Part shown: piece by piece, positions 1 to 64,000 of the stretch
Numbering within the stretch: position 1 is the first letter of the stretch
Layout: every line of letters begins with the position of its first letter
Virus record (IMG/VR): IMGVR_UViG_3300025597_000005
Length of the DNA stretch: 64,000 nucleotides
Source of the DNA: a virus
Taxonomy: Duplodnaviria > Caudoviricetes
Reading direction: 5' to 3' (one strand)
Notes under the pieces: model-generated
What the model was told of the DNA's origin: nothing
What the model saw: the letters and a program-made list of their open reading frames with translations, nothing else
Database searches by the model: none
Program-made: the position numbers and the translations under genes

Positions 1-1
1 C

Positions 2-142
2 ACCAGACGAAATATCGGATATATGATTACACCGGACGAAGAGTGTAATAATTTCGTCTGGTGCTACCACAACAAACCGAAAGAACTCAAGAAACGAGTA
101 GCACTCCTGCGCCGCATCATCGAACGGTGGGAAGATAAATGA
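2..142 (+). CDS. partial (5'-truncated) member of small paralog family A
   Basis: Frame 2 is open to TGA at 140-142. C-terminus RVALLRRIIERWEDK resembles LRKMIAEWNED of the next ORF; stop overlaps next ATG. Confidence 0.6.
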   Translation, partial: TRRNIGYMITPDEECNNFVWCYHNKPKELKKRVALLRRIIERWEDK

Positions 143-420
143 CCATCTTCGACACCTTGCGATATCCGATCAGCATACCACCTACAGTAGAAGAATTGGA
201 AGCCCTGCCGTGGGATTTGTACATACACTGGCTGGAGGTAGAGCATAAATCTTCGGCTATTGAACGTGCAACTGTTCATCGCATACTAAAAGAAATATTC
301 ACCGAGCAACCCGATTCACAGGTTGCGCGTAATATGCTAAAATCGTTGACAACCCTGCGCAAGATGATCGCAGAATGGAACGAAGATGAGCATACTGGCG
401 ACACTACGGTATCCGATTAG
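139..420 (+). CDS. hypothetical protein, paralog family A (IFDTLRYPISIPPT.EELE.LP)
   Basis: N-terminus shared with 386..637 and 3685..3942. Confidence 0.8.
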   Translation: MTIFDTLRYPISIPPTVEELEALPWDLYIHWLEVEHKSSAIERATVHRILKEIFTEQPDSQVARNMLKSLTTLRKMIAEWNEDEHTGDTTVSD

Positions 421-637
421 TATTCCGCCCACTGAGACGGAACTCGCCGTTCTACCCAACGACATCTATCATTATTGGTGTTCCACCACCTTTATGATGA
501 ATTTTGACCTGGCAAGAATAGCCAGGGCGTATGAACTTCTGTTTAAGCTCAACAGCCTGCGCACGGACGGGGAACGAGCACTCGGTATTCAGAATATTCA
601 ACGACTCCGCACACTAATCTATAACATGGATGAATAA
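386..637 (+). CDS. hypothetical protein, paralog family A
   Basis: MSILATLRYPISIPPTETELAVLP. Confidence 0.8.
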   Translation: MSILATLRYPISIPPTETELAVLPNDIYHYWCSTTFMMNFDLARIARAYELLFKLNSLRTDGERALGIQNIQRLRTLIYNMDE

Positions 638-969
638 TGAGTATCTTCGACGTCCTTAGCCTCCCACCGATCAATGAAATCACTCTTGAGGTATTGGATA
701 ATTTACCATCTGAGGTAGTTTATCTAGCCCTAGTGGAATGGGCGGTTTTGGCTGAAAATCCGGCAGCACCCGATCGGGAAAAGAATGCTGACTTCAAGGC
801 GGAATTCGAGGGCATTGAGTTTACCAGGTACGAAGCTCTTGTTGAATTAGCAAAGAATGATACACGAATAACAAGTATCTGTCGAAACATGCTCGAGGAC
901 AGAATTCAACGTGATCCCTTCTATAACGCACTCATTCGTTGGCTCAATGATTGGAACACTGATGTTTGA
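637..969 (+). CDS. hypothetical protein, divergent family A
   Basis: MSIFDVLSLPP...LDNLP; TAATG coupling to previous gene. Confidence 0.75.
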   Translation: MSIFDVLSLPPINEITLEVLDNLPSEVVYLALVEWAVLAENPAAPDREKNADFKAEFEGIEFTRYEALVELAKNDTRITSICRNMLEDRIQRDPFYNALIRWLNDWNTDV

Positions 970-978
970 TGTGCTGAA

Positions 979-1278
979 ATGAATTACCAAGAGCTGCAAA
1001 CCTTCATCAGCCTCAAGTTCCTGCCATTTAGGACTGATGCCGAATACTTTGCGTCCATTCCACAGGACGTGAAGTATAAAATGGTGACTGGTTCGCCTTG
1101 GTCATTCTTCATTACGGCAGATGAAAGGTCAGTAAGTCAGGCATTCGCACTCGGTGCAAGGCTTCACACGATCGCAGAAATTCTAAATGAAGATGATCGC
1201 ATCCACTACCAATTTGTGTACGATTGTTTTCTAAAGTATCTGACGCAATATTATCTCGAGAACGAAGATGAGCTCTAA
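979..1278 (+). CDS. hypothetical protein, paralog family B (EL.TF..LKF.P...EY...IP ... L.EYY)
   Basis: ELQTFISLKFLP...EYFASIP...LTQYY. Confidence 0.8.
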   Translation: MNYQELQTFISLKFLPFRTDAEYFASIPQDVKYKMVTGSPWSFFITADERSVSQAFALGARLHTIAEILNEDDRIHYQFVYDCFLKYLTQYYLENEDEL

Positions 1279-1462
1279 AGAAGAATTAGAATTGTACCTG
1301 CGGTTGAAGTTTTTACCCATTCAGTGGACTATGGAATATATAGAACGTCTCCCTCCGGGCATAATGGACACTTCGAGTAAGGTGGTTGCCTATCTTCGGC
1401 TGCGTGTCATTTCCGAAGATGAATTGATTAGGCGTCTAATGGAGTGTTACAAAGATGATTGA
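1268..1462 (+). CDS. hypothetical protein, paralog family B
   Basis: ELELYLRLKFLP...EYIERLP...LMECY. Confidence 0.75.
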   Translation: MSSKEELELYLRLKFLPIQWTMEYIERLPPGIMDTSSKVVAYLRLRVISEDELIRRLMECYKDD

Positions 1463-1744
1463 AGAGATCGAACTGATGGTAAGGCTAAGATTTCTACCAA
1501 TCACCTTTACGGAGGAATACGTCTCCCAATTCCCTGATGATCTGCTGAAAAATACACCGAAGTCTTTGATATGATAACTGGTGACCATCTCGGAGCACAT
1601 CAATATTACAGCGCAAGCCCCACGCTCAACCTCTTCAATTTCCTGTTTGGTGTTCAAACCTACGACCTTGAAGGGTTGATTATTCATGATCTAGTGGATT
1701 ACTACTATACTGAAGAACTCATTCGTCTCTATTCATGTGTGTAG
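1455..1744 (+). pseudogene. frameshifted family B paralog
   Basis: ATG 1455 gives MIEEIELMVRLRFLPITFTEEYVSQFP, stopping at 1574. After the A5 run (1548-1552) another frame continues to the family C-terminus DLVDYY and TAG 1742-1744. Confidence 0.65.
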
Positions 1745-1760
1745 TGTATAATGTGATATC

Positions 1761-2078
1761 ATGGACGAAAAAGAAATCGAAACCTTTGTAGAACTAAAGT
1801 TCTTCCCGCCCTTTCAGGAAAGAGGCTACCTTGATCGTGTGCCTGTTGAAGCACTAAGAATCTACCTTATCCAACAGAATATTCTCTGCGTCCGTGATGA
1901 TAGCGAATATATCTACGCTAGGTTTTGCAACATGGTAGCCTGGGATATTTCGGGCATCTCCATGAAGACCGACCCCGATGAAATTCCTGTCGTGCTCGCC
2001 AATTACATGAATACAACTCTGTGGAATAAATTTAAATCAGCCCTGGTAGAATACTATAAAAATGAAAAACGAGCTTGA
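1761..2078 (+). CDS. hypothetical protein, paralog family B
   Basis: EIETFVELKFFPP...ALVEYY; TGTATAAT upstream. Confidence 0.8.
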   Translation: MDEKEIETFVELKFFPPFQERGYLDRVPVEALRIYLIQQNILCVRDDSEYIYARFCNMVAWDISGISMKTDPDEIPVVLANYMNTTLWNKFKSALVEYYKNEKRA

Positions 2079-2328
2079 TACCTTTATAGAATTAACTTTC
2101 TATCCACCTCAATCAACGTTTGAGTATGTGGACAGGATCCCACGTGAGGTGAGAAAGAAGATAGTTAGCATGAGCAACCTATCAATGACGAAGTACGACG
2201 AGCGCACCGGCCTTCGGAAACTCATTGAAGCATACTGCTATTCGATTAATGCCTACACCACCCGTAATCAATTCTGGCAAGTCATTCGCGCTGAACTGAT
2301 AGAATATTATGAGCGAAACGAATCCTGA
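2062..2328 (+). CDS. hypothetical protein, paralog family B
   Basis: NELDTFIELTFYPP...LIEYY. Confidence 0.8.
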   Translation: MKNELDTFIELTFYPPQSTFEYVDRIPREVRKKIVSMSNLSMTKYDERTGLRKLIEAYCYSINAYTTRNQFWQVIRAELIEYYERNES

Positions 2329-2602
2329 AGTACCCACCTTTATCAAACTAAGGCATTTCCCTATTCTCGGCGGGGATGAATACTATTACTCCATTCCTAC
2401 AGAAGTGTGGATGATTATGCATGATCACCTCGTCCAGAATAACTACAAACTCTACGACACCACCCTTCGAAATCTACATAGGCGTTATGTGAAAATCAGG
2501 GATAGCGACGAAGAGACAAAAGAATACAACAAAAGCCTCCTTAGAGACTTTCCAGTCTTCTTCCTCCAATCCCTGACGGAATACTACAGCAATGAACAGT
2601 GA
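2309..2602 (+). CDS. hypothetical protein, paralog family B
   Basis: TFIKLRHFP...EYYYSIP...LTEYY. Confidence 0.8.
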   Translation: MSETNPEVPTFIKLRHFPILGGDEYYYSIPTEVWMIMHDHLVQNNYKLYDTTLRNLHRRYVKIRDSDEETKEYNKSLLRDFPVFFLQSLTEYYSNEQ

Positions 2603-2915
2603 TAACACCACATATATTCGGCTGAAGTATTATCCAGTCGAAGCTACAGAACAATATGTGAATTCTCTCCCGCCCGGTGCCATTAAAGAATTTGCCGAAA
2701 TCCTGCGCTCTGTAACTTTCACAGTCCATAACCCAACCCCCGGAAGTTGGGCGTATAAGAATGTTGATTATTCACATCTAACAGACAAAGAAGCCGCCCT
2801 TGAGTACATAGAAGATATCCTTATCTCCCATCATAACCTTTATCAAGTCGACGACCTATCAGTGCTAGTGGAAGATGGTATACTTGAAATTATCGAGAAA
2901 CATTGCAATGAATGA
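2592..2915 (+). CDS. hypothetical protein, paralog family B
   Basis: TYIRLKYYP...QYVNSLP. Confidence 0.8.
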   Translation: MNSDNTTYIRLKYYPVEATEQYVNSLPPGAIKEFAEILRSVTFTVHNPTPGSWAYKNVDYSHLTDKEAALEYIEDILISHHNLYQVDDLSVLVEDGILEIIEKHCNE

Positions 2916-3195
2916 ACTTGAATCCTTCGTACAGCTAAAATTCTACCCTCCACAATGCACAATAGAATATGTGAGGGGTATCCCTTTAGAAGTCCGAAGA
3001 CAGGTAGTTATCAAGAATAACTTTTGTCCCACCGATATCACCACCGCCTCTGAGGCTGTTGTTTCTTTCTATTTCGGAACATGCATACACCAGAAGTGGG
3101 ACGATGAAGGTGTAGATAAATCCGAACCTTACATCTTCTGGCCATCACTGCGTAATGCATTAGTTGAATACTACAGCAATGAACAACGAACATAA
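2908..3195 (+). CDS. hypothetical protein, paralog family B
   Basis: MNELESFVQLKFYPP...FWPSLRNALVEYY; start moved to ATG 2908. Confidence 0.8.
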   Translation: MNELESFVQLKFYPPQCTIEYVRGIPLEVRRQVVIKNNFCPTDITTASEAVVSFYFGTCIHQKWDDEGVDKSEPYIFWPSLRNALVEYYSNEQRT

Positions 3196-3439
3196 TTCCT
3201 TTGTAGAACTAAAGTTCTTTCCACCTAACTCCAGTCAAGAATATCTGGATTCAATTCCCTTCGAAGTAAAACATCGTGTAGTAGAAAAATACTATGCCGA
3301 GTCCAACACCGAGCACATCCTATCCACCTTCGCAAAAATAGTTGACATTGAATGGATGGACCCAAGACCGCATGATACCAAATACGCCTTCTGGCCATCA
3401 ATTAGAGAAGCTCTACTAGAATACTACAATGAGCAATGA
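3179..3439 (+). CDS. hypothetical protein, paralog family B
   Basis: SFVELKFFPP...FWPSIREALLEYY. Confidence 0.8.
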   Translation: MNNEHNSFVELKFFPPNSSQEYLDSIPFEVKHRVVEKYYAESNTEHILSTFAKIVDIEWMDPRPHDTKYAFWPSIREALLEYYNEQ

Positions 3440-3707
3440 ACTAGAAACATACGTAAAGCTAAAACACTTTTCTAGCAATGACCTAGAAGAGATAATTAAA
3501 TCTTTACCAAGAGGCGTACACGAAAAGCTATACAGCTATTTCTACGGCCCTTATGAAAGCAGAAGGTTTACACTTACCAGTGAATTCATTGCTAATCAAA
3601 TGGTCTATGTATTCTTGCACAAAGTACCATATAACCCCAAAGATCTACTACTAGAGAAAACACTAGAATACTATAGTGAAGAACATGACAATATTCGACA
3701 CGATTAA
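3429..3707 (+). CDS. hypothetical protein, paralog family B
   Basis: NELETYVKLKHF...TLEYY. Confidence 0.8.
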   Translation: MSNELETYVKLKHFSSNDLEEIIKSLPRGVHEKLYSYFYGPYESRRFTLTSEFIANQMVYVFLHKVPYNPKDLLLEKTLEYYSEEHDNIRHD

Positions 3708-3942
3708 ATATCCAATAAGCATTCCACCTACAGTAGAGGAATTAGAGTCCTTACCAGCGGCTGTAATTAGCACATGGATAGAAAAGAGCAATTTCTTAGA
3801 AAAAGATAGAATATGGAGTCACTTCACTCTTTACTTTGTACATGAATGGTCAATAAACAGTGGCGATAAAAAAGATAGTGAAGACGCTTTAGAAAGTATT
3901 AGACTATTGAAACAGTGTATATACGAATACAGTAATGAATAA
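3685..3942 (+). CDS. hypothetical protein, paralog family A
   Basis: MTIFDTIKYPISIPPTVEELESLP, nearly identical N-terminus to 139..420. Confidence 0.8.
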   Translation: MTIFDTIKYPISIPPTVEELESLPAAVISTWIEKSNFLEKDRIWSHFTLYFVHEWSINSGDKKDSEDALESIRLLKQCIYEYSNE

Positions 3943-4432
3943 CAATAACCAATCGTTCTCTTTATTCATTATTGTGGACGTAGCAATGATCGGCATTTTC
4001 ACGTGAACCTCTCTCGGCAAGACGGAGGTCAGAATTGGAATCCTAGGCAGCGATCTTGCACGAAAATCCCACATAGAAACGTCACTCAAACTGCGCGTCT
4101 AGGTGTGAAATTCGCGCCCAAATCCTGCGTATAGGCGTATAGGCACGTTTCAAAGCGATCATTGTGAAAATCAAAGGTAATCACTGTGGCTCAACGAAAA
4201 AACCGCGCTGTAATCTCATCATGCAACCCACAGTGAACACCGATTACCACTACTATACGCAATGATCACGTTTCGATATAGTGTCAATAACGTTTCAAGA
4301 ACCTATAGACTATTGTGATCTTTGCTGTATAATGAGCTTGTTAAACACATTTCACCATTGCCCACGGCGTATAACCGTGTTGAAATCCTGAAAACCGTAT
4401 AGTAACCGGCCCCAGCCACGAAAGAATAGATT

Positions 4433-4768
4433 ATGAAATTGCTTTGTTGTGCTAAGTGTAATCAAGTCTTTAGCCTTAGCTATACTTACGCTGAGTGTAA
4501 GGGCGGGCACGGGGGTGGGCAATATATCGATAACCTCAATGCGAAAGTCTGGGGTGACCCTACTGAGGTGTTCGTATTGGGCTTCGCTAACAGTAGTCTT
4601 GTTCGTGCATTGCGTGAACAGATCAACTTCGGGGATTCAGAAGAGAAGATGTACTATCCCGGTGGCCTAACGCCGAAGGGTCGTGAATTCTTGGCATTTA
4701 TCATTCCCGAAGCAGCGACGTCTGTGGAGCGTGTGGCAGTTCGCTTTGATCCTGTGGAAGTTAAGTAA
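4433..4768 (+). CDS. hypothetical protein with CxxC (possible Zn-binding)
   Basis: MKLLCCAKCNQ...EC; promoter at 4306-4333. Confidence 0.7.
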   Translation: MKLLCCAKCNQVFSLSYTYAECKGGHGGGQYIDNLNAKVWGDPTEVFVLGFANSSLVRALREQINFGDSEEKMYYPGGLTPKGREFLAFIIPEAATSVERVAVRFDPVEVK

Positions 4769-4818
4769 TGTGATGTAACCTCTTGCTATATAGTGAAGGA
4801 CTCGCTATAGTAGAGGTT

Positions 4819-5001
4819 ATGCGTATTGAACCATGTGATACAGAAGATCCTCCGGGCACTTGTGTGGATTGGAAGGCCAGTCCCTATGTGGTGCTACAGG
4901 TAGTGGATAAACTCTTGGCTAAGCACGGCCTGGAGGTTGTCGGCTATGATCTTCAATCAGATGAGTACTGCTTCGATATTCAAAAGAAGGAAACGAAATG
5001 A
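4819..5001 (+). CDS. hypothetical early protein
   Basis: ATG 4819 just after the promoter at 4783-4811. Confidence 0.6.
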   Translation: MRIEPCDTEDPPGTCVDWKASPYVVLQVVDKLLAKHGLEVVGYDLQSDEYCFDIQKKETK

Positions 5002-5369
5002 AGAAGGCAATTGCAAAGAAGTGGGTCGAGGCTCTGCGGAGTGGTGACTACAAGCAGGGAAAGAGTGCTCTTCGCACCGTGGGCCAGAACGGCAAGACGA
5101 GTTTCTGCTGCCTGGGTGTCCTGTGTAATCTTCATGCCCAAGCGCATCCGCAGATTGCGAGGACTCAGACGCATCCGGAAGTCTATCTGGGTGAGACGGA
5201 ATTCCTGCCTCGAGAAGTCATGGAGTGGGCCGGTATGAAGACTTACGATGGTTCCTACGGCGAGGAAACCGCGTACGGTCAAGAAGACGACCTGACCCAG
5301 GACAATGATTCGGGCATGAGCTTCAAGCGAATCGCCACCATCATCGAGAAGCACGTCGACGAACTGTAA
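4998..5369 (+). CDS. hypothetical phage protein (KWVEALRSGDYKQG...CCLGVLC)
   Basis: RBS AAGGA, clean ORF, motif typical of small phage proteins. Confidence 0.8.
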   Translation: MKKAIAKKWVEALRSGDYKQGKSALRTVGQNGKTSFCCLGVLCNLHAQAHPQIARTQTHPEVYLGETEFLPREVMEWAGMKTYDGSYGEETAYGQEDDLTQDNDSGMSFKRIATIIEKHVDEL

Positions 5370-5440
5370 TTCACAATGTCGTTGACTGCGGGTGGATATA
5401 CCTGCATAATACAGACATTGCAACACAGACAGGGCGTAAG

Positions 5441-5734
5441 ATGAGCTACATCGCATACCACAAGGAAACGACGCGCTACCTGGCCAACCACAAGGGTGTG
5501 AAGACGGACAAGACTGCCTTTGCGACCCAGACCGGAGCACTGTCAGCGATTACTCGTGAAGCCAATCGCGGTGTGATCAAGGCCGAGGACTTCGCGGTGC
5601 TGGAGTCCTCCGAGTTCGCCAAGATCGAGAAGACGGAGACTGTCAAGTCGCTGATGGGTGGCAAGGAAGTGGTGCAGTCGGTGAACACGCCGTGGTGCTG
5701 CAATCCGGCCAGCGAAACCTACTGGTCTACCTGA
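5441..5734 (+). CDS. hypothetical early protein (NTPWCCNPASETYW)
   Basis: Directly downstream of element 5382-5440. Confidence 0.8.
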   Translation: MSYIAYHKETTRYLANHKGVKTDKTAFATQTGALSAITREANRGVIKAEDFAVLESSEFAKIEKTETVKSLMGGKEVVQSVNTPWCCNPASETYWST

Positions 5735-5784
5735 ACAGGATAATCCATATAGAAGGTTCCGTCCGCCTACCTGATCTACAAGTC

Positions 5785-5997
5785 ATGAACTTCTTCACCT
5801 TCTTTACCTTCAACCGCTGGTCGGTGCTGGCAACGGCCATAATGGCCCCGCTGGTGGCACTCATGCCCTGGAACACGGGTCCCTACTGGCTGGATGCAAC
5901 GGCTATCTTTATCTGCACGATCATCGTCCAACTGCTGGTGGTGGGCCTGCAGAAGTTCTTCAACTACTGCTACAAGCGGTGGTTCCAACCTAAGTAA
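5785..5997 (+). CDS. small membrane protein
   Basis: Two hydrophobic segments; followed by a terminator. Confidence 0.6.
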   Translation: MNFFTFFTFNRWSVLATAIMAPLVALMPWNTGPYWLDATAIFICTIIVQLLVVGLQKFFNYCYKRWFQPK

Positions 5998-5999
5998 CC

Positions 6000-6108
6000 A
6001 ACAAAAACAAGAACAAGGAGCTTCGTGCTCCTTTTCTTGTGGGCTCTTCTATAAAACACCCATCCAGCCTTGGGGCCACCCTCCCCAGCATAGCTGATCG
6101 AACCTATG
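6000..6108 (-). ncRNA. candidate small RNA (copy 1)
   Basis: Minus-strand promoter TCGACA(6142-6137)-17-TATACT(6119-6114), terminator at about 6001-6040. A 23-nt core is shared with 19237-19259. Confidence 0.45.
6001..6040. terminator. bidirectional intrinsic terminator
   Basis: AAGGAGC-TTCGT-GCTCCTT hairpin with T-rich tails on both strands. Confidence 0.7.
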
Positions 6109-6229
6109 CATACAGTATACCCAACTTTTCATTATGTGTCGATCACTCTTACAAACTGTTACATCTTTCAAATAGGGTTGACTTTATAATGGAGAGGTAG
6201 TACACTTATATTATTGCAAGGGGACACCC

Positions 6230-6430
6230 ATGGATGATATCTATCTCAATCGCAGCCAGACTCGGGAAGAGTTCTGGTCTCCCACAGGCCTGACGCAAGC
6301 GCAGCTGGCCGAAGAGCGCAAGAAGAATGAAGAGCAGCGTCAGTGGAACGAAAACACTGCTAAGGGCAGTGACCAGCGACCGATCCACGACGGCGGCAAC
6401 TGTTCGCACGGCTACAGGGACATCATCTAG
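6230..6430 (+). CDS. hypothetical early protein
   Basis: Promoter 6178, RBS GGGGA. Confidence 0.7.
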   Translation: MDDIYLNRSQTREEFWSPTGLTQAQLAEERKKNEEQRQWNENTAKGSDQRPIHDGGNCSHGYRDII

Positions 6431-6485
6431 TAGTAGACCAACAAGGATCCTTGTGCTATAGTATTAGCACAGTAAGGAGCACATC

Positions 6486-6800
6486 GTGACCGACAAAGGC
6501 AAGAGTCTGCAACAAATGGTTAACCAGCTCAATGCAGAGATGCGTAAGCTGGAGATCCTGACTTCCAAGTTCGATCACGACACAATCTGGGAGGTATACA
6601 AGACCAATGCCGACATCGAACAACTCGAGCTCGTGCATCAAGGCCTGGATCGTGACATTGCTGAGAGCAAGATGACACGCCTTTTCGCCGCGTCGGGTTA
6701 CGAACAAGACCTGATGCTCCACAACCGCAAGACGCAGATGCCCATGGCTCTGCTGTTCAGCGAACGCACCAAACAAGCTCGCGGGGAATGTCAAGGATGA
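6486..6800 (+). CDS. hypothetical early protein
   Basis: Element 6434, RBS AAGGAG, GTG start. Confidence 0.75.
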   Translation: MTDKGKSLQQMVNQLNAEMRKLEILTSKFDHDTIWEVYKTNADIEQLELVHQGLDRDIAESKMTRLFAASGYEQDLMLHNRKTQMPMALLFSERTKQARGECQG

Positions 6801-6991
6801 AGAAGGTTCTGATCCTCTACCGGAAGAGCAAGTTCTATCCGGATCCGGTCGTCTGCTGCGCCATTGAAGTCATCGACGGCAGCTACGTCGATGCCATGCG
6901 TCAACGGGATGCGTGGGTGCATAACTTCACGCAGAAGTTTCCCGAGTTCAAGGATGCAACCTTTTCAACCGAAGAAACTGAAGTGATCTAG
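6788..6991 (+). CDS. hypothetical protein
   Basis: Overlaps previous stop. Confidence 0.65.
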   Translation: MSRMKKVLILYRKSKFYPDPVVCCAIEVIDGSYVDAMRQRDAWVHNFTQKFPEFKDATFSTEETEVI

Positions 6992-6999
6992 GAGTAATC

Positions 7000-7182
7000 A
7001 TGCTCTGCTCACATGGTGTGCCGTACGAGTCCCGCTGCTCTCACTGTGCCCAAGAGGCTATGGAAAGAGTGCGAAATCAGGCGAAATTTACACCGCCCAA
7101 CAAGGACGACGTGTCCGAGCAGCAGAGACATGACTTCTGGGCACAGATCTATCGTCAAGGTGTTGACAAGCCGGTCTACTGA
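7000..7182 (+). CDS. hypothetical Cys/His-rich protein
   Basis: RBS AGGAG; CSHG...CSHC. Confidence 0.65.
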   Translation: MLCSHGVPYESRCSHCAQEAMERVRNQAKFTPPNKDDVSEQQRHDFWAQIYRQGVDKPVY

Positions 7183-7197
7183 CCACATAATACATAC

Positions 7198-7608
7198 ATG
7201 GAACAGCACCTGCGTGATCAGATCAAGCAAGTAGCGGATGAAGTTCGTTACTGGGCTGAATGCACTGCACCCAGTCTGGGGCATGACGAAGAAAGCCTCA
7301 GTGGCATGTGTGCCATTGCTAGTGCCGAACTGTGGAAGAAGTTGCGCATGCGTAGCATCCACGGCACCTTGCATGTGGCCGAACACGACTGGGGTTCGCA
7401 TGCCTTCCTGATCATCGACGACCATGTGGTTTGCGTCACGGGCACTCAGTTCCCCGAGTTTCGAAATCAACCTGTCGTGATCATCCACAGCAAGGAAGCT
7501 GAGGTTCACGAATACTATCAATCGATGTGGGAGTTCATGACTCCCAAAGAGCTCCGCGAGTGGCAGCAACGCTATCGCTGGCCCAAGAACCAAACCGCAA
7601 CGGCATAA
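7198..7608 (+). CDS. hypothetical protein, possibly transglutaminase/papain-like; leaderless
   Basis: GMCAIAS...HAFL...VCVTGTQF; ATG 6 nt after CATAAT. Confidence 0.7.
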   Translation: MEQHLRDQIKQVADEVRYWAECTAPSLGHDEESLSGMCAIASAELWKKLRMRSIHGTLHVAEHDWGSHAFLIIDDHVVCVTGTQFPEFRNQPVVIIHSKEAEVHEYYQSMWEFMTPKELREWQQRYRWPKNQTATA

Positions 7609-7617
7609 AGATTTCAA

Positions 7618-7875
7618 ATGAGCGTCCAGCAGAGACTCAGTGTTGCCCAAGAGGCGATGCAGATGACTCCGTACACGCACCGGTATGCCGGCCGTGAACT
7701 CATGCTATTCGAGAAGTGGGAGATCCTTTTCGAAGGGCAGGTGGTTCGTACGATCACCGGGGTCGACAACGACTTCATGGTCCACATGATCTGGATGATG
7801 AATACTGCCTACTCCTGCGGTTACCTGAGCGGCCACACGGCAGGGCAATTTTACAAGGAAGAACCTGCGGTCTGA
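7618..7875 (+). CDS. hypothetical protein
   Basis: Clean ORF in gene run. Confidence 0.65.
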   Translation: MSVQQRLSVAQEAMQMTPYTHRYAGRELMLFEKWEILFEGQVVRTITGVDNDFMVHMIWMMNTAYSCGYLSGHTAGQFYKEEPAV

Positions 7876-7972
7876 TTTGGATTCCTAAATAACAAAAATA
7901 AATCAGAAACCCGGATTGACCTTTGTGCGCAATTTGCGTACACTATACGCATACACACAGAAGGATCTGTAA

Positions 7973-8212
7973 ATGCTGCACAGTGTCGAACAAGTCAAGG
8001 CCGCTATGGCTCTTAGCACGGAAGAGCTGCGTCGGATTACCGAATCAAGCGGTTACCGCAGCGAAGGCTACAAGAGCGCAGAGTGCTGGGGCATGAACGA
8101 AAGCGGCCGCTTTGTGTACTTCGTCGAATATATCGATAGTACCAATGGCAACGGCATGTGCGAGGTCTACATCACCATCAAGGCCGGTGGCGGCTACGAA
8201 TTGGAGTTCTGA
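7973..8212 (+). CDS. hypothetical early protein
   Basis: Promoter 7916, RBS AAGGA. Confidence 0.75.
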   Translation: MLHSVEQVKAAMALSTEELRRITESSGYRSEGYKSAECWGMNESGRFVYFVEYIDSTNGNGMCEVYITIKAGGGYELEF

Positions 8213-8214
8213 TC

Positions 8215-8523
8215 ATGAGCATGCGTAAGCATAAGCGAGTCGTGCAGGCTCGCATGAAGCACGACCTGTTCTACAACTTCCCCATCGGGCAATGGTTGGA
8301 TCGCTTCAAGATGATCCCCGTGTCGCCCGAAGTGAAGAGGCTCTCCGAGGAATTCTGCAAGCAGATCTTCGAAAACGGCAAGACGATCGCCATCGATGGT
8401 GTCGACTTCTTCATCACCGAACCCCACATCCAGCACGAGATCTGGAAGCGTATGCAACAAGAAAAGCTGATCGGCAACGAACTGCCGGGCAGCAACGTGG
8501 TTTTCGAAGGAGCTACTAACTGA
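8215..8523 (+). CDS. hypothetical protein
   Basis: ATG 8215 after GGAG. Confidence 0.7.
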   Translation: MSMRKHKRVVQARMKHDLFYNFPIGQWLDRFKMIPVSPEVKRLSEEFCKQIFENGKTIAIDGVDFFITEPHIQHEIWKRMQQEKLIGNELPGSNVVFEGATN

Positions 8524-8610
8524 GTTTCATCTTCCTGTAGACCAGAACCCTCAGTCCTGCTATAGTAATGACACTGCAATAACGCAGCAACAAACGTGGA
8601 GCACACTGCA

Positions 8611-8796
8611 ATGAAGCGTCTTTTCCGAGTCAACAACGAGTTCTTCGGCGACAAGAAGGCTGCCAAGGCGGCCCGTGGCGAACCGACCAAGAAGGCCCAG
8701 ACCGAGACCGTGAACGGCCGCACGATCCACTACCCGGCGACCTACGCCAGCAAGGTGGAACTGGGCCCGGATCACCGCCACTACGCCGGCCGCTGA
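8611..8796 (+). CDS. small basic hypothetical protein
   Basis: Element 8538; RBS GGAG. Confidence 0.75.
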   Translation: MKRLFRVNNEFFGDKKAAKAARGEPTKKAQTETVNGRTIHYPATYASKVELGPDHRHYAGR

Positions 8797-8828
8797 ACCC
8801 CCAACCGTCAACGACAAGGAGAACTGCA

Positions 8829-9086
8829 ATGCTGAAGATCACCGTCAAGCGCGAGAAGGTCACCATCGACGACCGCCGTGCCGTCATCGTGCTGGCCCGC
8901 GGCCGGAAGCCGGCTGACATCGCCAAGGTCCCGCAAGAAGCGTTCCTGCGCCAGCAGCTGAAGGCGCGCATGGGCATCGCCAAGGACGAACCGGCTTCCG
9001 AATCCATCAAGGAAGCGGCCAAGCAGATGGCTGCCGCACTGGCCCCGGCTGCTACCCCGGCCAAGGAAGAAGCACCGGCGGCGTGA
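8829..9086 (+). CDS. small Ala/Lys-rich protein
   Basis: RBS AAGGAG; followed by a GC hairpin and T-tract (9093-9160). Confidence 0.75.
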   Translation: MLKITVKREKVTIDDRRAVIVLARGRKPADIAKVPQEAFLRQQLKARMGIAKDEPASESIKEAAKQMAAALAPAATPAKEEAPAA

Positions 9087-9219
9087 GTTTCCGGGGGAGG
9101 CGTCGCATGGGCCTGTGTGCCCCGGACACGAGTTCCGTAGCCTCCCCCATTTTTCTTCCTTCTGTTGACAACAGGCCCCAACGCCTGCATAATACAGACA
9201 TCGCAACAAGGACTGCAAC

Positions 9220-9690
9220 ATGCTGCCGAATCGAATCCCCACCGGGCTGCGAAACACCACCATCCCGAATCCCGTGGACCTCAAGGGCAAGCGCGGCTAC
9301 CGAAACGCCTACCAGGGCAGTGTCGATGGCTACGACTTCCTGAAGCAACGCCAGAACTTCGAGGACCTGCAGGCACGCCTGGCCGAAAGCGGCGAGATGC
9401 TGGTCGAAGTGGCCGGTGTGATGTACGACGGTGACAACGGTTACAACCACCGCTTCGTGGCAACGAACAAGTCGGGCACCATCGTCTGGCACAAGTACGT
9501 CGGATACGCTGCCCAGAGCGGCCAGAACCACGTCTTCATCCACGGTCGTCGCATCAAGGTCAGCGTCTTCCTGAAGCTGGGCCTGGGCGAACGCCATGCG
9601 CTGATCTCGGGCAAGGAAGACTTCATCAACAAGGTCTTCACCAAGAAGCGCATGAGCTTCCTCGACGAAGCTGGTTCGCTCTGGTGCTGA
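9220..9690 (+). CDS. hypothetical early protein
   Basis: Element 9165. Confidence 0.8.
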   Translation: MLPNRIPTGLRNTTIPNPVDLKGKRGYRNAYQGSVDGYDFLKQRQNFEDLQARLAESGEMLVEVAGVMYDGDNGYNHRFVATNKSGTIVWHKYVGYAAQSGQNHVFIHGRRIKVSVFLKLGLGERHALISGKEDFINKVFTKKRMSFLDEAGSLWC

Positions 9691-9808
9691 GTTCCGAGGG
9701 GCCTGTGATCCCGATGCGCAGAACGCCGGTTGGGCCCCTCTTCTTTTCCTGTTGACAGCTGATCCCAGCGGTGCTATTATATAGACACTGCAACACACAA
9801 GGACCAAG

Positions 9809-10312
9809 ATGAAGTACGCTACGCTCATCAACGCTGTCGCTGCAATCCAAGGTGCCAGCTTCATCGGCATCGACACGCACACCGACGTCAAGCTCACCGG
9901 CGGCAAGTCCAACCCGCAGCAAGGGCGCGTCACGAAGCGCATGACGGGTGCGACGGTGATGGCCTTCACGAACCAGAACGTGAACGCCTACAAGGAAATG
10001 GTCCAACGCCGCCTGGGCAAGGAAGGCAAGGACCCGCAGGACTTCCAGCTGCACGAGCGCGCATGGGGCACCCGTGTCCCCAACATGCCCATCGTGGAGC
10101 ACAAGGGTTCCTACTACCTGGAAGTGATCTTCCTGAAGCCCGGCCAGGTCGAATACCTGCTCGACGGCGTGGTGGTCCCCGAGTCCGAAATCCAGGGGCT
10201 GCCGCCCAAGCGTGAGGCGGAGCAAGGCGGGCTCGACGACAAAGTCATCCTGCGTGACTTCAAGGCGGAGAGCATCACCGAGCTGCGCATCAACGGCCAA
10301 GCCTTCAACTAA
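9809..10312 (+). CDS. conserved-type phage hypothetical protein (GGKSNPQQGRVTK...RAWG...HKGSYYL)
   Basis: Element 9752. Confidence 0.85.
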   Translation: MKYATLINAVAAIQGASFIGIDTHTDVKLTGGKSNPQQGRVTKRMTGATVMAFTNQNVNAYKEMVQRRLGKEGKDPQDFQLHERAWGTRVPNMPIVEHKGSYYLEVIFLKPGQVEYLLDGVVVPESEIQGLPPKREAEQGGLDDKVILRDFKAESITELRINGQAFN

Positions 10313-10321
10313 GGAGCAGGC

Positions 10322-10582
10322 ATGCTGACTATCGCCAAGCTGGCCGAACAGTTCCCCATCCGGGAACGTCGTACCACCCAACCGGGCTGCATTAGCAAGC
10401 CCGTAACGGGTTGGATTCCGTACGCCTTCTACGAGGCACACCTGGCGGAGATCAAGGCTGCACGCAAGGCCCACCCCAGCAAGACCCGTGCCTACTACAG
10501 AGGGCCGCGTGCATGGACGGGCGCTTCGACCACCGCGGTGAAGAACGCACGGAGCGTGGTCATCTACGCAGAAGGTCGCTAA
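10322..10582 (+). CDS. hypothetical protein
   Basis: RBS AAGGAG. Confidence 0.75.
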   Translation: MLTIAKLAEQFPIRERRTTQPGCISKPVTGWIPYAFYEAHLAEIKAARKAHPSKTRAYYRGPRAWTGASTTAVKNARSVVIYAEGR

Positions 10583-10687
10583 AAAAGCAAGGGCATATTC
10601 CTGCCTAAGGTTTTCACCTAAAGGTTGACGTGCGATTCCTGTAGTGCTATTATATAGACACTGCACAAACACAAACGGGAACCCAAG

Positions 10688-10840
10688 ATGATCTTCCTGT
10701 CCCACATCTACCGTCAGTCGCACACGGACTTCTTCTGCGCACAGCAGGACCAAGTGTACGGCAACCTGGTGCGAATCCCCACTCCCCAAAACGAAATCGT
10801 GGACCTCCAGTGCATGTACTGGATGGGCGGCGAACTGTAA
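10688..10840 (+). CDS. 50-aa hypothetical protein (not in ORF track)
   Basis: Element 10625; MIFLSHIYRQ...WMGGEL. Confidence 0.65.
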   Translation: MIFLSHIYRQSHTDFFCAQQDQVYGNLVRIPTPQNEIVDLQCMYWMGGEL

Positions 10841-10852
10841 AAGGAACACATC

Positions 10853-11269
10853 ATGCTGCAACAACTCATTCGTGAAGCGGTGCGTCAAGCCCGGGAAGTG
10901 GATTCCGAGGTCAGCTTCCGTGCCAGCTACGGCGGCCGCGGCATGTATGACCGCCGCTGCATCGGTGTCGTGGGTTCCAACTCGGAATGCCAGCGCGTGA
11001 TTGCCAAGAGCATCGTGATGCTTCGTGAGAAGCTCAAGACGGTGCAGCTGGGTTCCAGCGAGGAGGAGCAGGACAAGGTGTTCGAGGAAGCGGTGATGAC
11101 GCTGACGGAACCCTGCGAGGACTCCATGGGCCGCAGCGTGATCTTCTACTGGCCCGAGCTGTCGGCCATCGACACCAGCGATGAAATGCCCGATGTGCGG
11201 GACTTCGAGGACTTCGAGGAGTACCAAGAAGCCCTGGCCGAATGGAAGGATGCGCAGGAAAAAGTGTAA
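10853..11269 (+). CDS. hypothetical protein (SYGGRGMYDRRCIGVV...DSMGRSVIFYWP)
   Basis: RBS AAGGA; stop lies in the TGTAAC of the next element. Confidence 0.85.
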   Translation: MLQQLIREAVRQAREVDSEVSFRASYGGRGMYDRRCIGVVGSNSECQRVIAKSIVMLREKLKTVQLGSSEEEQDKVFEEAVMTLTEPCEDSMGRSVIFYWPELSAIDTSDEMPDVRDFEDFEEYQEALAEWKDAQEKV

Positions 11270-11332
11270 CAGTGGTAGACTGCAGGAGCCGATTCCTGCA
11301 TAATACAAACACTGAGACACAAGGAGTGCAGC

Positions 11333-11659
11333 ATGACTGACATGAACGAACTGGTCGACCACTACCTGGACCAAGAAGGTTGCCGCCGTACAGAAGGGCG
11401 TGCCGGTCTGGTGATGCTCGCCACCCTTTCCCAGGGTCTGGGCTACAAGGACCCCATGTACTTTGGCCAGTTGACGCCGAAGGCTTCCATGGGCGACCTA
11501 ATGGAGTTCTTCCAGGACAACCCGGGCGCAGTGCAAGCCGTGGTGGAATGGGTCAAGGAACAGCGGGCCCCCGAATGGCAGGAGAAGCTGCTGGAGATCT
11601 GCCCGGATTTCGATTCCGAGGAAGAGCTCAGCAGCCACGAGGACTATCGCCCGGACTGA
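11333..11659 (+). CDS. hypothetical acidic protein
   Basis: Element 11276. Confidence 0.8.
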   Translation: MTDMNELVDHYLDQEGCRRTEGRAGLVMLATLSQGLGYKDPMYFGQLTPKASMGDLMEFFQDNPGAVQAVVEWVKEQRAPEWQEKLLEICPDFDSEEELSSHEDYRPD

Positions 11660-11733
11660 GATGTAACACTGGTAGACAGGCGGTTCCTGGTGTTGCATAA
11701 TAAGGTCATAGCAACACAGCACAGGAGCAAAAG

Positions 11734-11988
11734 ATGAAGGAACTGATGACGCGTAAGGAATTCATTGCTTACGCTCACGAAGTCCTCGATCCCGAAGCCC
11801 TGGAGTGCCTGTACGAGCGCATCTCCGAACACAACGGGGAGGTGGCTGCATTCGGTGATAGCTGGCCTGGCGCTCTGGTTCAGATTCATGATTCCGTAGG
11901 TCGTGTAAAGAGCATCGAAGCTCGCCTGGCACAACTGGAAGGTCGCGCCCCCCGCGATTTTCGATTCCGCATCTGCTCACCTCGCTAA
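11734..11988 (+). CDS. hypothetical protein
   Basis: Element 11673. Confidence 0.8.
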   Translation: MKELMTRKEFIAYAHEVLDPEALECLYERISEHNGEVAAFGDSWPGALVQIHDSVGRVKSIEARLAQLEGRAPRDFRFRICSPR

Positions 11989-12004
11989 TCTACTGGAGAA
12001 TATC

Positions 12005-12268
12005 ATGGGTTATGGTACCCGCCCTGGCAGCCTCGGCCACACCATTCAGACTTTCTGGCCGGATGACACCGACACGGAGATGTACCTGGATGCATCACAG
12101 ATCTGGACTCTGACCGAAATCCAGGCACGCATCGACGAAAAGTGGCCCGGCGCCTCTTCGGAGAACATCCTCTTCAGCAGCCAGAAGATCCACACGGACT
12201 GCCTGGGGTACGACCTCTACGACCCCTTCGACTACACGGATTTCATCATCATCCGGCGTATTGTGTAA
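12005..12268 (+). CDS. hypothetical protein
   Basis: RBS GGAG; stop in TGTAAC. Confidence 0.8.
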   Translation: MGYGTRPGSLGHTIQTFWPDDTDTEMYLDASQIWTLTEIQARIDEKWPGASSENILFSSQKIHTDCLGYDLYDPFDYTDFIIIRRIV

Positions 12269-12335
12269 CAGAGGTCGACGCCAGGAACCGGTTCCTGCAT
12301 AATACACACATTGCAGCAAACAACTGGAGCACACA

Positions 12336-13286
12336 ATGACCCCCGTCGAACAAGTCCGTGCAAAGATTGCCCAGGTCATCGAACTGGCCAAGGTGCGCTA
12401 CGGTGTTGACCTGTCCCGTGTACCGGTTTCCTTCAACAAGGGCCGGGCTGCTGGCTGGGCTTCGTGGCAGCTGGATCGCCGCACTGGCATCACCCACTAC
12501 AAGGTGAAGTTCAACGTGGACATGATCATGCGTGGTGATCCTGAAGTCCTGCGCGACATGGTCGAGGACACCATCCCGCACGAATACGCACACATCCTGT
12601 GCTTCATGCGCCCGGAACTCGGCAGGAACCATGATGCGGGCTGGCGTTCGGTGTGCATTGCGCTGGGCGGCAACGGTCGCGCTACTCACGAACTCGAAGT
12701 GGTCTGCGGGCGCGGCACGACCTACGAATACACGACCACCACCGGTGAAAAGGTGCGACTCGGCGACAAGAAACATGCGCAGGTGCAGCGCGGCGTCCCG
12801 ATCACCTACCTGAAGAAGTCGCTGGGTTCCGTCAACCAGTACTGCGCCTACAGCATCGTGGGCATGAATGGCCGCACGCTGCCGCAGCCCATCGTCAAGA
12901 AGGCCGTCAACGATCCGGAAGCCATCGAGCACGCCAAGAAGATGCAGGACCCGGTGGAATTCGTCAAGATGCTGATCAACCGCCCCGTGACCTTGACGGT
13001 TACCGACCTGACCGGACCCAAGCCCAAGGTCAGCAAGGTGGCGCTGCCTCCCTTGTGCCCGCCCCCTGCAAGCCCCGCAAAGGCCCCTGCAACGCTGCCG
13101 CAGGCGGGCGAGTCCAAGGCTGCTACGAGCCGGCGGATCATGCTGTCTGGTTATCAGTCCGGCAAGAGCTACGAAGAAATCCTGCAGGCGATGATCGCGG
13201 CGAATGGCTACGACAGGCAACTGGCCCGTGGCACGTTCAAGGCCAATGCCCCCAAGGTCGGCATCCCCGAGAGTTTCTACAAGTAA
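12336..13286 (+). CDS. SprT-like zinc metalloprotease with C-terminal helical (putative DNA-binding) domain
   Basis: GRAAGWA, HEYAH (HExxH), HDAGW; Pro-rich linker. Confidence 0.85.
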   Translation: MTPVEQVRAKIAQVIELAKVRYGVDLSRVPVSFNKGRAAGWASWQLDRRTGITHYKVKFNVDMIMRGDPEVLRDMVEDTIPHEYAHILCFMRPELGRNHDAGWRSVCIALGGNGRATHELEVVCGRGTTYEYTTTTGEKVRLGDKKHAQVQRGVPITYLKKSLGSVNQYCAYSIVGMNGRTLPQPIVKKAVNDPEAIEHAKKMQDPVEFVKMLINRPVTLTVTDLTGPKPKVSKVALPPLCPPPASPAKAPATLPQAGESKAATSRRIMLSGYQSGKSYEEILQAMIAANGYDRQLARGTFKANAPKVGIPESFYK

Positions 13287-13341
13287 TAGACAGGGAGGAA
13301 CCTCCCTGCTATAGTAACGACATCGCAGCAAGGAGCACAAC

Positions 13342-13500
13342 ATGCCCATGACACTTGAGCAATGGATTGCAGCGGTCTGTGCCGCAACGAAACAGACACG
13401 AGACCAGCTCGAAAGGAAGCCCTATCATGTGTCTCTTGCAGACATGCATGATGCTGGCCTGAGTGTCGAGGAAGCGGTTGACGAATTCACCGAAGAATGA
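13342..13500 (+). CDS. 52-aa hypothetical protein (not in ORF track)
   Basis: Element 13287, AAGGAG; MPMTLEQWIA...EFTEE. Confidence 0.7.
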   Translation: MPMTLEQWIAAVCAATKQTRDQLERKPYHVSLADMHDAGLSVEEAVDEFTEE

Positions 13501-13501
13501 A

Positions 13502-13774
13502 ATGCCCATGACGACCGAACACCTGGAGCGACTCATGCGCGGTCAGATCCGCTCCACGGACATGTGGGTGGATCAATGGCAGCGGTACAAGGATGTCGCT
13601 GCCATGCGAAACGTCGCCTTGGCCCTGGGCAAGTTCTACGGTCTCCTGTCGGCCTACATCGCCCTCAACGACGGCGAACTGGAGATGCCCGGGGATTTCA
13701 AGACCAAGCAGATCGAATACGGCGAGGTCTACAACACCCTCGGTCTCAACGAAGTCGTCGGGCTGCCGCGATGA
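13502..13774 (+). CDS. hypothetical protein
   Basis: ATG follows previous stop. Confidence 0.7.
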   Translation: MPMTTEHLERLMRGQIRSTDMWVDQWQRYKDVAAMRNVALALGKFYGLLSAYIALNDGELEMPGDFKTKQIEYGEVYNTLGLNEVVGLPR

Positions 13775-13977
13775 GCTGGGACTTCGACGCAGTGATTGCC
13801 GAGGCGAAGCGTCGCTACGGTAAGGCGGTGTGCATCGACATGATCGGCGACGCCCTGGAAGAGGACACCTTCAACGACGCAGTCCAGATGATCCTCATGG
13901 ACAGCGTCATGTGGGATTCACCTCGCGGTGATCCCATGGATCCCGACATCTGGGCAAAAATCCTCCCGGCCAAATAG
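13771..13977 (+). CDS. hypothetical acidic protein
   Basis: ATGA overlap; MSWDFDAVIA. Confidence 0.7.
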   Translation: MSWDFDAVIAEAKRRYGKAVCIDMIGDALEEDTFNDAVQMILMDSVMWDSPRGDPMDPDIWAKILPAK

Positions 13978-14049
13978 ATGTAACAACGGTCGACAGTAGG
14001 AACCGGTTCCTGCATAATACAGACATTGCAACACAACGCAGGTCGTAAA

Positions 14050-14445
14050 ATGTCCGACACCAAGAAGCCCCGCAAGAAGCAAGTCCTCGACGCCAAGAGC
14101 AAGAAGACGATCGGTCAGCTGCTGGCGGCTGCTGCGGCAGGGTTCCTTCCCGTTGCCAGCTACTGGCTCGCACACGAAGAAGTGAAGCAGAACGCCTGGC
14201 TCGCTGTGCTGGTCGTCGCTGCCTTGCTGTTCAGCGCGCCCACGCTGGCGGAATGGGCAACCAAGTGGTGCAAGAGCCAGTGGAAGGCCTGGGGCTTCAC
14301 GATCCTGCTCGAGGGCGTGATGGTTTTCAGCCACACCAAGGAACTCGCAATCACTGCGTTGGTCATCCTGGCTGCCATCAACTGCCACGCGGCATACCTG
14401 GCCGCGGCCGCCAAGGTTCCCAAGATTCGTGAAGCACGCCGTTGA
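14050..14445 (+). CDS. membrane protein (about 4 TM)
   Basis: Element 13990; hydrophobic segments; TGA lies in the next TTGACA. Confidence 0.8.
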   Translation: MSDTKKPRKKQVLDAKSKKTIGQLLAAAAAGFLPVASYWLAHEEVKQNAWLAVLVVAALLFSAPTLAEWATKWCKSQWKAWGFTILLEGVMVFSHTKELAITALVILAAINCHAAYLAAAAKVPKIREARR

Positions 14446-14490
14446 CAGGCGGCACCTGCTGTAGCATAATACATGCAACAAGGAGTTCAC

Positions 14491-14727
14491 ATGAAGGTTC
14501 TCAAGGTTCTCGGATACCTGTTCTGCCTCGGCTGCCTGCTGACGGTGCTGGTGATGGCGAGTGGCTGTGCTACTGCGCCCGATGATGTCACCCACGGCAA
14601 GCTGGTTTCCAGTTGGTGGGAGTCGCTGGAAGGCAAGAAGGACTTCTGGGTCTGGGACAAGGTCACGCACATGTGCCAATACGCTGACGGCACGATCATC
14701 AACGCAGGCCGCAAGCCCTGCCCGTAA
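14491..14727 (+). CDS. putative small lipoprotein
   Basis: Signal peptide ending ASG-C; C-terminal CQYADG...KPCP. Confidence 0.7.
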   Translation: MKVLKVLGYLFCLGCLLTVLVMASGCATAPDDVTHGKLVSSWWESLEGKKDFWVWDKVTHMCQYADGTIINAGRKPCP

Positions 14728-14787
14728 ACGGTTGACAGCAGGTTCCTGTTCCTGCATAATACAGACATCGCAACAAGGGAATAAGAC

Positions 14788-14979
14788 ATGCTCTTCGCAT
14801 ACGTCCTCTTCGGCTTCGCCCTGGGGCTGTTCATGTCCCTGGTCTGGAAAACCAGCGACTGGGTAAACGTCACCCTGAAGGTGATGTGGGTGGTCTGGAC
14901 TCTCTGGTCGGCCGCGTTCCTCCTGGGCATGATGGCTTCCTACATGAAGGACATCGGCTCAACCATCAAGGTGTTCTGA
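14788..14979 (+). CDS. small membrane protein
   Basis: Element 14732; two TM segments. Confidence 0.75.
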   Translation: MLFAYVLFGFALGLFMSLVWKTSDWVNVTLKVMWVVWTLWSAAFLLGMMASYMKDIGSTIKVF

Positions 14980-15146
14980 TGAAGGCCTTCCTGCTACTCG
15001 TCATCACGGCCGTCTTTGCCCTTGCTGCGGGCATGACTGCCGAAGTAGGATGGTTCTACGCTGCCGGTGGATTTCTGGCGTGTGCGGCCCTGTCCCTGTC
15101 TGCCTCCATGCTGGTCTACCTCGGCTATCCTTCGTCGCACGGTTGA
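14979..15146 (+). CDS. small membrane protein
   Basis: TGATG coupling; two TM segments. Confidence 0.65.
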   Translation: MKAFLLLVITAVFALAAGMTAEVGWFYAAGGFLACAALSLSASMLVYLGYPSSHG

Positions 15147-15202
15147 CACTTGGTTCCTGCGGTGTTATTATATAGACACTGCAACACAACGAGGACACGC
15201 AA

Positions 15203-15466
15203 ATGTCGCTGAAGAAGTTCATCGAGCAAGAAAACCGTTTCCGCACCTTCGTCAACCAGCAACTGATCAACGAAGCGGCCATCGACAACACCGTCGCGCA
15301 GGAACTGTTCCGCAAGCTGAACTCCAACCTGTCCCCCGAAGTCCTGTTCGCCGACGGTGAGCGTCCCCGGGCCAAGGCCATGGCCCTGCGCAAGGTGTAC
15401 ATGCAGGCCATCGCCGACCTCAAGGCCAAGGGTTTCGTGCCCGAGGAGGAGCTCTACAATGTCTGA
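15203..15466 (+). CDS. conserved-type phage hypothetical protein (LSPEVLFADGE)
   Basis: Element 15143. Confidence 0.8.
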   Translation: MSLKKFIEQENRFRTFVNQQLINEAAIDNTVAQELFRKLNSNLSPEVLFADGERPRAKAMALRKVYMQAIADLKAKGFVPEEELYNV

Positions 15467-15761
15467 TCCCAGCATCAAGACCGTCAGCTTCCCGCTCCGC
15501 ATCCTGGAGGAACTTTTTCCTTCGGAGACCGAGGAGGGGCAAAACGTCAAGCCCACGATCAGTGCTACCGCACGGGCTGCTGCCGAGCTCGACGTTCCGT
15601 GGCAGGAGATCCGTTGGGTGGCCCCTGACGTCTTCGAGATCCGCTACGGCAGCAGCTGGGTAGCCACAGCGTTCTCCGAGGATGGTCGCAAGGTTCGTTT
15701 CCACAGTTCCGATGAAGGCGACTTCCGAGACGAGGATGCTGAGCACTTCGAGGACATGTAA
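15459..15761 (+). CDS. hypothetical acidic protein
   Basis: GGAG RBS; stop in TGTAAC. Confidence 0.75.
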   Translation: MSDPSIKTVSFPLRILEELFPSETEEGQNVKPTISATARAAAELDVPWQEIRWVAPDVFEIRYGSSWVATAFSEDGRKVRFHSSDEGDFRDEDAEHFEDM

Positions 15762-15823
15762 CAGTCGTTGACGCACGGCTCCGGCAGTGCTATTATATAG
15801 ACACTGCAACACAGGACACAAAC

Positions 15824-16060
15824 ATGCAAGTCTATCGCGGAGTTCGTTCAACCGAGCCGGCAGACAACGTCACCGTCACGGCGAAGACCAAGGAGCGTGT
15901 GAAGGGTGTGATCATCTACCCCTACTCCGCCCCGCAGAATTTCGACGTGAAGCACGACGGCCGCACGTTCGCGGTGGGCTCTGGTAGCTCCAAGCAGCGG
16001 TTCTACTTTCGTCAAGGCGGCTGCTGTGGATCCTGCATGCCGGGGTGCTGCCCCTTGTAA
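15824..16060 (+). CDS. hypothetical protein with Cys-rich tail (GGCCGSCMPGCCP)
   Basis: Element 15768. Confidence 0.75.
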   Translation: MQVYRGVRSTEPADNVTVTAKTKERVKGVIIYPYSAPQNFDVKHDGRTFAVGSGSSKQRFYFRQGGCCGSCMPGCCPL

Positions 16061-16123
16061 CAGTCGTTGACACACGGCTCCTGTGGTGCTATTATATAGA
16101 CACTGCAACACAACGAGGCAAAC

Positions 16124-16336
16124 ATGCTCGGCAACAACAAGGCCATCCAGCAGGCCGACAATGCTGGCAAGACGAAGCTGACTGCGGTCACGATCGGCCA
16201 CGGGCACTACCGTCGACAGTTCTTCGTCGAGCTGGTTCACAACAGCAAGGGCGAAGCAATCCTCCCCCAACATGTACTGGACAACCTGCTGACGCAAGCC
16301 GGTGTCCGTCGTGGCCAAACCTACACCGTGAGCTGA
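16124..16336 (+). CDS. hypothetical protein
   Basis: Element 16067. Confidence 0.75.
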   Translation: MLGNNKAIQQADNAGKTKLTAVTIGHGHYRRQFFVELVHNSKGEAILPQHVLDNLLTQAGVRRGQTYTVS

Positions 16337-16338
16337 AC

Positions 16339-16617
16339 ATGGCAAAGAATTCCCCCAAGCGTGCCCCGAAGTACCTCGAAGTCACCGTGAAGGTTCCCGT
16401 CGAGCTTCTGGTGACCACTGCCAAGGATGCCGGCTGCAAGGCTACCAAGCGGCAGGTCTACGATGCGATGGTGAAGAACTCGAAAGCCATCTCGCAAGAC
16501 CTCGTCGACGTGTGGGCAATGCAGAACGGCGAAGACGACGCCGAAGAAACCCTGATGGGCCTGTTCGGCGAGGACTGGCTGGAGAAACACACCATGACGG
16601 CCTCGGATTTCATCTGA
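16339..16617 (+). CDS. hypothetical protein
   Basis: ATG 16339 after previous stop. Confidence 0.7.
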   Translation: MAKNSPKRAPKYLEVTVKVPVELLVTTAKDAGCKATKRQVYDAMVKNSKAISQDLVDVWAMQNGEDDAEETLMGLFGEDWLEKHTMTASDFI

Positions 16618-16678
16618 GGTTGACCTGCGGCTCCTGTTGTTGCATAATACAAGCATTGCAACGCAGGAGCTACGCAAA

Positions 16679-16921
16679 ATGGGACACCCGTACAAAGCAG
16701 TCCTCACCTACAAAGCCAAGAAGGGCATGTTCCCTGCCATGCGTGGGGAGATCTACGAGGGCGACATCCGCATCGGGACCTTCAAGCGTGGTCCCACCGT
16801 CGACCACTTCGTGCCTCCCATCGAGCACAAGTTCTTCAGCGAGGCTGCCAAGAGTCGCTTCAGCGGCTTCGCAGACTGCCTCTCCATCGAAGAGACCATC
16901 GAGGCCATCATCCCTGGTTGA
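16679..16921 (+). CDS. hypothetical protein
   Basis: Element 16620, AGGAG; stop in TTGACA. Confidence 0.75.
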   Translation: MGHPYKAVLTYKAKKGMFPAMRGEIYEGDIRIGTFKRGPTVDHFVPPIEHKFFSEAAKSRFSGFADCLSIEETIEAIIPG

Positions 16922-16952
16922 CAACACACGACCAACCTGCTAGGATACACAC

Positions 16953-17219
16953 ATGATGCAACTGATCAAGACCGAGCTCTTCATGGACAAGAACCTGAAA
17001 GGGTTCTTCCTGGAACTGCTCACCGACGGCACCAATGCACTGGTATGCATCGAGGGCAACCCTTACTTCATCAACACGGAGAAGGTGCAGACTCTCGAAG
17101 ACCTCGGGGCGGTGTTTTACAACGTGCGACTCGACGTGTTCGGGGCCGTGATCAAGCTGCTGCAAGGGGCGCAAGACCCCAGCATCCTGTCGGATGCAAT
17201 CGCAAGGGAGTACGCATGA
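16953..17219 (+). CDS. hypothetical protein, leaderless
   Basis: ATG 6 nt after -10 TAGGAT. Confidence 0.7.
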   Translation: MMQLIKTELFMDKNLKGFFLELLTDGTNALVCIEGNPYFINTEKVQTLEDLGAVFYNVRLDVFGAVIKLLQGAQDPSILSDAIAREYA

Positions 17220-17449
17220 TCCTGTACGGATATATCTTGCCAGTGGTGCTACTGGTACTGCTCTTCGGTCTCATCGTCTGGAATGATCGGAGCAAGAAGG
17301 GCCGGGCAGGCATCACGGTGAGGGACTTCTTGATTGGAGTCCTTCTCGTAGTCACACCGGTACTCAATATCGTTGTGTGCCTTGCACTCATCTACTTCAT
17401 CTTCGACCAACACCAAGAGTTCGAATTCCTGAACAAGGAACTGTTCTGA
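17216..17449 (+). CDS. small membrane protein
   Basis: GGGAG RBS; two TM segments. Confidence 0.7.
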   Translation: MILYGYILPVVLLVLLFGLIVWNDRSKKGRAGITVRDFLIGVLLVVTPVLNIVVCLALIYFIFDQHQEFEFLNKELF

Positions 17450-17758
17450 TGTTGACCTTCCCCATGGTCTTCCTTTACCTCCTGCTCGCTTCAGTGGGCA
17501 GCGAGGTTCTACCTCCAGTGGATTATAAGGCAGTTTCCAAGGCCGAGATCCAGATTCAAGAACAGGTTCCGCCGGCAGATTCTGCAGACAAACCTTGAGG
17601 TCAGATTCGGTTTTTTGCTTGCACTTTGCAGGCGACTTTTAGCCCCTACAGCAAGAGATCAAGAGCCAATGCAGGCTCAGGTAGCAGGATCAGAATCAAG
17701 CCCCCTTGGTATTCATTGCCTTGTTGACCTGTTGCACACAACGCAGTACAATACACAC

Positions 17759-18001
17759 ATGAAGAAAGTAACCTGCACGCAGATCCTCACTGTCACGTTC
17801 GTAGGCATGTTTGTCTACGGTGCAGCAACTGGGGTCTGGGGTGCCGCACTGATGGCACTGGGAATGGCAGGCTTCGTTTACTGGGCTGATGGGTATTTTG
17901 ACCGTCAGAACCGTGCCTGGCTTCTGCAAAGGAAGCGCTCGCGTGATACACTCACTGCGATGGCGGACGAAGATTGTGAATGTAGCGGGAGCTACATGTA
18001 A
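17759..18001 (+). CDS. small membrane protein, leaderless
   Basis: TTGACC-17-TACAAT-ACACAC-ATG. Confidence 0.7.
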   Translation: MKKVTCTQILTVTFVGMFVYGAATGVWGAALMALGMAGFVYWADGYFDRQNRAWLLQRKRSRDTLTAMADEDCECSGSYM

Positions 18002-18165
18002 GAGTCTCCGAGTCGGAACTGGATTATGCTAGATGGCCGGCCGGTCTAAGACCGGTGAGAAGCTAAGCCTAATAATCCATACTCGATGGCGTGGTGTGAA
18101 CCACAAACAGGAATAGGGTGGGTACCTAAATACCCACCCTTGACCTCTACCCTTAGGTAGGAATC

Positions 18166-18363
18166 CTACAGCCCCGTCTTGTTCAGAAGGGCATCCACGC
18201 GGGTCAGTTCGGCCTCGCTTCGCGCGATGGAGTCAGGGTCCAGGCTCGTCTGCTTGACCTGGTGGCCCATCTGTGCGAGCGTCTCCCGCACGTTGAAGCC
18301 CCACTGGCTGTCGGGCAACTTCAGATGCGTCACCTGGTCGACCAAGTATACACGAACTGCCAT
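18166..18363 (-). CDS. hypothetical protein
   Basis: AAGGGGA RBS on minus strand, downstream of 18436..19017. Confidence 0.65.
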   Translation of the reverse strand: MAVRVYLVDQVTHLKLPDSQWGFNVRETLAQMGHQVKQTSLDPDSIARSEAELTRVDALLNKTGL

Positions 18364-18435
18364 CTCAGATTCCCCTTTTTAGGTGTTGCGGTCACCCGAA
18401 AAGGCCCTTGCGGGCCTTGTCCGGGATTCTGGATC

Positions 18436-19017
18436 TTAGACCCAGTACAGCTTGGCCTTCTTGGCCGCAGCCGCCTTCTCCACCAGGGCCTTGGCGTCCT
18501 CGAAGCTCAGGCCCTCGGCAACCACCGTTCCGTCGGACTTCTTGCAGACCTTGAACACCGTCTGCTCCACCGGGGCGGCCTCGTTGACCGTCACCGTCTG
18601 GACGGAGGTGTTCTCCTTGACGCCTTCCGACAGCAGCGTGCCGCTGGGGATCGCCGCCGTTTCGGCCTGCATGCGGGCGATGTGCTGCTCGCGCGTCTCG
18701 AACGGAGCGAACACCAGCGCGTCACGCGCCATCGCGGCCTTCTCGGCGTTGCTCTTGCGCCCGCCCTTCTTGTCCTCCGGGCGACCCAGGCCTTCCACCA
18801 GCGTGGGGTTGGCGGTCTTGTAGTCGATGAAGGCCGTGTTGTAGTGCGTCGCCGCGCTGGCCAGGGTGATGCCGAACTCGCTCATCAGCACCGCGATGCA
18901 GTGCTTGCGGAAGGCGGTGTTGGCCTTCTTCATGTCGGTCCCGAACTCGCCGTTGACGCGCTTGGCGTTCTCGGTGGCGAACAGGTTCTTCGCGTAGGGA
19001 CGGATGCCCTTGTCCAT
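18436..19017 (-). CDS. putative DNA-binding protein, paralog of 20963..21412
   Basis: Shared MDKGIRP, KKANT.FRK, FGITLASAATHYN, GLGRPEDKKGGRK; minus-strand element at 19087. Confidence 0.85.
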   Translation of the reverse strand: MDKGIRPYAKNLFATENAKRVNGEFGTDMKKANTAFRKHCIAVLMSEFGITLASAATHYNTAFIDYKTANPTLVEGLGRPEDKKGGRKSNAEKAAMARDALVFAPFETREQHIARMQAETAAIPSGTLLSEGVKENTSVQTVTVNEAAPVEQTVFKVCKKSDGTVVAEGLSFEDAKALVEKAAAAKKAKLYWV

Positions 19018-19199
19018 GTTGCGTTCCTTTCTGTGTACTGCGTTATTGCAGTGTCGTTACTATAGCGCGAAACAGTTCCTGCGTCAACCAATAAAGTGTA
19101 ACAGTTTCTGCCCCGCTTCGCTGCGCGACACACATCGTGCAGCGCATGTTCGTAACTTTAACGCCAGAAACATCCACTGTCTACCATTGTTACACCTCC

Positions 19200-19272
19200 T
19201 TACATCTTGTGGATATGTGGATAACTTTGGACACGGCCAGCCTTGGGGCCACCATCCCCCTCTGTTCGACCC
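19200..19272 (-). ncRNA. candidate small RNA (copy 2)
   Basis: Minus-strand promoter TTGACA(19304-19299)-16-TATAAT(19282-19277); core GGGGA.GGTGGCCCCAAGGCTGG shared with 6064-6086. Confidence 0.4.
19208..19224 (-). promoter_or_regulatory. tandem DnaA-box-like sites
   Basis: TGTGGATAA (19216-19224) is a perfect TTATCCACA; TGTGGATAT (19208-19216) has one mismatch. Confidence 0.45.
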
Positions 19273-19394
19273 CTCCATTATAGCGCAAACAGGATCCTTG
19301 TCAATCCATTGTTACGTCTGTTACAGTGTAACAATGGTTGACGGGTGGAAGAATGCTTGTTATAGTTACGACACTGCAAAACACAGAGGCGTAC

Positions 19395-19622
19395 ATGAAA
19401 CTGCAGGAGTTCATTGAGTTCTGCAAGCCCCTGCCCAATACAATGGATGACAGGGAGAGGGTCTACCTTGTCTACTATGACGACAAGGAGCTCTGCGAGG
19501 AGATCTACGCGGAAGCAGAAGGCAGGCTGGGTGTCAACCTCGAGGAAACCCCTGAGCCCATGCGGGCTTCGCTGGAGGCGATTGGGCTGCACTACGGCGT
19601 GGAGATTCTTGCTGATTGGTGA
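19395..19622 (+). CDS. hypothetical acidic protein
   Basis: Element 19338. Confidence 0.75.
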   Translation: MKLQEFIEFCKPLPNTMDDRERVYLVYYDDKELCEEIYAEAEGRLGVNLEETPEPMRASLEAIGLHYGVEILADW

Positions 19623-19700
19623 GATGTAACGAGTGTAACAGTGGTAGACGAAAGTCTGCCCCTGTTGCATACTACGAACATCGCAGCAAGGAGCAACGAA

Positions 19701-20009
19701 ATGGAACTTCAACTCAACGCATACAGCACCCAAGGGCTCACCCGCTACCCCGCCCGTGGCCTGCTGGTGGGCGAGGCGAGCACGCTGGGCCTGAAGCCCG
19801 GGCATGTGTGGGATAGGCTCTACGACGATGCGTGCGACGAGGGTATCGCGCTTCGCAGCCACAAAACGGGCATGGTGTCAACCTGGCATGTGGTGGAAAC
19901 CATCACGCAGGATGGCGAGGTGCTGGGCTGGATGTTGAAGCCCACAACGGAGTCCGTGTGGCGCATGCCCGAGCTCCGCAACTACCAACTCAACATCGTC
20001 AACGACTGA
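19701..20009 (+). CDS. hypothetical protein
   Basis: Element 19645, AAGGAG. Confidence 0.8.
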   Translation: MELQLNAYSTQGLTRYPARGLLVGEASTLGLKPGHVWDRLYDDACDEGIALRSHKTGMVSTWHVVETITQDGEVLGWMLKPTTESVWRMPELRNYQLNIVND

Positions 20010-20193
20010 AGCAAGGGGCCTAAGCGCCCCTACAAGCGTTCGCGCAGCCATCAGCAGAGTCTAACACAGGCCCTGCTGGTCGCCGCTTGTAGGGCTTCTA
20101 AAACACCGGGCTGTTACATTTGCTTACATCTTGCCCGTTGACGGAATGCTCCAAAGGTCACATAATACAAACATCAACAACACGGAGCGAGAG

Positions 20194-20295
20194 ATGCTGC
20201 TGATCAAGATCCTCCTGGCCTGGTTTGCACTGTCCTGCCTGTTCGCCTGGGGCTGGGCCCGCTTCCAAAAGGGCATCAACCCGAGAGGGGAATGA
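20194..20295 (+). CDS. 33-aa membrane peptide (not in ORF track)
   Basis: Element 20138; MLLIKILLAWFALSCLFAWGWARF. Confidence 0.6.
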   Translation: MLLIKILLAWFALSCLFAWGWARFQKGINPRGE

Positions 20296-20360
20296 TGTAA
20301 CAGTGGTAGACAGGGAGGAAACTCCCTGCTACAGTATAGACACTGCAACAAGGAGTTCAC

Positions 20361-20471
20361 ATGCAACTGATCCACGAAATCATGCCCCTGGTCGGAGTCG
20401 GTGCTACGGGCCTGCTGGCGCTGCTGAGCGTCGCGGTGATGCTGGAGATGGCGCTGGAAGGCTCCAAGTGA
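20361..20471 (+). CDS. 36-aa membrane peptide (not in ORF track)
   Basis: Element 20307, AAGGAG. Confidence 0.6.
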   Translation: MQLIHEIMPLVGVGATGLLALLSVAVMLEMALEGSK

Positions 20472-20599
20472 ACAACAGCAAGCAGATCCGCGAAGAAGCT
20501 GCCCGCCTGCGGGATGAGCTCATCTCCCACCGCGAGTACCTGCGCCTGCTTGCACGCTGCGGCGTGAAGCGTCAGCCCACGCACGGCTGGGTGGCCTGA
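20468..20599 (+). CDS. 43-aa hypothetical protein
   Basis: GTGA overlap with previous gene. Confidence 0.5.
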   Translation: MNNSKQIREEAARLRDELISHREYLRLLARCGVKRQPTHGWVA

Positions 20600-20668
20600 A
20601 AGATGTAACACTGGTAGACGCAGGAAAGTTTCCTGCTATACTAAGAACATCGCAACAAGGAACACGCA

Positions 20669-20872
20669 ATGAGCATCACTGCAAAGACCGACCTCCAGCT
20701 GTTCGAAATGCTCTGGAAGGCCCCGAAGGATGCAACCCTGGGGCAACTCCTGGAGCGCAAGCTGGCGGGCGATGAACTGGTCGCGCGGCACGGCGCCACC
20801 ATGGCCCTGAGCATGTTCGGCGGCTGGTGCATGGCGGTGCAGAAGGATCCCGAGCTGGTCCCGAAGAAGTAA
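20669..20872 (+). CDS. hypothetical protein
   Basis: Element 20615. Confidence 0.75.
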   Translation: MSITAKTDLQLFEMLWKAPKDATLGQLLERKLAGDELVARHGATMALSMFGGWCMAVQKDPELVPKK

Positions 20873-20962
20873 CAAGATGTAATAGCGGTAGACGGAAGAG
20901 TCCCAATCCGCTATTATACAAACACTGCAAACAACGCAGCAACGCAAACAAGGAAGCAGATC

Positions 20963-21412
20963 ATGGACAAAGGAATTCGCCCGTTCGCCCGAAACAAGTT
21001 CGTGGAACTCAACGAACTGCGCCGCAAGGGTGCCGCCCCGTACGACGGCAAGAAGGCCAACACCCTGTTCCGCAAGGACGTGATCGCGTCCCTGATGGAG
21101 GCGTTCGGCATCACGCTGGCGTCCGCTGCAACGCACTACAACGACGCCTTCCGCTTCATCAAGGAGCAGAACGCCGAGCTGGTCAGCGGCCTGGGCCGCC
21201 CGGAGGACAAGAAGGGCGGGCGCAAGAAGAAGGTGGTGGCGGAAGCCGCTCCGGAAGTCACCCGCGAGCAAGTGCTGACCAACATGCTGGCGGCCACGGG
21301 TACGGTGACCCCGGCGCTGCAGGCCGAGGTGGAAGAAGCGCAGCAGGCGGTGGAGCAGACGCTGGAAGCCGCGTGCGGCGAGGCCAAGGCGTTCGAGGAG
21401 GCGCTGGTCTAA
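20963..21412 (+). CDS. putative DNA-binding protein, paralog of 18436..19017
   Basis: Same motifs as the paralog; element 20889. Confidence 0.85.
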   Translation: MDKGIRPFARNKFVELNELRRKGAAPYDGKKANTLFRKDVIASLMEAFGITLASAATHYNDAFRFIKEQNAELVSGLGRPEDKKGGRKKKVVAEAAPEVTREQVLTNMLAATGTVTPALQAEVEEAQQAVEQTLEAACGEAKAFEEALV

Positions 21413-21483
21413 GCAGATGTAACAGTGGTAGACGGGCGGAGCAATCCGCCCTATACTACATTCATCGCAACAAGGAGCGCAAG

Positions 21484-21672
21484 ATGTACACCAAGGACAG
21501 CATCGCCGAGGTACCCACTGGCTGGTCCATCGACATCCTGGACCCGGATGGTGACTCGATCGCGACCCTGGATTTCGTCATGACGAAGGGGCAGCTCTAC
21601 AGCGACTACGTGGAACGCTGCCTGCATGATCGTGCAGATGCCCTCCTGTCCCACCTGAACCGCGGCCTGTAA
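21484..21672 (+). CDS. hypothetical protein
   Basis: Element 21429, AAGGAG; MYTKDSIAEV. Confidence 0.75.
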   Translation: MYTKDSIAEVPTGWSIDILDPDGDSIATLDFVMTKGQLYSDYVERCLHDRADALLSHLNRGL

Positions 21673-21746
21673 CGAAGTGCAACAATGGTAGACAGGGGCT
21701 CCGACCCCTGCTATTATACAAACACTGAAACACAACGGAGCAACAG

Positions 21747-21869
21747 ATGATTTTCGATCAAGCTCAACTCAAGGCCTGGTGGGATCACGTCTTCCGCAGC
21801 GTGGAGCAAGGCTTCCGCCCGCTCACGTTCGACCAGTTCCGCATCCGCACGCTGCTGGTGAAGTTCTGA
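21747..21869 (+). CDS. 40-aa hypothetical protein (not in ORF track)
   Basis: Element 21689, GGAG. Confidence 0.6.
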   Translation: MIFDQAQLKAWWDHVFRSVEQGFRPLTFDQFRIRTLLVKF

Positions 21870-22038
21870 TGCGCTGCGAACTGTAAGCGAAAGCCTGTGC
21901 GCAGGCCGGAGCAGGTGGATTGTGCCACACCTGCCGTAAGAAGTCAATGGGCGTCGCGTAACACTTGCGAGGCGGATAGCGTAACCGTCAGATGTAACAG
22001 AGGTAGACCTGTGGCGTCGGAAGTGCAATAATAGCCAC

Positions 22039-22221
22039 ATGGATGATACAAAAGCACTCAACAAATGGCTTGCGAGCCGAGAACCCCGATGGGCGCTCAA
22101 GCGGTGTCTAAGGGAAGCCCAGGCTCGCTGCAGACAAGAGCTCAAGGAACTCAAGCCCCGAGCAATCCTCACCGGCGAGGTGGTCGCAGCACAGGACGTG
22201 AAGTTTCCCACCTGGAAGTAA
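22039..22221 (+). CDS. hypothetical protein, leaderless
   Basis: TAGACC-17-AATAAT-AGCCAC-ATG. Confidence 0.65.
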   Translation: MDDTKALNKWLASREPRWALKRCLREAQARCRQELKELKPRAILTGEVVAAQDVKFPTWK

Positions 22222-22282
22222 CAGAGGTAGACAGGACACATCCAACGCTGCATAATATACACATAGCAGCAAGGAGCACAAG

Positions 22283-22546
22283 ATGGCAAAGGTCAGCATC
22301 CCGGAGAAGATCAAGAAGGCGTTCGAGGACTACGGGCACTCCTACACGCTGGACCAGGCAGTGGCGGTGCGCGACGAACCCAGCCGTGACTGGTACGCGA
22401 TCCTCTTCAAGGTCGAGGGCGAGCTGTCTGCGGTGGACTTCCAGCGCGACATCAATGGCGACTGGGAAGTCAGCAACGACTACGTCGGCCCCTTCGACTC
22501 CATCAAGGAGTTCAAGGACGAGAAGCTCGTCAGCACCTGGTACTGA
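22283..22546 (+). CDS. hypothetical acidic protein
   Basis: Element 22228. Confidence 0.8.
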   Translation: MAKVSIPEKIKKAFEDYGHSYTLDQAVAVRDEPSRDWYAILFKVEGELSAVDFQRDINGDWEVSNDYVGPFDSIKEFKDEKLVSTWY

Positions 22547-22612
22547 GATGTAACAGTGGTAGACAGGCATCCTGTGATGCCCTATACTACGAACATCAAC
22601 AAGGAGTTCACC

Positions 22613-22963
22613 ATGCACCAACAGATCCGCGGCGTCATCAGCCAACTCAAGTGGTTCCCCGGCCAGGTGGTGCTGGTTGATCTCACCGCGTCGGAGCAGA
22701 GCCCGCTGGGACGGCTCGTGGGGCGGCTGTACTACGACACCGACGCCATGGAGGTGGTTGACAGGGCCTGCCGCACGGGCTATCCGCACAACGGTGGCTT
22801 CCACACCTTCCAGTTCAAGGGCCCGGCCCGGGATGCAGTGGCCATGATGGAACTCTTCAAGGAGACCCTGGAGGATCGTACACGAACTGACGAGGAACGT
22901 CAAGTCTGCAACGAGTTCAGTTACGTCTCGCAGGAGATCCTGGCAGGCCGCCGCAAGGTGTAA
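22613..22963 (+). CDS. hypothetical protein
   Basis: Element 22560, AAGGAG. Confidence 0.8.
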   Translation: MHQQIRGVISQLKWFPGQVVLVDLTASEQSPLGRLVGRLYYDTDAMEVVDRACRTGYPHNGGFHTFQFKGPARDAVAMMELFKETLEDRTRTDEERQVCNEFSYVSQEILAGRRKV

Positions 22964-23025
22964 CAGTGGTAGACACAGGGCTCCGTTGGTCACATAATAA
23001 GAACATGGACAACACGGAGCACACC

Positions 23026-23373
23026 ATGCAAGTCGAGCAAACCGAACTGCAAGAGCTGGAGTCGATCTACTGCGACATGCACAAGGATGTCTACGGCGTC
23101 AAGGCCCGCTGGTACCGTGCAGAGAGCGTGGAGCAAGCCCGCAAGGACATCGACCGCCTGAGCGAAGAGCTCCGCGTGCAGATGGAGCAGGACAAGGTGT
23201 TCCAGCAGGAGGCCATCAAGGCTTTCGAGGAGCTCGCTGCATCCTTCGGCGGCGTGGAGACGGCGAAGCGGTGGCAACACCAGGCCTACGGCACGGACGG
23301 CGATGACGAAGCCCTGGAGTACCGCATGGGCCTCCCGTTCGGTTACTTCAAGGAGCAGGCCGCAACAGTGTAA
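23026..23373 (+). CDS. conserved-type phage hypothetical protein (DMHKDVYGVKAR...EYRMGLPFGYF)
   Basis: Element 22970. Confidence 0.8.
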   Translation: MQVEQTELQELESIYCDMHKDVYGVKARWYRAESVEQARKDIDRLSEELRVQMEQDKVFQQEAIKAFEELAASFGGVETAKRWQHQAYGTDGDDEALEYRMGLPFGYFKEQAATV

Positions 23374-23434
23374 CAGTGGTCGACCAAGGAGGGCTCCTGC
23401 TGCATAATACGAACATCGCAGCAAGGAGCCCAAG

Positions 23435-23566
23435 ATGGAACAGATCAAAGTCCGGGTGTTTGGTCAGTGGCACGATGCGGAGTGGGACGAGGTGACAGGC
23501 CTGGTCTACTTCAATGGCATGCATGCCAGCCTGGAATGCTTCGAGCACTACCTCCGCGTCGTCTAA
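23435..23566 (+). CDS. 43-aa hypothetical protein (not in ORF track)
   Basis: Element 23380, AAGGAG. Confidence 0.65.
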   Translation: MEQIKVRVFGQWHDAEWDEVTGLVYFNGMHASLECFEHYLRVV

Positions 23567-23575
23567 GGAACTACC

Positions 23576-23731
23576 ATGCGTGAACTCCCCATCCACCTCC
23601 TGACCTGCATGCTGCTGGTCACGCCCCCGGGCATCATCCTGTTCATGTGCAAGCTCACCGACGGGGCCATCGAAGGCCCGGGCGAAGTGTACGACACCTT
23701 CTACGACCTGGTCGACTACTGCCTGAGCTGA
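23576..23731 (+). CDS. 51-aa hypothetical protein (not in ORF track)
   Basis: AAGGA RBS. Confidence 0.55.
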   Translation: MRELPIHLLTCMLLVTPPGIILFMCKLTDGAIEGPGEVYDTFYDLVDYCLS

Positions 23732-23733
23732 TC

Positions 23734-23841
23734 ATGGAATTCCACAACGCCTGGTCGCAGGCCCTGCTCGATGAGTATAAGGGTCACAACGGGTCCCTCT
23801 GGGACTTCGCGGAGATGTTCTGCATGGGCCGCGAGATGTAA
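23734..23841 (+). CDS. 35-aa hypothetical protein
   Basis: Stop in TGTAAC. Confidence 0.5.
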   Translation: MEFHNAWSQALLDEYKGHNGSLWDFAEMFCMGREM

Positions 23842-23902
23842 CAGTGGTCGACAGGAGAACTCCTTCTTGCTATAGTAACGACACTGCAACAAGGAGCCCA
23901 AG

Positions 23903-24163
23903 ATGATCGAGCGCAACGTGCATCACCAAGGTCGTACCCCCAGCCGCACCTGCATCGCCGCACCGGAGTTCGACAAGAACAGCGGCAAGTGGTCTGCGTG
24001 CTTCGAGACGTGGCGCGGCATCCCGGGCGACGAGTACAAGGCCTTCACGTGCGGCAGCGCCCCTCTGTTCAGCAGCGAAGCGGAAGCCTATGCCGCAGCA
24101 GACCGTGCGCTGGACACCCTGCAGGCCCTGGATCGGTTCCCCAACATGTGCGAGATGTGGTGA
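23903..24163 (+). CDS. hypothetical protein
   Basis: Element 23848. Confidence 0.8.
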   Translation: MIERNVHHQGRTPSRTCIAAPEFDKNSGKWSACFETWRGIPGDEYKAFTCGSAPLFSSEAEAYAAADRALDTLQALDRFPNMCEMW

Positions 24164-24235
24164 GATGTAACAGTGGTAGACAGCAGGTACCCATCCTGCT
24201 ACTATACAAACACTGCAACACAACGGAGCAACGAA

Positions 24236-24484
24236 ATGCAAGTCGGAACCCTGTTCACCCGCGTCATCCCGCAAGCTCGCAACCGTGGCTTCATGCTCAT
24301 CGCGGGCTTCGAAGCAGCCCTGTCGCAGAAGACGATGGTGCGCTACGTGACGCTCAGCAGCCTGGCCAACGAGGCCATCTCCAAGGCCATGGAGGAAGTC
24401 ACTGCCATGCTGGGCGCCAAGGAAGTCCAGGACGTGACCAAGGCTGATGTGCTGAAGCGCATCGAGAAGGCGAACGCCTTCTAA
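24236..24484 (+). CDS. hypothetical protein
   Basis: Element 24177. Confidence 0.75.
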   Translation: MQVGTLFTRVIPQARNRGFMLIAGFEAALSQKTMVRYVTLSSLANEAISKAMEEVTAMLGAKEVQDVTKADVLKRIEKANAF

Positions 24485-24500
24485 GTAAGGGCACACCAAC

Positions 24501-24668
24501 ATGCAAGCGCAAACCCCAGGGGAGAAGGAGGCCTATCAGAAGGGCGAGGCCATTGGTGCCAAGTCGCCTGACTGCTCAGGCTTCCTGCGGAACCCGTACC
24601 CTGAGAAGACCCGCCTGCACACCCTGTGGGGCCTGGGCTGGTGCAAGGGGTTCAGCGAAGCCCCGTAA
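24501..24668 (+). CDS. Rmf (ribosome modulation factor)-like 55-aa protein (not in ORF track)
   Basis: MQAQTPGEKEAYQKGEAIGAKSPDCSGFLRNPYPEKTRLHTLWGLGWCKGFSEAP has the AY.+G...G / NPY / W..GW pattern. Confidence 0.55.
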   Translation: MQAQTPGEKEAYQKGEAIGAKSPDCSGFLRNPYPEKTRLHTLWGLGWCKGFSEAP

Positions 24669-24854
24669 GGGCCCTACAGCAAGCAAACGGAGAAGCCCTG
24701 CTACCAGAGTAGCGACCCACGGAAGCGACAGCGTACAGGGCTTCTAACCAATGTTCAACCACTCCCCGGAGAGATGTAACAAAATGTAAATGTGCTTGCA
24801 CAGTGAGCTCCATTGCGCTATTATATAGACACTGCAACACAACGAAAGCGCAAC

Positions 24855-25067
24855 ATGAGCAACGTGCAAAGCAAGAAGCAAGAAGCCCTCGCAAAGCTGC
24901 AAGCGGCGCGGGCCCTGCTGGACCAAGTGGGTGCGCTGATGGCGGACGCAACGGAGGTGCTGGAGACGGTGGGGGCATACACGGAGCACGGGGTCACGGA
25001 CGTGTGCGGCGTGGTGCGTGACAGCATTGGTGAGCTGGAGGAACTCGTCAACGACTACGTGAACTAA
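24855..25067 (+). CDS. hypothetical helical protein
   Basis: Element 24796. Confidence 0.75.
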   Translation: MSNVQSKKQEALAKLQAARALLDQVGALMADATEVLETVGAYTEHGVTDVCGVVRDSIGELEELVNDYVN

Positions 25068-25079
25068 CACAGAACACGG

Positions 25080-25100
25080 AGGGGCGCAAGCCCCTTTACA
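25080..25100 (+). terminator. intrinsic terminator
   Basis: AGGGGC-GCAA-GCCCCT-TT. Confidence 0.6.
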
Positions 25101-25240
25101 TCTTGTTACACACAGTGAGGTAGAAGCTGAGATGTAACAAAATGTAAATGATGTAATAAAGGTTGCGCAAATCCCAGTCAGCCTGTATAATTTTTAGGAG
25201 GTGGGATCTGAATGACCGCGGGCAAGCCGCAACTAAAAAA

Positions 25241-25314
25241 TTCCGGGCTATCCTATAGGGCCATTTTTCTGCAACTATTCCGGGCTATCCTATAGGGCCA
25301 CTTTTTCTGCAACT
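25241..25314. repeat. tandem 36-37 bp direct repeat at the GC/AT boundary
   Basis: TTCCGGGCTATCCTATAGGGCCA(C)TTTTTCTGCAACT at 25241-25276 and 25278-25314. Confidence 0.9.
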
Positions 25315-25339
25315 TTTCCGCCTGCACAATAATTCCAAA

Positions 25340-28300
25340 ATGGCATACATACAAAAATATCCGTACTACGTAGTATTCAAATACTTCGTTCGCTATTACT
25401 GCATGCAGAATTATTACGGGGCCTTCAGAGACACGTTTAAGAAAGAATACCAAAACTTCATCGCCGAGCTAAAGGAAACTGTTCCGGAATTTCAAGAAGC
25501 TTGGGAGTCAGTTGGAATAAACGAACTACTTGTTATATTCGTTCCTTCAGAAGAGGATGCTACATTGCTAAGACTGAAGTATGGAAAATATTTACAAAAC
25601 TCATCCTTACGTACTTAAATAACAATCTCAGATTATGAATTACAATTATACTATCCTGCGTCACGATCTAACTTTTACTGATATCTATGCTAATGGAATT
25701 CTTCCAAACATTGGTAAATTGCATGATGAGCTCTTGAATACTTTCGGTAAAGGTAGATATAATCTAACGTGGGAACAATATGGTAATAAAGACATTGTAT
25801 GTATAGCAGTATATACTGAGGAAGATTATACGATCTTAAAGTTAAAATTTTCGGCTCACGGAGCAGCGGAGCTATAGTGGATTACGGTGAGATTAGGATG
25901 GGGCTATGGTGATACAAGTATATCAGAACTCAATGGAATTAGATATAGAATCATTCATTCCACCTAGTTATGATGCTGAAAAGATCTCACATTCATTCGG
26001 TGTATTTGTATACGATTGGGTAAGAAGAAATCTCAACACCGAAGTAGATTACATTTATGATACGATGAGAAATTATCTTATTGTAGGATTTACATTACCT
26101 AATGAAGCTTCATATCTAGCCTTCAAGCTTGCATCCCCTTTCAAAATTTATGCATTCAACACTACAACATACGAATGGTATAGATGAATAATTCGTTATA
26201 CTTTAGTCAGGATTATCCGCATTGTTGTTTTTATCTTACTGATATGTATTGTGCTAAGAGCCTTGGCAATTTAGAAATTAGGAAGATTATTACTGAAATG
26301 CTTGTATGGTTACAAGACAATAAGGTAGATTTTTGTTGGTCGGATGAGAAGACAGAACTAACTGATTTGAAATCTATTGTGCATGTTGTTGCGGGGCTTA
26401 TGGATAAACCAATTACCAATAGTTTTAGTGCTGCTATCCTATTTAAGAATATAGAGGATATGACTGCTTTTGTACTTAGGTTTTCTATAAACTCGCAGTA
26501 TGCTAAGACTGGATATACAGGACATATTAGGTTTTGAATATGCCCGTAATAAAGCTTTACAACAATGCAGGTATTACGCGATTGCCTTGGGGAGAATACT
26601 TTAGCACGATAAGGGATATGGAGATCTGGTTAGAAGAGTTACCGGTCTTTGAAAATTATTATATCGAATATGATAATGAATATGATAACGAAGGTGCAAC
26701 TATTAAGACCCCTATTGCCATACACATTGAAAATCCTGAGATAGCGGTATTGTTTAGGTTGACGTTTGGACTATAATGGATACACAGTGTTTTATTATCC
26801 TTCCTGGGCATATTATGTACTTAACGGATTGGGAGGGATGGTTAAAAAGAAATAATGTTCCGGGGAGTTGGAATATAAATTCTAATTATATTCTTTTTGA
26901 TGATCCCGCCGATGCCCTGGCATTTAGGTTAACTTTTGGTTTATAATATGGTAGAGGTTAGGTTCTTTGATTACTTTAGGAATTTAGGTAATAACCAAAC
27001 TCGTACATTAGAAGAAGAACAGAATATAATGGAAGATTTCTGTGCAGAGTTACTTGAGGATGGGATACCACACAGACTTAATGGTCTAACTATTTTTAGT
27101 TACCGAATCGAATTTGAACATCCTGAAGATGCTGTAGCCTTTAAACTGAAGCATAAAATATGACAAGAATATATCTACCTTTTACATTCTATTGGTTGGA
27201 AAAAGAGGACACGAACCAGGCAGAATACATCGGCTGGTTTAAGGAAAACAATATTGAAGCAAATCTAGATTACAAATATTTTCCGGGTGAGCTACAGACA
27301 TCTGCACAGCATACTGATAATGTCGGCAATCATGGTTCCACCGTAGTAAATTATATTCTGAAATTACCTTACTACGATTTTGTCGATCCGGAATTAGCTC
27401 TTGCTTTTAAGTTAAGGTTTGGACTATGAGTAGCCATTTACAATATCCGCAGTATCCCTATTCTTCTAGGGTTAGAGTAGAGATAGAGGAACTCTGGGAT
27501 TGGGCTAAGAATGCTAAACTTGAGAATACTGATTACATTTCGATGTTTGGCATTAGTTCTGGAATTAATAAGAGTTACACGGTTAAATTTAGAAAAGAAG
27601 AGGATTACCTAGCCTTTTTAATTAAGTTTAGTGATAGATTGATATGACAAAAGAAATTACCGACGAAGACAGAATCTATGCCAGGCTTTCCGGTACTCCT
27701 GTATTCTTGATAAACCGTAAATATCAGTACGCTGAATTTAATAACGAACTCCTGGGTAAGAGGCGTTACACCTTTAAGTTTAAAAACGGATACGGTGCAA
27801 GTATTATTGAGACATCGTCTACATTGAAAAATTTGTTTAAGCTAGAAATTCCTAAATATGAATTAGGTATCTTGGATTTTGATTATCTTGGCTTACCTTG
27901 TTTGAATTACGATACTGGTATTGCTGATGATGTAGTAAGAGGTGATGAGGAATTAATGGAAAGTCTATTACAGAAGGTAGAGGCATTAGAAAGTAAATTT
28001 AATCCTGATTTGCCCGATGATATGAAATTATAGACGTAGATAAATGAATAAAGAAAATGTGCTTTTCGGCGCGTCGGCTACGCCTCCGACTAGGGAACCG
28101 CTCTACCGCCGACCCGATTTTAAGTATGTTTCCTTTACCAAATTTGAATTTACTGAGCGCAGACAGTATATAGATAGGTTTAGGCCCTGGATAGAACAGA
28201 ATTGCGAACTGTACGAATACAATGTTTCTTATTTAGGTTATAGATCAATTGACGACCCCGATTACAATGACTATATTGTCGGTGTAACTATGTCTGAAGA

Positions 28301-29762
28301 GGATGCACTCATGTTTGTTTTGATGTTTAGGGAACTATCATGATGCTCTATCGAACCAATTTGGTTTTAGAACATTATAGTGCTGGAGTCGAGCGTTGGA
28401 GGAAGGTTCGCGAACTGATAGATTGGTGTAATAAGCACGTTGGTGCAAATAATTGGCGTTACTACGGTGAATATACTGAAACTCCTTTCGATATCTGTTT
28501 TAGGTATGAGGAAGATCTACTACTTTTCAAATTGTGTTGCACATGAAGATTGATCCATTAATGGCATATAAAATCGAGGACTGCTTCAAGGATCCTGTGA
28601 AGATAAAGTTCAAGACAATCGATCCTGATATCGGTGGGCTGGCCATGTGGTGCAAAGAGAATGACATTCTCTTTGATTGGATGCGTTCGGCGGCATATAA
28701 TTATATTTGTGGAATTATTCTTGAACGTGAAGATGCAGCAATTGCACTCCTAAAATTTGAACTTCTATAAAATGCTAACAAGAATTGATACTACAGGGCT
28801 GTCGGAGCCATTGAATTATAAGAAATATGTCGCATGGTGCAGGTCTCAAGGATATAATCCCTTCACTGATGAAGATTTAAAGGCATACGGATTGTGTAAT
28901 TTAACTCTTGTGGCCTTACCGAAGGGACTGGACCTAATGTTTATGTTGACATTTGGTGGCACCATAGCAGAGGAGTGGAAGGATGAAGTTCCAGTATCTT
29001 AATTCCCTGTATAATGAGGTAACCGGTACCAAGCAACAATTCGAACTGCAAAAAGTTTTTAAGGATTGGTTATTGGCTAATGTCGGGGAAGAATATGATG
29101 CAAGAAAGAGTCTCGAAGTCAAAGATTGGGCTTGGTCACTGACAAGATATTCTAGTGATGGCGTACCACGCGGAATCTATTTTACACGAGATGAGGATGC
29201 GGTAGCATTTCGTTTACGTTTTGATATAGGCGATGGGAGATAAATAATCGAATTATGTGAGGTACCCAATGCCGGACTATAAAATGATTGATGTATTGAA
29301 GAATGATACTAATGCATTTGACATTTATAGGTTGGTAGAAGAATGGTGCTTCGAGCACATACCAAGAGAGCGATGGAGATTTGATTATTCATCCACAATA
29401 TGCGTCCGAGGGGTTGATATTCCCGGACGCATTATTTTTAGGTCAAAAGAGGATGCTACTGCCTTCCGGCTAAAGTTTCCAGTGTGACACTTAAATACTA
29501 CTTTATTGATCTAGATAGAACATTAGCAAGGACAGAACCAAGTAGGCTGTGGGACCTGTATTATCAAGTCAATAGTTGGTTATTGTTAACAGTTGGTGCA
29601 TTTGATGAGAGTTGGCGATGGGAATATATTATAGGAAAGACATTCCCTCATGGGATCTGGATTGACACAGAGGAACATTATCTATTATTGCGCCTTACCT
29701 TTGGCGAGCTAGATGTTAGGGAACCTAAGACCGATTATGAAGGACTCGGTAACTCAAATTGA
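25340..29762 (+). other. tandem array of about 16 paralogous small CDSs (family C, C-terminal [IF].F..EEDA..F.L.F)
   Basis: Members: 25340..25618, 25635..25877, 25906..26187, 26184..26537, 26540..26776, 26776..26946 (not in track), 26948..27163, 27160..27429, 27426..27647, 28044..28343, 28340..28546, 28543..28770, 28772..29002, 28983..29243, 29257..29487, 29484..29762. Confidence 0.85.
27644..28033 (+). CDS. phage hypothetical protein (FKFKNGYGASII), not family C
   Basis: Clean ORF within the array. Confidence 0.8.
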   Translation: MTKEITDEDRIYARLSGTPVFLINRKYQYAEFNNELLGKRRYTFKFKNGYGASIIETSSTLKNLFKLEIPKYELGILDFDYLGLPCLNYDTGIADDVVRGDEELMESLLQKVEALESKFNPDLPDDMKL

Positions 29763-29827
29763 AATCATCCGTTTGACTAGAGTGTAGCTCTTTGTTAATA
29801 TAGCTCTAACTTTTGACAGGCACACAA

Positions 29828-30322
29828 ATGGAACCTATCACTATTCATATTGCACTTGGTGTTGCAGGAATTGCTGCACTTGGTGTGGGCTGGTTTGCTA
29901 TCAGAAAAACCGAGAAGAGTCGTAAGCTTGTTGACCTTGCTAAGGAACGCGCTGAGCTGCGTGCCGTTGAGAAGGCCGCGGAACTTGCACGTCAACGCGA
30001 ACAGGGCGTCTACGAACTTCCTTCCACACATCTTAATGTAGGTGGAGTCGATGTAAGGCCTATCCTGTTTGATACAGGGTTTGATGACCTAATTGATGAT
30101 ACTGCGGATGGTCGCGGTAAACTCACAGAAGAACAGAAGCAGACTATTGCGTTGATTTCTCAAGGTATTGCACCGGCTATTAAAGTTGAACGGAAGCGCC
30201 ATATCCTGGGTATGTCTCTTTCTAGGCGTGCAGGTATTCCTGAACGAGATAGCATCTTCAGTGAATTTAACACTGTAGATCCTGCATTTGCTGATACCGA
30301 TCCAAATTTTGGGAGAAAATAA
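29828..30322 (+). CDS. membrane-anchored hypothetical protein
   Basis: N-terminal TM plus coiled coil; promoter TTGACT(29773)-17-TAATAT. Confidence 0.75.
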   Translation: MEPITIHIALGVAGIAALGVGWFAIRKTEKSRKLVDLAKERAELRAVEKAAELARQREQGVYELPSTHLNVGGVDVRPILFDTGFDDLIDDTADGRGKLTEEQKQTIALISQGIAPAIKVERKRHILGMSLSRRAGIPERDSIFSEFNTVDPAFADTDPNFGRK

Positions 30323-30537
30323 TGAACGAAATCATTGCTGCACGTCTGGATTTGATTGCCGCTAAGGCTAAGATCTTAGCAGCAGATTACCGTGCAGGTA
30401 GACAATGGCCGACAGATCTTTCAAGAGGACTAAGCGAACTCGGAGTAGAACTCGAGAATATTCGTAGAGAATCCGGATCTGCAGCCCGTGATGATTATGG
30501 TCCGTATGGTTCTGGTGTAGGAATCGAAGATCGCTGA
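30322..30537 (+). CDS. hypothetical protein
   Basis: Coupled ORF. Confidence 0.7.
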   Translation: MNEIIAARLDLIAAKAKILAADYRAGRQWPTDLSRGLSELGVELENIRRESGSAARDDYGPYGSGVGIEDR

Positions 30538-30538
30538 T

Positions 30539-30811
30539 ATGTGGATTACGATTACCTCATTAGTCATCTTCTTATTTGTCCTCTGTCAATTATTGGCAGT
30601 TGGACTAGGCGGTGCCAATCCGGGATCTAATAATAGTACATTCGTTGACGGATGTATGATATTTTTTATTATTCTATTGCTATTACCTTATCTAGCAGTT
30701 AGAATCACACTATACCTCGGTTGCAAGGTTCCGGGGCTTAGTAAAATTTGTCAACCTGCATATAACCGTGTCGTTTCTATTGGCGACTCAATTAACGAAG
30801 AGGATTTATAA
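30539..30811 (+). CDS. small membrane protein
   Basis: Two TM segments. Confidence 0.7.
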   Translation: MWITITSLVIFLFVLCQLLAVGLGGANPGSNNSTFVDGCMIFFIILLLLPYLAVRITLYLGCKVPGLSKICQPAYNRVVSIGDSINEEDL

Positions 30812-30822
30812 TGAAATAGGTT

Positions 30823-31074
30823 TTGGATATTATCACTAAAGAAGCTATCTTTCACTTCAACAAGGGCCATCTGGCTGATCCGTCTATCCCGATGTGGGTT
30901 ATTAAAACCAAGGGAGAAACGTATTACATCAACCACCTAACTGCGGATTGTCCGTGGAGCACGAAAGAGACTCCTGATAATCCAACAACCAAAGGGTCTA
31001 TTAAATTCAAGAATTGTAGACTCCAAATTGATGAGAATCTCGAGGCCACCATTACAAAGGCAAACAATGAATAA
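30823..31074 (+). CDS. conserved-type phage hypothetical protein (FHFNKGHL...WSTKETPDNPTTKGSIK)
   Basis: ORF; start uncertain because an in-frame ATG-AAA-TAG lies at 30811. Confidence 0.75.
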   Translation: MDIITKEAIFHFNKGHLADPSIPMWVIKTKGETYYINHLTADCPWSTKETPDNPTTKGSIKFKNCRLQIDENLEATITKANNE

Positions 31075-31384
31075 AGACGACATCGATCTGCAGGCTGCGG
31101 TGACTAATCCGGAACTGCGTGTATTCATGATTCAGAATCTGCAGGCTCGTGCCGAAACACAGGCCACAATTACAGTAGCAATTGGAGCGGCATTTATGAT
31201 TGGTGTGGGCCTTACAGTCCTAGCATTCTTGTTGGGATTAAGTAACCTGATCATGTTTCCTTTAATGCTTATGGCACTCTCAACCCAACCACTTCGTGAG
31301 GCCTATGCATATTGGCAGACATTAAAAACTGCCAAATGGGCGCTAGAAGATTATACCGAGGTAGAGAATATTTTACAGAGCTGA
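31067..31384 (+). CDS. membrane protein
   Basis: Two TM segments. Confidence 0.7.
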   Translation: MNKDDIDLQAAVTNPELRVFMIQNLQARAETQATITVAIGAAFMIGVGLTVLAFLLGLSNLIMFPLMLMALSTQPLREAYAYWQTLKTAKWALEDYTEVENILQS

Positions 31385-31406
31385 TAAATAGTCCGAAAGG
31401 ACTATT

Positions 31407-32114
31407 ATGAAAAGATTTGTTATTGGAGAGGATCTCTGTACTATTGGATTCCAAGAACACGTTAATCTAAACATCCTGAAGCCTATTGAGCCACAACTCA
31501 ATAGGCGTCGTCTTTTTATACGTTCCAATTCTGCCGATCCAGGCAGACCCGAAGCAATAAAAATGATAATAGATAAAAATTCTTCCTTACGTGTAAATTT
31601 TGGATGGAGCTTTGAGACTGACGGATTATTCAAAGAAATAATGCATGATTGTGAGCAAGAGGTATTACCAAATTTCAACACAGCAGTAGGTACAATGGTC
31701 TCGGATCTTCGCTGTAGTTGGATAGGATTTGTGCCATTGAATATATTTGAAAGAACATATTATGATGATATGAGTCTGTACAGTCTAATACTCTTCAATA
31801 ATGATCTAATTGATTTTCAAATAGCCGTAATAAAATTTATTTCCGAGCATAAGATTTTCAAACAGCATTCGATGATACGCAATGATCGTTATAGATTTGA
31901 GTATTTTAAAGATTGCAGAAATGATCCGGTAAGGTTAGCTGATGCATTTATTTCCTACATGGAATCTATACGCGAATCTTCTTTTCTTGATAGAATTCCC
32001 AGGGACATCCTCGAGGAGCAGATTGGATGTCATTATCTATATCATCCAGATGTGTTTTTTGAACTATTGGAGTTTTCGAAGCTCAAAGGCGAAATATACG
32101 AATCCGATTTGTGA
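31407..32114 (+). CDS. hypothetical protein
   Basis: GATAAATA at 31383 and AAGGA RBS. Confidence 0.75.
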   Translation: MKRFVIGEDLCTIGFQEHVNLNILKPIEPQLNRRRLFIRSNSADPGRPEAIKMIIDKNSSLRVNFGWSFETDGLFKEIMHDCEQEVLPNFNTAVGTMVSDLRCSWIGFVPLNIFERTYYDDMSLYSLILFNNDLIDFQIAVIKFISEHKIFKQHSMIRNDRYRFEYFKDCRNDPVRLADAFISYMESIRESSFLDRIPRDILEEQIGCHYLYHPDVFFELLEFSKLKGEIYESDL

Positions 32115-32124
32115 TAAATAATTG

Positions 32125-32487
32125 ATGCAATATCCATATCCAAATTATGCAGTATGCACGCCTGAAAATACAATAGCACTTGATGCTAATGTCCAGGCAG
32201 TTGTAAACGCAATTAATTCAAAATCAGTGGTTCCATACGGCGATTACGGTGGACCCAATGTATACTATTTTCAAACATTCAATAATGGATTGGGCAATCT
32301 TGTATACACAATTTTTGATAAGGATACTCAGTTAGGACTCGCTAGTTTCATGGTTCGTTATGGATCAGCGGCAACCATCAGACAGGTATTATTTCAGCCT
32401 TTTCCAAGGAGCCAGATCGACCTACAATGGTTGATTCTCCCACAACTTCCACTTTCAAGCTTTACACAGGGTACCGTTATTCCTTGA
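32125..32487 (+). CDS. hypothetical (likely late) protein
   Basis: GATAAATA at 32113. Confidence 0.7.
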   Translation: MQYPYPNYAVCTPENTIALDANVQAVVNAINSKSVVPYGDYGGPNVYYFQTFNNGLGNLVYTIFDKDTQLGLASFMVRYGSAATIRQVLFQPFPRSQIDLQWLILPQLPLSSFTQGTVIP

Positions 32488-32533
32488 CAAAATGTCTATA
32501 GTGTTGTAAAATACAACATAAAAGGATATTATA

Positions 32534-33046
32534 ATGCAACAAAACGTAATGGTTGACGTCGAATCCGACGGACCCTGCCCTGGAATGCACAGTATGATTT
32601 GTTTCGGTGCTGTGATTGTTGAACCAGGACTTCAAAGAACTTTCTACGCACAACTAAAGCCCATCTCAGAAATTTATATTCCCGAGGCACTTGCAGTTAG
32701 TGGATTCACTCGTGAGGAGACACTAAAGTTTCCAGACCCACGTGATGCAATGCAAAATTTCGAAATTTGGTTGCAGAAAGAAATTCCCGGTAAACGCCCT
32801 ATCTTCTGGTCAGATAATAATGGATATGATTTTGCATTCATCAATTATTATTTCTGGCAACAATTAAACCGCAATCCGTTTGGATGGTCTTCCCAGAATC
32901 TTGGTTCCTTCTATAAGGGACTAGATAAGGACATGTACAGTACATTCAAACACCTTCGTGAAACTAAACATACCCATCACCCCGTGGATGATGCGAAGGG
33001 TAATGCTGAAGCATTACTCAAAATGTTCAAGATGTTGAAAAAATGA
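32534..33046 (+). CDS. DEDDh 3'-5' exonuclease/exoribonuclease
   Basis: VDVESDG, GYDFAF, HHPVDDA; sigma70 promoter TTGACA(32484)-17-TAAAAT. Confidence 0.9.
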   Translation: MQQNVMVDVESDGPCPGMHSMICFGAVIVEPGLQRTFYAQLKPISEIYIPEALAVSGFTREETLKFPDPRDAMQNFEIWLQKEIPGKRPIFWSDNNGYDFAFINYYFWQQLNRNPFGWSSQNLGSFYKGLDKDMYSTFKHLRETKHTHHPVDDAKGNAEALLKMFKMLKK

Positions 33047-33339
33047 AAATTAGAGATAAAATGAAAGAACAGACAGAAGAGCAAGTCTTCCTAAAGAATA
33101 GGTATGATGCATTAGATTATCTTGCCAGACAGGTAGGATTCGACGATGATGCATTTGCTCATACAGAATTTAGCCTTATGCCTTTCTTTGAGTTGATTGT
33201 GGAAGAATGCGCAAAGATTGCAGAGATGCAGGCTCGCAGTTATACTGGTGAGAATGCAGAGGGCAGGGGTTGCCATGATTCTGCTGAAGCTATTCGTTCT
33301 TTCGGAAAGAATTTCGGAAATGGGCGCTATCAAGTTTAG
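33043..33339 (+). CDS. phage hypothetical protein (FFELIVEECAKIA)
   Basis: Coupled ORF. Confidence 0.7.
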   Translation: MKIRDKMKEQTEEQVFLKNRYDALDYLARQVGFDDDAFAHTEFSLMPFFELIVEECAKIAEMQARSYTGENAEGRGCHDSAEAIRSFGKNFGNGRYQV

Positions 33340-33640
33340 GAAAATAGTTATTTCCAAAAAATGGCTACTACGGTCACGTCGTAAATTTGTAAAGATTCAC
33401 GGCAAAGTCATGGGTGGTAACTATTCTATTTCTGCTAGGGCAGTTAGAAAAAAGAATAAGAAATATGCACCTATACATTTTCTTACAAGAACTCATAGTA
33501 TATTGCACCTAAGGGAATCTGGCCCGATGCCTGTATCGGAAAAATGGGCAATCAAAGCTTTACAACTTAGGGAAAAACATTGCCCAACCCGTGCATCAGT
33601 AAATTATACAAACACTTTTTCCTTTGATCGATACCTATAA
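33320..33640 (+). CDS. basic hypothetical protein
   Basis: ATG 33320; K/R-rich. Confidence 0.55.
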   Translation: MGAIKFRKIVISKKWLLRSRRKFVKIHGKVMGGNYSISARAVRKKNKKYAPIHFLTRTHSILHLRESGPMPVSEKWAIKALQLREKHCPTRASVNYTNTFSFDRYL

Positions 33641-34276
33641 TTCTCTGAATAATTTGCAATTTTCAAAATGCCAATGTTTGAATGCAGTAATATCACCGAA
33701 TTTTTTACAATATATACAAGAAACCTTAGGCCTTGAAATATTTGCCGCTCTAATTTTCTCAATAGATTCTAATGAATGATTTTTATTAATAAAGGTACCT
33801 GGTTTACCTATATGGGATAACGAATTTTTCTTTTTAGATTCGGTAGACCTCTTTATACCCGTAAGTGATAAAGATATTTTTTGATTATGTTCTGCTGTCT
33901 GTTTCTTACCCTTATTCCATGGTATCTTACCTTTATGTGTTTGACTTAAAATCTCCGAATATTCAATCTTGAGTTTTTCATACACCCTTGCTGTTATTTT
34001 TGACGAATATCTTTGCTGGCCTTTATTCTGACTTTTCATCATCCTTAATGCATACATCATTTTTTGTCTTTCTTGTCCGGCTGTCATTTTTGTAAGTAAC
34101 CAGTGGCACAAAAAATGTTCGCGACCACTAAGATAGCAGATATTACTTTTATTATCTGTTCCACCTAATGACTTAGGAATAATATGATGTTTTTCAGTAT
34201 ATAAATTATTAGCCTTTGACAATTTAGTCATGATTATATTATAATACCATTTAGTATATTTATTTTGCAAAAACAT
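33635..34276 (-). CDS. free-standing HNH homing endonuclease with NUMOD3-type repeats
   Basis: EKHHIIPKSLGG...N...REHFLCHWLL; HKGKIPWNKG; GATAAATA at 34288-34281. Confidence 0.85.
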   Translation of the reverse strand: MFLQNKYTKWYYNIIMTKLSKANNLYTEKHHIIPKSLGGTDNKSNICYLSGREHFLCHWLLTKMTAGQERQKMMYALRMMKSQNKGQQRYSSKITARVYEKLKIEYSEILSQTHKGKIPWNKGKKQTAEHNQKISLSLTGIKRSTESKKKNSLSHIGKPGTFINKNHSLESIEKIRAANISRPKVSCIYCKKFGDITAFKHWHFENCKLFREL

Positions 34277-34302
34277 AAACTATTTATCAAAAGGTTGATA
34301 AA

Positions 34303-34785
34303 ATGCACCTTGTTGGTCCGTATCTGACAACAACTTCTTACAAGAAACCTAAAGATAAACTCACAAAAGCAAAACGAGAAGAGTTAGAACGCGGATGGCG
34401 TGAACGTAATGTGCGTTTACGGGAAATGAATCTCCCTAAAGAAACTTTTGAAGAATACTTAGATTGGGTTTATGGGCGCGGCAAAAAAACGAAGACGCAA
34501 AAGGTCTCCAAAGCAATCATTACGAAGACCCCTACCAATGTATCTTCGGTCATTTCAAGTCCTGTACAGACAAATAACAATAGCGACCAAGGCCTTGAAG
34601 CCACCGAATTGGTGTTGGCCATTTCGTCGCAGAACAAACCATGGATTACCGGGCCAGTCTCCTCTAAACCGTCGCCAATCTATACGGGCACGAAAGTAAA
34701 GGGCATTGGTACCATGCATAAAAGTAATGCAGTGCCCATCTTCAGTGACGAAGAGGCAATTGATATTTCCAGGATGAGACGATAA
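34303..34785 (+). CDS. conserved T4-like myovirus hypothetical protein
   Basis: C-terminal YTGTKVKGIGTMHKSNAVPIF...ISRMRR. Confidence 0.8.
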   Translation: MHLVGPYLTTTSYKKPKDKLTKAKREELERGWRERNVRLREMNLPKETFEEYLDWVYGRGKKTKTQKVSKAIITKTPTNVSSVISSPVQTNNNSDQGLEATELVLAISSQNKPWITGPVSSKPSPIYTGTKVKGIGTMHKSNAVPIFSDEEAIDISRMRR

Positions 34786-35039
34786 TGGACATGCTTAAAA
34801 ATTTAGAAGATGAATGTTATATCACCAAGGTTATTTCTGCACCATATATGGGTGTCTGTTTTGATTGGACCGCACAGAATGTAGGTTTTGGGGAATTTAG
34901 TTTCTTTCGAGATTTAGAAACAAATAGATGGACATGCAATAGTGAATGTATGAGCCGGGAATTTGTTAAGAAAATGCTATGTCATTTTGTTGATAATATG
35001 GATTTTGTCGACGAACCGACTGATGTAAAGGAAAAATAA
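34785..35039 (+). CDS. hypothetical protein
   Basis: Coupled ORF. Confidence 0.7.
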   Translation: MDMLKNLEDECYITKVISAPYMGVCFDWTAQNVGFGEFSFFRDLETNRWTCNSECMSREFVKKMLCHFVDNMDFVDEPTDVKEK

Positions 35040-35062
35040 AACCGGGCATTTGCCCGGTTTTT
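35038..35062. terminator. bidirectional intrinsic terminator
   Basis: AAAACCGGGCA-TT-TGCCCGGTTTT between convergent genes. Confidence 0.85.
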
Positions 35063-35415
35063 CATTTACAATGTCCGCCTATCTCAAACGGATCTAAAAA
35101 ATTACCGCAAATAAATTTCGCTAATTTTTTCCTCCATCCGTCTTCTTCCTTCAGATGGCGCGATACACGAGATGTAACAGTGCCTTCTTTCGGTAGTTCA
35201 AGAAATAATACCGTTGCTACGGTAATATTTACAACGAAGTCGACTAATAATCCCACGTAGAGAATGATATAGGCAAAGGGCAGGACTACCTTTGGCAAAG
35301 AACCATTATCCCTTGCTGTTTTTAATGCCATAACCGCAAGAAATAATAACCAAAGTGCTGCGGTTAGTCCAACACCCCATTGAACCAAAAGCCATGCAAG
35401 ATTGAATGAAATCAT
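35062..35415 (-). CDS. membrane protein downstream of tail-fibre genes
   Basis: Two or three TM segments, TVTSRVSR...WR...IC...LDPF..GHC; AAGGAG RBS. Confidence 0.75.
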   Translation of the reverse strand: MISFNLAWLLVQWGVGLTAALWLLFLAVMALKTARDNGSLPKVVLPFAYIILYVGLLVDFVVNITVATVLFLELPKEGTVTSRVSRHLKEEDGWRKKLAKFICGNFLDPFEIGGHCK

Positions 35416-35423
35416 AAATCTCC

Positions 35424-37547
35424 TTAGAAATACCAACCTAATGGGCCTGCAAGAACTGCATTATCGCTTGTTCTACGCAATCTCAAATTGAATCCTGCTA
35501 CACCCAATGCTGTATTTTGAAGTGTTACCTTGATAACGTTAGAGCCCGGTACAAGAATAAAGTTACCTGTGCTATATTGTCCAGTATATGCATTTCCTGC
35601 AGGGAAAGTACCAACCGAACCGGCCACACCATTTATAGTAATACTATTCATTTGGTTGTCGACTGCGCCATATAGATGTGCAGTTACATTACTGCCTGTT
35701 GTATTAGCATAGATAAACGAAAATGTAACTGTAGCTGCTGGGACACCAACTTGGCCAGAATTTGCAACACTCCAGTACCAACGATCGTCAAGTTTCATGG
35801 TCCAACCAGCATTCATATATGTTTCTTTTGCAAGAGTAACAGATGTCATTAGTGCAGAATTATTTGTTCCGCCACCAGTCCATGTACTCCAGTTATCAAT
35901 ATTTCCGACTACTGAACCATATTTCAACCAACTAATATTGGCACCACCGAGGATAGATAATCCACCATTGCCACCGGAACCTGATGTACCTACCTGTGTT
36001 CCCGAAAATGCATTAGTTCCGCTATATCCGGCCTGTCCGAATCCGCCACCGATGCCTCCCCAGCCTGCAAGGCCCAATCCGTTTACATCGAAAGATCCGT
36101 TATATCCCCTAAATCCAGGCGCAGCACCTGTACCGGAACTACCTGCTCTTCCGTTGGTGTTATTGTTGAAAAGTCCGCCCGAAATATTTGCAGTTCCAAC
36201 AGATCCCGGATTTCCGAATCCGCCGGCGCCGCCACCTCCTGGGCCACCGCCATCTCCATATGCAGTAATGTTCCCAAGTCCATCGTCGAACCAGTCATAC
36301 GCGGCGGCACCACCCCCGCCACCACCACCACCACCGCCAATAAGGCCATTGTTGGTTATAGTAATAGCATAGGAAAGAGACATTGCCGGGCCACCGGCAA
36401 ATCCGTTTCCTCCATTAGATGATGTTGGCGACAAATAATTTCCGCTAACGCTTCCGCCTACCCCGCCATTGCCTCCCTTACCGACAATGTTTCCGTTATT
36501 GATTAGTTCTATATAGGAACCCGATGGTAGGCTACCGAGTGTAAATGCGTAGCCACCAGTGGTATTGGTCAACACTACGCCGGTCTGTACAGTAATCTTC
36601 ATTCTGAGTGGGGAAACACCATTCCAACCCAGAGACGATGCTCTTGATGAAACAACATAGCCTGTTGCAGATAGACTGTTTGCCAATGTTTGGTCAATTT
36701 GATCTTCAATGCCTACAAGTGTAACTCCAAGAAAACTTCCCATCTCAATAGGGCCAGATGTAGGAATAGGAGCTGTCTGATAGATACTTGTTGGAGGAGG
36801 ATTAGGTACTAGGGCACCACCTGCATAGTAATCACCCAGCGCATCACCACCGGAACCACCGGAGCCTGTAATTGTGTAAGAAATCATTACAGCACCAGAT
36901 GTGCCGGGTGTTGGGCATCTTACATCAAAAACAAATCCGACACTATCACCACCGATACCAAAGCCTGTATCATTTGAGGCACCATCAGTATAATAATAAC
37001 TATTTCTTGCCTTCCATGGAAGTGGAGGGTTAGATACAACAGTAGGAGTCCCTGTGTTACCAGAACCATTTAGGTGATTTGCATCACTTGGTGGGTCATT
37101 ATCTCCTACGGCACCGTTACCGCCGTAACCACCGTTTGCCAATGCAAGACTAATTCCTGGCGAAGCAGCACGGTAAACTCTAGATACACCGCCTTGTCCG
37201 CCATTTACTGTTCCGTTACCTACACAGGTACCAACACCGATAGTCGATGCGGCAGTCCCGCCGGCACCGACCTGTATTTGCAGAATTTCACCCGGAATTA
37301 CTGAGACAGATGTTTGTAAATCAACACCACCTGCACCACCTCCACCACCAGTGTGCGAATCGCCCGATAATTGAGTTCCACCGCCGCCACCGCCTCCACC
37401 GATTGCAGAAATGTTGACACTTGTCACGCCTGCTGGCACAGTGAAGGTCGATGTGGATGTAAAGACATAAGTTATTCTAGATGAGGCACCGACTGTTGCC
37501 TCATTTTTCATGTCTAAGATACTAATGTTTGAGGTAGGTAATGTCAT
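35424..37547 (-). CDS. glycine-rich tail fibre adhesin with gp38-like polyglycine domain
   Basis: IELINNGNIVGKGGNGG...ITNNGLIGGGGGGGGG and multiple Gly-rich loops. Confidence 0.75.
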   Translation of the reverse strand: MTLPTSNISILDMKNEATVGASSRITYVFTSTSTFTVPAGVTSVNISAIGGGGGGGGTQLSGDSHTGGGGGAGGVDLQTSVSVIPGEILQIQVGAGGTAASTIGVGTCVGNGTVNGGQGGVSRVYRAASPGISLALANGGYGGNGAVGDNDPPSDANHLNGSGNTGTPTVVSNPPLPWKARNSYYYTDGASNDTGFGIGGDSVGFVFDVRCPTPGTSGAVMISYTITGSGGSGGDALGDYYAGGALVPNPPPTSIYQTAPIPTSGPIEMGSFLGVTLVGIEDQIDQTLANSLSATGYVVSSRASSLGWNGVSPLRMKITVQTGVVLTNTTGGYAFTLGSLPSGSYIELINNGNIVGKGGNGGVGGSVSGNYLSPTSSNGGNGFAGGPAMSLSYAITITNNGLIGGGGGGGGGGAAAYDWFDDGLGNITAYGDGGGPGGGGAGGFGNPGSVGTANISGGLFNNNTNGRAGSSGTGAAPGFRGYNGSFDVNGLGLAGWGGIGGGFGQAGYSGTNAFSGTQVGTSGSGGNGGLSILGGANISWLKYGSVVGNIDNWSTWTGGGTNNSALMTSVTLAKETYMNAGWTMKLDDRWYWSVANSGQVGVPAATVTFSFIYANTTGSNVTAHLYGAVDNQMNSITINGVAGSVGTFPAGNAYTGQYSTGNFILVPGSNVIKVTLQNTALGVAGFNLRLRRTSDNAVLAGPLGWYF

Positions 37548-38822
37548 TTATTTTAGTAATCCTGCAACCTGTGCTTTCAATGTTTCGATTTCTTGTTGTT
37601 GCTCTTTGAGTGCAGCTACAAGCAATGAAACAATTCTTTCATAGCGAATTGTTTTATATTCACTATTGAAAGGTGCTGGGGCAACCACATCTGGCATAAT
37701 TGTTTCAACTTCTTGTGCAAGAAGACCGTGTTCAACAAAACTCGAAGGAATAAAACCAAGTTCATCACATTTTGCCGAATCCCATTGATAAGTGTAACCA
37801 TTTATCGACATTACCTTGTCGATAGCATTGTCAATAACTTTGACGTTAGTTTTCAATCTTGCATCAGATGCGTATGCTGTTACGTTTCCTGTTGCAGTAA
37901 TTGCTCCGGTAAATGCATGTGATGCTGCAACATAAGGAATGGTACCGGCATCTAGGGCTGCGGTTGTTGTCGATGCACCGATGTATCCCTGGCGTGTACC
38001 GGCAGCACTAAAGAACGAAACTAAACCAGAAGCAGAACCTGTTCCGACATTTAGTTGTGCTGTTCCTGTTGTTCCGGAGTTACCAGAAATAACAGAACCT
38101 GCTGTGCAAGTAATTGGGCCTGTTGAACATGTAACACTTGTTGGTGTGATTGCACCAAGTCCGATTGCAAGAGTTCCCGATGATGTGATAGGCGAGCCAG
38201 AAACAGTAACACCTTGCGAACCCGATGCGGCAACCGAAGTTACGGATCCCGAACTCGAAACTGCAACGCTCGAAATGCTTGTTACTCGACCCTTAGAATC
38301 AACCGTGACAACAGGAATAAGAGACGAGCTACCATATGTTCCTGCTGTAGCACCGGTGTTCGAGAGTGTCAATGCACCCGATACGTTTGCAGAACCATTG
38401 AAGCTTACGCTCCATGTTGCATCACCTGTTGCTGATATTGTTCTTGCATTTAGCAATTGTGATGCAGTTACAGCATTTCCAGAAGTGCTTGTAAGTAGCT
38501 GTGACCAGTTTAGAATACCACCGGAATTGTTATTTGTCATTCTGACATACAGATTTCCTGTTGTATTAGAGGTTTTCTCAAACCACAACTGACCTTGCAA
38601 AGAAGTGGTATCGCTAGGAACAACATTACTTGCAAAATTTTCAGTCATTTGCAAGAAGTTCTGGGCAATCGGAGCACCGTAATTGATTGCATTTCTGCCT
38701 ACTAGCTGAGTTCCGAGACCGTTACCAGTTGAACCGCCAGTTGGGTTATAAAATGCTACATCAATTGAATTATCCGGTACTGTTACAGCCGTTCCGTCTG
38801 ATTTGTAAATGGTATATGGCAT
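37548..38822 (-). CDS. tail fibre protein with C-terminal intramolecular chaperone (peptidase S74)
   Basis: SDARLKTNV...GLLAQEVE...YERIVSLLVAALKEQQQEIETLK. Confidence 0.85.
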   Translation of the reverse strand: MPYTIYKSDGTAVTVPDNSIDVAFYNPTGGSTGNGLGTQLVGRNAINYGAPIAQNFLQMTENFASNVVPSDTTSLQGQLWFEKTSNTTGNLYVRMTNNNSGGILNWSQLLTSTSGNAVTASQLLNARTISATGDATWSVSFNGSANVSGALTLSNTGATAGTYGSSSLIPVVTVDSKGRVTSISSVAVSSSGSVTSVAASGSQGVTVSGSPITSSGTLAIGLGAITPTSVTCSTGPITCTAGSVISGNSGTTGTAQLNVGTGSASGLVSFFSAAGTRQGYIGASTTTAALDAGTIPYVAASHAFTGAITATGNVTAYASDARLKTNVKVIDNAIDKVMSINGYTYQWDSAKCDELGFIPSSFVEHGLLAQEVETIMPDVVAPAPFNSEYKTIRYERIVSLLVAALKEQQQEIETLKAQVAGLLK

Positions 38823-38850
38823 TATAAAATTCCTTAGTTTCTGTTATTTA

Positions 38851-39612
38851 TCAGGCTGCACCCATCTGAACTCTTAGAGTATAGATGATCTCAAGTGACC
38901 TATTTGCGGATTTCTGAACCGGGTGAAAAATAACATGAGTAAGCATAAGCTTAGATTTGGCACCAGGTGTATTAGAAAAATTTACACCTTGTGTAACAAA
39001 ATTTTCAACATCTGTTGTGGTTGATGTAAAACCACCGGTAAACAAATTATTTGAACCTGCAAATAATCCAATTTCATTGAATACCAAAGTATTAGGATCA
39101 AATGCACCGGTAGTGGATGATGCTGTTCCTACAAAACTCGAATTATCAAGTGGTAGTTGCTGAATTGTTGTAGAAGAAGTAATTCCTGTTGGGGGTTCGC
39201 TATAATTCAACGTTACATCGACTATGATGTCTTCGTAGTTTGTAGCAAAGTTTTCATTTGGGATATAAGCCTTTGACAACTGATCATAGCTAGGATTGTC
39301 TGTTGCATCGTTAGACAATTTCTTCACATAAATTGTATTGTAAAGATTGGCGGTAGGATTCTTTATAAGACTTCCGGCACCACCAAGTGATGGTTTATAA
39401 GAAATAGTACCGGTAGGTCCTACATAAGCACCACCATTACCGAATGCCATATAATAAAGAAAACTATTTGAATTGCCTATTAGCGCATGGGCTAAAGCGG
39501 CTGACATATTTCCGTAAAGGACGTCGTTATGAGTATCGACTAGGATTTCACGAGTGTCACTGTCGAGTATCTTCACGAATCCCTGTACCGAACATGGAAT
39601 TTTATCGAACAT
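38851..39612 (-). CDS. virion structural/baseplate protein
   Basis: FNEIGLF...MLTHVIFHPVQKSANRSLEIIYTLR; position in baseplate module. Confidence 0.75.
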   Translation of the reverse strand: MFDKIPCSVQGFVKILDSDTREILVDTHNDVLYGNMSAALAHALIGNSNSFLYYMAFGNGGAYVGPTGTISYKPSLGGAGSLIKNPTANLYNTIYVKKLSNDATDNPSYDQLSKAYIPNENFATNYEDIIVDVTLNYSEPPTGITSSTTIQQLPLDNSSFVGTASSTTGAFDPNTLVFNEIGLFAGSNNLFTGGFTSTTTDVENFVTQGVNFSNTPGAKSKLMLTHVIFHPVQKSANRSLEIIYTLRVQMGAA

Positions 39613-39613
39613 C

Positions 39614-39763
39614 TTAGCCCCTTTTATTCACAAGAACTTTGCCTGTGTCTTTATCTTTTATAAGGACATGACATTGCACATCCATTTTTGCAACATCAAC
39701 AAAACCCGAATCTTTCTTAGGTTCTGTTGAGGTTTGATTGTCTTTGTTTTCTTTATTTATCAT
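39614..39763 (-). CDS. 49-aa small virion-module protein (not in ORF track)
   Basis: ...HVLIKDKDTGKVLVNKRG resembles the N-terminus of the next gene (FVKILDSDTREILVD). Confidence 0.65.
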   Translation of the reverse strand: MINKENKDNQTSTEPKKDSGFVDVAKMDVQCHVLIKDKDTGKVLVNKRG

Positions 39764-39786
39764 GATAATTATGTACCTATTTTATA

Positions 39787-42700
39787 TTAGGGAATGCTCT
39801 TACCTTGTTGTTCTTTTATGAAATTAGCCTGCGCAGTTTCGGCATACCAAAGTCCACCAATGGCCACATTTTCGACACTAGTGTATTCATTTGAGGCAGG
39901 CGGTGTTTCTGTTGTCGGATCAGCCGATGTAGGAGGAAATACATTCCATACTGTATCAATTGCTACAGGTGGCAATACATTATCCTTTTCGATCCATACA
40001 GGATTTGGAACAAGAATCAACGGATCAGCAAGACTTGGAATCATTGCAGGATGATTTGTAGGTGCTGTTCCCATCGTTCCTCTTCTTACTAGTGTAAGAT
40101 CCCATATATTTGCTGCATACGGTGTTTTCTGACGATATTCAATTCTTTCGCCACCGATCCAGATGACTCCAGGGATTGAACCCGGGCCCGGCTCAGGGAG
40201 TATATCAGTAGTGATAGGATGAGCTTCGGGACGGATAAGGACTCTAATAACATCGAGATTTTCTGTTGCCTGAGTAGGCGCAGGTAAATCTACAACCAAT
40301 TCTCCGCTAAAGAATTCTGCATTTCTATAGAATTCCGAACCTTCGTCGTTTGTATTTTGCTTGAAGCTGATTGTATTAGGCAACAGTTCTGCGTTCAAAG
40401 GTGCGTCCCAGCTGATCTCTGGAGAACCACCATTATCTATAAGAGCCTGTGCTACAGGGTCCGGTACCGCTTCCCAAATTTCTCCCCAACCCACATATGG
40501 TTCGAGATTGCCGTCGTTATTGTTGACTGGCAACTTAGTATCGACATTGATGACTAGATCATCGAATGCATAACCTAGTGCTATTTCATTCCTGTAGGTA
40601 TTGAAATCTACATTCATGATATTACCGCCGTCCCACCATACAAATGCAACCGGAGTTGGCGACGAGCCCGGATCTTGGTAGAAATAGACAGTGTAGGTGG
40701 TATCGTTGTTATATTCGACGTAGTAATCTTGTCCATAATAAAGAACATTAGATCCTACCTGAATTGCAACAATATTCGCAGGTGTAATAAACGACTGTGG
40801 ATTATCAAGATTTAGGCTGTTGAAGTCAAATGTATAAGGATACAATTGAGAATATCCAATCTTGCTTACGTCAAAGAAAGTCAATGGCACGGTATAGGTA
40901 TCCGGCCATGGATTTCCTACACCTGGACTATAGGCAGGCAATACAGGATTTCTTGAAATAAATTGGTCTATTACATCGGCAATATTGTATGTGTCCCAAT
41001 TGAAGGTATCCCACGGTGATGTGAATTGACCTTGATTCAAATCCCAGCCAGCCATCGCATCAAGGAGATTTTCTTCATAATCCGGGCCGGTAAAGGTTTG
41101 AGGGCCAAAGGTTAGTGTAAATTTACCAAGGTAAGAATCAGATGCTGTACCTATAGCGATATCCGATGTCAGGTATGTACTTGTATAATCACGGATCTGA
41201 GTATGATATGGTTTTGCATCCATAATGTACTCGATGATATTGTCGATTTGATCTGGAATATACAACGGATCTTGTGTCAACGGAATATTATTTTCCTTGA
41301 CATAGATATATGAAGATTTGAATACCCAGTCAGGATCTTTCTGTTCACTCAAAACATAATTGAGCATTGAGAAATACAATTCATTCTGATCAACAATGTT
41401 GTCATTGATGAATACCTGAGTCCTAAAGGCATTCATAAGTTCTCGTATTTCTACAGATAATCCATATAGATTTTTTGTGGTATAGATTGTATCAAGCAAT
41501 TTGATTGCGCTGTTCTCAATTGCCACTTCCTTGAAACTTTGTGTAGGAATATTTGGGTTCAATTGTTCGACTGCATACATTACAAATCTATTATCCGGTG
41601 TTCCGTTGGTTACCTGTACTATTGTGCCGTTGGTTAGTTCTCCTGCGACAAGTGCTGCATTTGCTGCACTCAATGTTGCAAATACAACAGTAGGTGTAAC
41701 ATTTTCGTAACCCACTTCATACCATGTGGTATAGGTCCAATAGATGTCTGTCGAAACACCTGTATTCCAACTTGGGTTATCATCCCTAATAGGAATGTGC
41801 TTCAACAAGCTATTTCCGGCTTGAACAAAGATTTTTCTTGCCGCATAGATATCTACAAACATCCCCTGTCTTGGACGATATTGAATACCATACTTCTCGG
41901 CGCTGCTTAGGGCAGGATCTGGCACTGGTAAAATTTCACCGTAAATGGCCGAATTTGTATCAGTTGCATCGTCCCATGGTGCAATGTCCCAGCCATAGAT
42001 GTCCCACGGCAAATCGCTACCTACAAAGATACTGTTGCTCCATTCATTACTTGGTGGCAATACCTTTGTATATCCGCACAAGCTATCGACAAGTTTATTC
42101 CAATATTGATCGGTAACAATTGATGCAGGATCACCCTCTCTGAAAAATTTCCATTGAGTATGCTCTTGGTCGTCTCTGAGGCCAATGCGATATTTGATTT
42201 GAATGTTGTCGCCCTGATATGCAAGAATTTCTTGCACATTGTAGAACATGTATGAATTATTATTACTGGTTTGTTGTATTGGCGCAAAGAATGCAAATCC
42301 TTGTCCCTTAGGATTCTGCAACAGTCTTGCAACATCAAGCGCCGCCATTGTCCTATTTTCGATATTAGGTTTATCGGTAGGGGTCAGGACCCAGAAATAG
42401 TAATTCACTTCTTGTATGTTCGTGAATCTGTTAGAGGTTACAATTTGAACATATTCGGTTGTACTACGTGGTGTCCCGGTACCTGTATATTCAGCAGGTG
42501 GCACAGAACTCTTTGTCCACTCATAAATTTCTACAGCACTACCGGGGAATAGTTGACCCCAATGATCTCTTCTGTAAACAAGATTGTCTGTAGAAGTTTC
42601 GGAGCCATTTAGCGCCTGTGGTTGTTCGTAATATACATATCTGGTGTTTGATGTATCCCACCAGAGTTTACCTACCTGTGCTTCTCCAAAGGTAATATTT

Positions 42701-45700
42701 TCACTGAATAGTCTTGTATTACCAGACACATTATAACGTGCAGGATCCTGCATAGAAATATATGTGATATTCTGTTTTGCAAGTCCCGGTAGTATATCCT
42801 TGAATGGGTCATAGACAGGCAATCTTACAAGCTCGGTTCTTGTTCTAGCGTTGAATACTTCTGCACTCTGGAATAAGAAGGTATCAATCATCGGGCCCTG
42901 TACACGTAGTGGTTGGTGACCCGATGGGATAGAAATTGTAGGTGTAATTACATCAAAAACTTCCCATTTATTCGAAACATTATCGACCCAGATACGATCA
43001 CCTACGGTCACATACGAAGGTGTGCCAGGTGCAGGCTCAGTTTCGAATCTTAGCGTCTTGAACAAACAGAGATTTGTAAAATTTGGGTAGTTAGAAATAT
43101 CTGTTGCCGAAATTGGTGTTCCGTCTAATGTCAACAAATCATAATAATTATGTGTAGGATCTGTATTTGTATCATTTTGATTGAACTCAAATGCAACACA
43201 ATAATTTCCTTCTCCCAACACAGAGCCCGGTGGTGTGATTGTCACATTTGCAAATGTATATCCGGAACCCGGATTTGTGATGATGAGATCAGAAACTTGA
43301 CCGCCAGCAATAAGCGCAATTGCTGTTGCACCAATACCATCTCCTGTAATTGTTACTTCGGGGACAGAAGAATAATTTATACCTGTCTTTGTAATAGTCA
43401 AGGATGAGACACTTCCTGCCGAAACCGTTGCTGTAGCCTGTGCTTCATTGATGTACAATGTAATAAGATTTCCAAAATCTGTTGTATTTCCGCTTGTTGA
43501 AAATTCCGGAGTGATGAGATACGAAGGGTCTGTTCTTAGTTGTAGACCATTTGCACCCTCAATGACATCAAAGCCAGAAGAAGATGTGACGTCGAACATT
43601 TTGTAAACTGCCCAATCTTCTGTCCATGTTTTTGCAATCCAAACTGATTGATCCTTGATAGGATTTAGAGAAGTATTTCCCCAGGAAAGGACTGTTTGAT
43701 CAACATCGAACGAATACCAATCTACATCGTTGAAATTTATATATCCGGCGTTAGGCATCGGATAATCGATTAGATTTGTTGTAGGAAATTCTAGAGAAAA
43801 TTCTGGATCAGTTGGTCTAACAATCCATTTTTCTGTATCGTCAATATCAATTTCTACAATATTTTCGAGTGTAGGATCTCTTACAATAGAGCCCTGCCAT
43901 ACTGCATAGAATTTGTCAAGGTTATTAGGCTCAGCACCCGAGTCTAGCGTTACGCTTGGTGCCGATGTGTAACCATACCCCGGATCAGTTATATCAATTC
44001 TCGAAACACGGCCTAATGCATCCAGCACTGCATATGCTTTTGCTATTCTCGGTATATCTGTCAAATTTGGATCCAACGGATCAACATCTGGCATTGAAAT
44101 TACGACTTTAGGCACATTTTGATATGTGTTTTCAGAATTCAAGATATTGATCTGTTTTACAAATCCAATTGGCGATGGAACAAAATTCAATCTAGAAACA
44201 ATTACTTCACCGGCATTTTGTTCCGGACGCAAAATAAATTCAGTTGACACCTGTTCGACTGTATTACCGAAATCGCCTAATTTTAGTGCCCACTCTTCAA
44301 ATACCTGAATTGTTTCGTTGCTTTGTACCTTTGTAGATCTAAACAACTTATCAAGTGCCTGAATAGTTCCCTTCTGTCTTATTGCACCTTGGTAGAATAG
44401 GTATTGTACATCGTTTGATACCTGCAGGTTATCGAGATAGTTTTTGCTTTCGTAACCAATGAGGTGTCTACCGAGGTCTTCAAGACTTGGGTTATCAATT
44501 GTTACGTCCGGATCGTAGTAATAACGCATTTCGTCGACAATTGTATCGAAGTTTGGTACAAGCTGATTATCGATAATTAGATAACCAGGTGCTTCCATTT
44601 TTCCATACCAGCCATTGCTTCTAAATCCATAGAAACGCAAGCGTTGTTGCCTTGCACGCAACAATGGGCTATAAAGCACATCATTGAAACTTGTGACATT
44701 ATCAAAAATCAATACGTGTTCCGTCTCTGATGCATTTACCTGCAAGAAATAAATTCCACCGGCGGCCAAATTACTTGGTTCGACAGAAATGGCAGGGCCA
44801 TCTCTATCAGTCATGGTGTTGTTAGGTGCTATTGCAACGCCGTATTTGTCAAGAATACTGTAGACGCCATTTGAAATAGATTCGACATCATCGGGGTATC
44901 CTGCTTCAACAACAAGTGTGCATCTGTTGGCTGCCGGGCTCAACTGTATAGATGCATCCGGCGCCCAATTTGTGTTTAGCCAGAATAGGAATTGTTTTGC
45001 AGAATATAGCCAATCGCTAATTTGATTTGTATCGGTATTTACATCCTCAAATTTCCAACCTTGTGTTTCGAGGTATGCACCCCAACCAATAAGAAGGTCA
45101 AACACTTCTTGAGGCGACTTGAGAATTGTTCCGTAAGGCACTTTTGTATAGGATTCTAGAGAAACTGGTCTGTAGTTTACAGAAATACCACCGATTATTG
45201 GTAATGCCTTTAGCTTCTGCCAAGCAGCAGGATCAAATTTTTGAGGAGTCTGTGTACCCTGACTTAGATAATAAACGCCGTTGTATCGAACAATATCGCC
45301 GGGGTTATAGGTCTGTCCAGGTGTAAAATATTGAAACTCAGCAGGTGTTCCGCCGATTGTAACGTCAATATTCTTTTCGTTAGATCTGTCTAGTACAATA
45401 AATTCAGAATTCAGTAAATCGTATCCATAGACAGCAAAAGTTCCGTCAACTAGCGCCCTAATTACTACGCCGCTGTATGCGTATGTCTTGACAGGCTGTC
45501 CCTTATATAGTTTCACATCAAAATTGTTTGTAGGAACAATAAGATTTGACGTGCTGGCACCCGGTGTTACCGATTCAATATAGATGTTGGTTGTGTCTTT
45601 ATTTGTAAAGCCTGCTAATTTATTTGCTAGATTTACTTCTAAGGTCCTTACCTTCTGGCCGAATGTAGTACCAACGTCTTTCCCTAAGAATAAAATTCTA

Positions 45701-48700
45701 TCACTGATCCAGCGTTGATATCCAAATTTTACTTGAATTTCTCCATCAATAGATTCGGCATGAACTACCTGATCGGCATTCTTTGGACGCATCCATGCAA
45801 AGAATGGATCTGAATTTGTATAATTGTCATTTTGAACATATTGCCAGTTTGTATTTGATTGTACAGGGCTATCCACGCCGGGCACTGTTAGCATACCAGG
45901 CGAGAGCTCAGTACCGATTGTATCCCAGAGATATTCACCAAATGGGCCCGGTCTCATTAGATATAAGAATTCTTGCACACTAAATGGATATGCAGAAGAC
46001 GACATCCAAACTTGTTCAACTGGCCCACCGTCACCGTAAACCCAGTCTTTATCAAATCCATCAAACGGTGCATACGGATTACCCGATGTGGCAACACCAA
46101 ATAGTGTTGTAACAGGAATAATCTGTCCAAGAGCATCGACAGGAATAATTGCCGACAATCCAGGGCGAGCCCACATTTCCTGAGGTTGTGGTTGCAAGGT
46201 AATTGGATCAAAAATTGCCGATGGTCCTTGACGGATAATACCTGCCTCAAGGTCTGCCCATAGTGCAGCATTTGTTGATGACCAATTTGTGCCGTACTGA
46301 GAAACCCACCAAGATGGTTCTTGGCTAAATCCAAGCATTTCCCACGGACGAGTATCGGGAGAATAGGTATCGTAGTAATATTGGAAAATGCCTTTCCAGT
46401 TACCGGGAAGATTTAGTTTATTTCCGTTTACGTCTTCTGCATCTGTATAGTTGTAGAGTTTCCACAACTCCGATAACGGCGTTGTAGGTGCAAATTTAGC
46501 AAATTCATTTACTCTGTAATTTGCTTTATTTTTTGCAGACCATTTGTTAATATAAGATTCAGTAATATCAAGAAATTCTTCAATTGAATATCTTGTCTGT
46601 CTAAAATAGCCCGATTTTACAGATTCAAGGCGTAGAGGTAATGCATATTGATTGCGGAATCTATATTGCAAAAGATTATAAATTCTTTTCTCGAGTTCTA
46701 GGATAAGTTGATCTCTATAGTCTCCATATGCAATGGTTTTCGAGCCATCGTGTCCGATGATAACATTTGTCGGAATAGCGTATGATTCATCGAGTTCAAT
46801 TCTTGGAATATATGCACCATACGCACCTACTTTTGTAGGTGTTGAAGGAATGTATGCAGGTAGTGGATTCTTATAGAATGCAACAAATATGGTATCACCA
46901 ACGTTTACATTTGTACCAATATTAAATTGAATATCAATACTTAAATTAGTTGATACAATTTCGTAGTCAACACCAATTAGTAGCAATCTTTCTTGCCCAG
47001 TCTGGTCATAGATATATAGTGCATTCTTTGGATCGGCAAGATCTACATAGTTTGTTAATGTCACCAATCCCGACAACGGCACAGTCAGGGTTTCGTTTGC
47101 AAATGATGAGCCATTTGCAATCATGTAGGAATACGCAAAGGCGTTTGAAAATTCCTTTGATACATTTACAATCTTTAGAATTTCTTCAACCCACGCACTA
47201 ACTACAATTGTGTTATTTTGATACTGTACAGGATTGAATCCCTGATTGATTAACTGAAGTGCAGTCCTTGCATATTTGTTCTTGAATTTTGTATATTCAT
47301 CTTGGCTGAATCTTACACCTGCAATGAAGTCTAAATCATCTGAGGATGAAATTAGCATTGTCTTTAGTAAAGGTGCAGTATTCTGTAGAATAAAGGCTCC
47401 CAGAGATCTGTTCTTTCTTGAATCCCTGTAATTGTTGCCACCGCCAAATGGGGAACCTGTAAATCCAATTTGATTTGAAATGATAGAAGAGAATTGCTCA
47501 ATTAGGTTACTTGCACTGATTTCACCAATTTCTTCATTAGAAGGATTTGCCTCTAGTTGCTGAGGGATTTCGTAGTAACCGGTGGCCGCTGGATCAAGCA
47601 ATCCTTGAGTATATGTTGCAATTTCAACCACAGGTGGCTGAGATTGTGTCGTCAATAAAAGATTTGATAGATATGCTGAAAGGTCAACATAGATACTGTT
47701 GTTGATAACCACAAATGTATATCCGTTAACTTGTTCAGCAGCACTCTTAATTTCTGTACTGTTTACAGATACAATGAGATCTGGACTTGCTGGATATCCA
47801 TATGGTTCGACACTTAGCTTAAATTGATACGATGCACCATAACCTACAACATACCTATCAATAACTCTCTGCTTACTTGTTTCAAGGCAGTTGCATGGTG
47901 GAGGTGGAACAATGTCATCGCAAGGGCATGGTGAATACAAATTCCAGCTATTGTAGTAGACAATACCTTCATAATTAGTATAGTAATAGTATCCGTCAAT
48001 AGGCAATAAATTATTTCCGTAAACGTATCTATCTGTGATAAGGTTGTTCTGGAATACAATATCAGAGGCCTGACCTAAAGATGTATAGACAAGTGGAAAT
48101 TTTAGAACAGGGTCGACTGTTGCGCCCGGTTCATCATTAACCTTATAAGAGAATATCTTATTTCCACGGAAATTGCTATTAGGGTATTTTATAGGATCAT
48201 CTAATGGAATTTCGCTATGGTCATAAAGCTGAAACAATGGTGGTTGATTTGTTGAAACCTTATCGTTATATGCCTGCTGCCATACAGCGTTATCATAATA
48301 CCATGTCTGTCCTCTTTGTGTGCCGTCAAACCCTGCATCAAATTGAACAAAAACAATGTCACCATCTACAACAGGTGTAGCAAAAGAAGTGTATGGTGAG
48401 AATGTAACAATGCCTGCAGAAATGCTTACCAAATAAACATATTGATTTACAAGGTATGGTGGGTTTCCGCTAAGAGTTTCATCATTCATGAACACAACAA
48501 GATCACCATCTTGTATGCTGATGTCTAACCCGGCATCAACAAAGTTAACGGTTTGCCCCTGGTATGTTGATAGTAGAATAGGATTTCCAAAAACATCATC
48601 ACGAATACCGTAAGAGATGTTAGACAGAAATTGCGTACCTGATTTATATAATTCTAGATCAGCAGTAAACTGAATAATAGGTCTTAGGGCTCTTGATGCG

Positions 48701-49572
48701 TTTGTTGGGAAAGGCGTTCCAGTTGCCTGAACTGTTGCGTTAATTGCTTCAATGTGGAACCATTTATTTGTGCGAGACCATGGATTTCTATCTACAGAAC
48801 CGCGTTCGATGGTAATGTAATCTGCATTACCTGGCTGAGCTTGCGTATCCCAGGATTGAACGTCCCAGTTGGTATTGATAATTGTGCGGCCGTTAGCAAG
48901 CTCAAGAGTTCCGTCCCATGGCAAGAATTCAAAAATTGTGCCTGCGGTAAAATCCGGAAACTGCGGTACCAAGCGAATACCAATGCAATTTCCAATGTTC
49001 TCGACTGTATGTGGTTCTTGATATGCTGGATCATCTGTAAGGATAATCTTCATACCTGTTGTTAGGGTAAGGTTAGCCGGTGTCGCAGTACCCGGGGTGG
49101 TATAAGATGGTTGACCGATAATATCGGAACCCATAACACCAGTAATTGTGATTGTAACAAGACCCTGTTCGATCCAGTAATAATTCTGATAGTTAATAAA
49201 CATATCAAAATCAATAGGCGGTGCCCAGCTATAGTATTCGGATTCGAAAAGTCTATCTTGATTTAATGTATTACCGCCATAGTATTCGATTCTATTCAAC
49301 AGGTCCTGATAGAATAGGATGTTTGTCTTGGTAGTATCTTCGTCTCGTGCAAAAGCAGTAGCTTCGAGTTGCCACCAGGTTCTGTCCTTACTTGGTTCGG
49401 GCAAATAAAAATCTGTGATAGGCTTATATTGGCCAGGAACTCTACGACCTAGATATCCCGAAAGAAGGTCACTGTCTTTCTTAGAAAATATTTGGTCAAA
49501 GGTGGCGTCAAAGAATTTCTTCTCTGTAACGGTTTGGAATACCGCCGGTAGCTTTTTTACGAACTGAGTCAT
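39787..49572 (-). CDS. giant (3261 aa) baseplate wedge/structural protein (gp7-like position)
   Basis: Follows gp6; ITNPGSGYT/DPGYGYTSAP repeats; KPYHTQIRDY. Confidence 0.75.
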   Translation of the reverse strand: MTQFVKKLPAVFQTVTEKKFFDATFDQIFSKKDSDLLSGYLGRRVPGQYKPITDFYLPEPSKDRTWWQLEATAFARDEDTTKTNILFYQDLLNRIEYYGGNTLNQDRLFESEYYSWAPPIDFDMFINYQNYYWIEQGLVTITITGVMGSDIIGQPSYTTPGTATPANLTLTTGMKIILTDDPAYQEPHTVENIGNCIGIRLVPQFPDFTAGTIFEFLPWDGTLELANGRTIINTNWDVQSWDTQAQPGNADYITIERGSVDRNPWSRTNKWFHIEAINATVQATGTPFPTNASRALRPIIQFTADLELYKSGTQFLSNISYGIRDDVFGNPILLSTYQGQTVNFVDAGLDISIQDGDLVVFMNDETLSGNPPYLVNQYVYLVSISAGIVTFSPYTSFATPVVDGDIVFVQFDAGFDGTQRGQTWYYDNAVWQQAYNDKVSTNQPPLFQLYDHSEIPLDDPIKYPNSNFRGNKIFSYKVNDEPGATVDPVLKFPLVYTSLGQASDIVFQNNLITDRYVYGNNLLPIDGYYYYTNYEGIVYYNSWNLYSPCPCDDIVPPPPCNCLETSKQRVIDRYVVGYGASYQFKLSVEPYGYPASPDLIVSVNSTEIKSAAEQVNGYTFVVINNSIYVDLSAYLSNLLLTTQSQPPVVEIATYTQGLLDPAATGYYEIPQQLEANPSNEEIGEISASNLIEQFSSIISNQIGFTGSPFGGGNNYRDSRKNRSLGAFILQNTAPLLKTMLISSSDDLDFIAGVRFSQDEYTKFKNKYARTALQLINQGFNPVQYQNNTIVVSAWVEEILKIVNVSKEFSNAFAYSYMIANGSSFANETLTVPLSGLVTLTNYVDLADPKNALYIYDQTGQERLLLIGVDYEIVSTNLSIDIQFNIGTNVNVGDTIFVAFYKNPLPAYIPSTPTKVGAYGAYIPRIELDESYAIPTNVIIGHDGSKTIAYGDYRDQLILELEKRIYNLLQYRFRNQYALPLRLESVKSGYFRQTRYSIEEFLDITESYINKWSAKNKANYRVNEFAKFAPTTPLSELWKLYNYTDAEDVNGNKLNLPGNWKGIFQYYYDTYSPDTRPWEMLGFSQEPSWWVSQYGTNWSSTNAALWADLEAGIIRQGPSAIFDPITLQPQPQEMWARPGLSAIIPVDALGQIIPVTTLFGVATSGNPYAPFDGFDKDWVYGDGGPVEQVWMSSSAYPFSVQEFLYLMRPGPFGEYLWDTIGTELSPGMLTVPGVDSPVQSNTNWQYVQNDNYTNSDPFFAWMRPKNADQVVHAESIDGEIQVKFGYQRWISDRILFLGKDVGTTFGQKVRTLEVNLANKLAGFTNKDTTNIYIESVTPGASTSNLIVPTNNFDVKLYKGQPVKTYAYSGVVIRALVDGTFAVYGYDLLNSEFIVLDRSNEKNIDVTIGGTPAEFQYFTPGQTYNPGDIVRYNGVYYLSQGTQTPQKFDPAAWQKLKALPIIGGISVNYRPVSLESYTKVPYGTILKSPQEVFDLLIGWGAYLETQGWKFEDVNTDTNQISDWLYSAKQFLFWLNTNWAPDASIQLSPAANRCTLVVEAGYPDDVESISNGVYSILDKYGVAIAPNNTMTDRDGPAISVEPSNLAAGGIYFLQVNASETEHVLIFDNVTSFNDVLYSPLLRARQQRLRFYGFRSNGWYGKMEAPGYLIIDNQLVPNFDTIVDEMRYYYDPDVTIDNPSLEDLGRHLIGYESKNYLDNLQVSNDVQYLFYQGAIRQKGTIQALDKLFRSTKVQSNETIQVFEEWALKLGDFGNTVEQVSTEFILRPEQNAGEVIVSRLNFVPSPIGFVKQINILNSENTYQNVPKVVISMPDVDPLDPNLTDIPRIAKAYAVLDALGRVSRIDITDPGYGYTSAPSVTLDSGAEPNNLDKFYAVWQGSIVRDPTLENIVEIDIDDTEKWIVRPTDPEFSLEFPTTNLIDYPMPNAGYINFNDVDWYSFDVDQTVLSWGNTSLNPIKDQSVWIAKTWTEDWAVYKMFDVTSSSGFDVIEGANGLQLRTDPSYLITPEFSTSGNTTDFGNLITLYINEAQATATVSAGSVSSLTITKTGINYSSVPEVTITGDGIGATAIALIAGGQVSDLIITNPGSGYTFANVTITPPGSVLGEGNYCVAFEFNQNDTNTDPTHNYYDLLTLDGTPISATDISNYPNFTNLCLFKTLRFETEPAPGTPSYVTVGDRIWVDNVSNKWEVFDVITPTISIPSGHQPLRVQGPMIDTFLFQSAEVFNARTRTELVRLPVYDPFKDILPGLAKQNITYISMQDPARYNVSGNTRLFSENITFGEAQVGKLWWDTSNTRYVYYEQPQALNGSETSTDNLVYRRDHWGQLFPGSAVEIYEWTKSSVPPAEYTGTGTPRSTTEYVQIVTSNRFTNIQEVNYYFWVLTPTDKPNIENRTMAALDVARLLQNPKGQGFAFFAPIQQTSNNNSYMFYNVQEILAYQGDNIQIKYRIGLRDDQEHTQWKFFREGDPASIVTDQYWNKLVDSLCGYTKVLPPSNEWSNSIFVGSDLPWDIYGWDIAPWDDATDTNSAIYGEILPVPDPALSSAEKYGIQYRPRQGMFVDIYAARKIFVQAGNSLLKHIPIRDDNPSWNTGVSTDIYWTYTTWYEVGYENVTPTVVFATLSAANAALVAGELTNGTIVQVTNGTPDNRFVMYAVEQLNPNIPTQSFKEVAIENSAIKLLDTIYTTKNLYGLSVEIRELMNAFRTQVFINDNIVDQNELYFSMLNYVLSEQKDPDWVFKSSYIYVKENNIPLTQDPLYIPDQIDNIIEYIMDAKPYHTQIRDYTSTYLTSDIAIGTASDSYLGKFTLTFGPQTFTGPDYEENLLDAMAGWDLNQGQFTSPWDTFNWDTYNIADVIDQFISRNPVLPAYSPGVGNPWPDTYTVPLTFFDVSKIGYSQLYPYTFDFNSLNLDNPQSFITPANIVAIQVGSNVLYYGQDYYVEYNNDTTYTVYFYQDPGSSPTPVAFVWWDGGNIMNVDFNTYRNEIALGYAFDDLVINVDTKLPVNNNDGNLEPYVGWGEIWEAVPDPVAQALIDNGGSPEISWDAPLNAELLPNTISFKQNTNDEGSEFYRNAEFFSGELVVDLPAPTQATENLDVIRVLIRPEAHPITTDILPEPGPGSIPGVIWIGGERIEYRQKTPYAANIWDLTLVRRGTMGTAPTNHPAMIPSLADPLILVPNPVWIEKDNVLPPVAIDTVWNVFPPTSADPTTETPPASNEYTSVENVAIGGLWYAETAQANFIKEQQGKSIP

Positions 49573-49635
49573 GTAGATTTCCGGAATAGTAAATTGTTTA
49601 CAATCTACTATTTATCCGGAAAATTATCTACATAC

Positions 49636-52600
49636 TTAAACTCGGAGATTTTGGTCTGTTAGGTTGGCAACAATCTGCACATTGTTCACTGTAGCAGTTG
49701 ACAGGAACAATTCTGTAGGCCCTGCGACGATTTCGAACAAATTACCGAATTGCGAATCAGCATTATTAGGTACAATAACCACAGAGCTAATAACTCGTGA
49801 AAGTTGCTGGTGAATAAATGCCGCCAATTCAGTATAGAAGAATTTCTCACCAAAGTCCCAGTTTCTGATATCAAAATAGGTATCGATTGCCTGAATAACT
49901 TTTGTCTTCACTTCGTTATCGCTGATGCTAGACGAGGGAGCCTTTACTACCTTAAAGGTTGCCTGCAATTCTGGCTCAGCCTGCGATCCGAAGAGAATCT
50001 TAAATGTACCCGAATTCCAAATCATTGCATCACTAACCATCTTATATTGATCAAGATCCTGGAACTGAATTCTTAGATCTTCAGTTGTAGGTGCTGCAGG
50101 CAATGTTGCAATTGTTCCATTAGAATTTTTCCAAATTACCATATCTCTATAATAGCTATCGGTGATAACAATCATATCGATAATATTTGAAGGAGATGGG
50201 TCAACTCTCTGGTCAACTGGAGAATAATGACTCCATTTGAAATATAGAGGTAATCTAGCACCTTCTGGTATTGTTGTATTCTGAGTAAACACCTTACCAT
50301 TTTTATCAAAGTGATATTTGTCTAGATCCGAAACAATAAGTTGAGCGGCAGGATAATCACCGAGGTTAGATGTTGGCTGGAATTCAAGAATATTATAAAC
50401 ACCAAATCCCGGAGGACTAATTGATGAAATTAAGAAAGACTTATTGGCAAAATAGTTATTGACTATATCAATCTTATCATTCACAAATTGTGTACCTTGC
50501 AGCCAAGGATATGTCGCACCCAATGCAGTATTGGTCGTGTTATTGATATTATTGAAAAATGCAGTAACTTGATTAGAGATAGAAATTACCGGATTAATTG
50601 CATCAAATTCAATCTGTGCAAGATTGTTGATGAAGATTAAATCAAATTCATCAAGATATTCAAAAATTGCACCAACAGTAGAACTTGGGTCTAAAGGATC
50701 GGAAACAATTGTATTTGATATGTAAGGTGAGCTGTAGAGTTTTGTATTGTCCAATGGATCTACAGGGAAATAAACATACAAATTACCAGACAGGTTAGAT
50801 AGCAATGTGCCCCAACGACAAATCCATGGTCTTGTACTCTGATAACCGACAACCTCGTTGTTATAGAATTCAAAAACAATTCTATCCTCTGGTGTCACAA
50901 TTTTATCAAATCCGTCGGGATCATCTGGCACACCGTCACCGTCGATGTCAACCAGTGATACTTCTACCTTTGAGTTATCGAGATAGCCATCATCTTGAAC
51001 AAATACACCAGTGATATTGAAATCCACCGGTACTCTGAGGAATGAAGTGCTTGGATCAACAATCACAGGCAAATTATTATCAATGCTTTCATTTGTGTTG
51101 ACAAATGGCATAATTTCAACAGTATCTTGCAATGCTAATCCGGTGGTGTTATCAATCACTACCTGATTAGGTTCCCAATAGAATCTAACATCTCGATATG
51201 ATTCGAATACATAGACACGACCTCTGGCTGTTAAATCATATGTGGTGGTACCTAGCTGGTTATCACTTGCAATATTCACATATAGAAGTCCACTTGCAGG
51301 ATATTGTGCCCAATTTGAATAAATTTGATCTAGTCCAGGTGAAACATTAATTGGCGGTGCATACTGGAACGGCTGCTGAGATTGATCTGAAATTCCAGGT
51401 GTTGCGGTTGTAGATACTCCCCAAGAGTCTGTCAATAAATCATAATACAGCCAGAAAGAAATACCAGCGTTAATAGCCGCCACTATATTAGAAATTTCAG
51501 TGGTTGTCAGATCATTCCTGAATGCAGGGAATACCTTAATTGCCTGATAATAGTTCTGTTCTTCTTTTCCTAATTCGACAGGGCCCACGTTTGCACTAGG
51601 ATTCTGCGGGTTTACAATTAGTGGTAAACCAGCCTGAATGACACTATTGACTGAGGCACTGTTTAGAGTTGCAGGATCAAATACCCAATTTGGTCCTACT
51701 AGTGTGGAATTTGCAAGTTGTAGCACGGAACCGGTAGTAATGAAACCCCATGGCTCATATGTACCAAGTGGTATATTATTTGTCGTAAATGAATTTTCAA
51801 GTGCAACTGCTGGTGCTGCAGAACTCTTTGTGTTGATAAAATAACCTGTATCGTTCTTGAACTTTGCAGGACTTGTTTTCCAGAACAACGGAAGAGTTGA
51901 CGGATTATTTAGGTCAAGTAAAGAATATCCATTAGGTGCAGATATAGTTGGATTTACTCTAATTGTTTGTTCAAACTGTGCAAGGTATTCGTCGTAGAAG
52001 AATGAAGAAACGTTGGGATTCCTCAACATCTCCTGAATAGTGTTTATAAGAATTGTTTCAATTGTAGACGAATTGGAAGAATCTTTTATTACTTCCTCAA
52101 GGACATTTTGGTTGTCTCTATACAAGGCACCGTCTTCTCCGAATATAATAAGATCTCTGTGAAATCCTGTCGGATCGTTTAGATCGATGTAACGACTCTG
52201 TCCGCTGTATGTTCTGTCAATTGCTTGTATCTTAGCAATTTGGTTTCCGTAGACTAGTGGTAGAACATTATAGTCGCTACCATTTACCATTCTTGACTGA
52301 GTTGAAAATACTTCAGGCGCTCTTAGCTTTATTTGCTCATTTGTCTCGCTAGCGGCCGCATTGCCGATAGTAGTTTCGAGATTGAATGTAATTCTTAGTG
52401 TATACTCTTGCTGATCTGCACCGATATATGGAATATTGATTTGCAGGCCTTGGGCATTATCGGGTCTAATTACAAGTGCTTGATTTGCACTTGTTCTCAT
52501 CCATGTTCTGAAAAGTCCTGTTGGTACATTGCCGAAATTACCATCCGCAAATCGAATTGTAATAGTGTCATTGGCTCCGGAAATTACATCAAAAATGTTT

Positions 52601-53580
52601 CTTTCACCAAACTGAATACTATTATAGATAATATTTTCACCGGCTAGTGCAGGTACTTTTTTCCATTTTGTGATAACATTACCTGACTGGTCAGTTTCTT
52701 GAACATAAACATCGTCCTGGTTTATGTTTTGAATTGTTACAGGGAAGAGTCTGTTAGGCACAGGAAATTCAAAATTTGTATCAACATTGATCAATGAACC
52801 TTGTTTGAAATACAAGAAAAAGCCTGTATTCGAAGATCCTACACCAAGGCTATCGTTTCTATAAACAAAATTGAAAGCATTTGCAGGATCGGGATCTCTT
52901 TCAAAGATAGTTTGATTTGTTACGAAATCTGGATTACAAATATCAATTGGATATTGTTGTCCATTGATTGTAACGGATGTTGGATACGTAACATTTAGTC
53001 GAAGAATATTATTCAACTGATATAAATCTGTCGGTATTGATCCAATAGTACCGCTCTTTGTTGGGCGTCCAAAGGGGTTCAACGGACTGAACGCTGCATT
53101 GCAAATTTGAATGAATTGATCGAACCAATCGGGATTGTTTGGATCATTCCAAAAAATTGTCAAGTCGTTGATGTTTACACCATTAGCATCAACTAGTGGC
53201 TGATTTGTTTGTACCGATGCAATCTTGAATAGCCCACTTGCAGGAATATTTCTGCGAGGAACATAGTTTACCATCTGCGCAAGACGAATAATACTTTCGC
53301 GCCTTTCCGCAGTATCAATAAAGTTTTCACGACTATTTAGATCTGTTCTAAATGCAAGACTTGTACCAAAATATGCAAGTAATTCAATAATTGCAATAAA
53401 TTCCGAACTTTCAATATAGTCGTTGAAATCTTCTGGATAATATGTTTGAATATAATTGATCATTGCCTGCTTCAGTGTATCGAAATCGTAGGCAGTGTAA
53501 TCAATAAACTGGAAAGCTTTGAAGACTTTCTTGTAATCTTCAGCAGCAAATAAATTTGATTGGCGGATTGATTCTGACAT
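49636..53580 (-). CDS. gp6: baseplate wedge subunit gp6-like
   Basis: YDFDTLKQAM...FNDYIESS...ENFIDTAERRESI; RFADGNFGNVP; ETNEQIKLRAP...QSRMVNGSDY. Confidence 0.85.
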   Translation of the reverse strand: MSESIRQSNLFAAEDYKKVFKAFQFIDYTAYDFDTLKQAMINYIQTYYPEDFNDYIESSEFIAIIELLAYFGTSLAFRTDLNSRENFIDTAERRESIIRLAQMVNYVPRRNIPASGLFKIASVQTNQPLVDANGVNINDLTIFWNDPNNPDWFDQFIQICNAAFSPLNPFGRPTKSGTIGSIPTDLYQLNNILRLNVTYPTSVTINGQQYPIDICNPDFVTNQTIFERDPDPANAFNFVYRNDSLGVGSSNTGFFLYFKQGSLINVDTNFEFPVPNRLFPVTIQNINQDDVYVQETDQSGNVITKWKKVPALAGENIIYNSIQFGERNIFDVISGANDTITIRFADGNFGNVPTGLFRTWMRTSANQALVIRPDNAQGLQINIPYIGADQQEYTLRITFNLETTIGNAAASETNEQIKLRAPEVFSTQSRMVNGSDYNVLPLVYGNQIAKIQAIDRTYSGQSRYIDLNDPTGFHRDLIIFGEDGALYRDNQNVLEEVIKDSSNSSTIETILINTIQEMLRNPNVSSFFYDEYLAQFEQTIRVNPTISAPNGYSLLDLNNPSTLPLFWKTSPAKFKNDTGYFINTKSSAAPAVALENSFTTNNIPLGTYEPWGFITTGSVLQLANSTLVGPNWVFDPATLNSASVNSVIQAGLPLIVNPQNPSANVGPVELGKEEQNYYQAIKVFPAFRNDLTTTEISNIVAAINAGISFWLYYDLLTDSWGVSTTATPGISDQSQQPFQYAPPINVSPGLDQIYSNWAQYPASGLLYVNIASDNQLGTTTYDLTARGRVYVFESYRDVRFYWEPNQVVIDNTTGLALQDTVEIMPFVNTNESIDNNLPVIVDPSTSFLRVPVDFNITGVFVQDDGYLDNSKVEVSLVDIDGDGVPDDPDGFDKIVTPEDRIVFEFYNNEVVGYQSTRPWICRWGTLLSNLSGNLYVYFPVDPLDNTKLYSSPYISNTIVSDPLDPSSTVGAIFEYLDEFDLIFINNLAQIEFDAINPVISISNQVTAFFNNINNTTNTALGATYPWLQGTQFVNDKIDIVNNYFANKSFLISSISPPGFGVYNILEFQPTSNLGDYPAAQLIVSDLDKYHFDKNGKVFTQNTTIPEGARLPLYFKWSHYSPVDQRVDPSPSNIIDMIVITDSYYRDMVIWKNSNGTIATLPAAPTTEDLRIQFQDLDQYKMVSDAMIWNSGTFKILFGSQAEPELQATFKVVKAPSSSISDNEVKTKVIQAIDTYFDIRNWDFGEKFFYTELAAFIHQQLSRVISSVVIVPNNADSQFGNLFEIVAGPTELFLSTATVNNVQIVANLTDQNLRV

Positions 53581-53581
53581 T

Positions 53582-54166
53582 TTAGACTCCTGCCTTTATC
53601 ATAATCCACGAACCGTCCTCTTTATAGAAACGTTTTCCTCGCGGTTTACCTTTTTGGGCAATTGATATTTTTAGTTTAGTTTCCTCTGTCTGAGTTTTCC
53701 CAGTCATGTGACCTATACATCCTTTTTGGGCGATAGAAATTTTTTTTCTTGTTTCTAAAGATGTTTTGTGCCCTTTCCTTGAAATACTCATTTTATCTTT
53801 TGTTGCCTGAGATAAGACTTTTCCTAAATTATTTTTAGACATTTTTCTTCTTGTCTCTAAAGACTTATTTGCACCTTGCTCACCGCCATCGGTAAGATTC
53901 AGTAATGGCCCTTTACCTAAATCTTTTCTTCCAATTTTAGAAATAAGTTCTTGCTCAAGTAATAACGCCATTTCTTCATCAAGCCCAGAATAAAGTCCTA
54001 TTATAGGCTCTACATTTTCCTTTGACATCGATTGTAATCTCTGTATAAATGGATGCTTTTTCTTTGATTTCAAATGTTTCCAAGCTCTATTATTTTTTCC
54101 CTTACCCACATATATGGGTTCATTATTTCGAGAGGGATCGTAGTAAATGTATGCATAAAATGTCAT
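53582..54166 (-). CDS. free-standing GIY-YIG homing endonuclease with NUMOD3-type repeats
   Basis: FYAYIYYDP...IYVGKG..NRA; LNLTDGGE; SLETRKKISIAQKG repeats. Confidence 0.85.
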   Translation of the reverse strand: MTFYAYIYYDPSRNNEPIYVGKGKNNRAWKHLKSKKKHPFIQRLQSMSKENVEPIIGLYSGLDEEMALLLEQELISKIGRKDLGKGPLLNLTDGGEQGANKSLETRRKMSKNNLGKVLSQATKDKMSISRKGHKTSLETRKKISIAQKGCIGHMTGKTQTEETKLKISIAQKGKPRGKRFYKEDGSWIMIKAGV

Positions 54167-54168
54167 AT

Positions 54169-54588
54169 TTAGAAAGTCTCACGATCCTTCAATGAAAATG
54201 TAACAAATAGATTATCTGTAACTGATTCGGGCTTAAACAATAGCACCATTGCAACGGTTAATGCCTGATCTTCTTGAAATACATCAATAGTTACCAATTC
54301 TACTCGCGGCTCAGACTGAATTACTCTTACAGCATCTTCAACAATGGCATTCTTTGTATATTCGTCAAACGGATCAAAGAGATAGTTGTAGATATTTGTA
54401 CCGAATGTTGGTAGCATTACTCTAGAACCTATCGGTGTTGCAAAATGGTTATTGATATCCCTCTTTACCAGTTCAATATTGGTAAGAGAATAAGGCGGAT
54501 TAGGCTGCCCTACTGTATTGAATCCAACAAAATAGGGCTTCCTTGGTTTTAAAGCCTGTTTAACAAGACCATTTTGATTTGTTGCCAT
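54169..54588 (-). CDS. gp25: baseplate wedge subunit gp25
   Basis: VKRDINNHFATPIGSRVMLPTFGTNIYNYLFDP...EPRV. Confidence 0.9.
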   Translation of the reverse strand: MATNQNGLVKQALKPRKPYFVGFNTVGQPNPPYSLTNIELVKRDINNHFATPIGSRVMLPTFGTNIYNYLFDPFDEYTKNAIVEDAVRVIQSEPRVELVTIDVFQEDQALTVAMVLLFKPESVTDNLFVTFSLKDRETF

Positions 54589-54632
54589 ATAATTCCCTTT
54601 TTGTTATTTATCAAGAAAATTATATAGGACTT

Positions 54633-56933
54633 TTATGCTGGGAATTTCTTATCGCATCCTAACGGGTCGACATTCTGTACAACCATGGTGATGATATTAG
54701 GACCGCGCCTTGCTACCTGGGTGAACCATTTTGAATTTCTTAAAGATTCTCCAGCCGCATTGTAATCCCCTGCCTTCATGGCAGCAAGGAAACGCACAAA
54801 CTTAGCAAGTCTTCCTTGTCCTAAATTATATGCGAGATCGGCAACGGCTCTTTTTCTGACATCGCTCAAATCTCCCCAGACATCTATTCCTAGCAATACC
54901 TGTGCAGCCTTAATGGATGTCTGTGCATCTTCCTTGAACCATGTTGATACAGTTTCTACGGAAATTGGTGTGGGGACAGGATACTGAGTAATTTCATTTG
55001 CTCTTAACAGGTGACCGATACCGCCTGTCGGCAATCCGAGACTGTCAAGGTATGACACATATTTTACACCTTCGTGAATTTTTAATTGGCATTCATAGGC
55101 ATTCATATTGAAATCTTTCGTAACAATGCTTGCCGATGGTGGCTCTTGTTTTATTTCTGTATTATTTGCACCCGGTGTAGTATTTGTGGGAGGTGTTGTC
55201 TTTTGTTCATTGCCTGCACCGCCCGAACCTTCGTAGGTCTTATCGCCTTCGTTTTGCTTAGGCACATATCCAGAGATACTCTTGTAGGTAAATGCCTCAT
55301 GTTCTGGACAAGGTTCATATGTAGGGAATGTTGTAACAGTTGTTTCAACCGATTCAGAATTTCTTTTGAATTTTGATTCTGGATCAGCCCAAGTTGCCAA
55401 TATATTCATCTTGTTGAGCATTGGCTTAATTTCTGCCTTTATTACATCTGGTGCAACAGGAATGCTAATTGCAGGACCGTTGGTTCCGGCCGGACCAGTA
55501 ACACCTGCACCATTACCACTTTGAACTCCTTGGAAAAATCCAAAGACACTTCCGGCAAAGCTTGCATTTGATCCGCTAACCTGACCAGAGAAGCTACCGT
55601 TTGCTCCGTGAATATCATTTCTGACATTTAAGGAATTACCAAATTGCACCGCTGAGGTTACATCTAATGGGCCCCTAATCTTAACAGAGCCGACATTCTT
55701 AATTGATGGTGCGGTTAGATTATATTCACCTTCTGCACTTATATCAATGGTCCCCTTAACATTTAATTCAAGATTATTTTCCTTGACTGTTAGGTACATA
55801 TTCTTTTGTGCAGTGGTATGTAAATTGTTTAGTGATTGGAGTACAATATTTCCGCCTTCTCCGGCGCCTTCGCCAACATATTTCCAATAGGGAATTGTTG
55901 AATTTTGCGGAACATTATTTACATCATATGTGAAAGTGGTTGTAGACTCAATTGTATCTTTAGCTGCCTTCATGTAGATATTCTGACCGGCTTCGATATT
56001 AATATTTCTGTCAGCCCTAAGGTTAATATCTCTCTGCGCACGCATTGATACGTTGGTTGCACCAAAGATATTCACGTTGCCCTTCTTATCCATTTCAACC
56101 CATGCTGTACCGTCACGGTTTATTAGATATATGAACCCCGAAGTTTCATTTATGTTAATCTGTGCGCCCGACTTGGTAGCTAATTGAATATATTCACTTC
56201 CCACAGCATCATCCATGATGAATGACGAGCCACCTTTTCTGCGCACCTTATTTGCATCAACATCATTAACAATTGGTGGACCCGGTGTAATAATTCCATA
56301 GACCTGGCTAGGTGCTTCTCTTCTAGCACTTGAATCTGTCACACCTCTGTTAGGATCTGTAATTAGTCCCTGATTCCCGAGACCTTTAAATTTTGTTGCC
56401 TGATATGGCTTTGTAGCCTGGTCGGGTAGTGTTACCCTGGTGTCCCATTTATTGTATTCAGCAACAGGTATATATTTTCCTTGGTACTGATAGTTATTGG
56501 TACTTGCGGCCATTCCAGGTACCATGTTATTCATAAACTGGTTAAACAATGATCCAATCCACACTCCGCGCGCAGGATCGCCGTTGATGAACATTACCAG
56601 GACTTGGTTGTTTATATCCGGTGGTACCATCCACATTCCATAAGAGGTTTGTGTACCCTCGAACTTCTGAATTTCGGATTTACTAATTGTTTCGACGTTT
56701 GTTGCGCCTGCAAAAGGTGAGCAATAGTTTACGGTAATCCAACCGGCTTCTTCCTCTGGCGCAGATCCAAATTCTGGAATCCAGACCATAAGTCTTCCCA
56801 TAGTTTGAATATCATCTGCCTTCTTCACATAACCAAGAAAAACACCATGTAGAGAAGGATTGCGGCCAATTGGTTGCAATTTCTCATTTAACGGCGTCGA
56901 AACGGTACGCGAATTAGAATTCAAATATGTCAT
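54633..56933 (-). CDS. gp5: baseplate hub/spike gp5-like protein with C-terminal T4-type lysozyme
   Basis: N-terminal OB domain (GRLMVWIPEFG...GMWMVPPDINNQVLVMF); C-terminal HEGVKYVSYLDSLGLPTGGIGHL (E-x8-D-x5-T). Confidence 0.85.
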   Translation of the reverse strand: MTYLNSNSRTVSTPLNEKLQPIGRNPSLHGVFLGYVKKADDIQTMGRLMVWIPEFGSAPEEEAGWITVNYCSPFAGATNVETISKSEIQKFEGTQTSYGMWMVPPDINNQVLVMFINGDPARGVWIGSLFNQFMNNMVPGMAASTNNYQYQGKYIPVAEYNKWDTRVTLPDQATKPYQATKFKGLGNQGLITDPNRGVTDSSARREAPSQVYGIITPGPPIVNDVDANKVRRKGGSSFIMDDAVGSEYIQLATKSGAQININETSGFIYLINRDGTAWVEMDKKGNVNIFGATNVSMRAQRDINLRADRNINIEAGQNIYMKAAKDTIESTTTFTYDVNNVPQNSTIPYWKYVGEGAGEGGNIVLQSLNNLHTTAQKNMYLTVKENNLELNVKGTIDISAEGEYNLTAPSIKNVGSVKIRGPLDVTSAVQFGNSLNVRNDIHGANGSFSGQVSGSNASFAGSVFGFFQGVQSGNGAGVTGPAGTNGPAISIPVAPDVIKAEIKPMLNKMNILATWADPESKFKRNSESVETTVTTFPTYEPCPEHEAFTYKSISGYVPKQNEGDKTYEGSGGAGNEQKTTPPTNTTPGANNTEIKQEPPSASIVTKDFNMNAYECQLKIHEGVKYVSYLDSLGLPTGGIGHLLRANEITQYPVPTPISVETVSTWFKEDAQTSIKAAQVLLGIDVWGDLSDVRKRAVADLAYNLGQGRLAKFVRFLAAMKAGDYNAAGESLRNSKWFTQVARRGPNIITMVVQNVDPLGCDKKFPA

Positions 56934-59620
56934 GAAGATGTCCTTGACTTAGTAAACTCGGCTTTTCTCCTGAGAATAATTTCGTCTGGTGATAAACTTG
57001 AAGGCGCGGGAATATTCGATAATGCCCTATCAGCACTACCTATTGCTGCCTTACCTAGTTCGACTGCTTTTCCTGCCTGGTCTCTGATTGTATTTACGAT
57101 GCCCGGAGGACTTGGTAATTTTACTGATAATCTATCAGTTTTCTCTGAGGTAATAGGCACTAGCCCTGTGCTATTCTTTTCAATTGTAATAATTTGTGGA
57201 TTCTTTGCTTCTTCCTCAATATACCTCGATATATCGGAAATATTAATAACAGGGTCAAGAATACATTCAAGTTCCTGAACAAATTTGCCCATTTCAAATC
57301 TGCTGTTTACCATTACAACCTTGTAGACACCACTAAATGTTTCTACCTGTGTATAGGGATCAAGATTTCCGTCATTTGTTTCAAGATTATAGATTCTCGG
57401 TGTCCTAAATCTTAATACCATGAAATTGTCTGTGCCATAATAATTAGCACTGTCTGGTACTAAATTATGATAGTTCTTTAGATAATCTAACGCCTCGCTG
57501 TCAGACAACGAAGAGGAAATATAGATAGAATTTTTTGTATTATCAACAAGGCCCGGGAAAATCCAAAAAGGATCACCCTTAATCTGCATCTTAATGGATT
57601 GCAGGTTAGCATCAAGCGACGAGTGCAGGGCGACTGAGAACATGGTAGCAAGTTTTGAAATTCCAGAATTACTATTTGCCTCAATGCCTTGACCTACCGA
57701 CTTTTCATGAACTTGTTCAAGGTGTGCGATGGGTCTGATTTTTGTTTTTGTATTTTCTAAGAATTCATTATATGCATCGGCGGTTGCAGCCGATGTTAGA
57801 TTTACATCTGATACAAATGCCGGGATATTGTCGCCTAGGGGTTGGGCCAAGGAATTAGCAAGCTTTGAATATCCCGATAGGGTCCCGTCATTGCTCTGCT
57901 TATTTGCCTGAACTGTTGCATTAACTAATTTGTCCGGCGCCTTTGCATGAGTTAAAATTTGAGTATATCTATTTTTCAATTCAGGTGACAGATCTGAATT
58001 ATTAATTGCCTCTTGTGCATCAGCAATTGCTTTTTCACCAGTCCTGAAAGATGTTGACTGTGGATCAAAAATAAACGATAGGGCTTTTCTTAGCTTTTCA
58101 GTAATTTGTCTTTCTGTTTCAGAGTTATCTTGAGTAACGACACCTTTGTCAGCTGTTGCCGAGTTTAAGTAAATACCACCGTATCTCGATACTGCTGATG
58201 CAAATGCGAAATTCAAATTTAGATCAAAGGAAATAATCTGATCATTTAGGCCAGTAAAGATATAATTATATTTCTTCTTTAGAATGTTATTTTTAACATA
58301 TGTCTTGAAACGCCTAAGGCTTGCAACGTCAGTAAACGGTGGCTGGGCATTTTGAAATGTATTAGAATCAAGAATTCCAATGTTATACGGAATAACATAG
58401 ATAATAATTTCAATAGCATTATCTTCGCGTCTTTTATCGTACCCAATAGGTCGAGTTTCAGTAACAATTCTCCAAAACTTTTTCATCTGACTAGTTTCGG
58501 CATTCAATGGCAATCCTTCCGCACCGGGTGTGCTTGCGCCAAGGAGTTCTTCTTGATACTTTTTTGTTGTCGCAAGAAGGGTATCGATAATTTTATCTAT
58601 ACCTGTACTACTATTAAATGTAGCCGACTTTTCACTAAAGGTGCTAAATGAATTACTACGAATAGAGTTTTGTTTGTTATTGACAGGGGTGATGGGTTCG
58701 TTCTGTAGGCTAGGGTCAACAACAATTCGATATTGGTTAGGAATACTGTAGTTATCGATGAGCTTTAGGTATTGATCTTGGTTAAGCTTTTTCTGTAGCT
58801 CCTCCATGGCATTACCAAAGGTGTCAATTCTTGTTAAAGTAACGTTATGTTGAATTGAGAAGTTAGTATTACTCTGGCCGTATTCGTTGTAGGATACTGC
58901 TTCGAATTCATATCGTGTACCGACTGTTGTAACGTTGGCCTTTGTGCCAGTCATCTTTATTGGCCAAAGCCATCTTTTTCCACTTATGGCACTAGGTGCG
59001 CCATCTGTTACAGCATTCGATGTGTCCGGAGTTCTTGCCCTAAATTCTAATTGTAAATACAAAGGCATTACGAGCCAGTTTCCAATTCCTAATGAGACTG
59101 ACTCATAGAAAATTTTATCCATAAGGCCTGCGCCGGATGGTTCAACAATTTCAAACTTGAATGTTGTCTGGGTTCCAGTGCCAGCTTCAAGCGATGGTAC
59201 TGCCACACCCCTCATCTCTACTTTATCGATGGTCAGGTCCGATACACCGCTTTCAGCAATTACAATTTGATTAGTATTGGTAAAAATAGCACCTGTTGAT
59301 GCTGCTGCGGGCGAAACAATAAAAAGTTTCCAATGATATGTTACAGCATCAAAGTGATCAAGAATATTAGGCTGGAAATCAATAATGATTTTTTCTGTAT
59401 CTTCTACTGGATTGTCTTTGTAATTTTTACCCTCGTGTGAGTAAACGTTAGTTTCGTTGCTATCCTGCGGCGGCTTATATCCGACATAGGATCCTCTGCC
59501 GTATCCTGCCGCATTGGGTGCGCCATCGCTTGTGGCCACTCTTGCACTGAGGCGTTGCTCAGTAGCACTTCCGCCCCTTCTTGCTCCGCCGGGCTTCATA
59601 AATGATTTATCGTTAGCCAT
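56930..59620 (-). CDS. baseplate hub/tail protein
   Basis: IKGDPFWI...FSGVYKVVMVNSRFEMGKFVQEL; lies between gp53 and gp5. Confidence 0.7.
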   Translation of the reverse strand: MANDKSFMKPGGARRGGSATEQRLSARVATSDGAPNAAGYGRGSYVGYKPPQDSNETNVYSHEGKNYKDNPVEDTEKIIIDFQPNILDHFDAVTYHWKLFIVSPAAASTGAIFTNTNQIVIAESGVSDLTIDKVEMRGVAVPSLEAGTGTQTTFKFEIVEPSGAGLMDKIFYESVSLGIGNWLVMPLYLQLEFRARTPDTSNAVTDGAPSAISGKRWLWPIKMTGTKANVTTVGTRYEFEAVSYNEYGQSNTNFSIQHNVTLTRIDTFGNAMEELQKKLNQDQYLKLIDNYSIPNQYRIVVDPSLQNEPITPVNNKQNSIRSNSFSTFSEKSATFNSSTGIDKIIDTLLATTKKYQEELLGASTPGAEGLPLNAETSQMKKFWRIVTETRPIGYDKRREDNAIEIIIYVIPYNIGILDSNTFQNAQPPFTDVASLRRFKTYVKNNILKKKYNYIFTGLNDQIISFDLNLNFAFASAVSRYGGIYLNSATADKGVVTQDNSETERQITEKLRKALSFIFDPQSTSFRTGEKAIADAQEAINNSDLSPELKNRYTQILTHAKAPDKLVNATVQANKQSNDGTLSGYSKLANSLAQPLGDNIPAFVSDVNLTSAATADAYNEFLENTKTKIRPIAHLEQVHEKSVGQGIEANSNSGISKLATMFSVALHSSLDANLQSIKMQIKGDPFWIFPGLVDNTKNSIYISSSLSDSEALDYLKNYHNLVPDSANYYGTDNFMVLRFRTPRIYNLETNDGNLDPYTQVETFSGVYKVVMVNSRFEMGKFVQELECILDPVINISDISRYIEEEAKNPQIITIEKNSTGLVPITSEKTDRLSVKLPSPPGIVNTIRDQAGKAVELGKAAIGSADRALSNIPAPSSLSPDEIILRRKAEFTKSRTSS

Positions 59621-59621
59621 G

Positions 59622-59909
59622 TTATTGCTTTAGAATATTTGTAGGAATATAAATTTCAAGACCGGCTAGAAAATCTTCAATTGGGTCGTTCATCAGATCC
59701 GGATTTCTCATGCAAAATACCCACCACAACCTCGGTGTTCCGTATTCTTGTTGACTTAAAAGATCTGGGCGTTGATTGAATTCCGGTGGAATTCTAATTA
59801 TCTTATCAAAGTCACTTTTAGGCACATTTCGCGGAACCCAAACATCAAGATACCAGTCGCGAATTGGCGTCAAGAGATATTGACTTGTATCTTTTGAATT
59901 TTGTGCCAT
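59622..59909 (-). CDS. gp53: baseplate wedge gp53-like (LysM-like)
   Basis: RPDLLSQQEYGTPRLWWVFCMRN. Confidence 0.8.
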   Translation of the reverse strand: MAQNSKDTSQYLLTPIRDWYLDVWVPRNVPKSDFDKIIRIPPEFNQRPDLLSQQEYGTPRLWWVFCMRNPDLMNDPIEDFLAGLEIYIPTNILKQ

Positions 59910-60592
59910 TAAATATATCCTTTGTTTATAAGTTTGCCTGTCCTAAATTCATCTAGATTAAATTCATTTCGTAACTGAATAGGAATATATTGAGTATCTA
60001 ATTCTAATGAAACTGTAATATGTGTCGGCACATAAGTCCATCCGGACGACGAACCTGGTGGAAGACTTACACGGCGATTTTCGACAATAGTCGTTGCACC
60101 TGTCGTAGATGTGTTCACAGCAACATAGTCGATATTAGCTTCATAGGTATAATCAAAATATTTTACAAGTACCGGCACATTATTAAATTGATAATCACCG
60201 AGGTAGTTGAATATTAAAACAGGGGGAGGTGTTCCTGCCTTATTATATGGATTAATACCAAAATAAGATTTCGTAACGGATCGGAAGAAATGCAAGACCG
60301 CCAATAAATAAAGGGCCTCTTCATTTGTCTGCGCTGTAAATTCGGCGGTTATACTGATTGGCTTAGGATATGATCTCACATATGCATTGTATCCGTAGTT
60401 CGAATGAATGAAGCTTGACGGATCGTATTCGGCGACGTTACCAGTTGTCACTGATGGTGTATAAGGAAATAGGACACCATTTGTTTGATACAAAGGAAAC
60501 AGGAGGTTAGAAGGATCCCTTGGTCCAAGAATGTCTTGTGCAGAATTTATATCTTTTGGCTGTAAGCGGGCACGGAAGTCTTGTTGTGGCAT
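59909..60592 (-). CDS. baseplate/tail tube initiator (gp48/gp54-like)
   Basis: GVLFPYTPSV...HFFRSVTK...GTPPPVLIFNYLG. Confidence 0.7.
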   Translation of the reverse strand: MPQQDFRARLQPKDINSAQDILGPRDPSNLLFPLYQTNGVLFPYTPSVTTGNVAEYDPSSFIHSNYGYNAYVRSYPKPISITAEFTAQTNEEALYLLAVLHFFRSVTKSYFGINPYNKAGTPPPVLIFNYLGDYQFNNVPVLVKYFDYTYEANIDYVAVNTSTTGATTIVENRRVSLPPGSSSGWTYVPTHITVSLELDTQYIPIQLRNEFNLDEFRTGKLINKGYI

Positions 60593-60651
60593 GCTTGTCT
60601 CCTTTTGCTTATTTATCTTGGTTTATAAAACAGGGTTTTATCCTGAAACCC

Positions 60652-60680
60652 TTGACGAATTGTTACAGACCGTCTATACT
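60652..60680 (+). promoter_or_regulatory. sigma70-type promoter of the gp55 operon
   Basis: TTGACG-17-TATACT; spacer contains TGTTACA. Confidence 0.7.
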
Positions 60681-60709
60681 AACGAAAACTATTTCTGGAG
60701 AATTTCTAA

Positions 60710-61663
60710 ATGATTGACAATGAGAACGATGAAGATATCCTTGATATTATTGAGGATATTGAAGAAGACAAAGATATTGAGCCTGAAATTGAACCAGAGG
60801 TTGTCATAGCTGCTCCTGTAAAGAAGATCAATTATCTTAATAACAAGGACATGCTCCGCGAAATTCATAAAAGTAAAAATTCTTTTAGTGAATATATTGA
60901 TCCGAAGTACGGCGACTATGACTTGATTGTAGAGAAGCTTGAGGATATTTTTGTCCCCGAGAAGCAAGAAGAAGCAAAAGCATCAAGGGCATCGCGTCTG
61001 GCAGTTTTGGCTTTCGAGGCAGCCTTGGCCAATACTGTTATCACAACAAAGGCCGATAAGCCGCGCTTGGCTGAATTTAAAATTAAACCCGAGACTATCT
61101 CAGTTGATGATTTAGTTTTCAGAGTCTTAACATTTGAGCACATTCCTTTGGCGCCTGGAAGAAAAAAGAATCCAAAGAGTGAAGCAGATAATTACATGAA
61201 GCTAAATTTTGCACCATTCAAGCACTATATCATTGAGAATGGAGTAGCTAAGGAAGTTGGTAGATCGCATTCTAAGAATGGCAAATTCAATCTCGAACGC
61301 GGATCTATTACTAACAAGCTTGCAAAAATGTTCATACTTATGGTCAATAAGTATGCTCAAAGAAGTAACTGGCGTGGCTATACATATCTTGAAGAAATGA
61401 AGGGTCAGGCATTGCTACAACTTGCACAGATGGGTCTACAGTTTGATGAATATAAATCAGATAATCCATTCTCGTACTATACAGCAAGTGTTTCTAACAG
61501 TTTTACCAGAGTTCTTAACCTTGAAAAAAGGAATCAAGATCTACGCGATGATCTATTAATCGACAGTGGCGCAAGCCCGAGCTTCTCGCGTCAACTTGCA
61601 ATTGAAGAAGAAATTAGAAGACTTCGTGAAGATGCACAGGATTCCGTAAGAGATGACAACTAA
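60710..61663 (+). CDS. gp55: T4-like late-transcription sigma factor
   Basis: NYLNNKDML...RSNWRGYTYLEEM...FDEYKSDNPFSYYT...LNLEKR; synteny with gp47/gp46. Confidence 0.9.
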   Translation: MIDNENDEDILDIIEDIEEDKDIEPEIEPEVVIAAPVKKINYLNNKDMLREIHKSKNSFSEYIDPKYGDYDLIVEKLEDIFVPEKQEEAKASRASRLAVLAFEAALANTVITTKADKPRLAEFKIKPETISVDDLVFRVLTFEHIPLAPGRKKNPKSEADNYMKLNFAPFKHYIIENGVAKEVGRSHSKNGKFNLERGSITNKLAKMFILMVNKYAQRSNWRGYTYLEEMKGQALLQLAQMGLQFDEYKSDNPFSYYTASVSNSFTRVLNLEKRNQDLRDDLLIDSGASPSFSRQLAIEEEIRRLREDAQDSVRDDN

Positions 61664-62669
61664 TCTATTTCAGAAGGTAGCATGCTTCAGCGATATACAC
61701 TTTGGATTGAGACACAATTCGAAGCAGCATAATCAAGATTGCCTTGATTTTATTGACTGGCTGATTGCAGAAGCAAAAGCAAGGGGTGCGGAAACGTGCC
61801 TCTTTTTAGGTGACTGGCACCATCACCGATCAAACATCAATATTCTTACACTCGACTATACGATGCAGGCACTGCGAAAGCTTAATGCCGGCTTTAAGAA
61901 AACATACGTCATGGTGGGGAACCATGATCTTTTCTATAGAGAAAAGCGTGACATTCACTCTATGGTTGTGGGTAGCGAATTCCCAAACATTGTTCTTGTT
62001 GATAAGCCATTCATTGAGGGTGATGTAGCACTTATCCCTTGGCTCGTAGATGAAGAATGGAAGGAAGTGGCTGAGATTAAGACCAAATATCTATTTGGAC
62101 ACCTTGAATTACCCGGCTTCAAAATGAATGCTATGGTAGAAATGCCTGACCATGGTGCATTAAATACATCTCACTTTAAGCATCAGGACTATGTCTTTTC
62201 TGGACACTTTCATAAGAGACAAAATAAATCAAATATCGAATATATCGGTAATCCCTTTGGTCATAACTTTTCTGACGTCTGGGACTTTGATAGAGGTGCA
62301 ATGTTCCTTGAATGGGATAAAGAACCAGAATACGTGAACTATGAAAATGGTCCGCGATTCATCAACATAAATCTATCAGCTCTTCTCGAAAATCCAGAGA
62401 TATATCTAAAGCCCAAAACATACCTTCAGGTAATGCTTGATTTAGATATTACCTACGAAGAGGCCACATTTCTTAGAGAGACATTTGTTGAGCAATATGA
62501 TGTTCGTGAATTTAAGTTAATTCGCAATCAAGAAGACGAACTCGAGAAAGATTATTCCGGAGATATTACTTTTCAAACCGTTGATCAAATTGTTATTGAA
62601 CAGTTAACAAACATTGATAGTGATTCTTTTGATACAAATAAACTGATAGAAATTTACGACAGGCTATAA
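61653..62669 (+). CDS. gp47: recombination endonuclease subunit (Mre11/SbcD-like)
   Basis: SDIHFG, LGDWHH, GNHD, GHLE, SGHFH metallophosphoesterase motifs. Confidence 0.95.
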   Translation: MTTNLFQKVACFSDIHFGLRHNSKQHNQDCLDFIDWLIAEAKARGAETCLFLGDWHHHRSNINILTLDYTMQALRKLNAGFKKTYVMVGNHDLFYREKRDIHSMVVGSEFPNIVLVDKPFIEGDVALIPWLVDEEWKEVAEIKTKYLFGHLELPGFKMNAMVEMPDHGALNTSHFKHQDYVFSGHFHKRQNKSNIEYIGNPFGHNFSDVWDFDRGAMFLEWDKEPEYVNYENGPRFININLSALLENPEIYLKPKTYLQVMLDLDITYEEATFLRETFVEQYDVREFKLIRNQEDELEKDYSGDITFQTVDQIVIEQLTNIDSDSFDTNKLIEIYDRL

Positions 62670-62672
62670 TGC

Positions 62673-64000
62673 ATGATTAAACTGAATGGGTTAACAATAA
62701 AAAACTTCATGAGTATCGGTAACGTTACTCAGTCTATAAATTTCAGTAAAGATGATCTTGTTCTTGTACTTGGTGAAAATCTTGACCTTGGTGGCAATGA
62801 TAACAGAAACGGCGTAGGTAAATCCACAATTGTAAATGCATTAAGTTATGCATTGTTTGGATCTGCGCTCACCAACATCAAGAAAGATAACCTAATCAAT
62901 AAGTCCAACATGAAGCACATGTTGGTCACCCTTACGTTTGAAATTAATGGTCAATCTTACAAAATTGAGCGCGGACGCAAACCCGGTATCTTTAGGTTCA
63001 TTGTCGGCGAAGAAAAAGAAGACGACACTACCGGCGAAACTGACGATGCACAGGGCGAAAATCGTCATACCCAAGAAGAAATTGAGAGAACTATCGGTAT
63101 TTCGCATGACATGTTCAAACACATTCTTGCATTGAATACCTATGTTGAGCCATTTCTTGCATTAAAGACAAATGATCAGCGTGTGATTATTGAGCAACTA
63201 CTCGGTATTACGAAACTCTCTGAGAAAGCTGAAAAGCTAAAGGATGAAGCAAAGATTACACGAGACGAGATTAAAGAGGAAGAGTTTAGAATTTCTGCAG
63301 CCACTGAGGCAAATAAGCGAATCGAGGCAAATATTCAAAGCCTGGTTACAAAGTCATCGGCGTGGGATAGGTCCAAGGAACAGAAAATCAATAAACTCCG
63401 GGCGTCTATTACAGAGTTACTCTCGTTAGACATTGATGTTGAAATTCAATCTCACAAGTCTAAGAAAGACATTGAGGACTTAACATCAGAATATCGCTCG
63501 CTGGCAAAAGAACTTGCCGCACTCGAAAAAGATGTCGAAAGTTCAACCAAAAATAATGCAAAGATTGCAAGGTTGCTCACATCCTCTGTTCAAAAAATCT
63601 GTCCTACATGTAGTCAAGAAATGGATAAGGATACTCATAAGGCAGTTCATGACGAGTATCTAAAGCAACAAGAAGAGGAAGCAAGAAAGCTTGCTGAAAA
63701 AATTGCAAAGAGGGATGAAGTAAAGACATTAGTGGAGTCTGTAAAATCAATGATTCCTACAATGCCGGACACTTTCTATGAAACTCTCGATGAGGCATAC
63801 AATCATAAGAGTACGCTCAGCACCCTGGGCAATAGCCTTGAACAGGAATTATCTACACTAAATCCATTTGTAGATCAAATTGAATCCTTACAGAAAAACG
63901 GTCTACAAGAAATTGATTTTACAAAGCTTAATGAATTGGTAAAACTTAGGGATCATCAAGAATTCCTATTGAAGTTACTAACCAACAAAGATAGCTTTAT
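62673..64000 (+). CDS. gp46: recombination ATPase subunit (Rad50/SbcC-like), runs off window
   Basis: MIKLNGLTIKNFMSIGN...GENLD...NGVGKSTI (Walker A), coiled coil, CPTC zinc hook near 63600. Confidence 0.95.
   Translation, partial: MIKLNGLTIKNFMSIGNVTQSINFSKDDLVLVLGENLDLGGNDNRNGVGKSTIVNALSYALFGSALTNIKKDNLINKSNMKHMLVTLTFEINGQSYKIERGRKPGIFRFIVGEEKEDDTTGETDDAQGENRHTQEEIERTIGISHDMFKHILALNTYVEPFLALKTNDQRVIIEQLLGITKLSEKAEKLKDEAKITRDEIKEEEFRISAATEANKRIEANIQSLVTKSSAWDRSKEQKINKLRASITELLSLDIDVEIQSHKSKKDIEDLTSEYRSLAKELAALEKDVESSTKNNAKIARLLTSSVQKICPTCSQEMDKDTHKAVHDEYLKQQEEEARKLAEKIAKRDEVKTLVESVKSMIPTMPDTFYETLDEAYNHKSTLSTLGNSLEQELSTLNPFVDQIESLQKNGLQEIDFTKLNELVKLRDHQEFLLKLLTNKDSF

Follow-up and report, generated by a model that had tools for sequence, protein, structure and literature searches.

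The left part of a jumbo-phage genome, represented here by a stretch of 64,000 nucleotides (IMGVR_UViG_3300025597_000005; hereinafter, the window), carries an island of about 60 small ORFs among which copies of one promoter-bearing linker recur, raising the question of whether this linker serves gene expression alone or is also the place where genes are lost, gained and exchanged. The first-pass annotation had described the locus as an integron-like but integrase-free array of self-contained cassettes. The reading favored here, with a probability of about 0.7, is that of a hyperplastic early region in which promoters read by the host would double as short-homology recombination seams.

The window belongs to a PA5oct-like jumbo phage with a T4-type core. 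It encodes homologues of the T4-type baseplate, the late sigma factor and gp46/47, the best cultured relative of its wedge protein is PA5oct (46.7% amino acid identity), and the gene order agrees with the left end of PA5oct. An N4-like or crAss-like identity, prompted by a 3261-aa ORF, was rejected because the neighboring genes are of the T4 type and the ORF matches the position of the PA5oct giant virion protein. Neither the island nor its flank had a Megablast match in 50,697 phage records, and tRNA and Rfam scans of the window were also negative. As delineated by linker model, composition and gene calls, the whole array (5367..24844, + strand) coincides with an island of 58% GC inside a genome of 38% GC, with GC3 of approximately 0.8-0.9 vs 0.3-0.4 in the rest of the genome; a terminator scan detected a hairpin with a T-rich tail that closes the array (25078..25107, +). 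The island is probably part of a long terminal repeat, or adjoins one. In PA5oct, the terminal repeat spans 39 kb and 105 genes, many of them transcribed at high levels early on, by the host polymerase, which is rifampicin-sensitive (Lood et al. 2020, PMC7318152).

The linkers were modeled with a 64-nt position weight matrix (PWM) built from the window and applied at a threshold of at least 13 bits. The scan of the window recovered 34 + strand linkers, the first starting at 5367 and the last at 24781, and a single - strand hit (19102), whereas the island shuffled 20 times scored 8 bits at most; the remaining 43 kb of the window had no site at or above the threshold. Besides these 34, there are 3-4 linkers in the - orientation and some degenerate copies. 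Independently of the PWM, a sigma70 consensus scan found 48 promoter-like sites in 5200-25190 (6.6 +/- 2.3 in shuffles), and, when up to 2 mismatches are allowed, the window contains 49 matches to TGTAACAGTGG (15.9 +/- 3.4 expected). The previously described array is thus upheld and confined to the island, with a linker in each of the six examples given earlier (PWM hits at 11261, 12260, 20292, 22545, 23833 and 24162, 40-70 bits), whereas the proposed number of about 45 copies drops to about 35-42. Spacing between linkers in the window ranges from 169 to 1614 bp (median 540 bp). The same linker forms arrays in two jumbo-phage contigs from IMG/VR, including at least 42 copies in one 369-kb genome, and in more than 25 metagenome contigs; the family set analyzed below comprises about 200 copies (196 counted) over 16 arrays. 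Tandem linkers in the distant relative G002 were traced to a circular assembly with a 127-bp overlap.

Each complete linker consists of five parts, namely, a head, a -35 box, a 17-nt spacer, a -10 box and a CA-rich leader with AAGGAG and ATG, as in the first copy (5367..5430, 52 bits). Further + strand copies, with their PWM scores, are located at 9150..9213 (58 bits), 10610..10673 (50), 11658..11721 (63), 13975..14038 (68), 14717..14780 (55), 15753..15816 (64), 16052..16115 (67), 19630..19693 (56), 21674..21737 (57), 23833..23896 (61), 24162..24225 (70), 8523..8586 (38), 15128..15191 (48), 16605..16668 (48), 20123..20186 (31) and 22545..22608 (40). In the linkers at 22955..23018 (52 bits) and 23365..23428 (54 bits), both +, the preceding ORF ends at a TAA within the head. 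Three + strand copies deviate from this layout: 14428..14490 has a shortened leader and was missed by the PWM but detected by regex and consensus scan, 20600..20662 has a 16-nt spacer (PWM and consensus scans), and the last linker, 24781..24844 (43 bits), has a degenerate -35, TTGCAC. The information profile bears out the earlier claim that conservation extends outside both hexamers, to the head, the A that follows the -10 and, within the leader, ACAYYGCAACA. The TGTAACAGTGG head is present in 19 of the 34 window linkers, the remaining heads being AT-rich, and in 81 of 196 linkers (41%) family-wide; 115 of the 196 have an AT-rich, TTCAAATAG-like head. At the 3' end, an AAGGAG-type Shine-Dalgarno sequence is followed by a start codon, at a median of 28 nt from the -10. 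By these features, the linkers look like strong early promoters of the host type joined to a translation start region, in line with the role originally proposed.

The distance from the -10 to the ATG is exactly 7 nt in 25 of the 196 linkers, and in 22 of them this ATG starts an ORF of 30 codons or more, so approximately one in 8 linkers appears to be leaderless, with the ATG at the predicted +1. In the window, linkers of this type are located on the + strand at 7148..7211 (27 bits, ATG at 7198), 17709..17772 (21 bits, ATG at 17759) and 21989..22052 (27 bits, ATG at 22039). Another variable feature is an inverted repeat in the spacer, found in about one third of the window linkers and 18% family-wide. 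On the + strand, it amounts to 5 bp in the weak linker 6419..6482 (14 bits), to 7 bp in 11261..11324 (62 bits, with a TGTAACAGTGG head), 13272..13335 (46), 20292..20355 (59) and 21414..21477 (59), and to a 16-bp palindrome, CAGGAACCGGTTCCTG, in 12260..12323 (61 bits), upstream of a gene for a SprT-like 316-aa protein. Covariation in the spacer, assessed by fixed-column pairing, is weak (z at most 2.8), so a conserved spacer hairpin is not claimed, the inverted repeat being real solely as a per-sequence excess; no stem-loop was detected in the linker head. Terminator-like sites are not enriched (19 vs 18.6 in shuffles), which implies promoter-RBS-ORF modules with probable read-through rather than insulated cassettes; with terminators between the units absent, "self-contained" is not an apt description.

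The cargo genes mostly lack known function. No homologues of the cargo proteins were found in the PA5oct terminal repeat, and none of the conserved 167-aa cargo protein (9809-10312, downstream of the + strand linker 9737..9800, 48 bits) in GTDB species genomes. Two cargo proteins have distant homologues in phages of Aeromonas, Pseudomonas and Sinorhizobium, a spread over three host genera that gives no clue to the host. Of the 16 arrays searched, 7 encode members of a paralogous family with a GLGRP / basic, AT-hook-like motif; the longer arrays have several copies, and a 149-aa member is encoded downstream of the + strand linker 20874..20937 (60 bits).

The gene content of the arrays turns over extensively between relatives. 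At roughly 65-80% nucleotide identity, a conserved order of neighbors, based on crude gene calls, was seen in just 8 of the 119 homologous-gene comparisons, far from the identical cassette order that would have contradicted the reshuffling originally proposed. Adjacency is conserved in 4 of 90 cases at linker junctions vs 4 of 29 operonic ones, a difference that is not significant (P = 0.098). Of 20 homology breakpoints, not all of which are independent events, 13 lie within 8 bp of a linker, compared to 7% of the sequence, as anticipated in the first-pass annotation. This enrichment could partly reflect selection rather than mechanism because only intergenic breakpoints spare the genes, and the intergenic DNA here is mostly linker. 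Five indels or replacements were resolved, three with junctions inside linkers and two without linker use. A one-cassette indel of 224 bp (21993..22216, +), absent from contig L045, has its junction within 15 bp, GTAACAGAGGTAGAC, common to the + strand linkers 21989 and 22213 (22213..22276, 52 bits), its left and right partners; in a second indel, of 347 bp, the junction coincides with the -35 of two linkers; and in a cargo replacement, the exchanged segment ends at the -10 of one linker on one side and at the spacer/-10 of the following linker on the other. Conversely, the deletion that left a 3' ORF remnant at 21867..21887 (+), for which L045 still has the linker and the ORF body, was made without a second linker. 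The three linker junctions are located at different places, the head, the -35 and the -10, which fits short-homology recombination and does not support a fixed recombination site.

The promoter cores are decoupled from the cargo. In 51 linker pairs, the spacers differ at no more than 2 of 17 positions (0.03 pairs expected), and 23 of the 26 near-identical-spacer pairs with called genes precede unrelated ORFs. Exact matches between linker copies are 15-29 bp long, and 22 linker pairs of the window share an exact stretch of at least 20 bp. Contigs at 99.3-100% identity from several samples are fully collinear, without any cassette change, which indicates that the turnover is slow. Together, these comparisons support gene loss, gain and swapping at linkers, apparently by short-homology recombination.

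With a T4-type core in the same phage, the promoter-early stem-loops (PeSLs), known from the T4-type phages RB49/phi1, PST/T4 and nt-1/KVP40 (Arbiol et al. 2010, PMC2839356; Comeau et al. 2014, PMC4122927), proved to be the apt comparison that had been suggested. Both are small regulatory modules repeated between ORFans in a hyperplastic region, with what appears to be a near-consensus sigma70 promoter with 17-nt spacing, and with a Shine-Dalgarno sequence and ATG at the 3' end; in both, indel and replacement junctions between relatives fall in the module, and short homology suffices. Unlike PeSLs, which have a stem-loop terminator upstream of the promoter, the linker lacks one, and its inverted repeat, where present, is inside the -35/-10 spacer; instead of the AT-rich region upstream of the PeSL -35, 41% of the linkers have the GC-containing TGTAACAGTGG head; and the conserved leader is a feature of the linker. 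The linkers are also denser, with 34 in 20 kb compared to eight PeSLs in about 5 kb of the RB49 region (PMC2839356), and belong to the PA5oct lineage and to a GC-rich island in an AT-rich genome. The linker array can therefore be regarded as a variant of the PeSL kind. The PA5oct early region occupies the same place, preceding the genes for the giant virion protein and the baseplate, and likewise contains many small + strand genes without known function and TTGAC / TATAATA promoters, which the host polymerase uses in PA5oct (PMC7318152). The linker model has six weak matches in PA5oct, each before a GC-rich patch; such modules are few there, the terminal repeat is mostly 25-33% GC, and no shuffling role has been described for them (PMC7318152).

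Like integron arrays, the locus consists of small unrelated genes lined up with a repeated element in between, and its gene content differs among relatives. Integron cassettes, however, are promoterless, expressed from one Pc and moved by IntI at attC/attI, whereas every unit here has its own promoter, and the junction positions vary. No conserved pair of inverted core sites resembling attC was found in the linker by the fixed-column pairing test (z at most 2.8), the precomputed Pfam hits for genes called in the window at 1-32.5 kb include no recombinase or integrase, and none of the ten largest cargo proteins scanned matched a recombinase family. Hence "integrase-free" holds for the called genes, and "integron-like" is not supported.

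The favored scenario can be outlined as follows. A near-consensus sigma70 promoter, joined to a short leader, CA-rich and unstructured, that carries AAGGAG and ATG, would be read by the host RNA polymerase, presumably early. With its own promoter, nearly every small gene would be expressed individually right after infection and, with no terminators between the units, transcription would read on through the array. At the same time, a 60-70 bp module every 0.5 kb or so provides dispersed short homology, at which the phage recombination and replication machinery, suggested by the T4 parallel and the gp46/47 homologues in the window, might cross over or switch template, deleting, inserting or replacing cassettes, possibly through circular intermediates, and copying promoter cores between genes. 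If the linkers were strong early promoters and translation starts alone, with turnover caused by illegitimate recombination of which the gene-sparing breaks survive, the two resolved events without linkers, the non-significant adjacency test and the collinearity of strain-level relatives would all be accommodated. This explanation is nevertheless unlikely: three junctions lie within stretches identical in both parental linkers, and the nearly identical spacers, which are unconstrained by sigma70, precede unrelated genes, so that copying or exchange of linkers is required.

A dedicated, integron-like site-specific system, in which a phage recombinase or DNA-binding protein, perhaps the multi-copy GLGRP / basic motif family, acts on the TGTAACAGTGG head or the spacer palindrome, would account for the conservation of the head beyond promoter need, the clustering of inverted head copies at promoter hubs and the conservation of the AT-hook-like paralogs. 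Given that the junction positions differ within the linker, that 59% of the linkers have no such head, that the Pfam hits for the genes called at 1-32.5 kb include no recombinase and that a fold search with the paralogous family gave no match at E <= 0.001, in particular none to a recombinase or DNA-binding protein, this possibility appears highly improbable. That the island arose by chimeric assembly or was recently transferred as a single block from another genome, such that the array would be uninformative on the phage, is almost certainly not the case. Despite the sharp jump in composition, from 38% to 58% GC, both island/AT-rich junctions recur at 99.3-100% identity in independent assemblies (JGI, ENA, Logan) from different samples and pipelines, which rules against a chimera; furthermore, an island of this kind occupies the same genomic place in the distant relatives G001 and G002, and the PA5oct terminal repeat has small GC-rich patches behind similar promoters. 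A more far-reaching version of the favored scenario, considered unlikely, is a gene-capture platform peculiar to the PA5oct-like lineage, in which the module is copied onto acquired genes and a linker-binding protein, with the AT-hook-like paralogs as the candidate, and the spacer palindromes are active in exchange. The acquired GC-rich genes, with host-like codon usage, would then be expressed before phage tRNAs and late functions, and the array would be a functional analogue of an integron run by homologous recombination.

The favored scenario of host-read promoters doubling as recombination seams would extend the PeSL idea, regulatory modules that double as recombination seams, from classical T4-like to PA5oct-like jumbo phages, with an unusually clean signal and enough copies in the 16 arrays for statistics, such as those on decoupled promoter cores, that were out of reach for the original phage pairs. 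It also ties the modules to a compositional split (GC3 of about 0.85 in the island vs 0.3-0.4 elsewhere) and yields a testable hypothesis, namely, that AT-rich phages of GC-rich hosts keep early accessory genes in host-like codon usage. In practical terms, the linker is a motif for finding arrays of early or anti-host genes in uncultured jumbo phages and a natural promoter/leader part for expression work.

At a divergent promoter hub in the window, the + strand linker 19323..19386 (40 bits) faces away from three - strand elements: a promoter with a 12/12 consensus match, TTGACA-16-TATAAT (19277..19318, regex and consensus scan), a promoter with a TGTAACAATGG head (19155..19194, head search and consensus scan) and a linker (19039..19102, 35 bits) that is the predicted driver of a 193-aa paralog (18436-19017). 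Inverted copies of TGTAACAGTGG cluster at such hubs.

A module of head, -35 hexamer, 17-nt spacer, -10 hexamer and leader, here called the linker, stands ahead of almost all small ORFs and short operons in the GC-rich island of the window, where GC reaches 58% at ~5.3-24.9 kb against 38-40% elsewhere along the window in the composition profile. A 64-nt position-weight model (PWM), trained on clear linker copies and applied with a cut-off of at least 13 bits, recovered 34 copies on the + strand of the window, from 5367 to 24781, and one on the - strand; the top score in shuffled island sequence was 8 bits, and the PWM scan found no copy in the remaining 43 kb of the window. The conserved repeated module that the first-pass annotation had placed before most ORFs or operons is thus borne out, and its figure of about 45 copies is lowered to ~35-42, degenerate and minus-strand copies included. 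A sigma70 consensus scan independent of the PWM gave 48 sites versus 6.6 +/- 2.3 in shuffles, and terminator-like sites occur at chance level (19 vs 18.6). Successive linkers are spaced by a median of 540 bp (range 169-1614 bp).

The GC-rich island is a real part of the genome: both GC junctions are reproduced at 99.3-100% identity in JGI, ENA and Logan contigs. GC3 of the called genes is ~0.7-0.9 in the island and 0.25-0.45 in the flanking small-gene arrays and the structural genes, a split for which host-like codon usage of the earliest genes is one possible explanation and import from phages of a GC-rich host another. The first and last linkers mark the borders of the island (5300-25100) against its flanks. 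In the AT-rich flanks (1-3950 and 25340-29800), small paralogous genes are strung into long operons that have few promoters and in which stop and start codons overlap, an architecture unlike that of the island, with its one promoter per gene.

Querying IMG/VR with an exact 18-mer of the linker yielded two related contigs, a 152.7-kb fragment and a circularly assembled genome of 369 kb. In the latter, GC is raised (~0.45-0.61) over ~66 kb, about 50 kb of which is populated by at least 42 linkers. When metagenome contigs were scanned with a 16-mer, many chance matches came up, from which the PWM selected more than 25 contigs with true arrays; the family statistics below refer to a collection of 196 linkers from 16 arrays.

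The linker begins with a 15-nt head. In the window, 19 of 34 copies have TGTAACAGTGG here, as do 81 of the 196 in the whole family; the remainder have an AT-rich, TTCAAATAG-like head. For 52 of the TGTAACAGTGG heads a gene was called upstream, and in 21 of them the TAA of the head is the stop codon of that ORF. The -35 hexamer (T[TAC]GAC), the 17-nt spacer and the -10 hexamer, which is followed by an A, lead into the leader ACAYYGCAACA..AAGGAG; the ATG lies a median 28 nt beyond the -10. In 25 of the 196 linkers, an ATG occurs 5-10 nt past the -10 (21 of the 22 listed start exactly 7 nt after the hexamer), and ORFs of 30 codons or more start at 22 of these 25 ATGs, compared with 52% of ATGs in general. 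On sequence grounds, this subclass suggests leaderless mRNAs. Its members in the window have their ATG at 7198, 17759 and 22039 (and 23005), in the place taken in other linkers by the A of ACAY, which would put the start site at that A.

Inverted repeats in the spacer are a real but facultative feature. The best stem in window spacers averages 4.27 bp versus 3.07 +/- 0.13 expected, and stems of at least 5 bp are found in 36% of window copies versus 5.6% of random island 22-mers (18% vs 4.3% family-wide); the stem register is variable, column covariation is weak, and G002, a distant relative with the same kind of island, is poor in such repeats. In about one third of window linkers (for example 12281-12296, 13291-13308 and 21434-21451), the -35/-10 spacer is filled by a palindrome of 14-18 bp, perfect or nearly so, often as CAGG...CCTG with variable inner sequence. 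These palindromes may act as a leaky terminator whose U-tract is the -10 or as a binding site for a protein, or may arise as a by-product during recombination.

On the 3' side of the array, the window encodes a T4-type baseplate wedge, a hub/lysozyme, the late sigma factor gp55 and homologues of gp47/gp46. The nearest match of the wedge protein is from Pseudomonas phage PA5oct (46.7% amino acid identity), followed by other jumbo phages, and the gene order is that of the left end of PA5oct, where small genes on the + strand are followed by tail genes, a giant virion protein and, on the - strand, the wedge. A 3261-aa ORF (39787-49572, -) occupies the position that the giant virion structural protein has in PA5oct; its sole Pfam matches, to CBM_5_12 and Rcc01698_C, are weak. 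The small-gene region of PA5oct is a 39-kb terminal repeat of 105 genes, many of which, at 5 min post infection, are highly transcribed from TTGAC/TATAATA promoters by the host's rifampicin-sensitive polymerase (PMC7318152). The linker model has six weak matches in PA5oct, each ahead of a GC-rich patch within DNA of 25-33% GC. From these T4-type and PA5oct parallels we infer, on good grounds, that the window linkers would act as promoters and would do so early.

Gene content of the arrays turns over, often at the linkers. Relatives at ~65-80% nucleotide identity share a few cargo genes and a backbone that is partly collinear, with insertions, losses and translocations; across all arrays, the downstream neighbour of a homologous gene is also homologous in just 8 of 119 comparisons. 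The island is collinear among contigs at 99.3-100% identity, so cassette turnover is slow. Of 20 internal homology breakpoints between sequences of 82-92% identity, 13 are no more than 8 bp away from a linker, and for 10 of these the same holds in both sequences; such positions make up 7% of the sequence. A one-cassette indel of 224 bp, missing from the metagenome contig L045, has its junction within 15 bp (GTAACAGAGGTAGAC) common to the linkers at 21989 and 22213, and in a 347-bp indel between contigs L050 and L123 the junction coincides with the -35 boxes of two linkers. In a replacement between L089 and L106, unrelated cargo lies between conserved flanks, homology stopping past the left -10 and restarting in the right spacer/-10. 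Events outside linkers also occur: the window has lost a linker and most of an ORF kept in L045, with a 20-bp 3' remnant left, and an operonic gene difference between L050 and L123 shows TGA microhomology. Several independent assemblies break within the island; among them, ERZ27257446 k141_334309 ends at ~21870, the polymorphic insertion site of L045, and Ga0116255_10000262 begins at ~11258, at a linker. These breaks hint at population heterogeneity or repeat-induced breakage at cassette borders.

Promoter cores are decoupled from cargo. Near-identical spacers, differing at no more than 2 of 17 positions, are found in 51 linker pairs versus 0.03 expected from column frequencies, and downstream genes were called for 26 of these pairs; in 23 of the 26, within and between arrays, the ORFs that follow are unrelated. 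Convergence on the sigma70 consensus does not explain identical spacers, which argues for copying or exchange of linkers. Exact matches of at least 20 bp join 22 window linker pairs (longest 29 bp). Junction positions differ within the linker, which points to recombination through short homology. The survival of intergenic breaks could account for part of the breakpoint enrichment, and a comparison of linker with operonic junctions gave no significant difference (P = 0.098). We read expression as the primary role of the linker, with recombination following from the fact that it is repeated. The integron-like array envisaged in the first-pass annotation does not hold mechanistically, given the variable junctions and the lack of any integrase or recombinase domain among precomputed Pfam matches for genes at 1-32.5 kb of the window; the only cargo domains seen are a weak SprT-like match and a DUF. 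The known system closest in behaviour is the promoter-early stem-loop (PeSL) of T4-type phages, which combines a strong sigma70-like promoter with an AT-rich region and, directly upstream, a stem-loop terminator. PeSLs sit between ORFans of hyperplastic regions, where they mediate indels, and they are able to form mini-circles (PMC2839356, PMC4122927). The linker works like a PeSL, with the same place, promoter, SD/ATG end and element-located junctions, and is best classed as a PeSL variant, although it is without the upstream terminator stem-loop, often has TGTAACAGTGG in place of the AT-rich part, carries a conserved leader and belongs to another phage lineage and a GC-rich island.

The island also carries two members (20963-21412, +; 18436-19017, -) of a paralog family with homologues in G002 (5 copies), L102 (3), L022, L093, L062 and a second distant relative, G001; the family is multi-copy and present in 7 of the 16 arrays searched. 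A confidently predicted N-terminal three-helix domain (pLDDT above 90) precedes a GLGR(P/A) motif that is nearly invariant and an AT-hook-like stretch of basic residues, KKGGRKKK; Pfam, PHROG and PDB fold searches with the family gave no match. It is a candidate DNA-binding protein. At 19039-19386 lies a divergent hub with three predicted - strand promoters, one of which fits the consensus at 12/12 positions, and one + strand linker within 350 bp, together with TGTAACA boxes in either orientation. The putative - strand promoters would drive an inverted module (18100-19330), at the end of which a strong - strand terminator is predicted (18140-18115).

Follow-up and report, generated by a model that had tools for sequence, protein, structure and literature searches.

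Why should the spacer between the -35 and -10 hexamers of so many promoters in one viral genome be an inverted repeat? The question is raised by the window, i.e. the whole stretch of 64,000 nucleotides that was analysed, in which 36 near-identical linkers are packed within 19 kb as a hyperplastic early-gene array:

5382..24205, + strand: promoter-linker array, n=36, each linker heading one small ORFan gene (consensus pattern)

Each linker consists of a -35 hexamer T[TAC]GAC[N], a 17-nt spacer, a -10 hexamer [CT]AT[AT]NT, a conserved leader A.A.ACA.(C/T)GCAACA, AGGAG and ATG. The spacer has 17 nt in 35 of the 36 linkers, the sole exception being linker 20615 with 16 nt, and a consensus scan found 48 promoter-like sites versus 6.8 in shuffles. 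The linkers serve a PA5oct-like jumbo myophage as early promoters and are read by the host RNA polymerase (sigma70-type); the motifs TTGAC and TATAATA are given for PA5oct promoters in the paper on that phage (PMC7318152). The array block has 58% GC versus roughly 40% for the genome, many linkers carry [AG]TGTAACAGTGG upstream of the -35, which is not AT-rich, and no Pfam or PHROG function is annotated for 15 of the 16 scanned proteins encoded downstream of linkers. For only 9 of the 36 genes in the window does a homologue follow a linker in G001 or G002, two related viral genomes; with no more than 75% nucleotide identity, the relatives are too far removed for junctions of gene shuffling or indels to be mapped. 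The repeated linkers may double as recombination seams.

The sequence-only reading of this DNA had claimed spacer hairpins in many linkers. Its premise that sigma70 spacers are normally unconstrained was overstated, as sensing of the spacer by sigma70 is argued for in at least one paper (PMC3130263). All 11 repeats that it quoted are present at the positions and with the arms it gave, and its list can be extended by five more perfect stems, each with 5 bp or more (7928, 9172, 14738, 23387 and 23853):

6441..6454, + strand: inverted repeat ACAAGGA/TCCTTGT, 7 bp, loopless, with the -35 at 6434-6439 and the -10 at 6457-6462
7928..7938, + strand: spacer hairpin CGCAA-t-TTGCG, 5 bp
9172..9187, + strand: spacer hairpin CAGGC-cccaac-GCCTG, 5 bp
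11281..11300, + strand: spacer hairpin TGCAGGA-gccgat-TCCTGCA, 7 bp, extending into both hexamers
12282..12297, + strand: perfect 16-nt palindrome CAGGAACC/GGTTCCTG
13291..13308, + strand: spacer hairpin CAGGGAGG-aa-CCTCCCTG, 8 bp
13998..14011, + strand: palindrome AGGAACC/GGTTCCT, 7 bp, a paralogue of 12282
14738..14755, + strand: spacer hairpin GCAGG-ttcctgtt-CCTGC, 5 bp
20311..20328, + strand: spacer hairpin CAGGGAG-gaaa-CTCCCTG, 7 bp, GNRA loop
20620..20636, + strand: spacer hairpin GCAGGAAA-g-TTTCCTGC, 8 bp, within the sole 16-nt spacer
21434..21451, + strand: spacer hairpin GGGCGGA-gcaa-TCCGCCC, 7 bp, GNRA loop
21693..21710, + strand: spacer hairpin CAGGGG-ctccga-CCCCTG, 6 bp
22566..22581, + strand: spacer hairpin GGCATC-ctgt-GATGCC, 6 bp
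23387..23398, + strand: spacer hairpin AGGAG-gg-CTCCT, 5 bp
23853..23864, + strand: spacer hairpin AGGAG-aa-CTCCT, 5 bp
24182..24200, + strand: spacer hairpin AGCAGG-tacccat-CCTGCT, 6 bp

Each stem count covers the spacer together with 3 nt of either flanking hexamer, namely the end of the -35 and the beginning of the -10. Perfect stems with 5 bp or more were found in 16 of the 36 spacers, versus 3.3 after spacer shuffling, 4.5 after column permutation and 3.3 in random 23-mers drawn from the same 58% GC region. For stems of at least 6 bp the count is 11, versus 0.7, 1.75 and 0.7, respectively, and none of the 1000 controls reached the observed counts. About 20 of the 36 spacers lack any stem as long as 5 bp, and hence the hairpins belong to many linkers and not to all. 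Only about 12 stems are independent because the linkers are paralogues, with arms shared between 12282 and 13998 and between 13291 and 20311. The outer pairs come in part from the CA of TTGACA and the TG preceding the -10, both of which are accounted for by the column permutation.

The excess recurs in the relatives. Hairpins were observed in 14 of 33 linkers in G001 (versus 2.7) and in 8 of 42 in G002 (versus 2.9), and among 160 unique metagenome linkers 35 have a hairpin versus 11.4, with stems of at least 7 bp in 9 versus 0.44. The stems in the relatives are unrelated in sequence and their register is not fixed. The same linker family also has hairpins at other positions, namely upstream with a T tract (9165 and 9752 in the window; also in L091, L095 and L099) and around the -10 and start site. 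The linker containing the hairpin at 9172..9187 has a classic hairpin and T tract directly upstream as well, at ~9095-9164.

One explanation requires no selected function. The spacer is the sole free 17 bp of a recombining ~80-bp repeat, and palindromes could arise and stay perfect there through intrastrand template switching or gene conversion, aided by the fixed CA...TG of the promoter consensus. The hairpins are indeed facultative and turn over, as they are not conserved between the orthologous linkers compared; their frequency differs widely among related genomes, from 0 of 11 linkers in L097 to 10 of 29 in L092; covariation at fixed register is only modest; and the spacer-internal stems are nearly all perfect Watson-Crick, with few wobble pairs and no bias among the mismatches (G:T 3 vs A:C 2). 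However, column permutation keeping the CA/TG and CCTG columns yields the 4.5 given above versus the 16 observed, and a mutational mechanism should favour short or no loops and should be blind to the strand. We therefore consider a neutral origin rather unlikely.

The hairpins are 10-21 nt long and mostly perfect, with loops of 0-10 nt and varied sequence. Among 71 distinct hairpins, loops of 4-8 nt make up 70% versus 35% in shuffles and loops of exactly 4 nt 24% versus 8.6%, whereas loops of 0-2 nt are reduced to 22% versus 44%. GNRA loops were found on the + strand in 8 of the 22 tetraloop hairpins, in four genomes and on differing stems (binomial p about 1e-8), while the complementary TYNC loops were found in none of the 22. 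RNA folds of the sense and antisense strands are equally stable, and hence it is the GNRA loops alone that give the spacer hairpins their strand signal. Across 63-nt linker windows, which include the hairpins at the -10 and start site, the mismatches are G:T 32 versus A:C 4, compared with 13:11 in coding-sequence controls, which points to wobble pairing on the sense strand in this wider set. The spacer hairpins really fold, and do so on the + (sense) strand; the loop preference and the one-strand GNRA loops argue against an operator as well as a neutral palindrome.

The operator in question would be a dyad-symmetric CAGG-N-CCTG site, bound by a dimeric phage repressor that shuts off the early promoters. 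CAGG...CCTG occurs in 11 of the 36 spacers, and a site between the -35 and -10 is in the classic position for repression. Nevertheless, several strong stems are unlike CAGG (GGGCGGA, GGCATC, CGCAA and ACAAGGA), asymmetric GNRA loops are irrelevant for a duplex operator, and neither Pfam nor PHROGs revealed a DNA-binding domain in the candidate proteins. The half-site spacing varies as well. The range of 7-10 nt given by the sequence-only reading applies to the hairpins it listed and widens to 5-10 nt across all linkers. Its preference for structure over a fixed operator is borne out by the unrelated stems (ACAAGGA, GGGCGGA, GGCATC, CAGGGG, GCAGGAAA and CGCAA), the varying registers, the favoured 4-8-nt loops and the GNRA loops on one strand. 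An operator is very unlikely in our view.

Our analysis suggests as the likeliest reading, though with slightly less than even confidence, that the hairpins are the stem-loop half of cassettes resembling the PeSLs (promoter-early stem-loops) of T4-type phages, in which a promoter is combined with a stem-loop, here nested inside the promoter. The location within the promoter spacer is what is new. Local transcription would start ~7 nt past the -10, so the hairpin would be missing from the message of the gene itself. It would be carried only by RNA reading through from the upstream gene, ~15-25 nt past the stop codon of that gene. In such read-through RNA the hairpin may be an attenuator or pause site, or a stem-loop protecting the 3' end, and could insulate adjacent cassettes from one another. 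Both the folding as RNA and the effect on that RNA are what we infer; the second option of the earlier reading, a stem-loop in the RNA that affects the upstream transcript, is favoured but unproven. As a precedent, the stem-loops of PeSLs brought about termination when placed in a lacZ reporter (PMC2839356). A terminator scan of the + strand called none of the spacer stems, which have no U tract on their 3' side, and terminator-like sites in the region show no excess (18 versus 17.9 expected). The ~55% of linkers that are hairpin-free and the lack of hairpin conservation between orthologues count against the PeSL-like reading, as do the missing G:T bias of the spacer-internal stems, the equal stability of sense and antisense folds and the fit of the strong hairpins between the two hexamers.

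An alternative hypothesis is a switch at the DNA level, in which a cruciform or a folded non-template strand alters the -35/-10 geometry; supercoiling, or a phage or host protein that binds the structure, would then gate the promoters. GNRA and GNA loops, with their sheared G:A pair, are also stable in single-stranded DNA and would stabilise DNA hairpins too. The stems are perfect Watson-Crick, and the strong hairpins occupy exactly the stretch between the two hexamers, centred at positions 7.5-9.5 of the spacer (49% versus 19% in shuffles), which fits a promoter-level role. When the spacer of the rrnB promoter was made to carry the N4 P1 hairpin, promoter activity was abolished, and novobiocin restored it (Dai et al. 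1997, reviewed in PMC4496689). However, short arms of 5-8 bp whose loops are arbitrary normally extrude only at unphysiological superhelicity, N4 being a loop-dependent exception (PMC4496689); the registers are not fixed; the ~55% of promoters that lack a hairpin but are otherwise identical, and the lack of hairpin conservation at orthologous promoters, speak against a switch; and a cruciform folds both strands, yet the favourable loops are on the + strand only. We regard such a switch as unlikely.

More generally, the hairpins could be a natural regulatory device in sigma70 promoters, either a structural switch that gates the early promoters through DNA topology or a structure-binding factor, or an RNA tag present on read-through messages only, an idea that we find doubtful. 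The first form, if true, would be a natural counterpart of the engineered N4-hairpin/rrnB promoter. In the second, some copies would be boxB-like with a GNRA loop, and the phage would be able to tell messages that read through from those started locally, and to treat them differently, whether in termination, antitermination, decay or translation. Pairing between spacer and Shine-Dalgarno sequence in some linkers would fit the RNA-tag form. For the hairpin at 23387..23398, RNAfold prefers the 3' arm and the next bases paired with the downstream leader/Shine-Dalgarno (-26.8 kcal/mol, z -5.5), and in the predicted fold of another linker the loop takes in the -10 and the start site (-24.7 kcal/mol, z -4.3):

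16620..16690, + strand: linker with no spacer-internal hairpin, whose spacer GCTCCTGTTGTTGC pairs with its own leader/SD GCAACGCAGGAGC

The sequence-only reading had also compared the hairpins with the promoters of N4, which its virion RNA polymerase recognises as hairpins, and with the folding of attC recombination sites. Hairpins that vary in sequence and are conserved in structure at the start of early genes, in a cassette-like array, would suit either. attC sites are ~57-141 bp long imperfect inverted repeats with extrahelical bases that are recombined by the IntI integrase; the present hairpins have merely 10-21 nt and are mostly perfect. The linkers have the canonical sigma70 -35/17/-10 geometry, a conserved 3-nt loop or -11/-10/-8 bases are absent, and it is the non-template strand that has the stable loops. 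For a 3261-aa ORF, the PHROG match is a virion structural protein family, not a polymerase. A profile search with PF00623 gave no match in two complete relatives; PF00940 gave none there either, and its control was silent too, which makes that search uninformative. The opening text of the PA5oct paper reports no RNAP-like proteins (PMC7318152). We rejected both readings as extremely improbable, given the sigma70 geometry, the lack of an RNAP domain in the two complete relatives, the loops unlike those of N4 and lying on the non-template strand, and hairpins too short for attC.

Known systems resemble the array to different degrees. The early promoters of the N4 virion RNAP share a hairpin at a phage early promoter whose stem sequence is free if pairing is kept; in contrast to the present linkers, they use vRNAP, a 5-7-bp stem, a 3-nt loop, specific bases (-11 purine, -10G, -8G and +1C) and template-strand folding, and number three per genome. 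Intrinsic (Rho-independent) terminators share a GC-rich 5-8-bp stem, and GNRA tetraloops are common in their hairpins, but here the stem is followed by a -10 hexamer ((C)AUAAU or UAUAGU) and not by a U tract. The engineered rrnB promoter with the N4 P1 hairpin likewise has a small hairpin in a sigma70 -35/-10 spacer; as the review describes (Dai et al. 1997, in PMC4496689), that construct is artificial, has the special N4 loop, extrudes at physiological supercoiling and is inactive when extruded, whereas the hairpins reported here are natural, diverse in loops and stems, and known from sequence alone.

The nearest system is the PeSLs of the T4-type phages RB49/phi1, PST/T4 and nt-1/KVP40 (Arbiol et al. 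2010, PMC2839356; Comeau et al. 2014, PMC4122927). In PeSLs the stem-loop directly precedes the -35, with an AT-rich tract in between, and acts as a terminator; the present hairpins sit inside the promoter, between its two hexamers, and have no T tract, and an upstream hairpin with a T tract is found in only a few linkers (9165 and 9752). The stem-loop occurs here in only ~45% of the cassettes, and the genome that carries them is that of a PA5oct-like jumbo myophage, with the array as a 58% GC block. In both systems, dozens of repeated intergenic cassettes form a hyperplastic region of small ORFans, each cassette joins a strong sigma70-like promoter with an N17 spacer to a Shine-Dalgarno sequence and a start codon, the stem-loop is GC-rich and variable in sequence, and the downstream genes differ among related phages.

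The window is phage DNA. On the 3' side of the array of small genes it encodes myovirus baseplate and tail-fibre proteins together with a 3261-aa virion structural protein, and the baseplate wedge shares 46.7% identity with its counterpart in the Pseudomonas jumbo phage PA5oct. A megablast search gave zero DNA-level matches of the window among isolate phages, and scans with Rfam and for tRNAs returned no matches. The GC content is 50-59% (mostly ~58%) from ~4.3 to 25 kb and 35-47% (mostly ~40%) in the rest of the window, and the linker-rich early regions of two related viral genomes, G001 and G002, are also at 50-56%. This GC-rich block (4300-25000) has an A over T skew of ~+0.15 on the + strand and consists of small genes, nearly all on that strand. 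One of the 16 early-array proteins scanned has a named domain by Pfam and PHROG:

12336-13286: SprT-like zinc-metalloprotease-domain protein, 316 aa (Pfam E-value 6e-6, just above the cut-off)

Relatives of this protein were not found when it was used as a metagenome query. The candidate "reader" proteins at 18436-19017 (- strand) and 20963-21412 (+ strand) have no Pfam or PHROG domain.

Almost every gene of the block is preceded by a conserved linker of ~80 nt, which consists, in order, of a -35 element T[TAC]GAC[N], a 17-nt spacer, a -10 element [CT]AT[AT]NT, a leader A.A.ACA.(C/T)GCAACA, AGGAG and ATG. We counted 36 linkers between 5382 and 24205, with a 17-nt spacer in all but one (16 nt), and a consensus scan found 48 promoter-like sites versus 6.8 in shuffles. 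As TTGAC and TATAATA motifs mark 32 reported promoters of PA5oct (PMC7318152), the linkers are most simply read as early promoters for the host polymerase. The short minus-strand gene block at 18150-19310 carries linkers of this family as well (-35 at 19087 and 19304), which makes a divergent hub, and the first + strand promoter past it (19338) has no hairpin. A conserved box, [AG]TGTAACA(G/C)(T/A)GG, lies directly 5' of many -35 elements (13 exact copies in 11263-24176) and often supplies the TAA of the upstream gene; at 19319-19333, in the divergent hub, it forms the palindrome TGTTACAgTGTAACA. Its role may be that of an operator or of a junction between cassettes.

The sequence-only reading held that many linker spacers are hairpins whose sequence varies while the pairing is kept. 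All eleven inverted repeats quoted for this claim were recovered at their positions, and five further spacers were found to hold perfect stems of 5 bp or longer. For each linker, the longest perfect stem with a loop no larger than 10 nt was sought in a stretch running from the final 3 nt of the -35 through the spacer to the third nt of the -10; stems of at least 5, 6 and 7 bp were observed in 16, 11 and 8 of the 36 linkers. The corresponding expectations are 3.3, 0.7 and 0.14 when the spacers are shuffled, 4.5, 1.75 and 1.16 when the alignment columns are permuted, which retains the conserved CA...TG and CCTG positions, and 3.3, 0.7 and 0.27 for random 23-mers from the same GC-rich region. None of the 1000 replicates in any control reached the observed counts, and the hairpin frequency, 16/36 against 3.3-4.5 expected, is above that of shuffled and same-region sequence. 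The linkers are paralogous and two pairs have common arms, so that about a dozen stems are independent; their sequences are unrelated (ACAAGGA, CGCAA, GGGCGGA, GGCATC, CAGGGG, GCAGGAAA, AGGAG and others), and ~55% of the spacers have no stem of at least 5 bp. An association of the hairpins with the non-consensus -35 elements TAGAC and TCGAC was significant in the window and G001 and was not replicated in 160 metagenome linkers (3/23 versus 32/137); we regard it as an effect of lineage.

Linkers of this family were also picked up by pattern searches in IMG/VR contigs, among them the complete 369-kb genome G002 (IMGVR_UViG_3300045971_000577) with direct terminal repeats, and 74 metagenome loci were recovered using the conserved early protein at 9809-10312 as the query. 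Uncultured PA5oct-like jumbo phages carry the family widely: over 270 linkers were collected from ~50 contigs. In G002 the linkers cluster on one strand at both genome ends (1-30 kb and 359-369 kb), and hence the array spans the terminal repeat, as expected of early genes injected first. Stems of at least 5 bp are present in 14/33 linkers of G001 (2.7 expected) and 8/42 of G002 (2.9 expected), while the 160 further unique metagenome linkers have 35 hairpins versus 11.4 and nine stems of at least 7 bp versus 0.44. The excess is uneven, from 0/11 to 10/29 per genome. The spacer hairpins are real and recur across the clade. The trait may reach cultured relatives as well: a direct pattern scan of PA5oct (MK797984.1) gave eight TTGAC-N18-NATAATA sites, a small sample, one of which we read as a clear 6-bp spacer hairpin (GCATAT-agca-ATATGC, 25643-25672). 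In some relatives, linkers of the L092 and L002 type, named after metagenomic loci (e.g. at 7002 in G002 and 8804 in locus L042), have a hairpin enclosing the -35 instead, ACAGGGG-ttgaca(g/a)-CCCCTGT, which adds another position of the stem-loop with respect to the promoter.

The spacers upstream of homologous genes are not conserved, having a hairpin with another stem or none. No relative is above ~75% nucleotide identity for a substitution-level test. Such turnover fits a purely neutral origin of the hairpins, which we consider unlikely given that the loop statistics do not fit it. Of the 71 distinct hairpins with stems of 5 bp or more that the genomes yielded together, 70% have loops of 4-8 nt versus 35% in shuffles, 4-nt loops make up 24% versus 8.6%, and loops of 0-2 nt are depleted. 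Eight of the 22 hairpins with 4-nt loops have a GNRA loop on the + strand (gcaa three times, gaaa twice, and gtaa, gtga and ggga once each), in four genomes and on differing stems, versus an expectation of 2.2% (binomial p ~1e-8), and none of the 22 has the complement TYNC. This loop-length preference and the enrichment of GNRA on one strand point to real folding, and they support the earlier view of a structure rather than an operator. The one-strand preference is explained neither by a duplex operator nor by a mutational palindrome; an operator for a dimeric repressor, with the variable spacing and unrelated stems as further points against it, is very improbable.

The hairpins have no single consensus register. 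They use several, so that the covariation at a fixed register is modest, its score being reached by 7-8 of 500 shuffles. The sense and antisense RNA folding energies of the spacers are equal, and nearly all of the stems inside the spacer are free of mismatches; the few that occur show no bias (three G:T versus two A:C). In wider 63-nt linker windows, where imperfect hairpins including those enclosing the -10 were counted, G:T outnumbers A:C by 32 to 4, compared with 13:11 in coding-sequence controls, which points to the sense strand.

The best explanation is a putative role at the RNA level, exerted on the transcript of the upstream gene. Transcription from a sigma70 promoter would start ~7 nt past the -10 and thus leave the 5' arm, at the least, of each spacer hairpin out of the gene's own message. 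The hairpin could then form solely in read-through RNA of the upstream gene, 15-25 nt past its stop codon, or in the non-template DNA strand once displaced. Our preferred model, held tentatively and at somewhat less than even probability, is a compacted form of PeSL, the promoter-early stem-loop cassette of T4-type phages, with the stem-loop placed within the spacer and acting on the read-through RNA as an attenuator, a pause site or a 3'-end protector. A canonical terminator is disfavoured, as no U tract follows the stems and a terminator scan calls none of them. A switch acting at the DNA level is rather unlikely: the strong hairpins do occupy the spacer from hexamer to hexamer, and the N4 P1 hairpin put in the rrnB spacer abolished the promoter in a gyrase-dependent way (PMC4496689), but short arbitrary hairpins seldom extrude and the favourable loops are on one strand only. 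The N4-type promoters and attC sites proposed from the sequence alone lack support, since the defining features of both are absent here, and we give this comparison almost no weight.

Other pairings were also observed in the linkers. At 16620-16690, 22970-23040, 23380-23450 and 23848-23915 the spacer's 3' half (..CTCCTG(C/T)TGC) is the complement of the linker's own leader and Shine-Dalgarno sequence, GCA(A/G)CAAGGAG, and pairing of the two closes a loop around the -10 and the start site (-16 to -27 kcal/mol). This pairing, striking in the linkers at 16620, 22970 and 23380, could mask the next ribosome site in read-through transcripts. As a general rule it was rejected, with native versus swapped spacer-leader pairs being non-significant in the window (p 0.12) and G001 (0.35); in G002 and in the pooled metagenome linkers the comparison is significant, but there it is confounded by lineage structure. 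The TATTAT-class linkers (9752, 10625, 15143, 15768 and 16067) have no spacer-internal hairpin, and the last 6-7 bases of their spacers (G[CT][GA]GTG) instead pair, G:U wobbles included, with CACTGC just 3' of the -10 to form a small hairpin whose loop contains TATTATATAGA.

In large phages, cassettes of a promoter and a stem-loop are believed to drive both how the "dark matter" ORFan genes are expressed and how they are shuffled. With the stem-loop within the spacer, a single 29-bp element would start one message and mark or end the preceding one. Should the hairpins work on read-through RNA, the design would be an extremely compact insulator of use for synthetic operons; should they work on DNA, these would be the first sigma70 promoters in nature with a spacer hairpin as their gate. 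The collected linkers provide a comparative set ready for experiments.

PeSL is the closest described system, the common trait being repeated cassettes of a sigma70 promoter and a stem-loop in hyperplastic regions. In a reporter, transcription was terminated by the PeSL stem-loop, which lies just 5' of the promoter, and the PeSL repeats mediate gene shuffling (PMC2839356, PMC4122927). Terminator-like hairpins with T tracts at ~9095-9164 and ~9682-9751 end right at the -35 of the next linker (9165 and 9752), which is the true PeSL arrangement; distant relatives have, at the equivalent position, a classic hairpin and T tract 5' of the promoter or a 9-13-bp hairpin around the -10 and start site. 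What is new here is the GNRA signature and the placing of the hairpin inside the promoter spacer, whereas that of PeSL is just upstream of the promoter.
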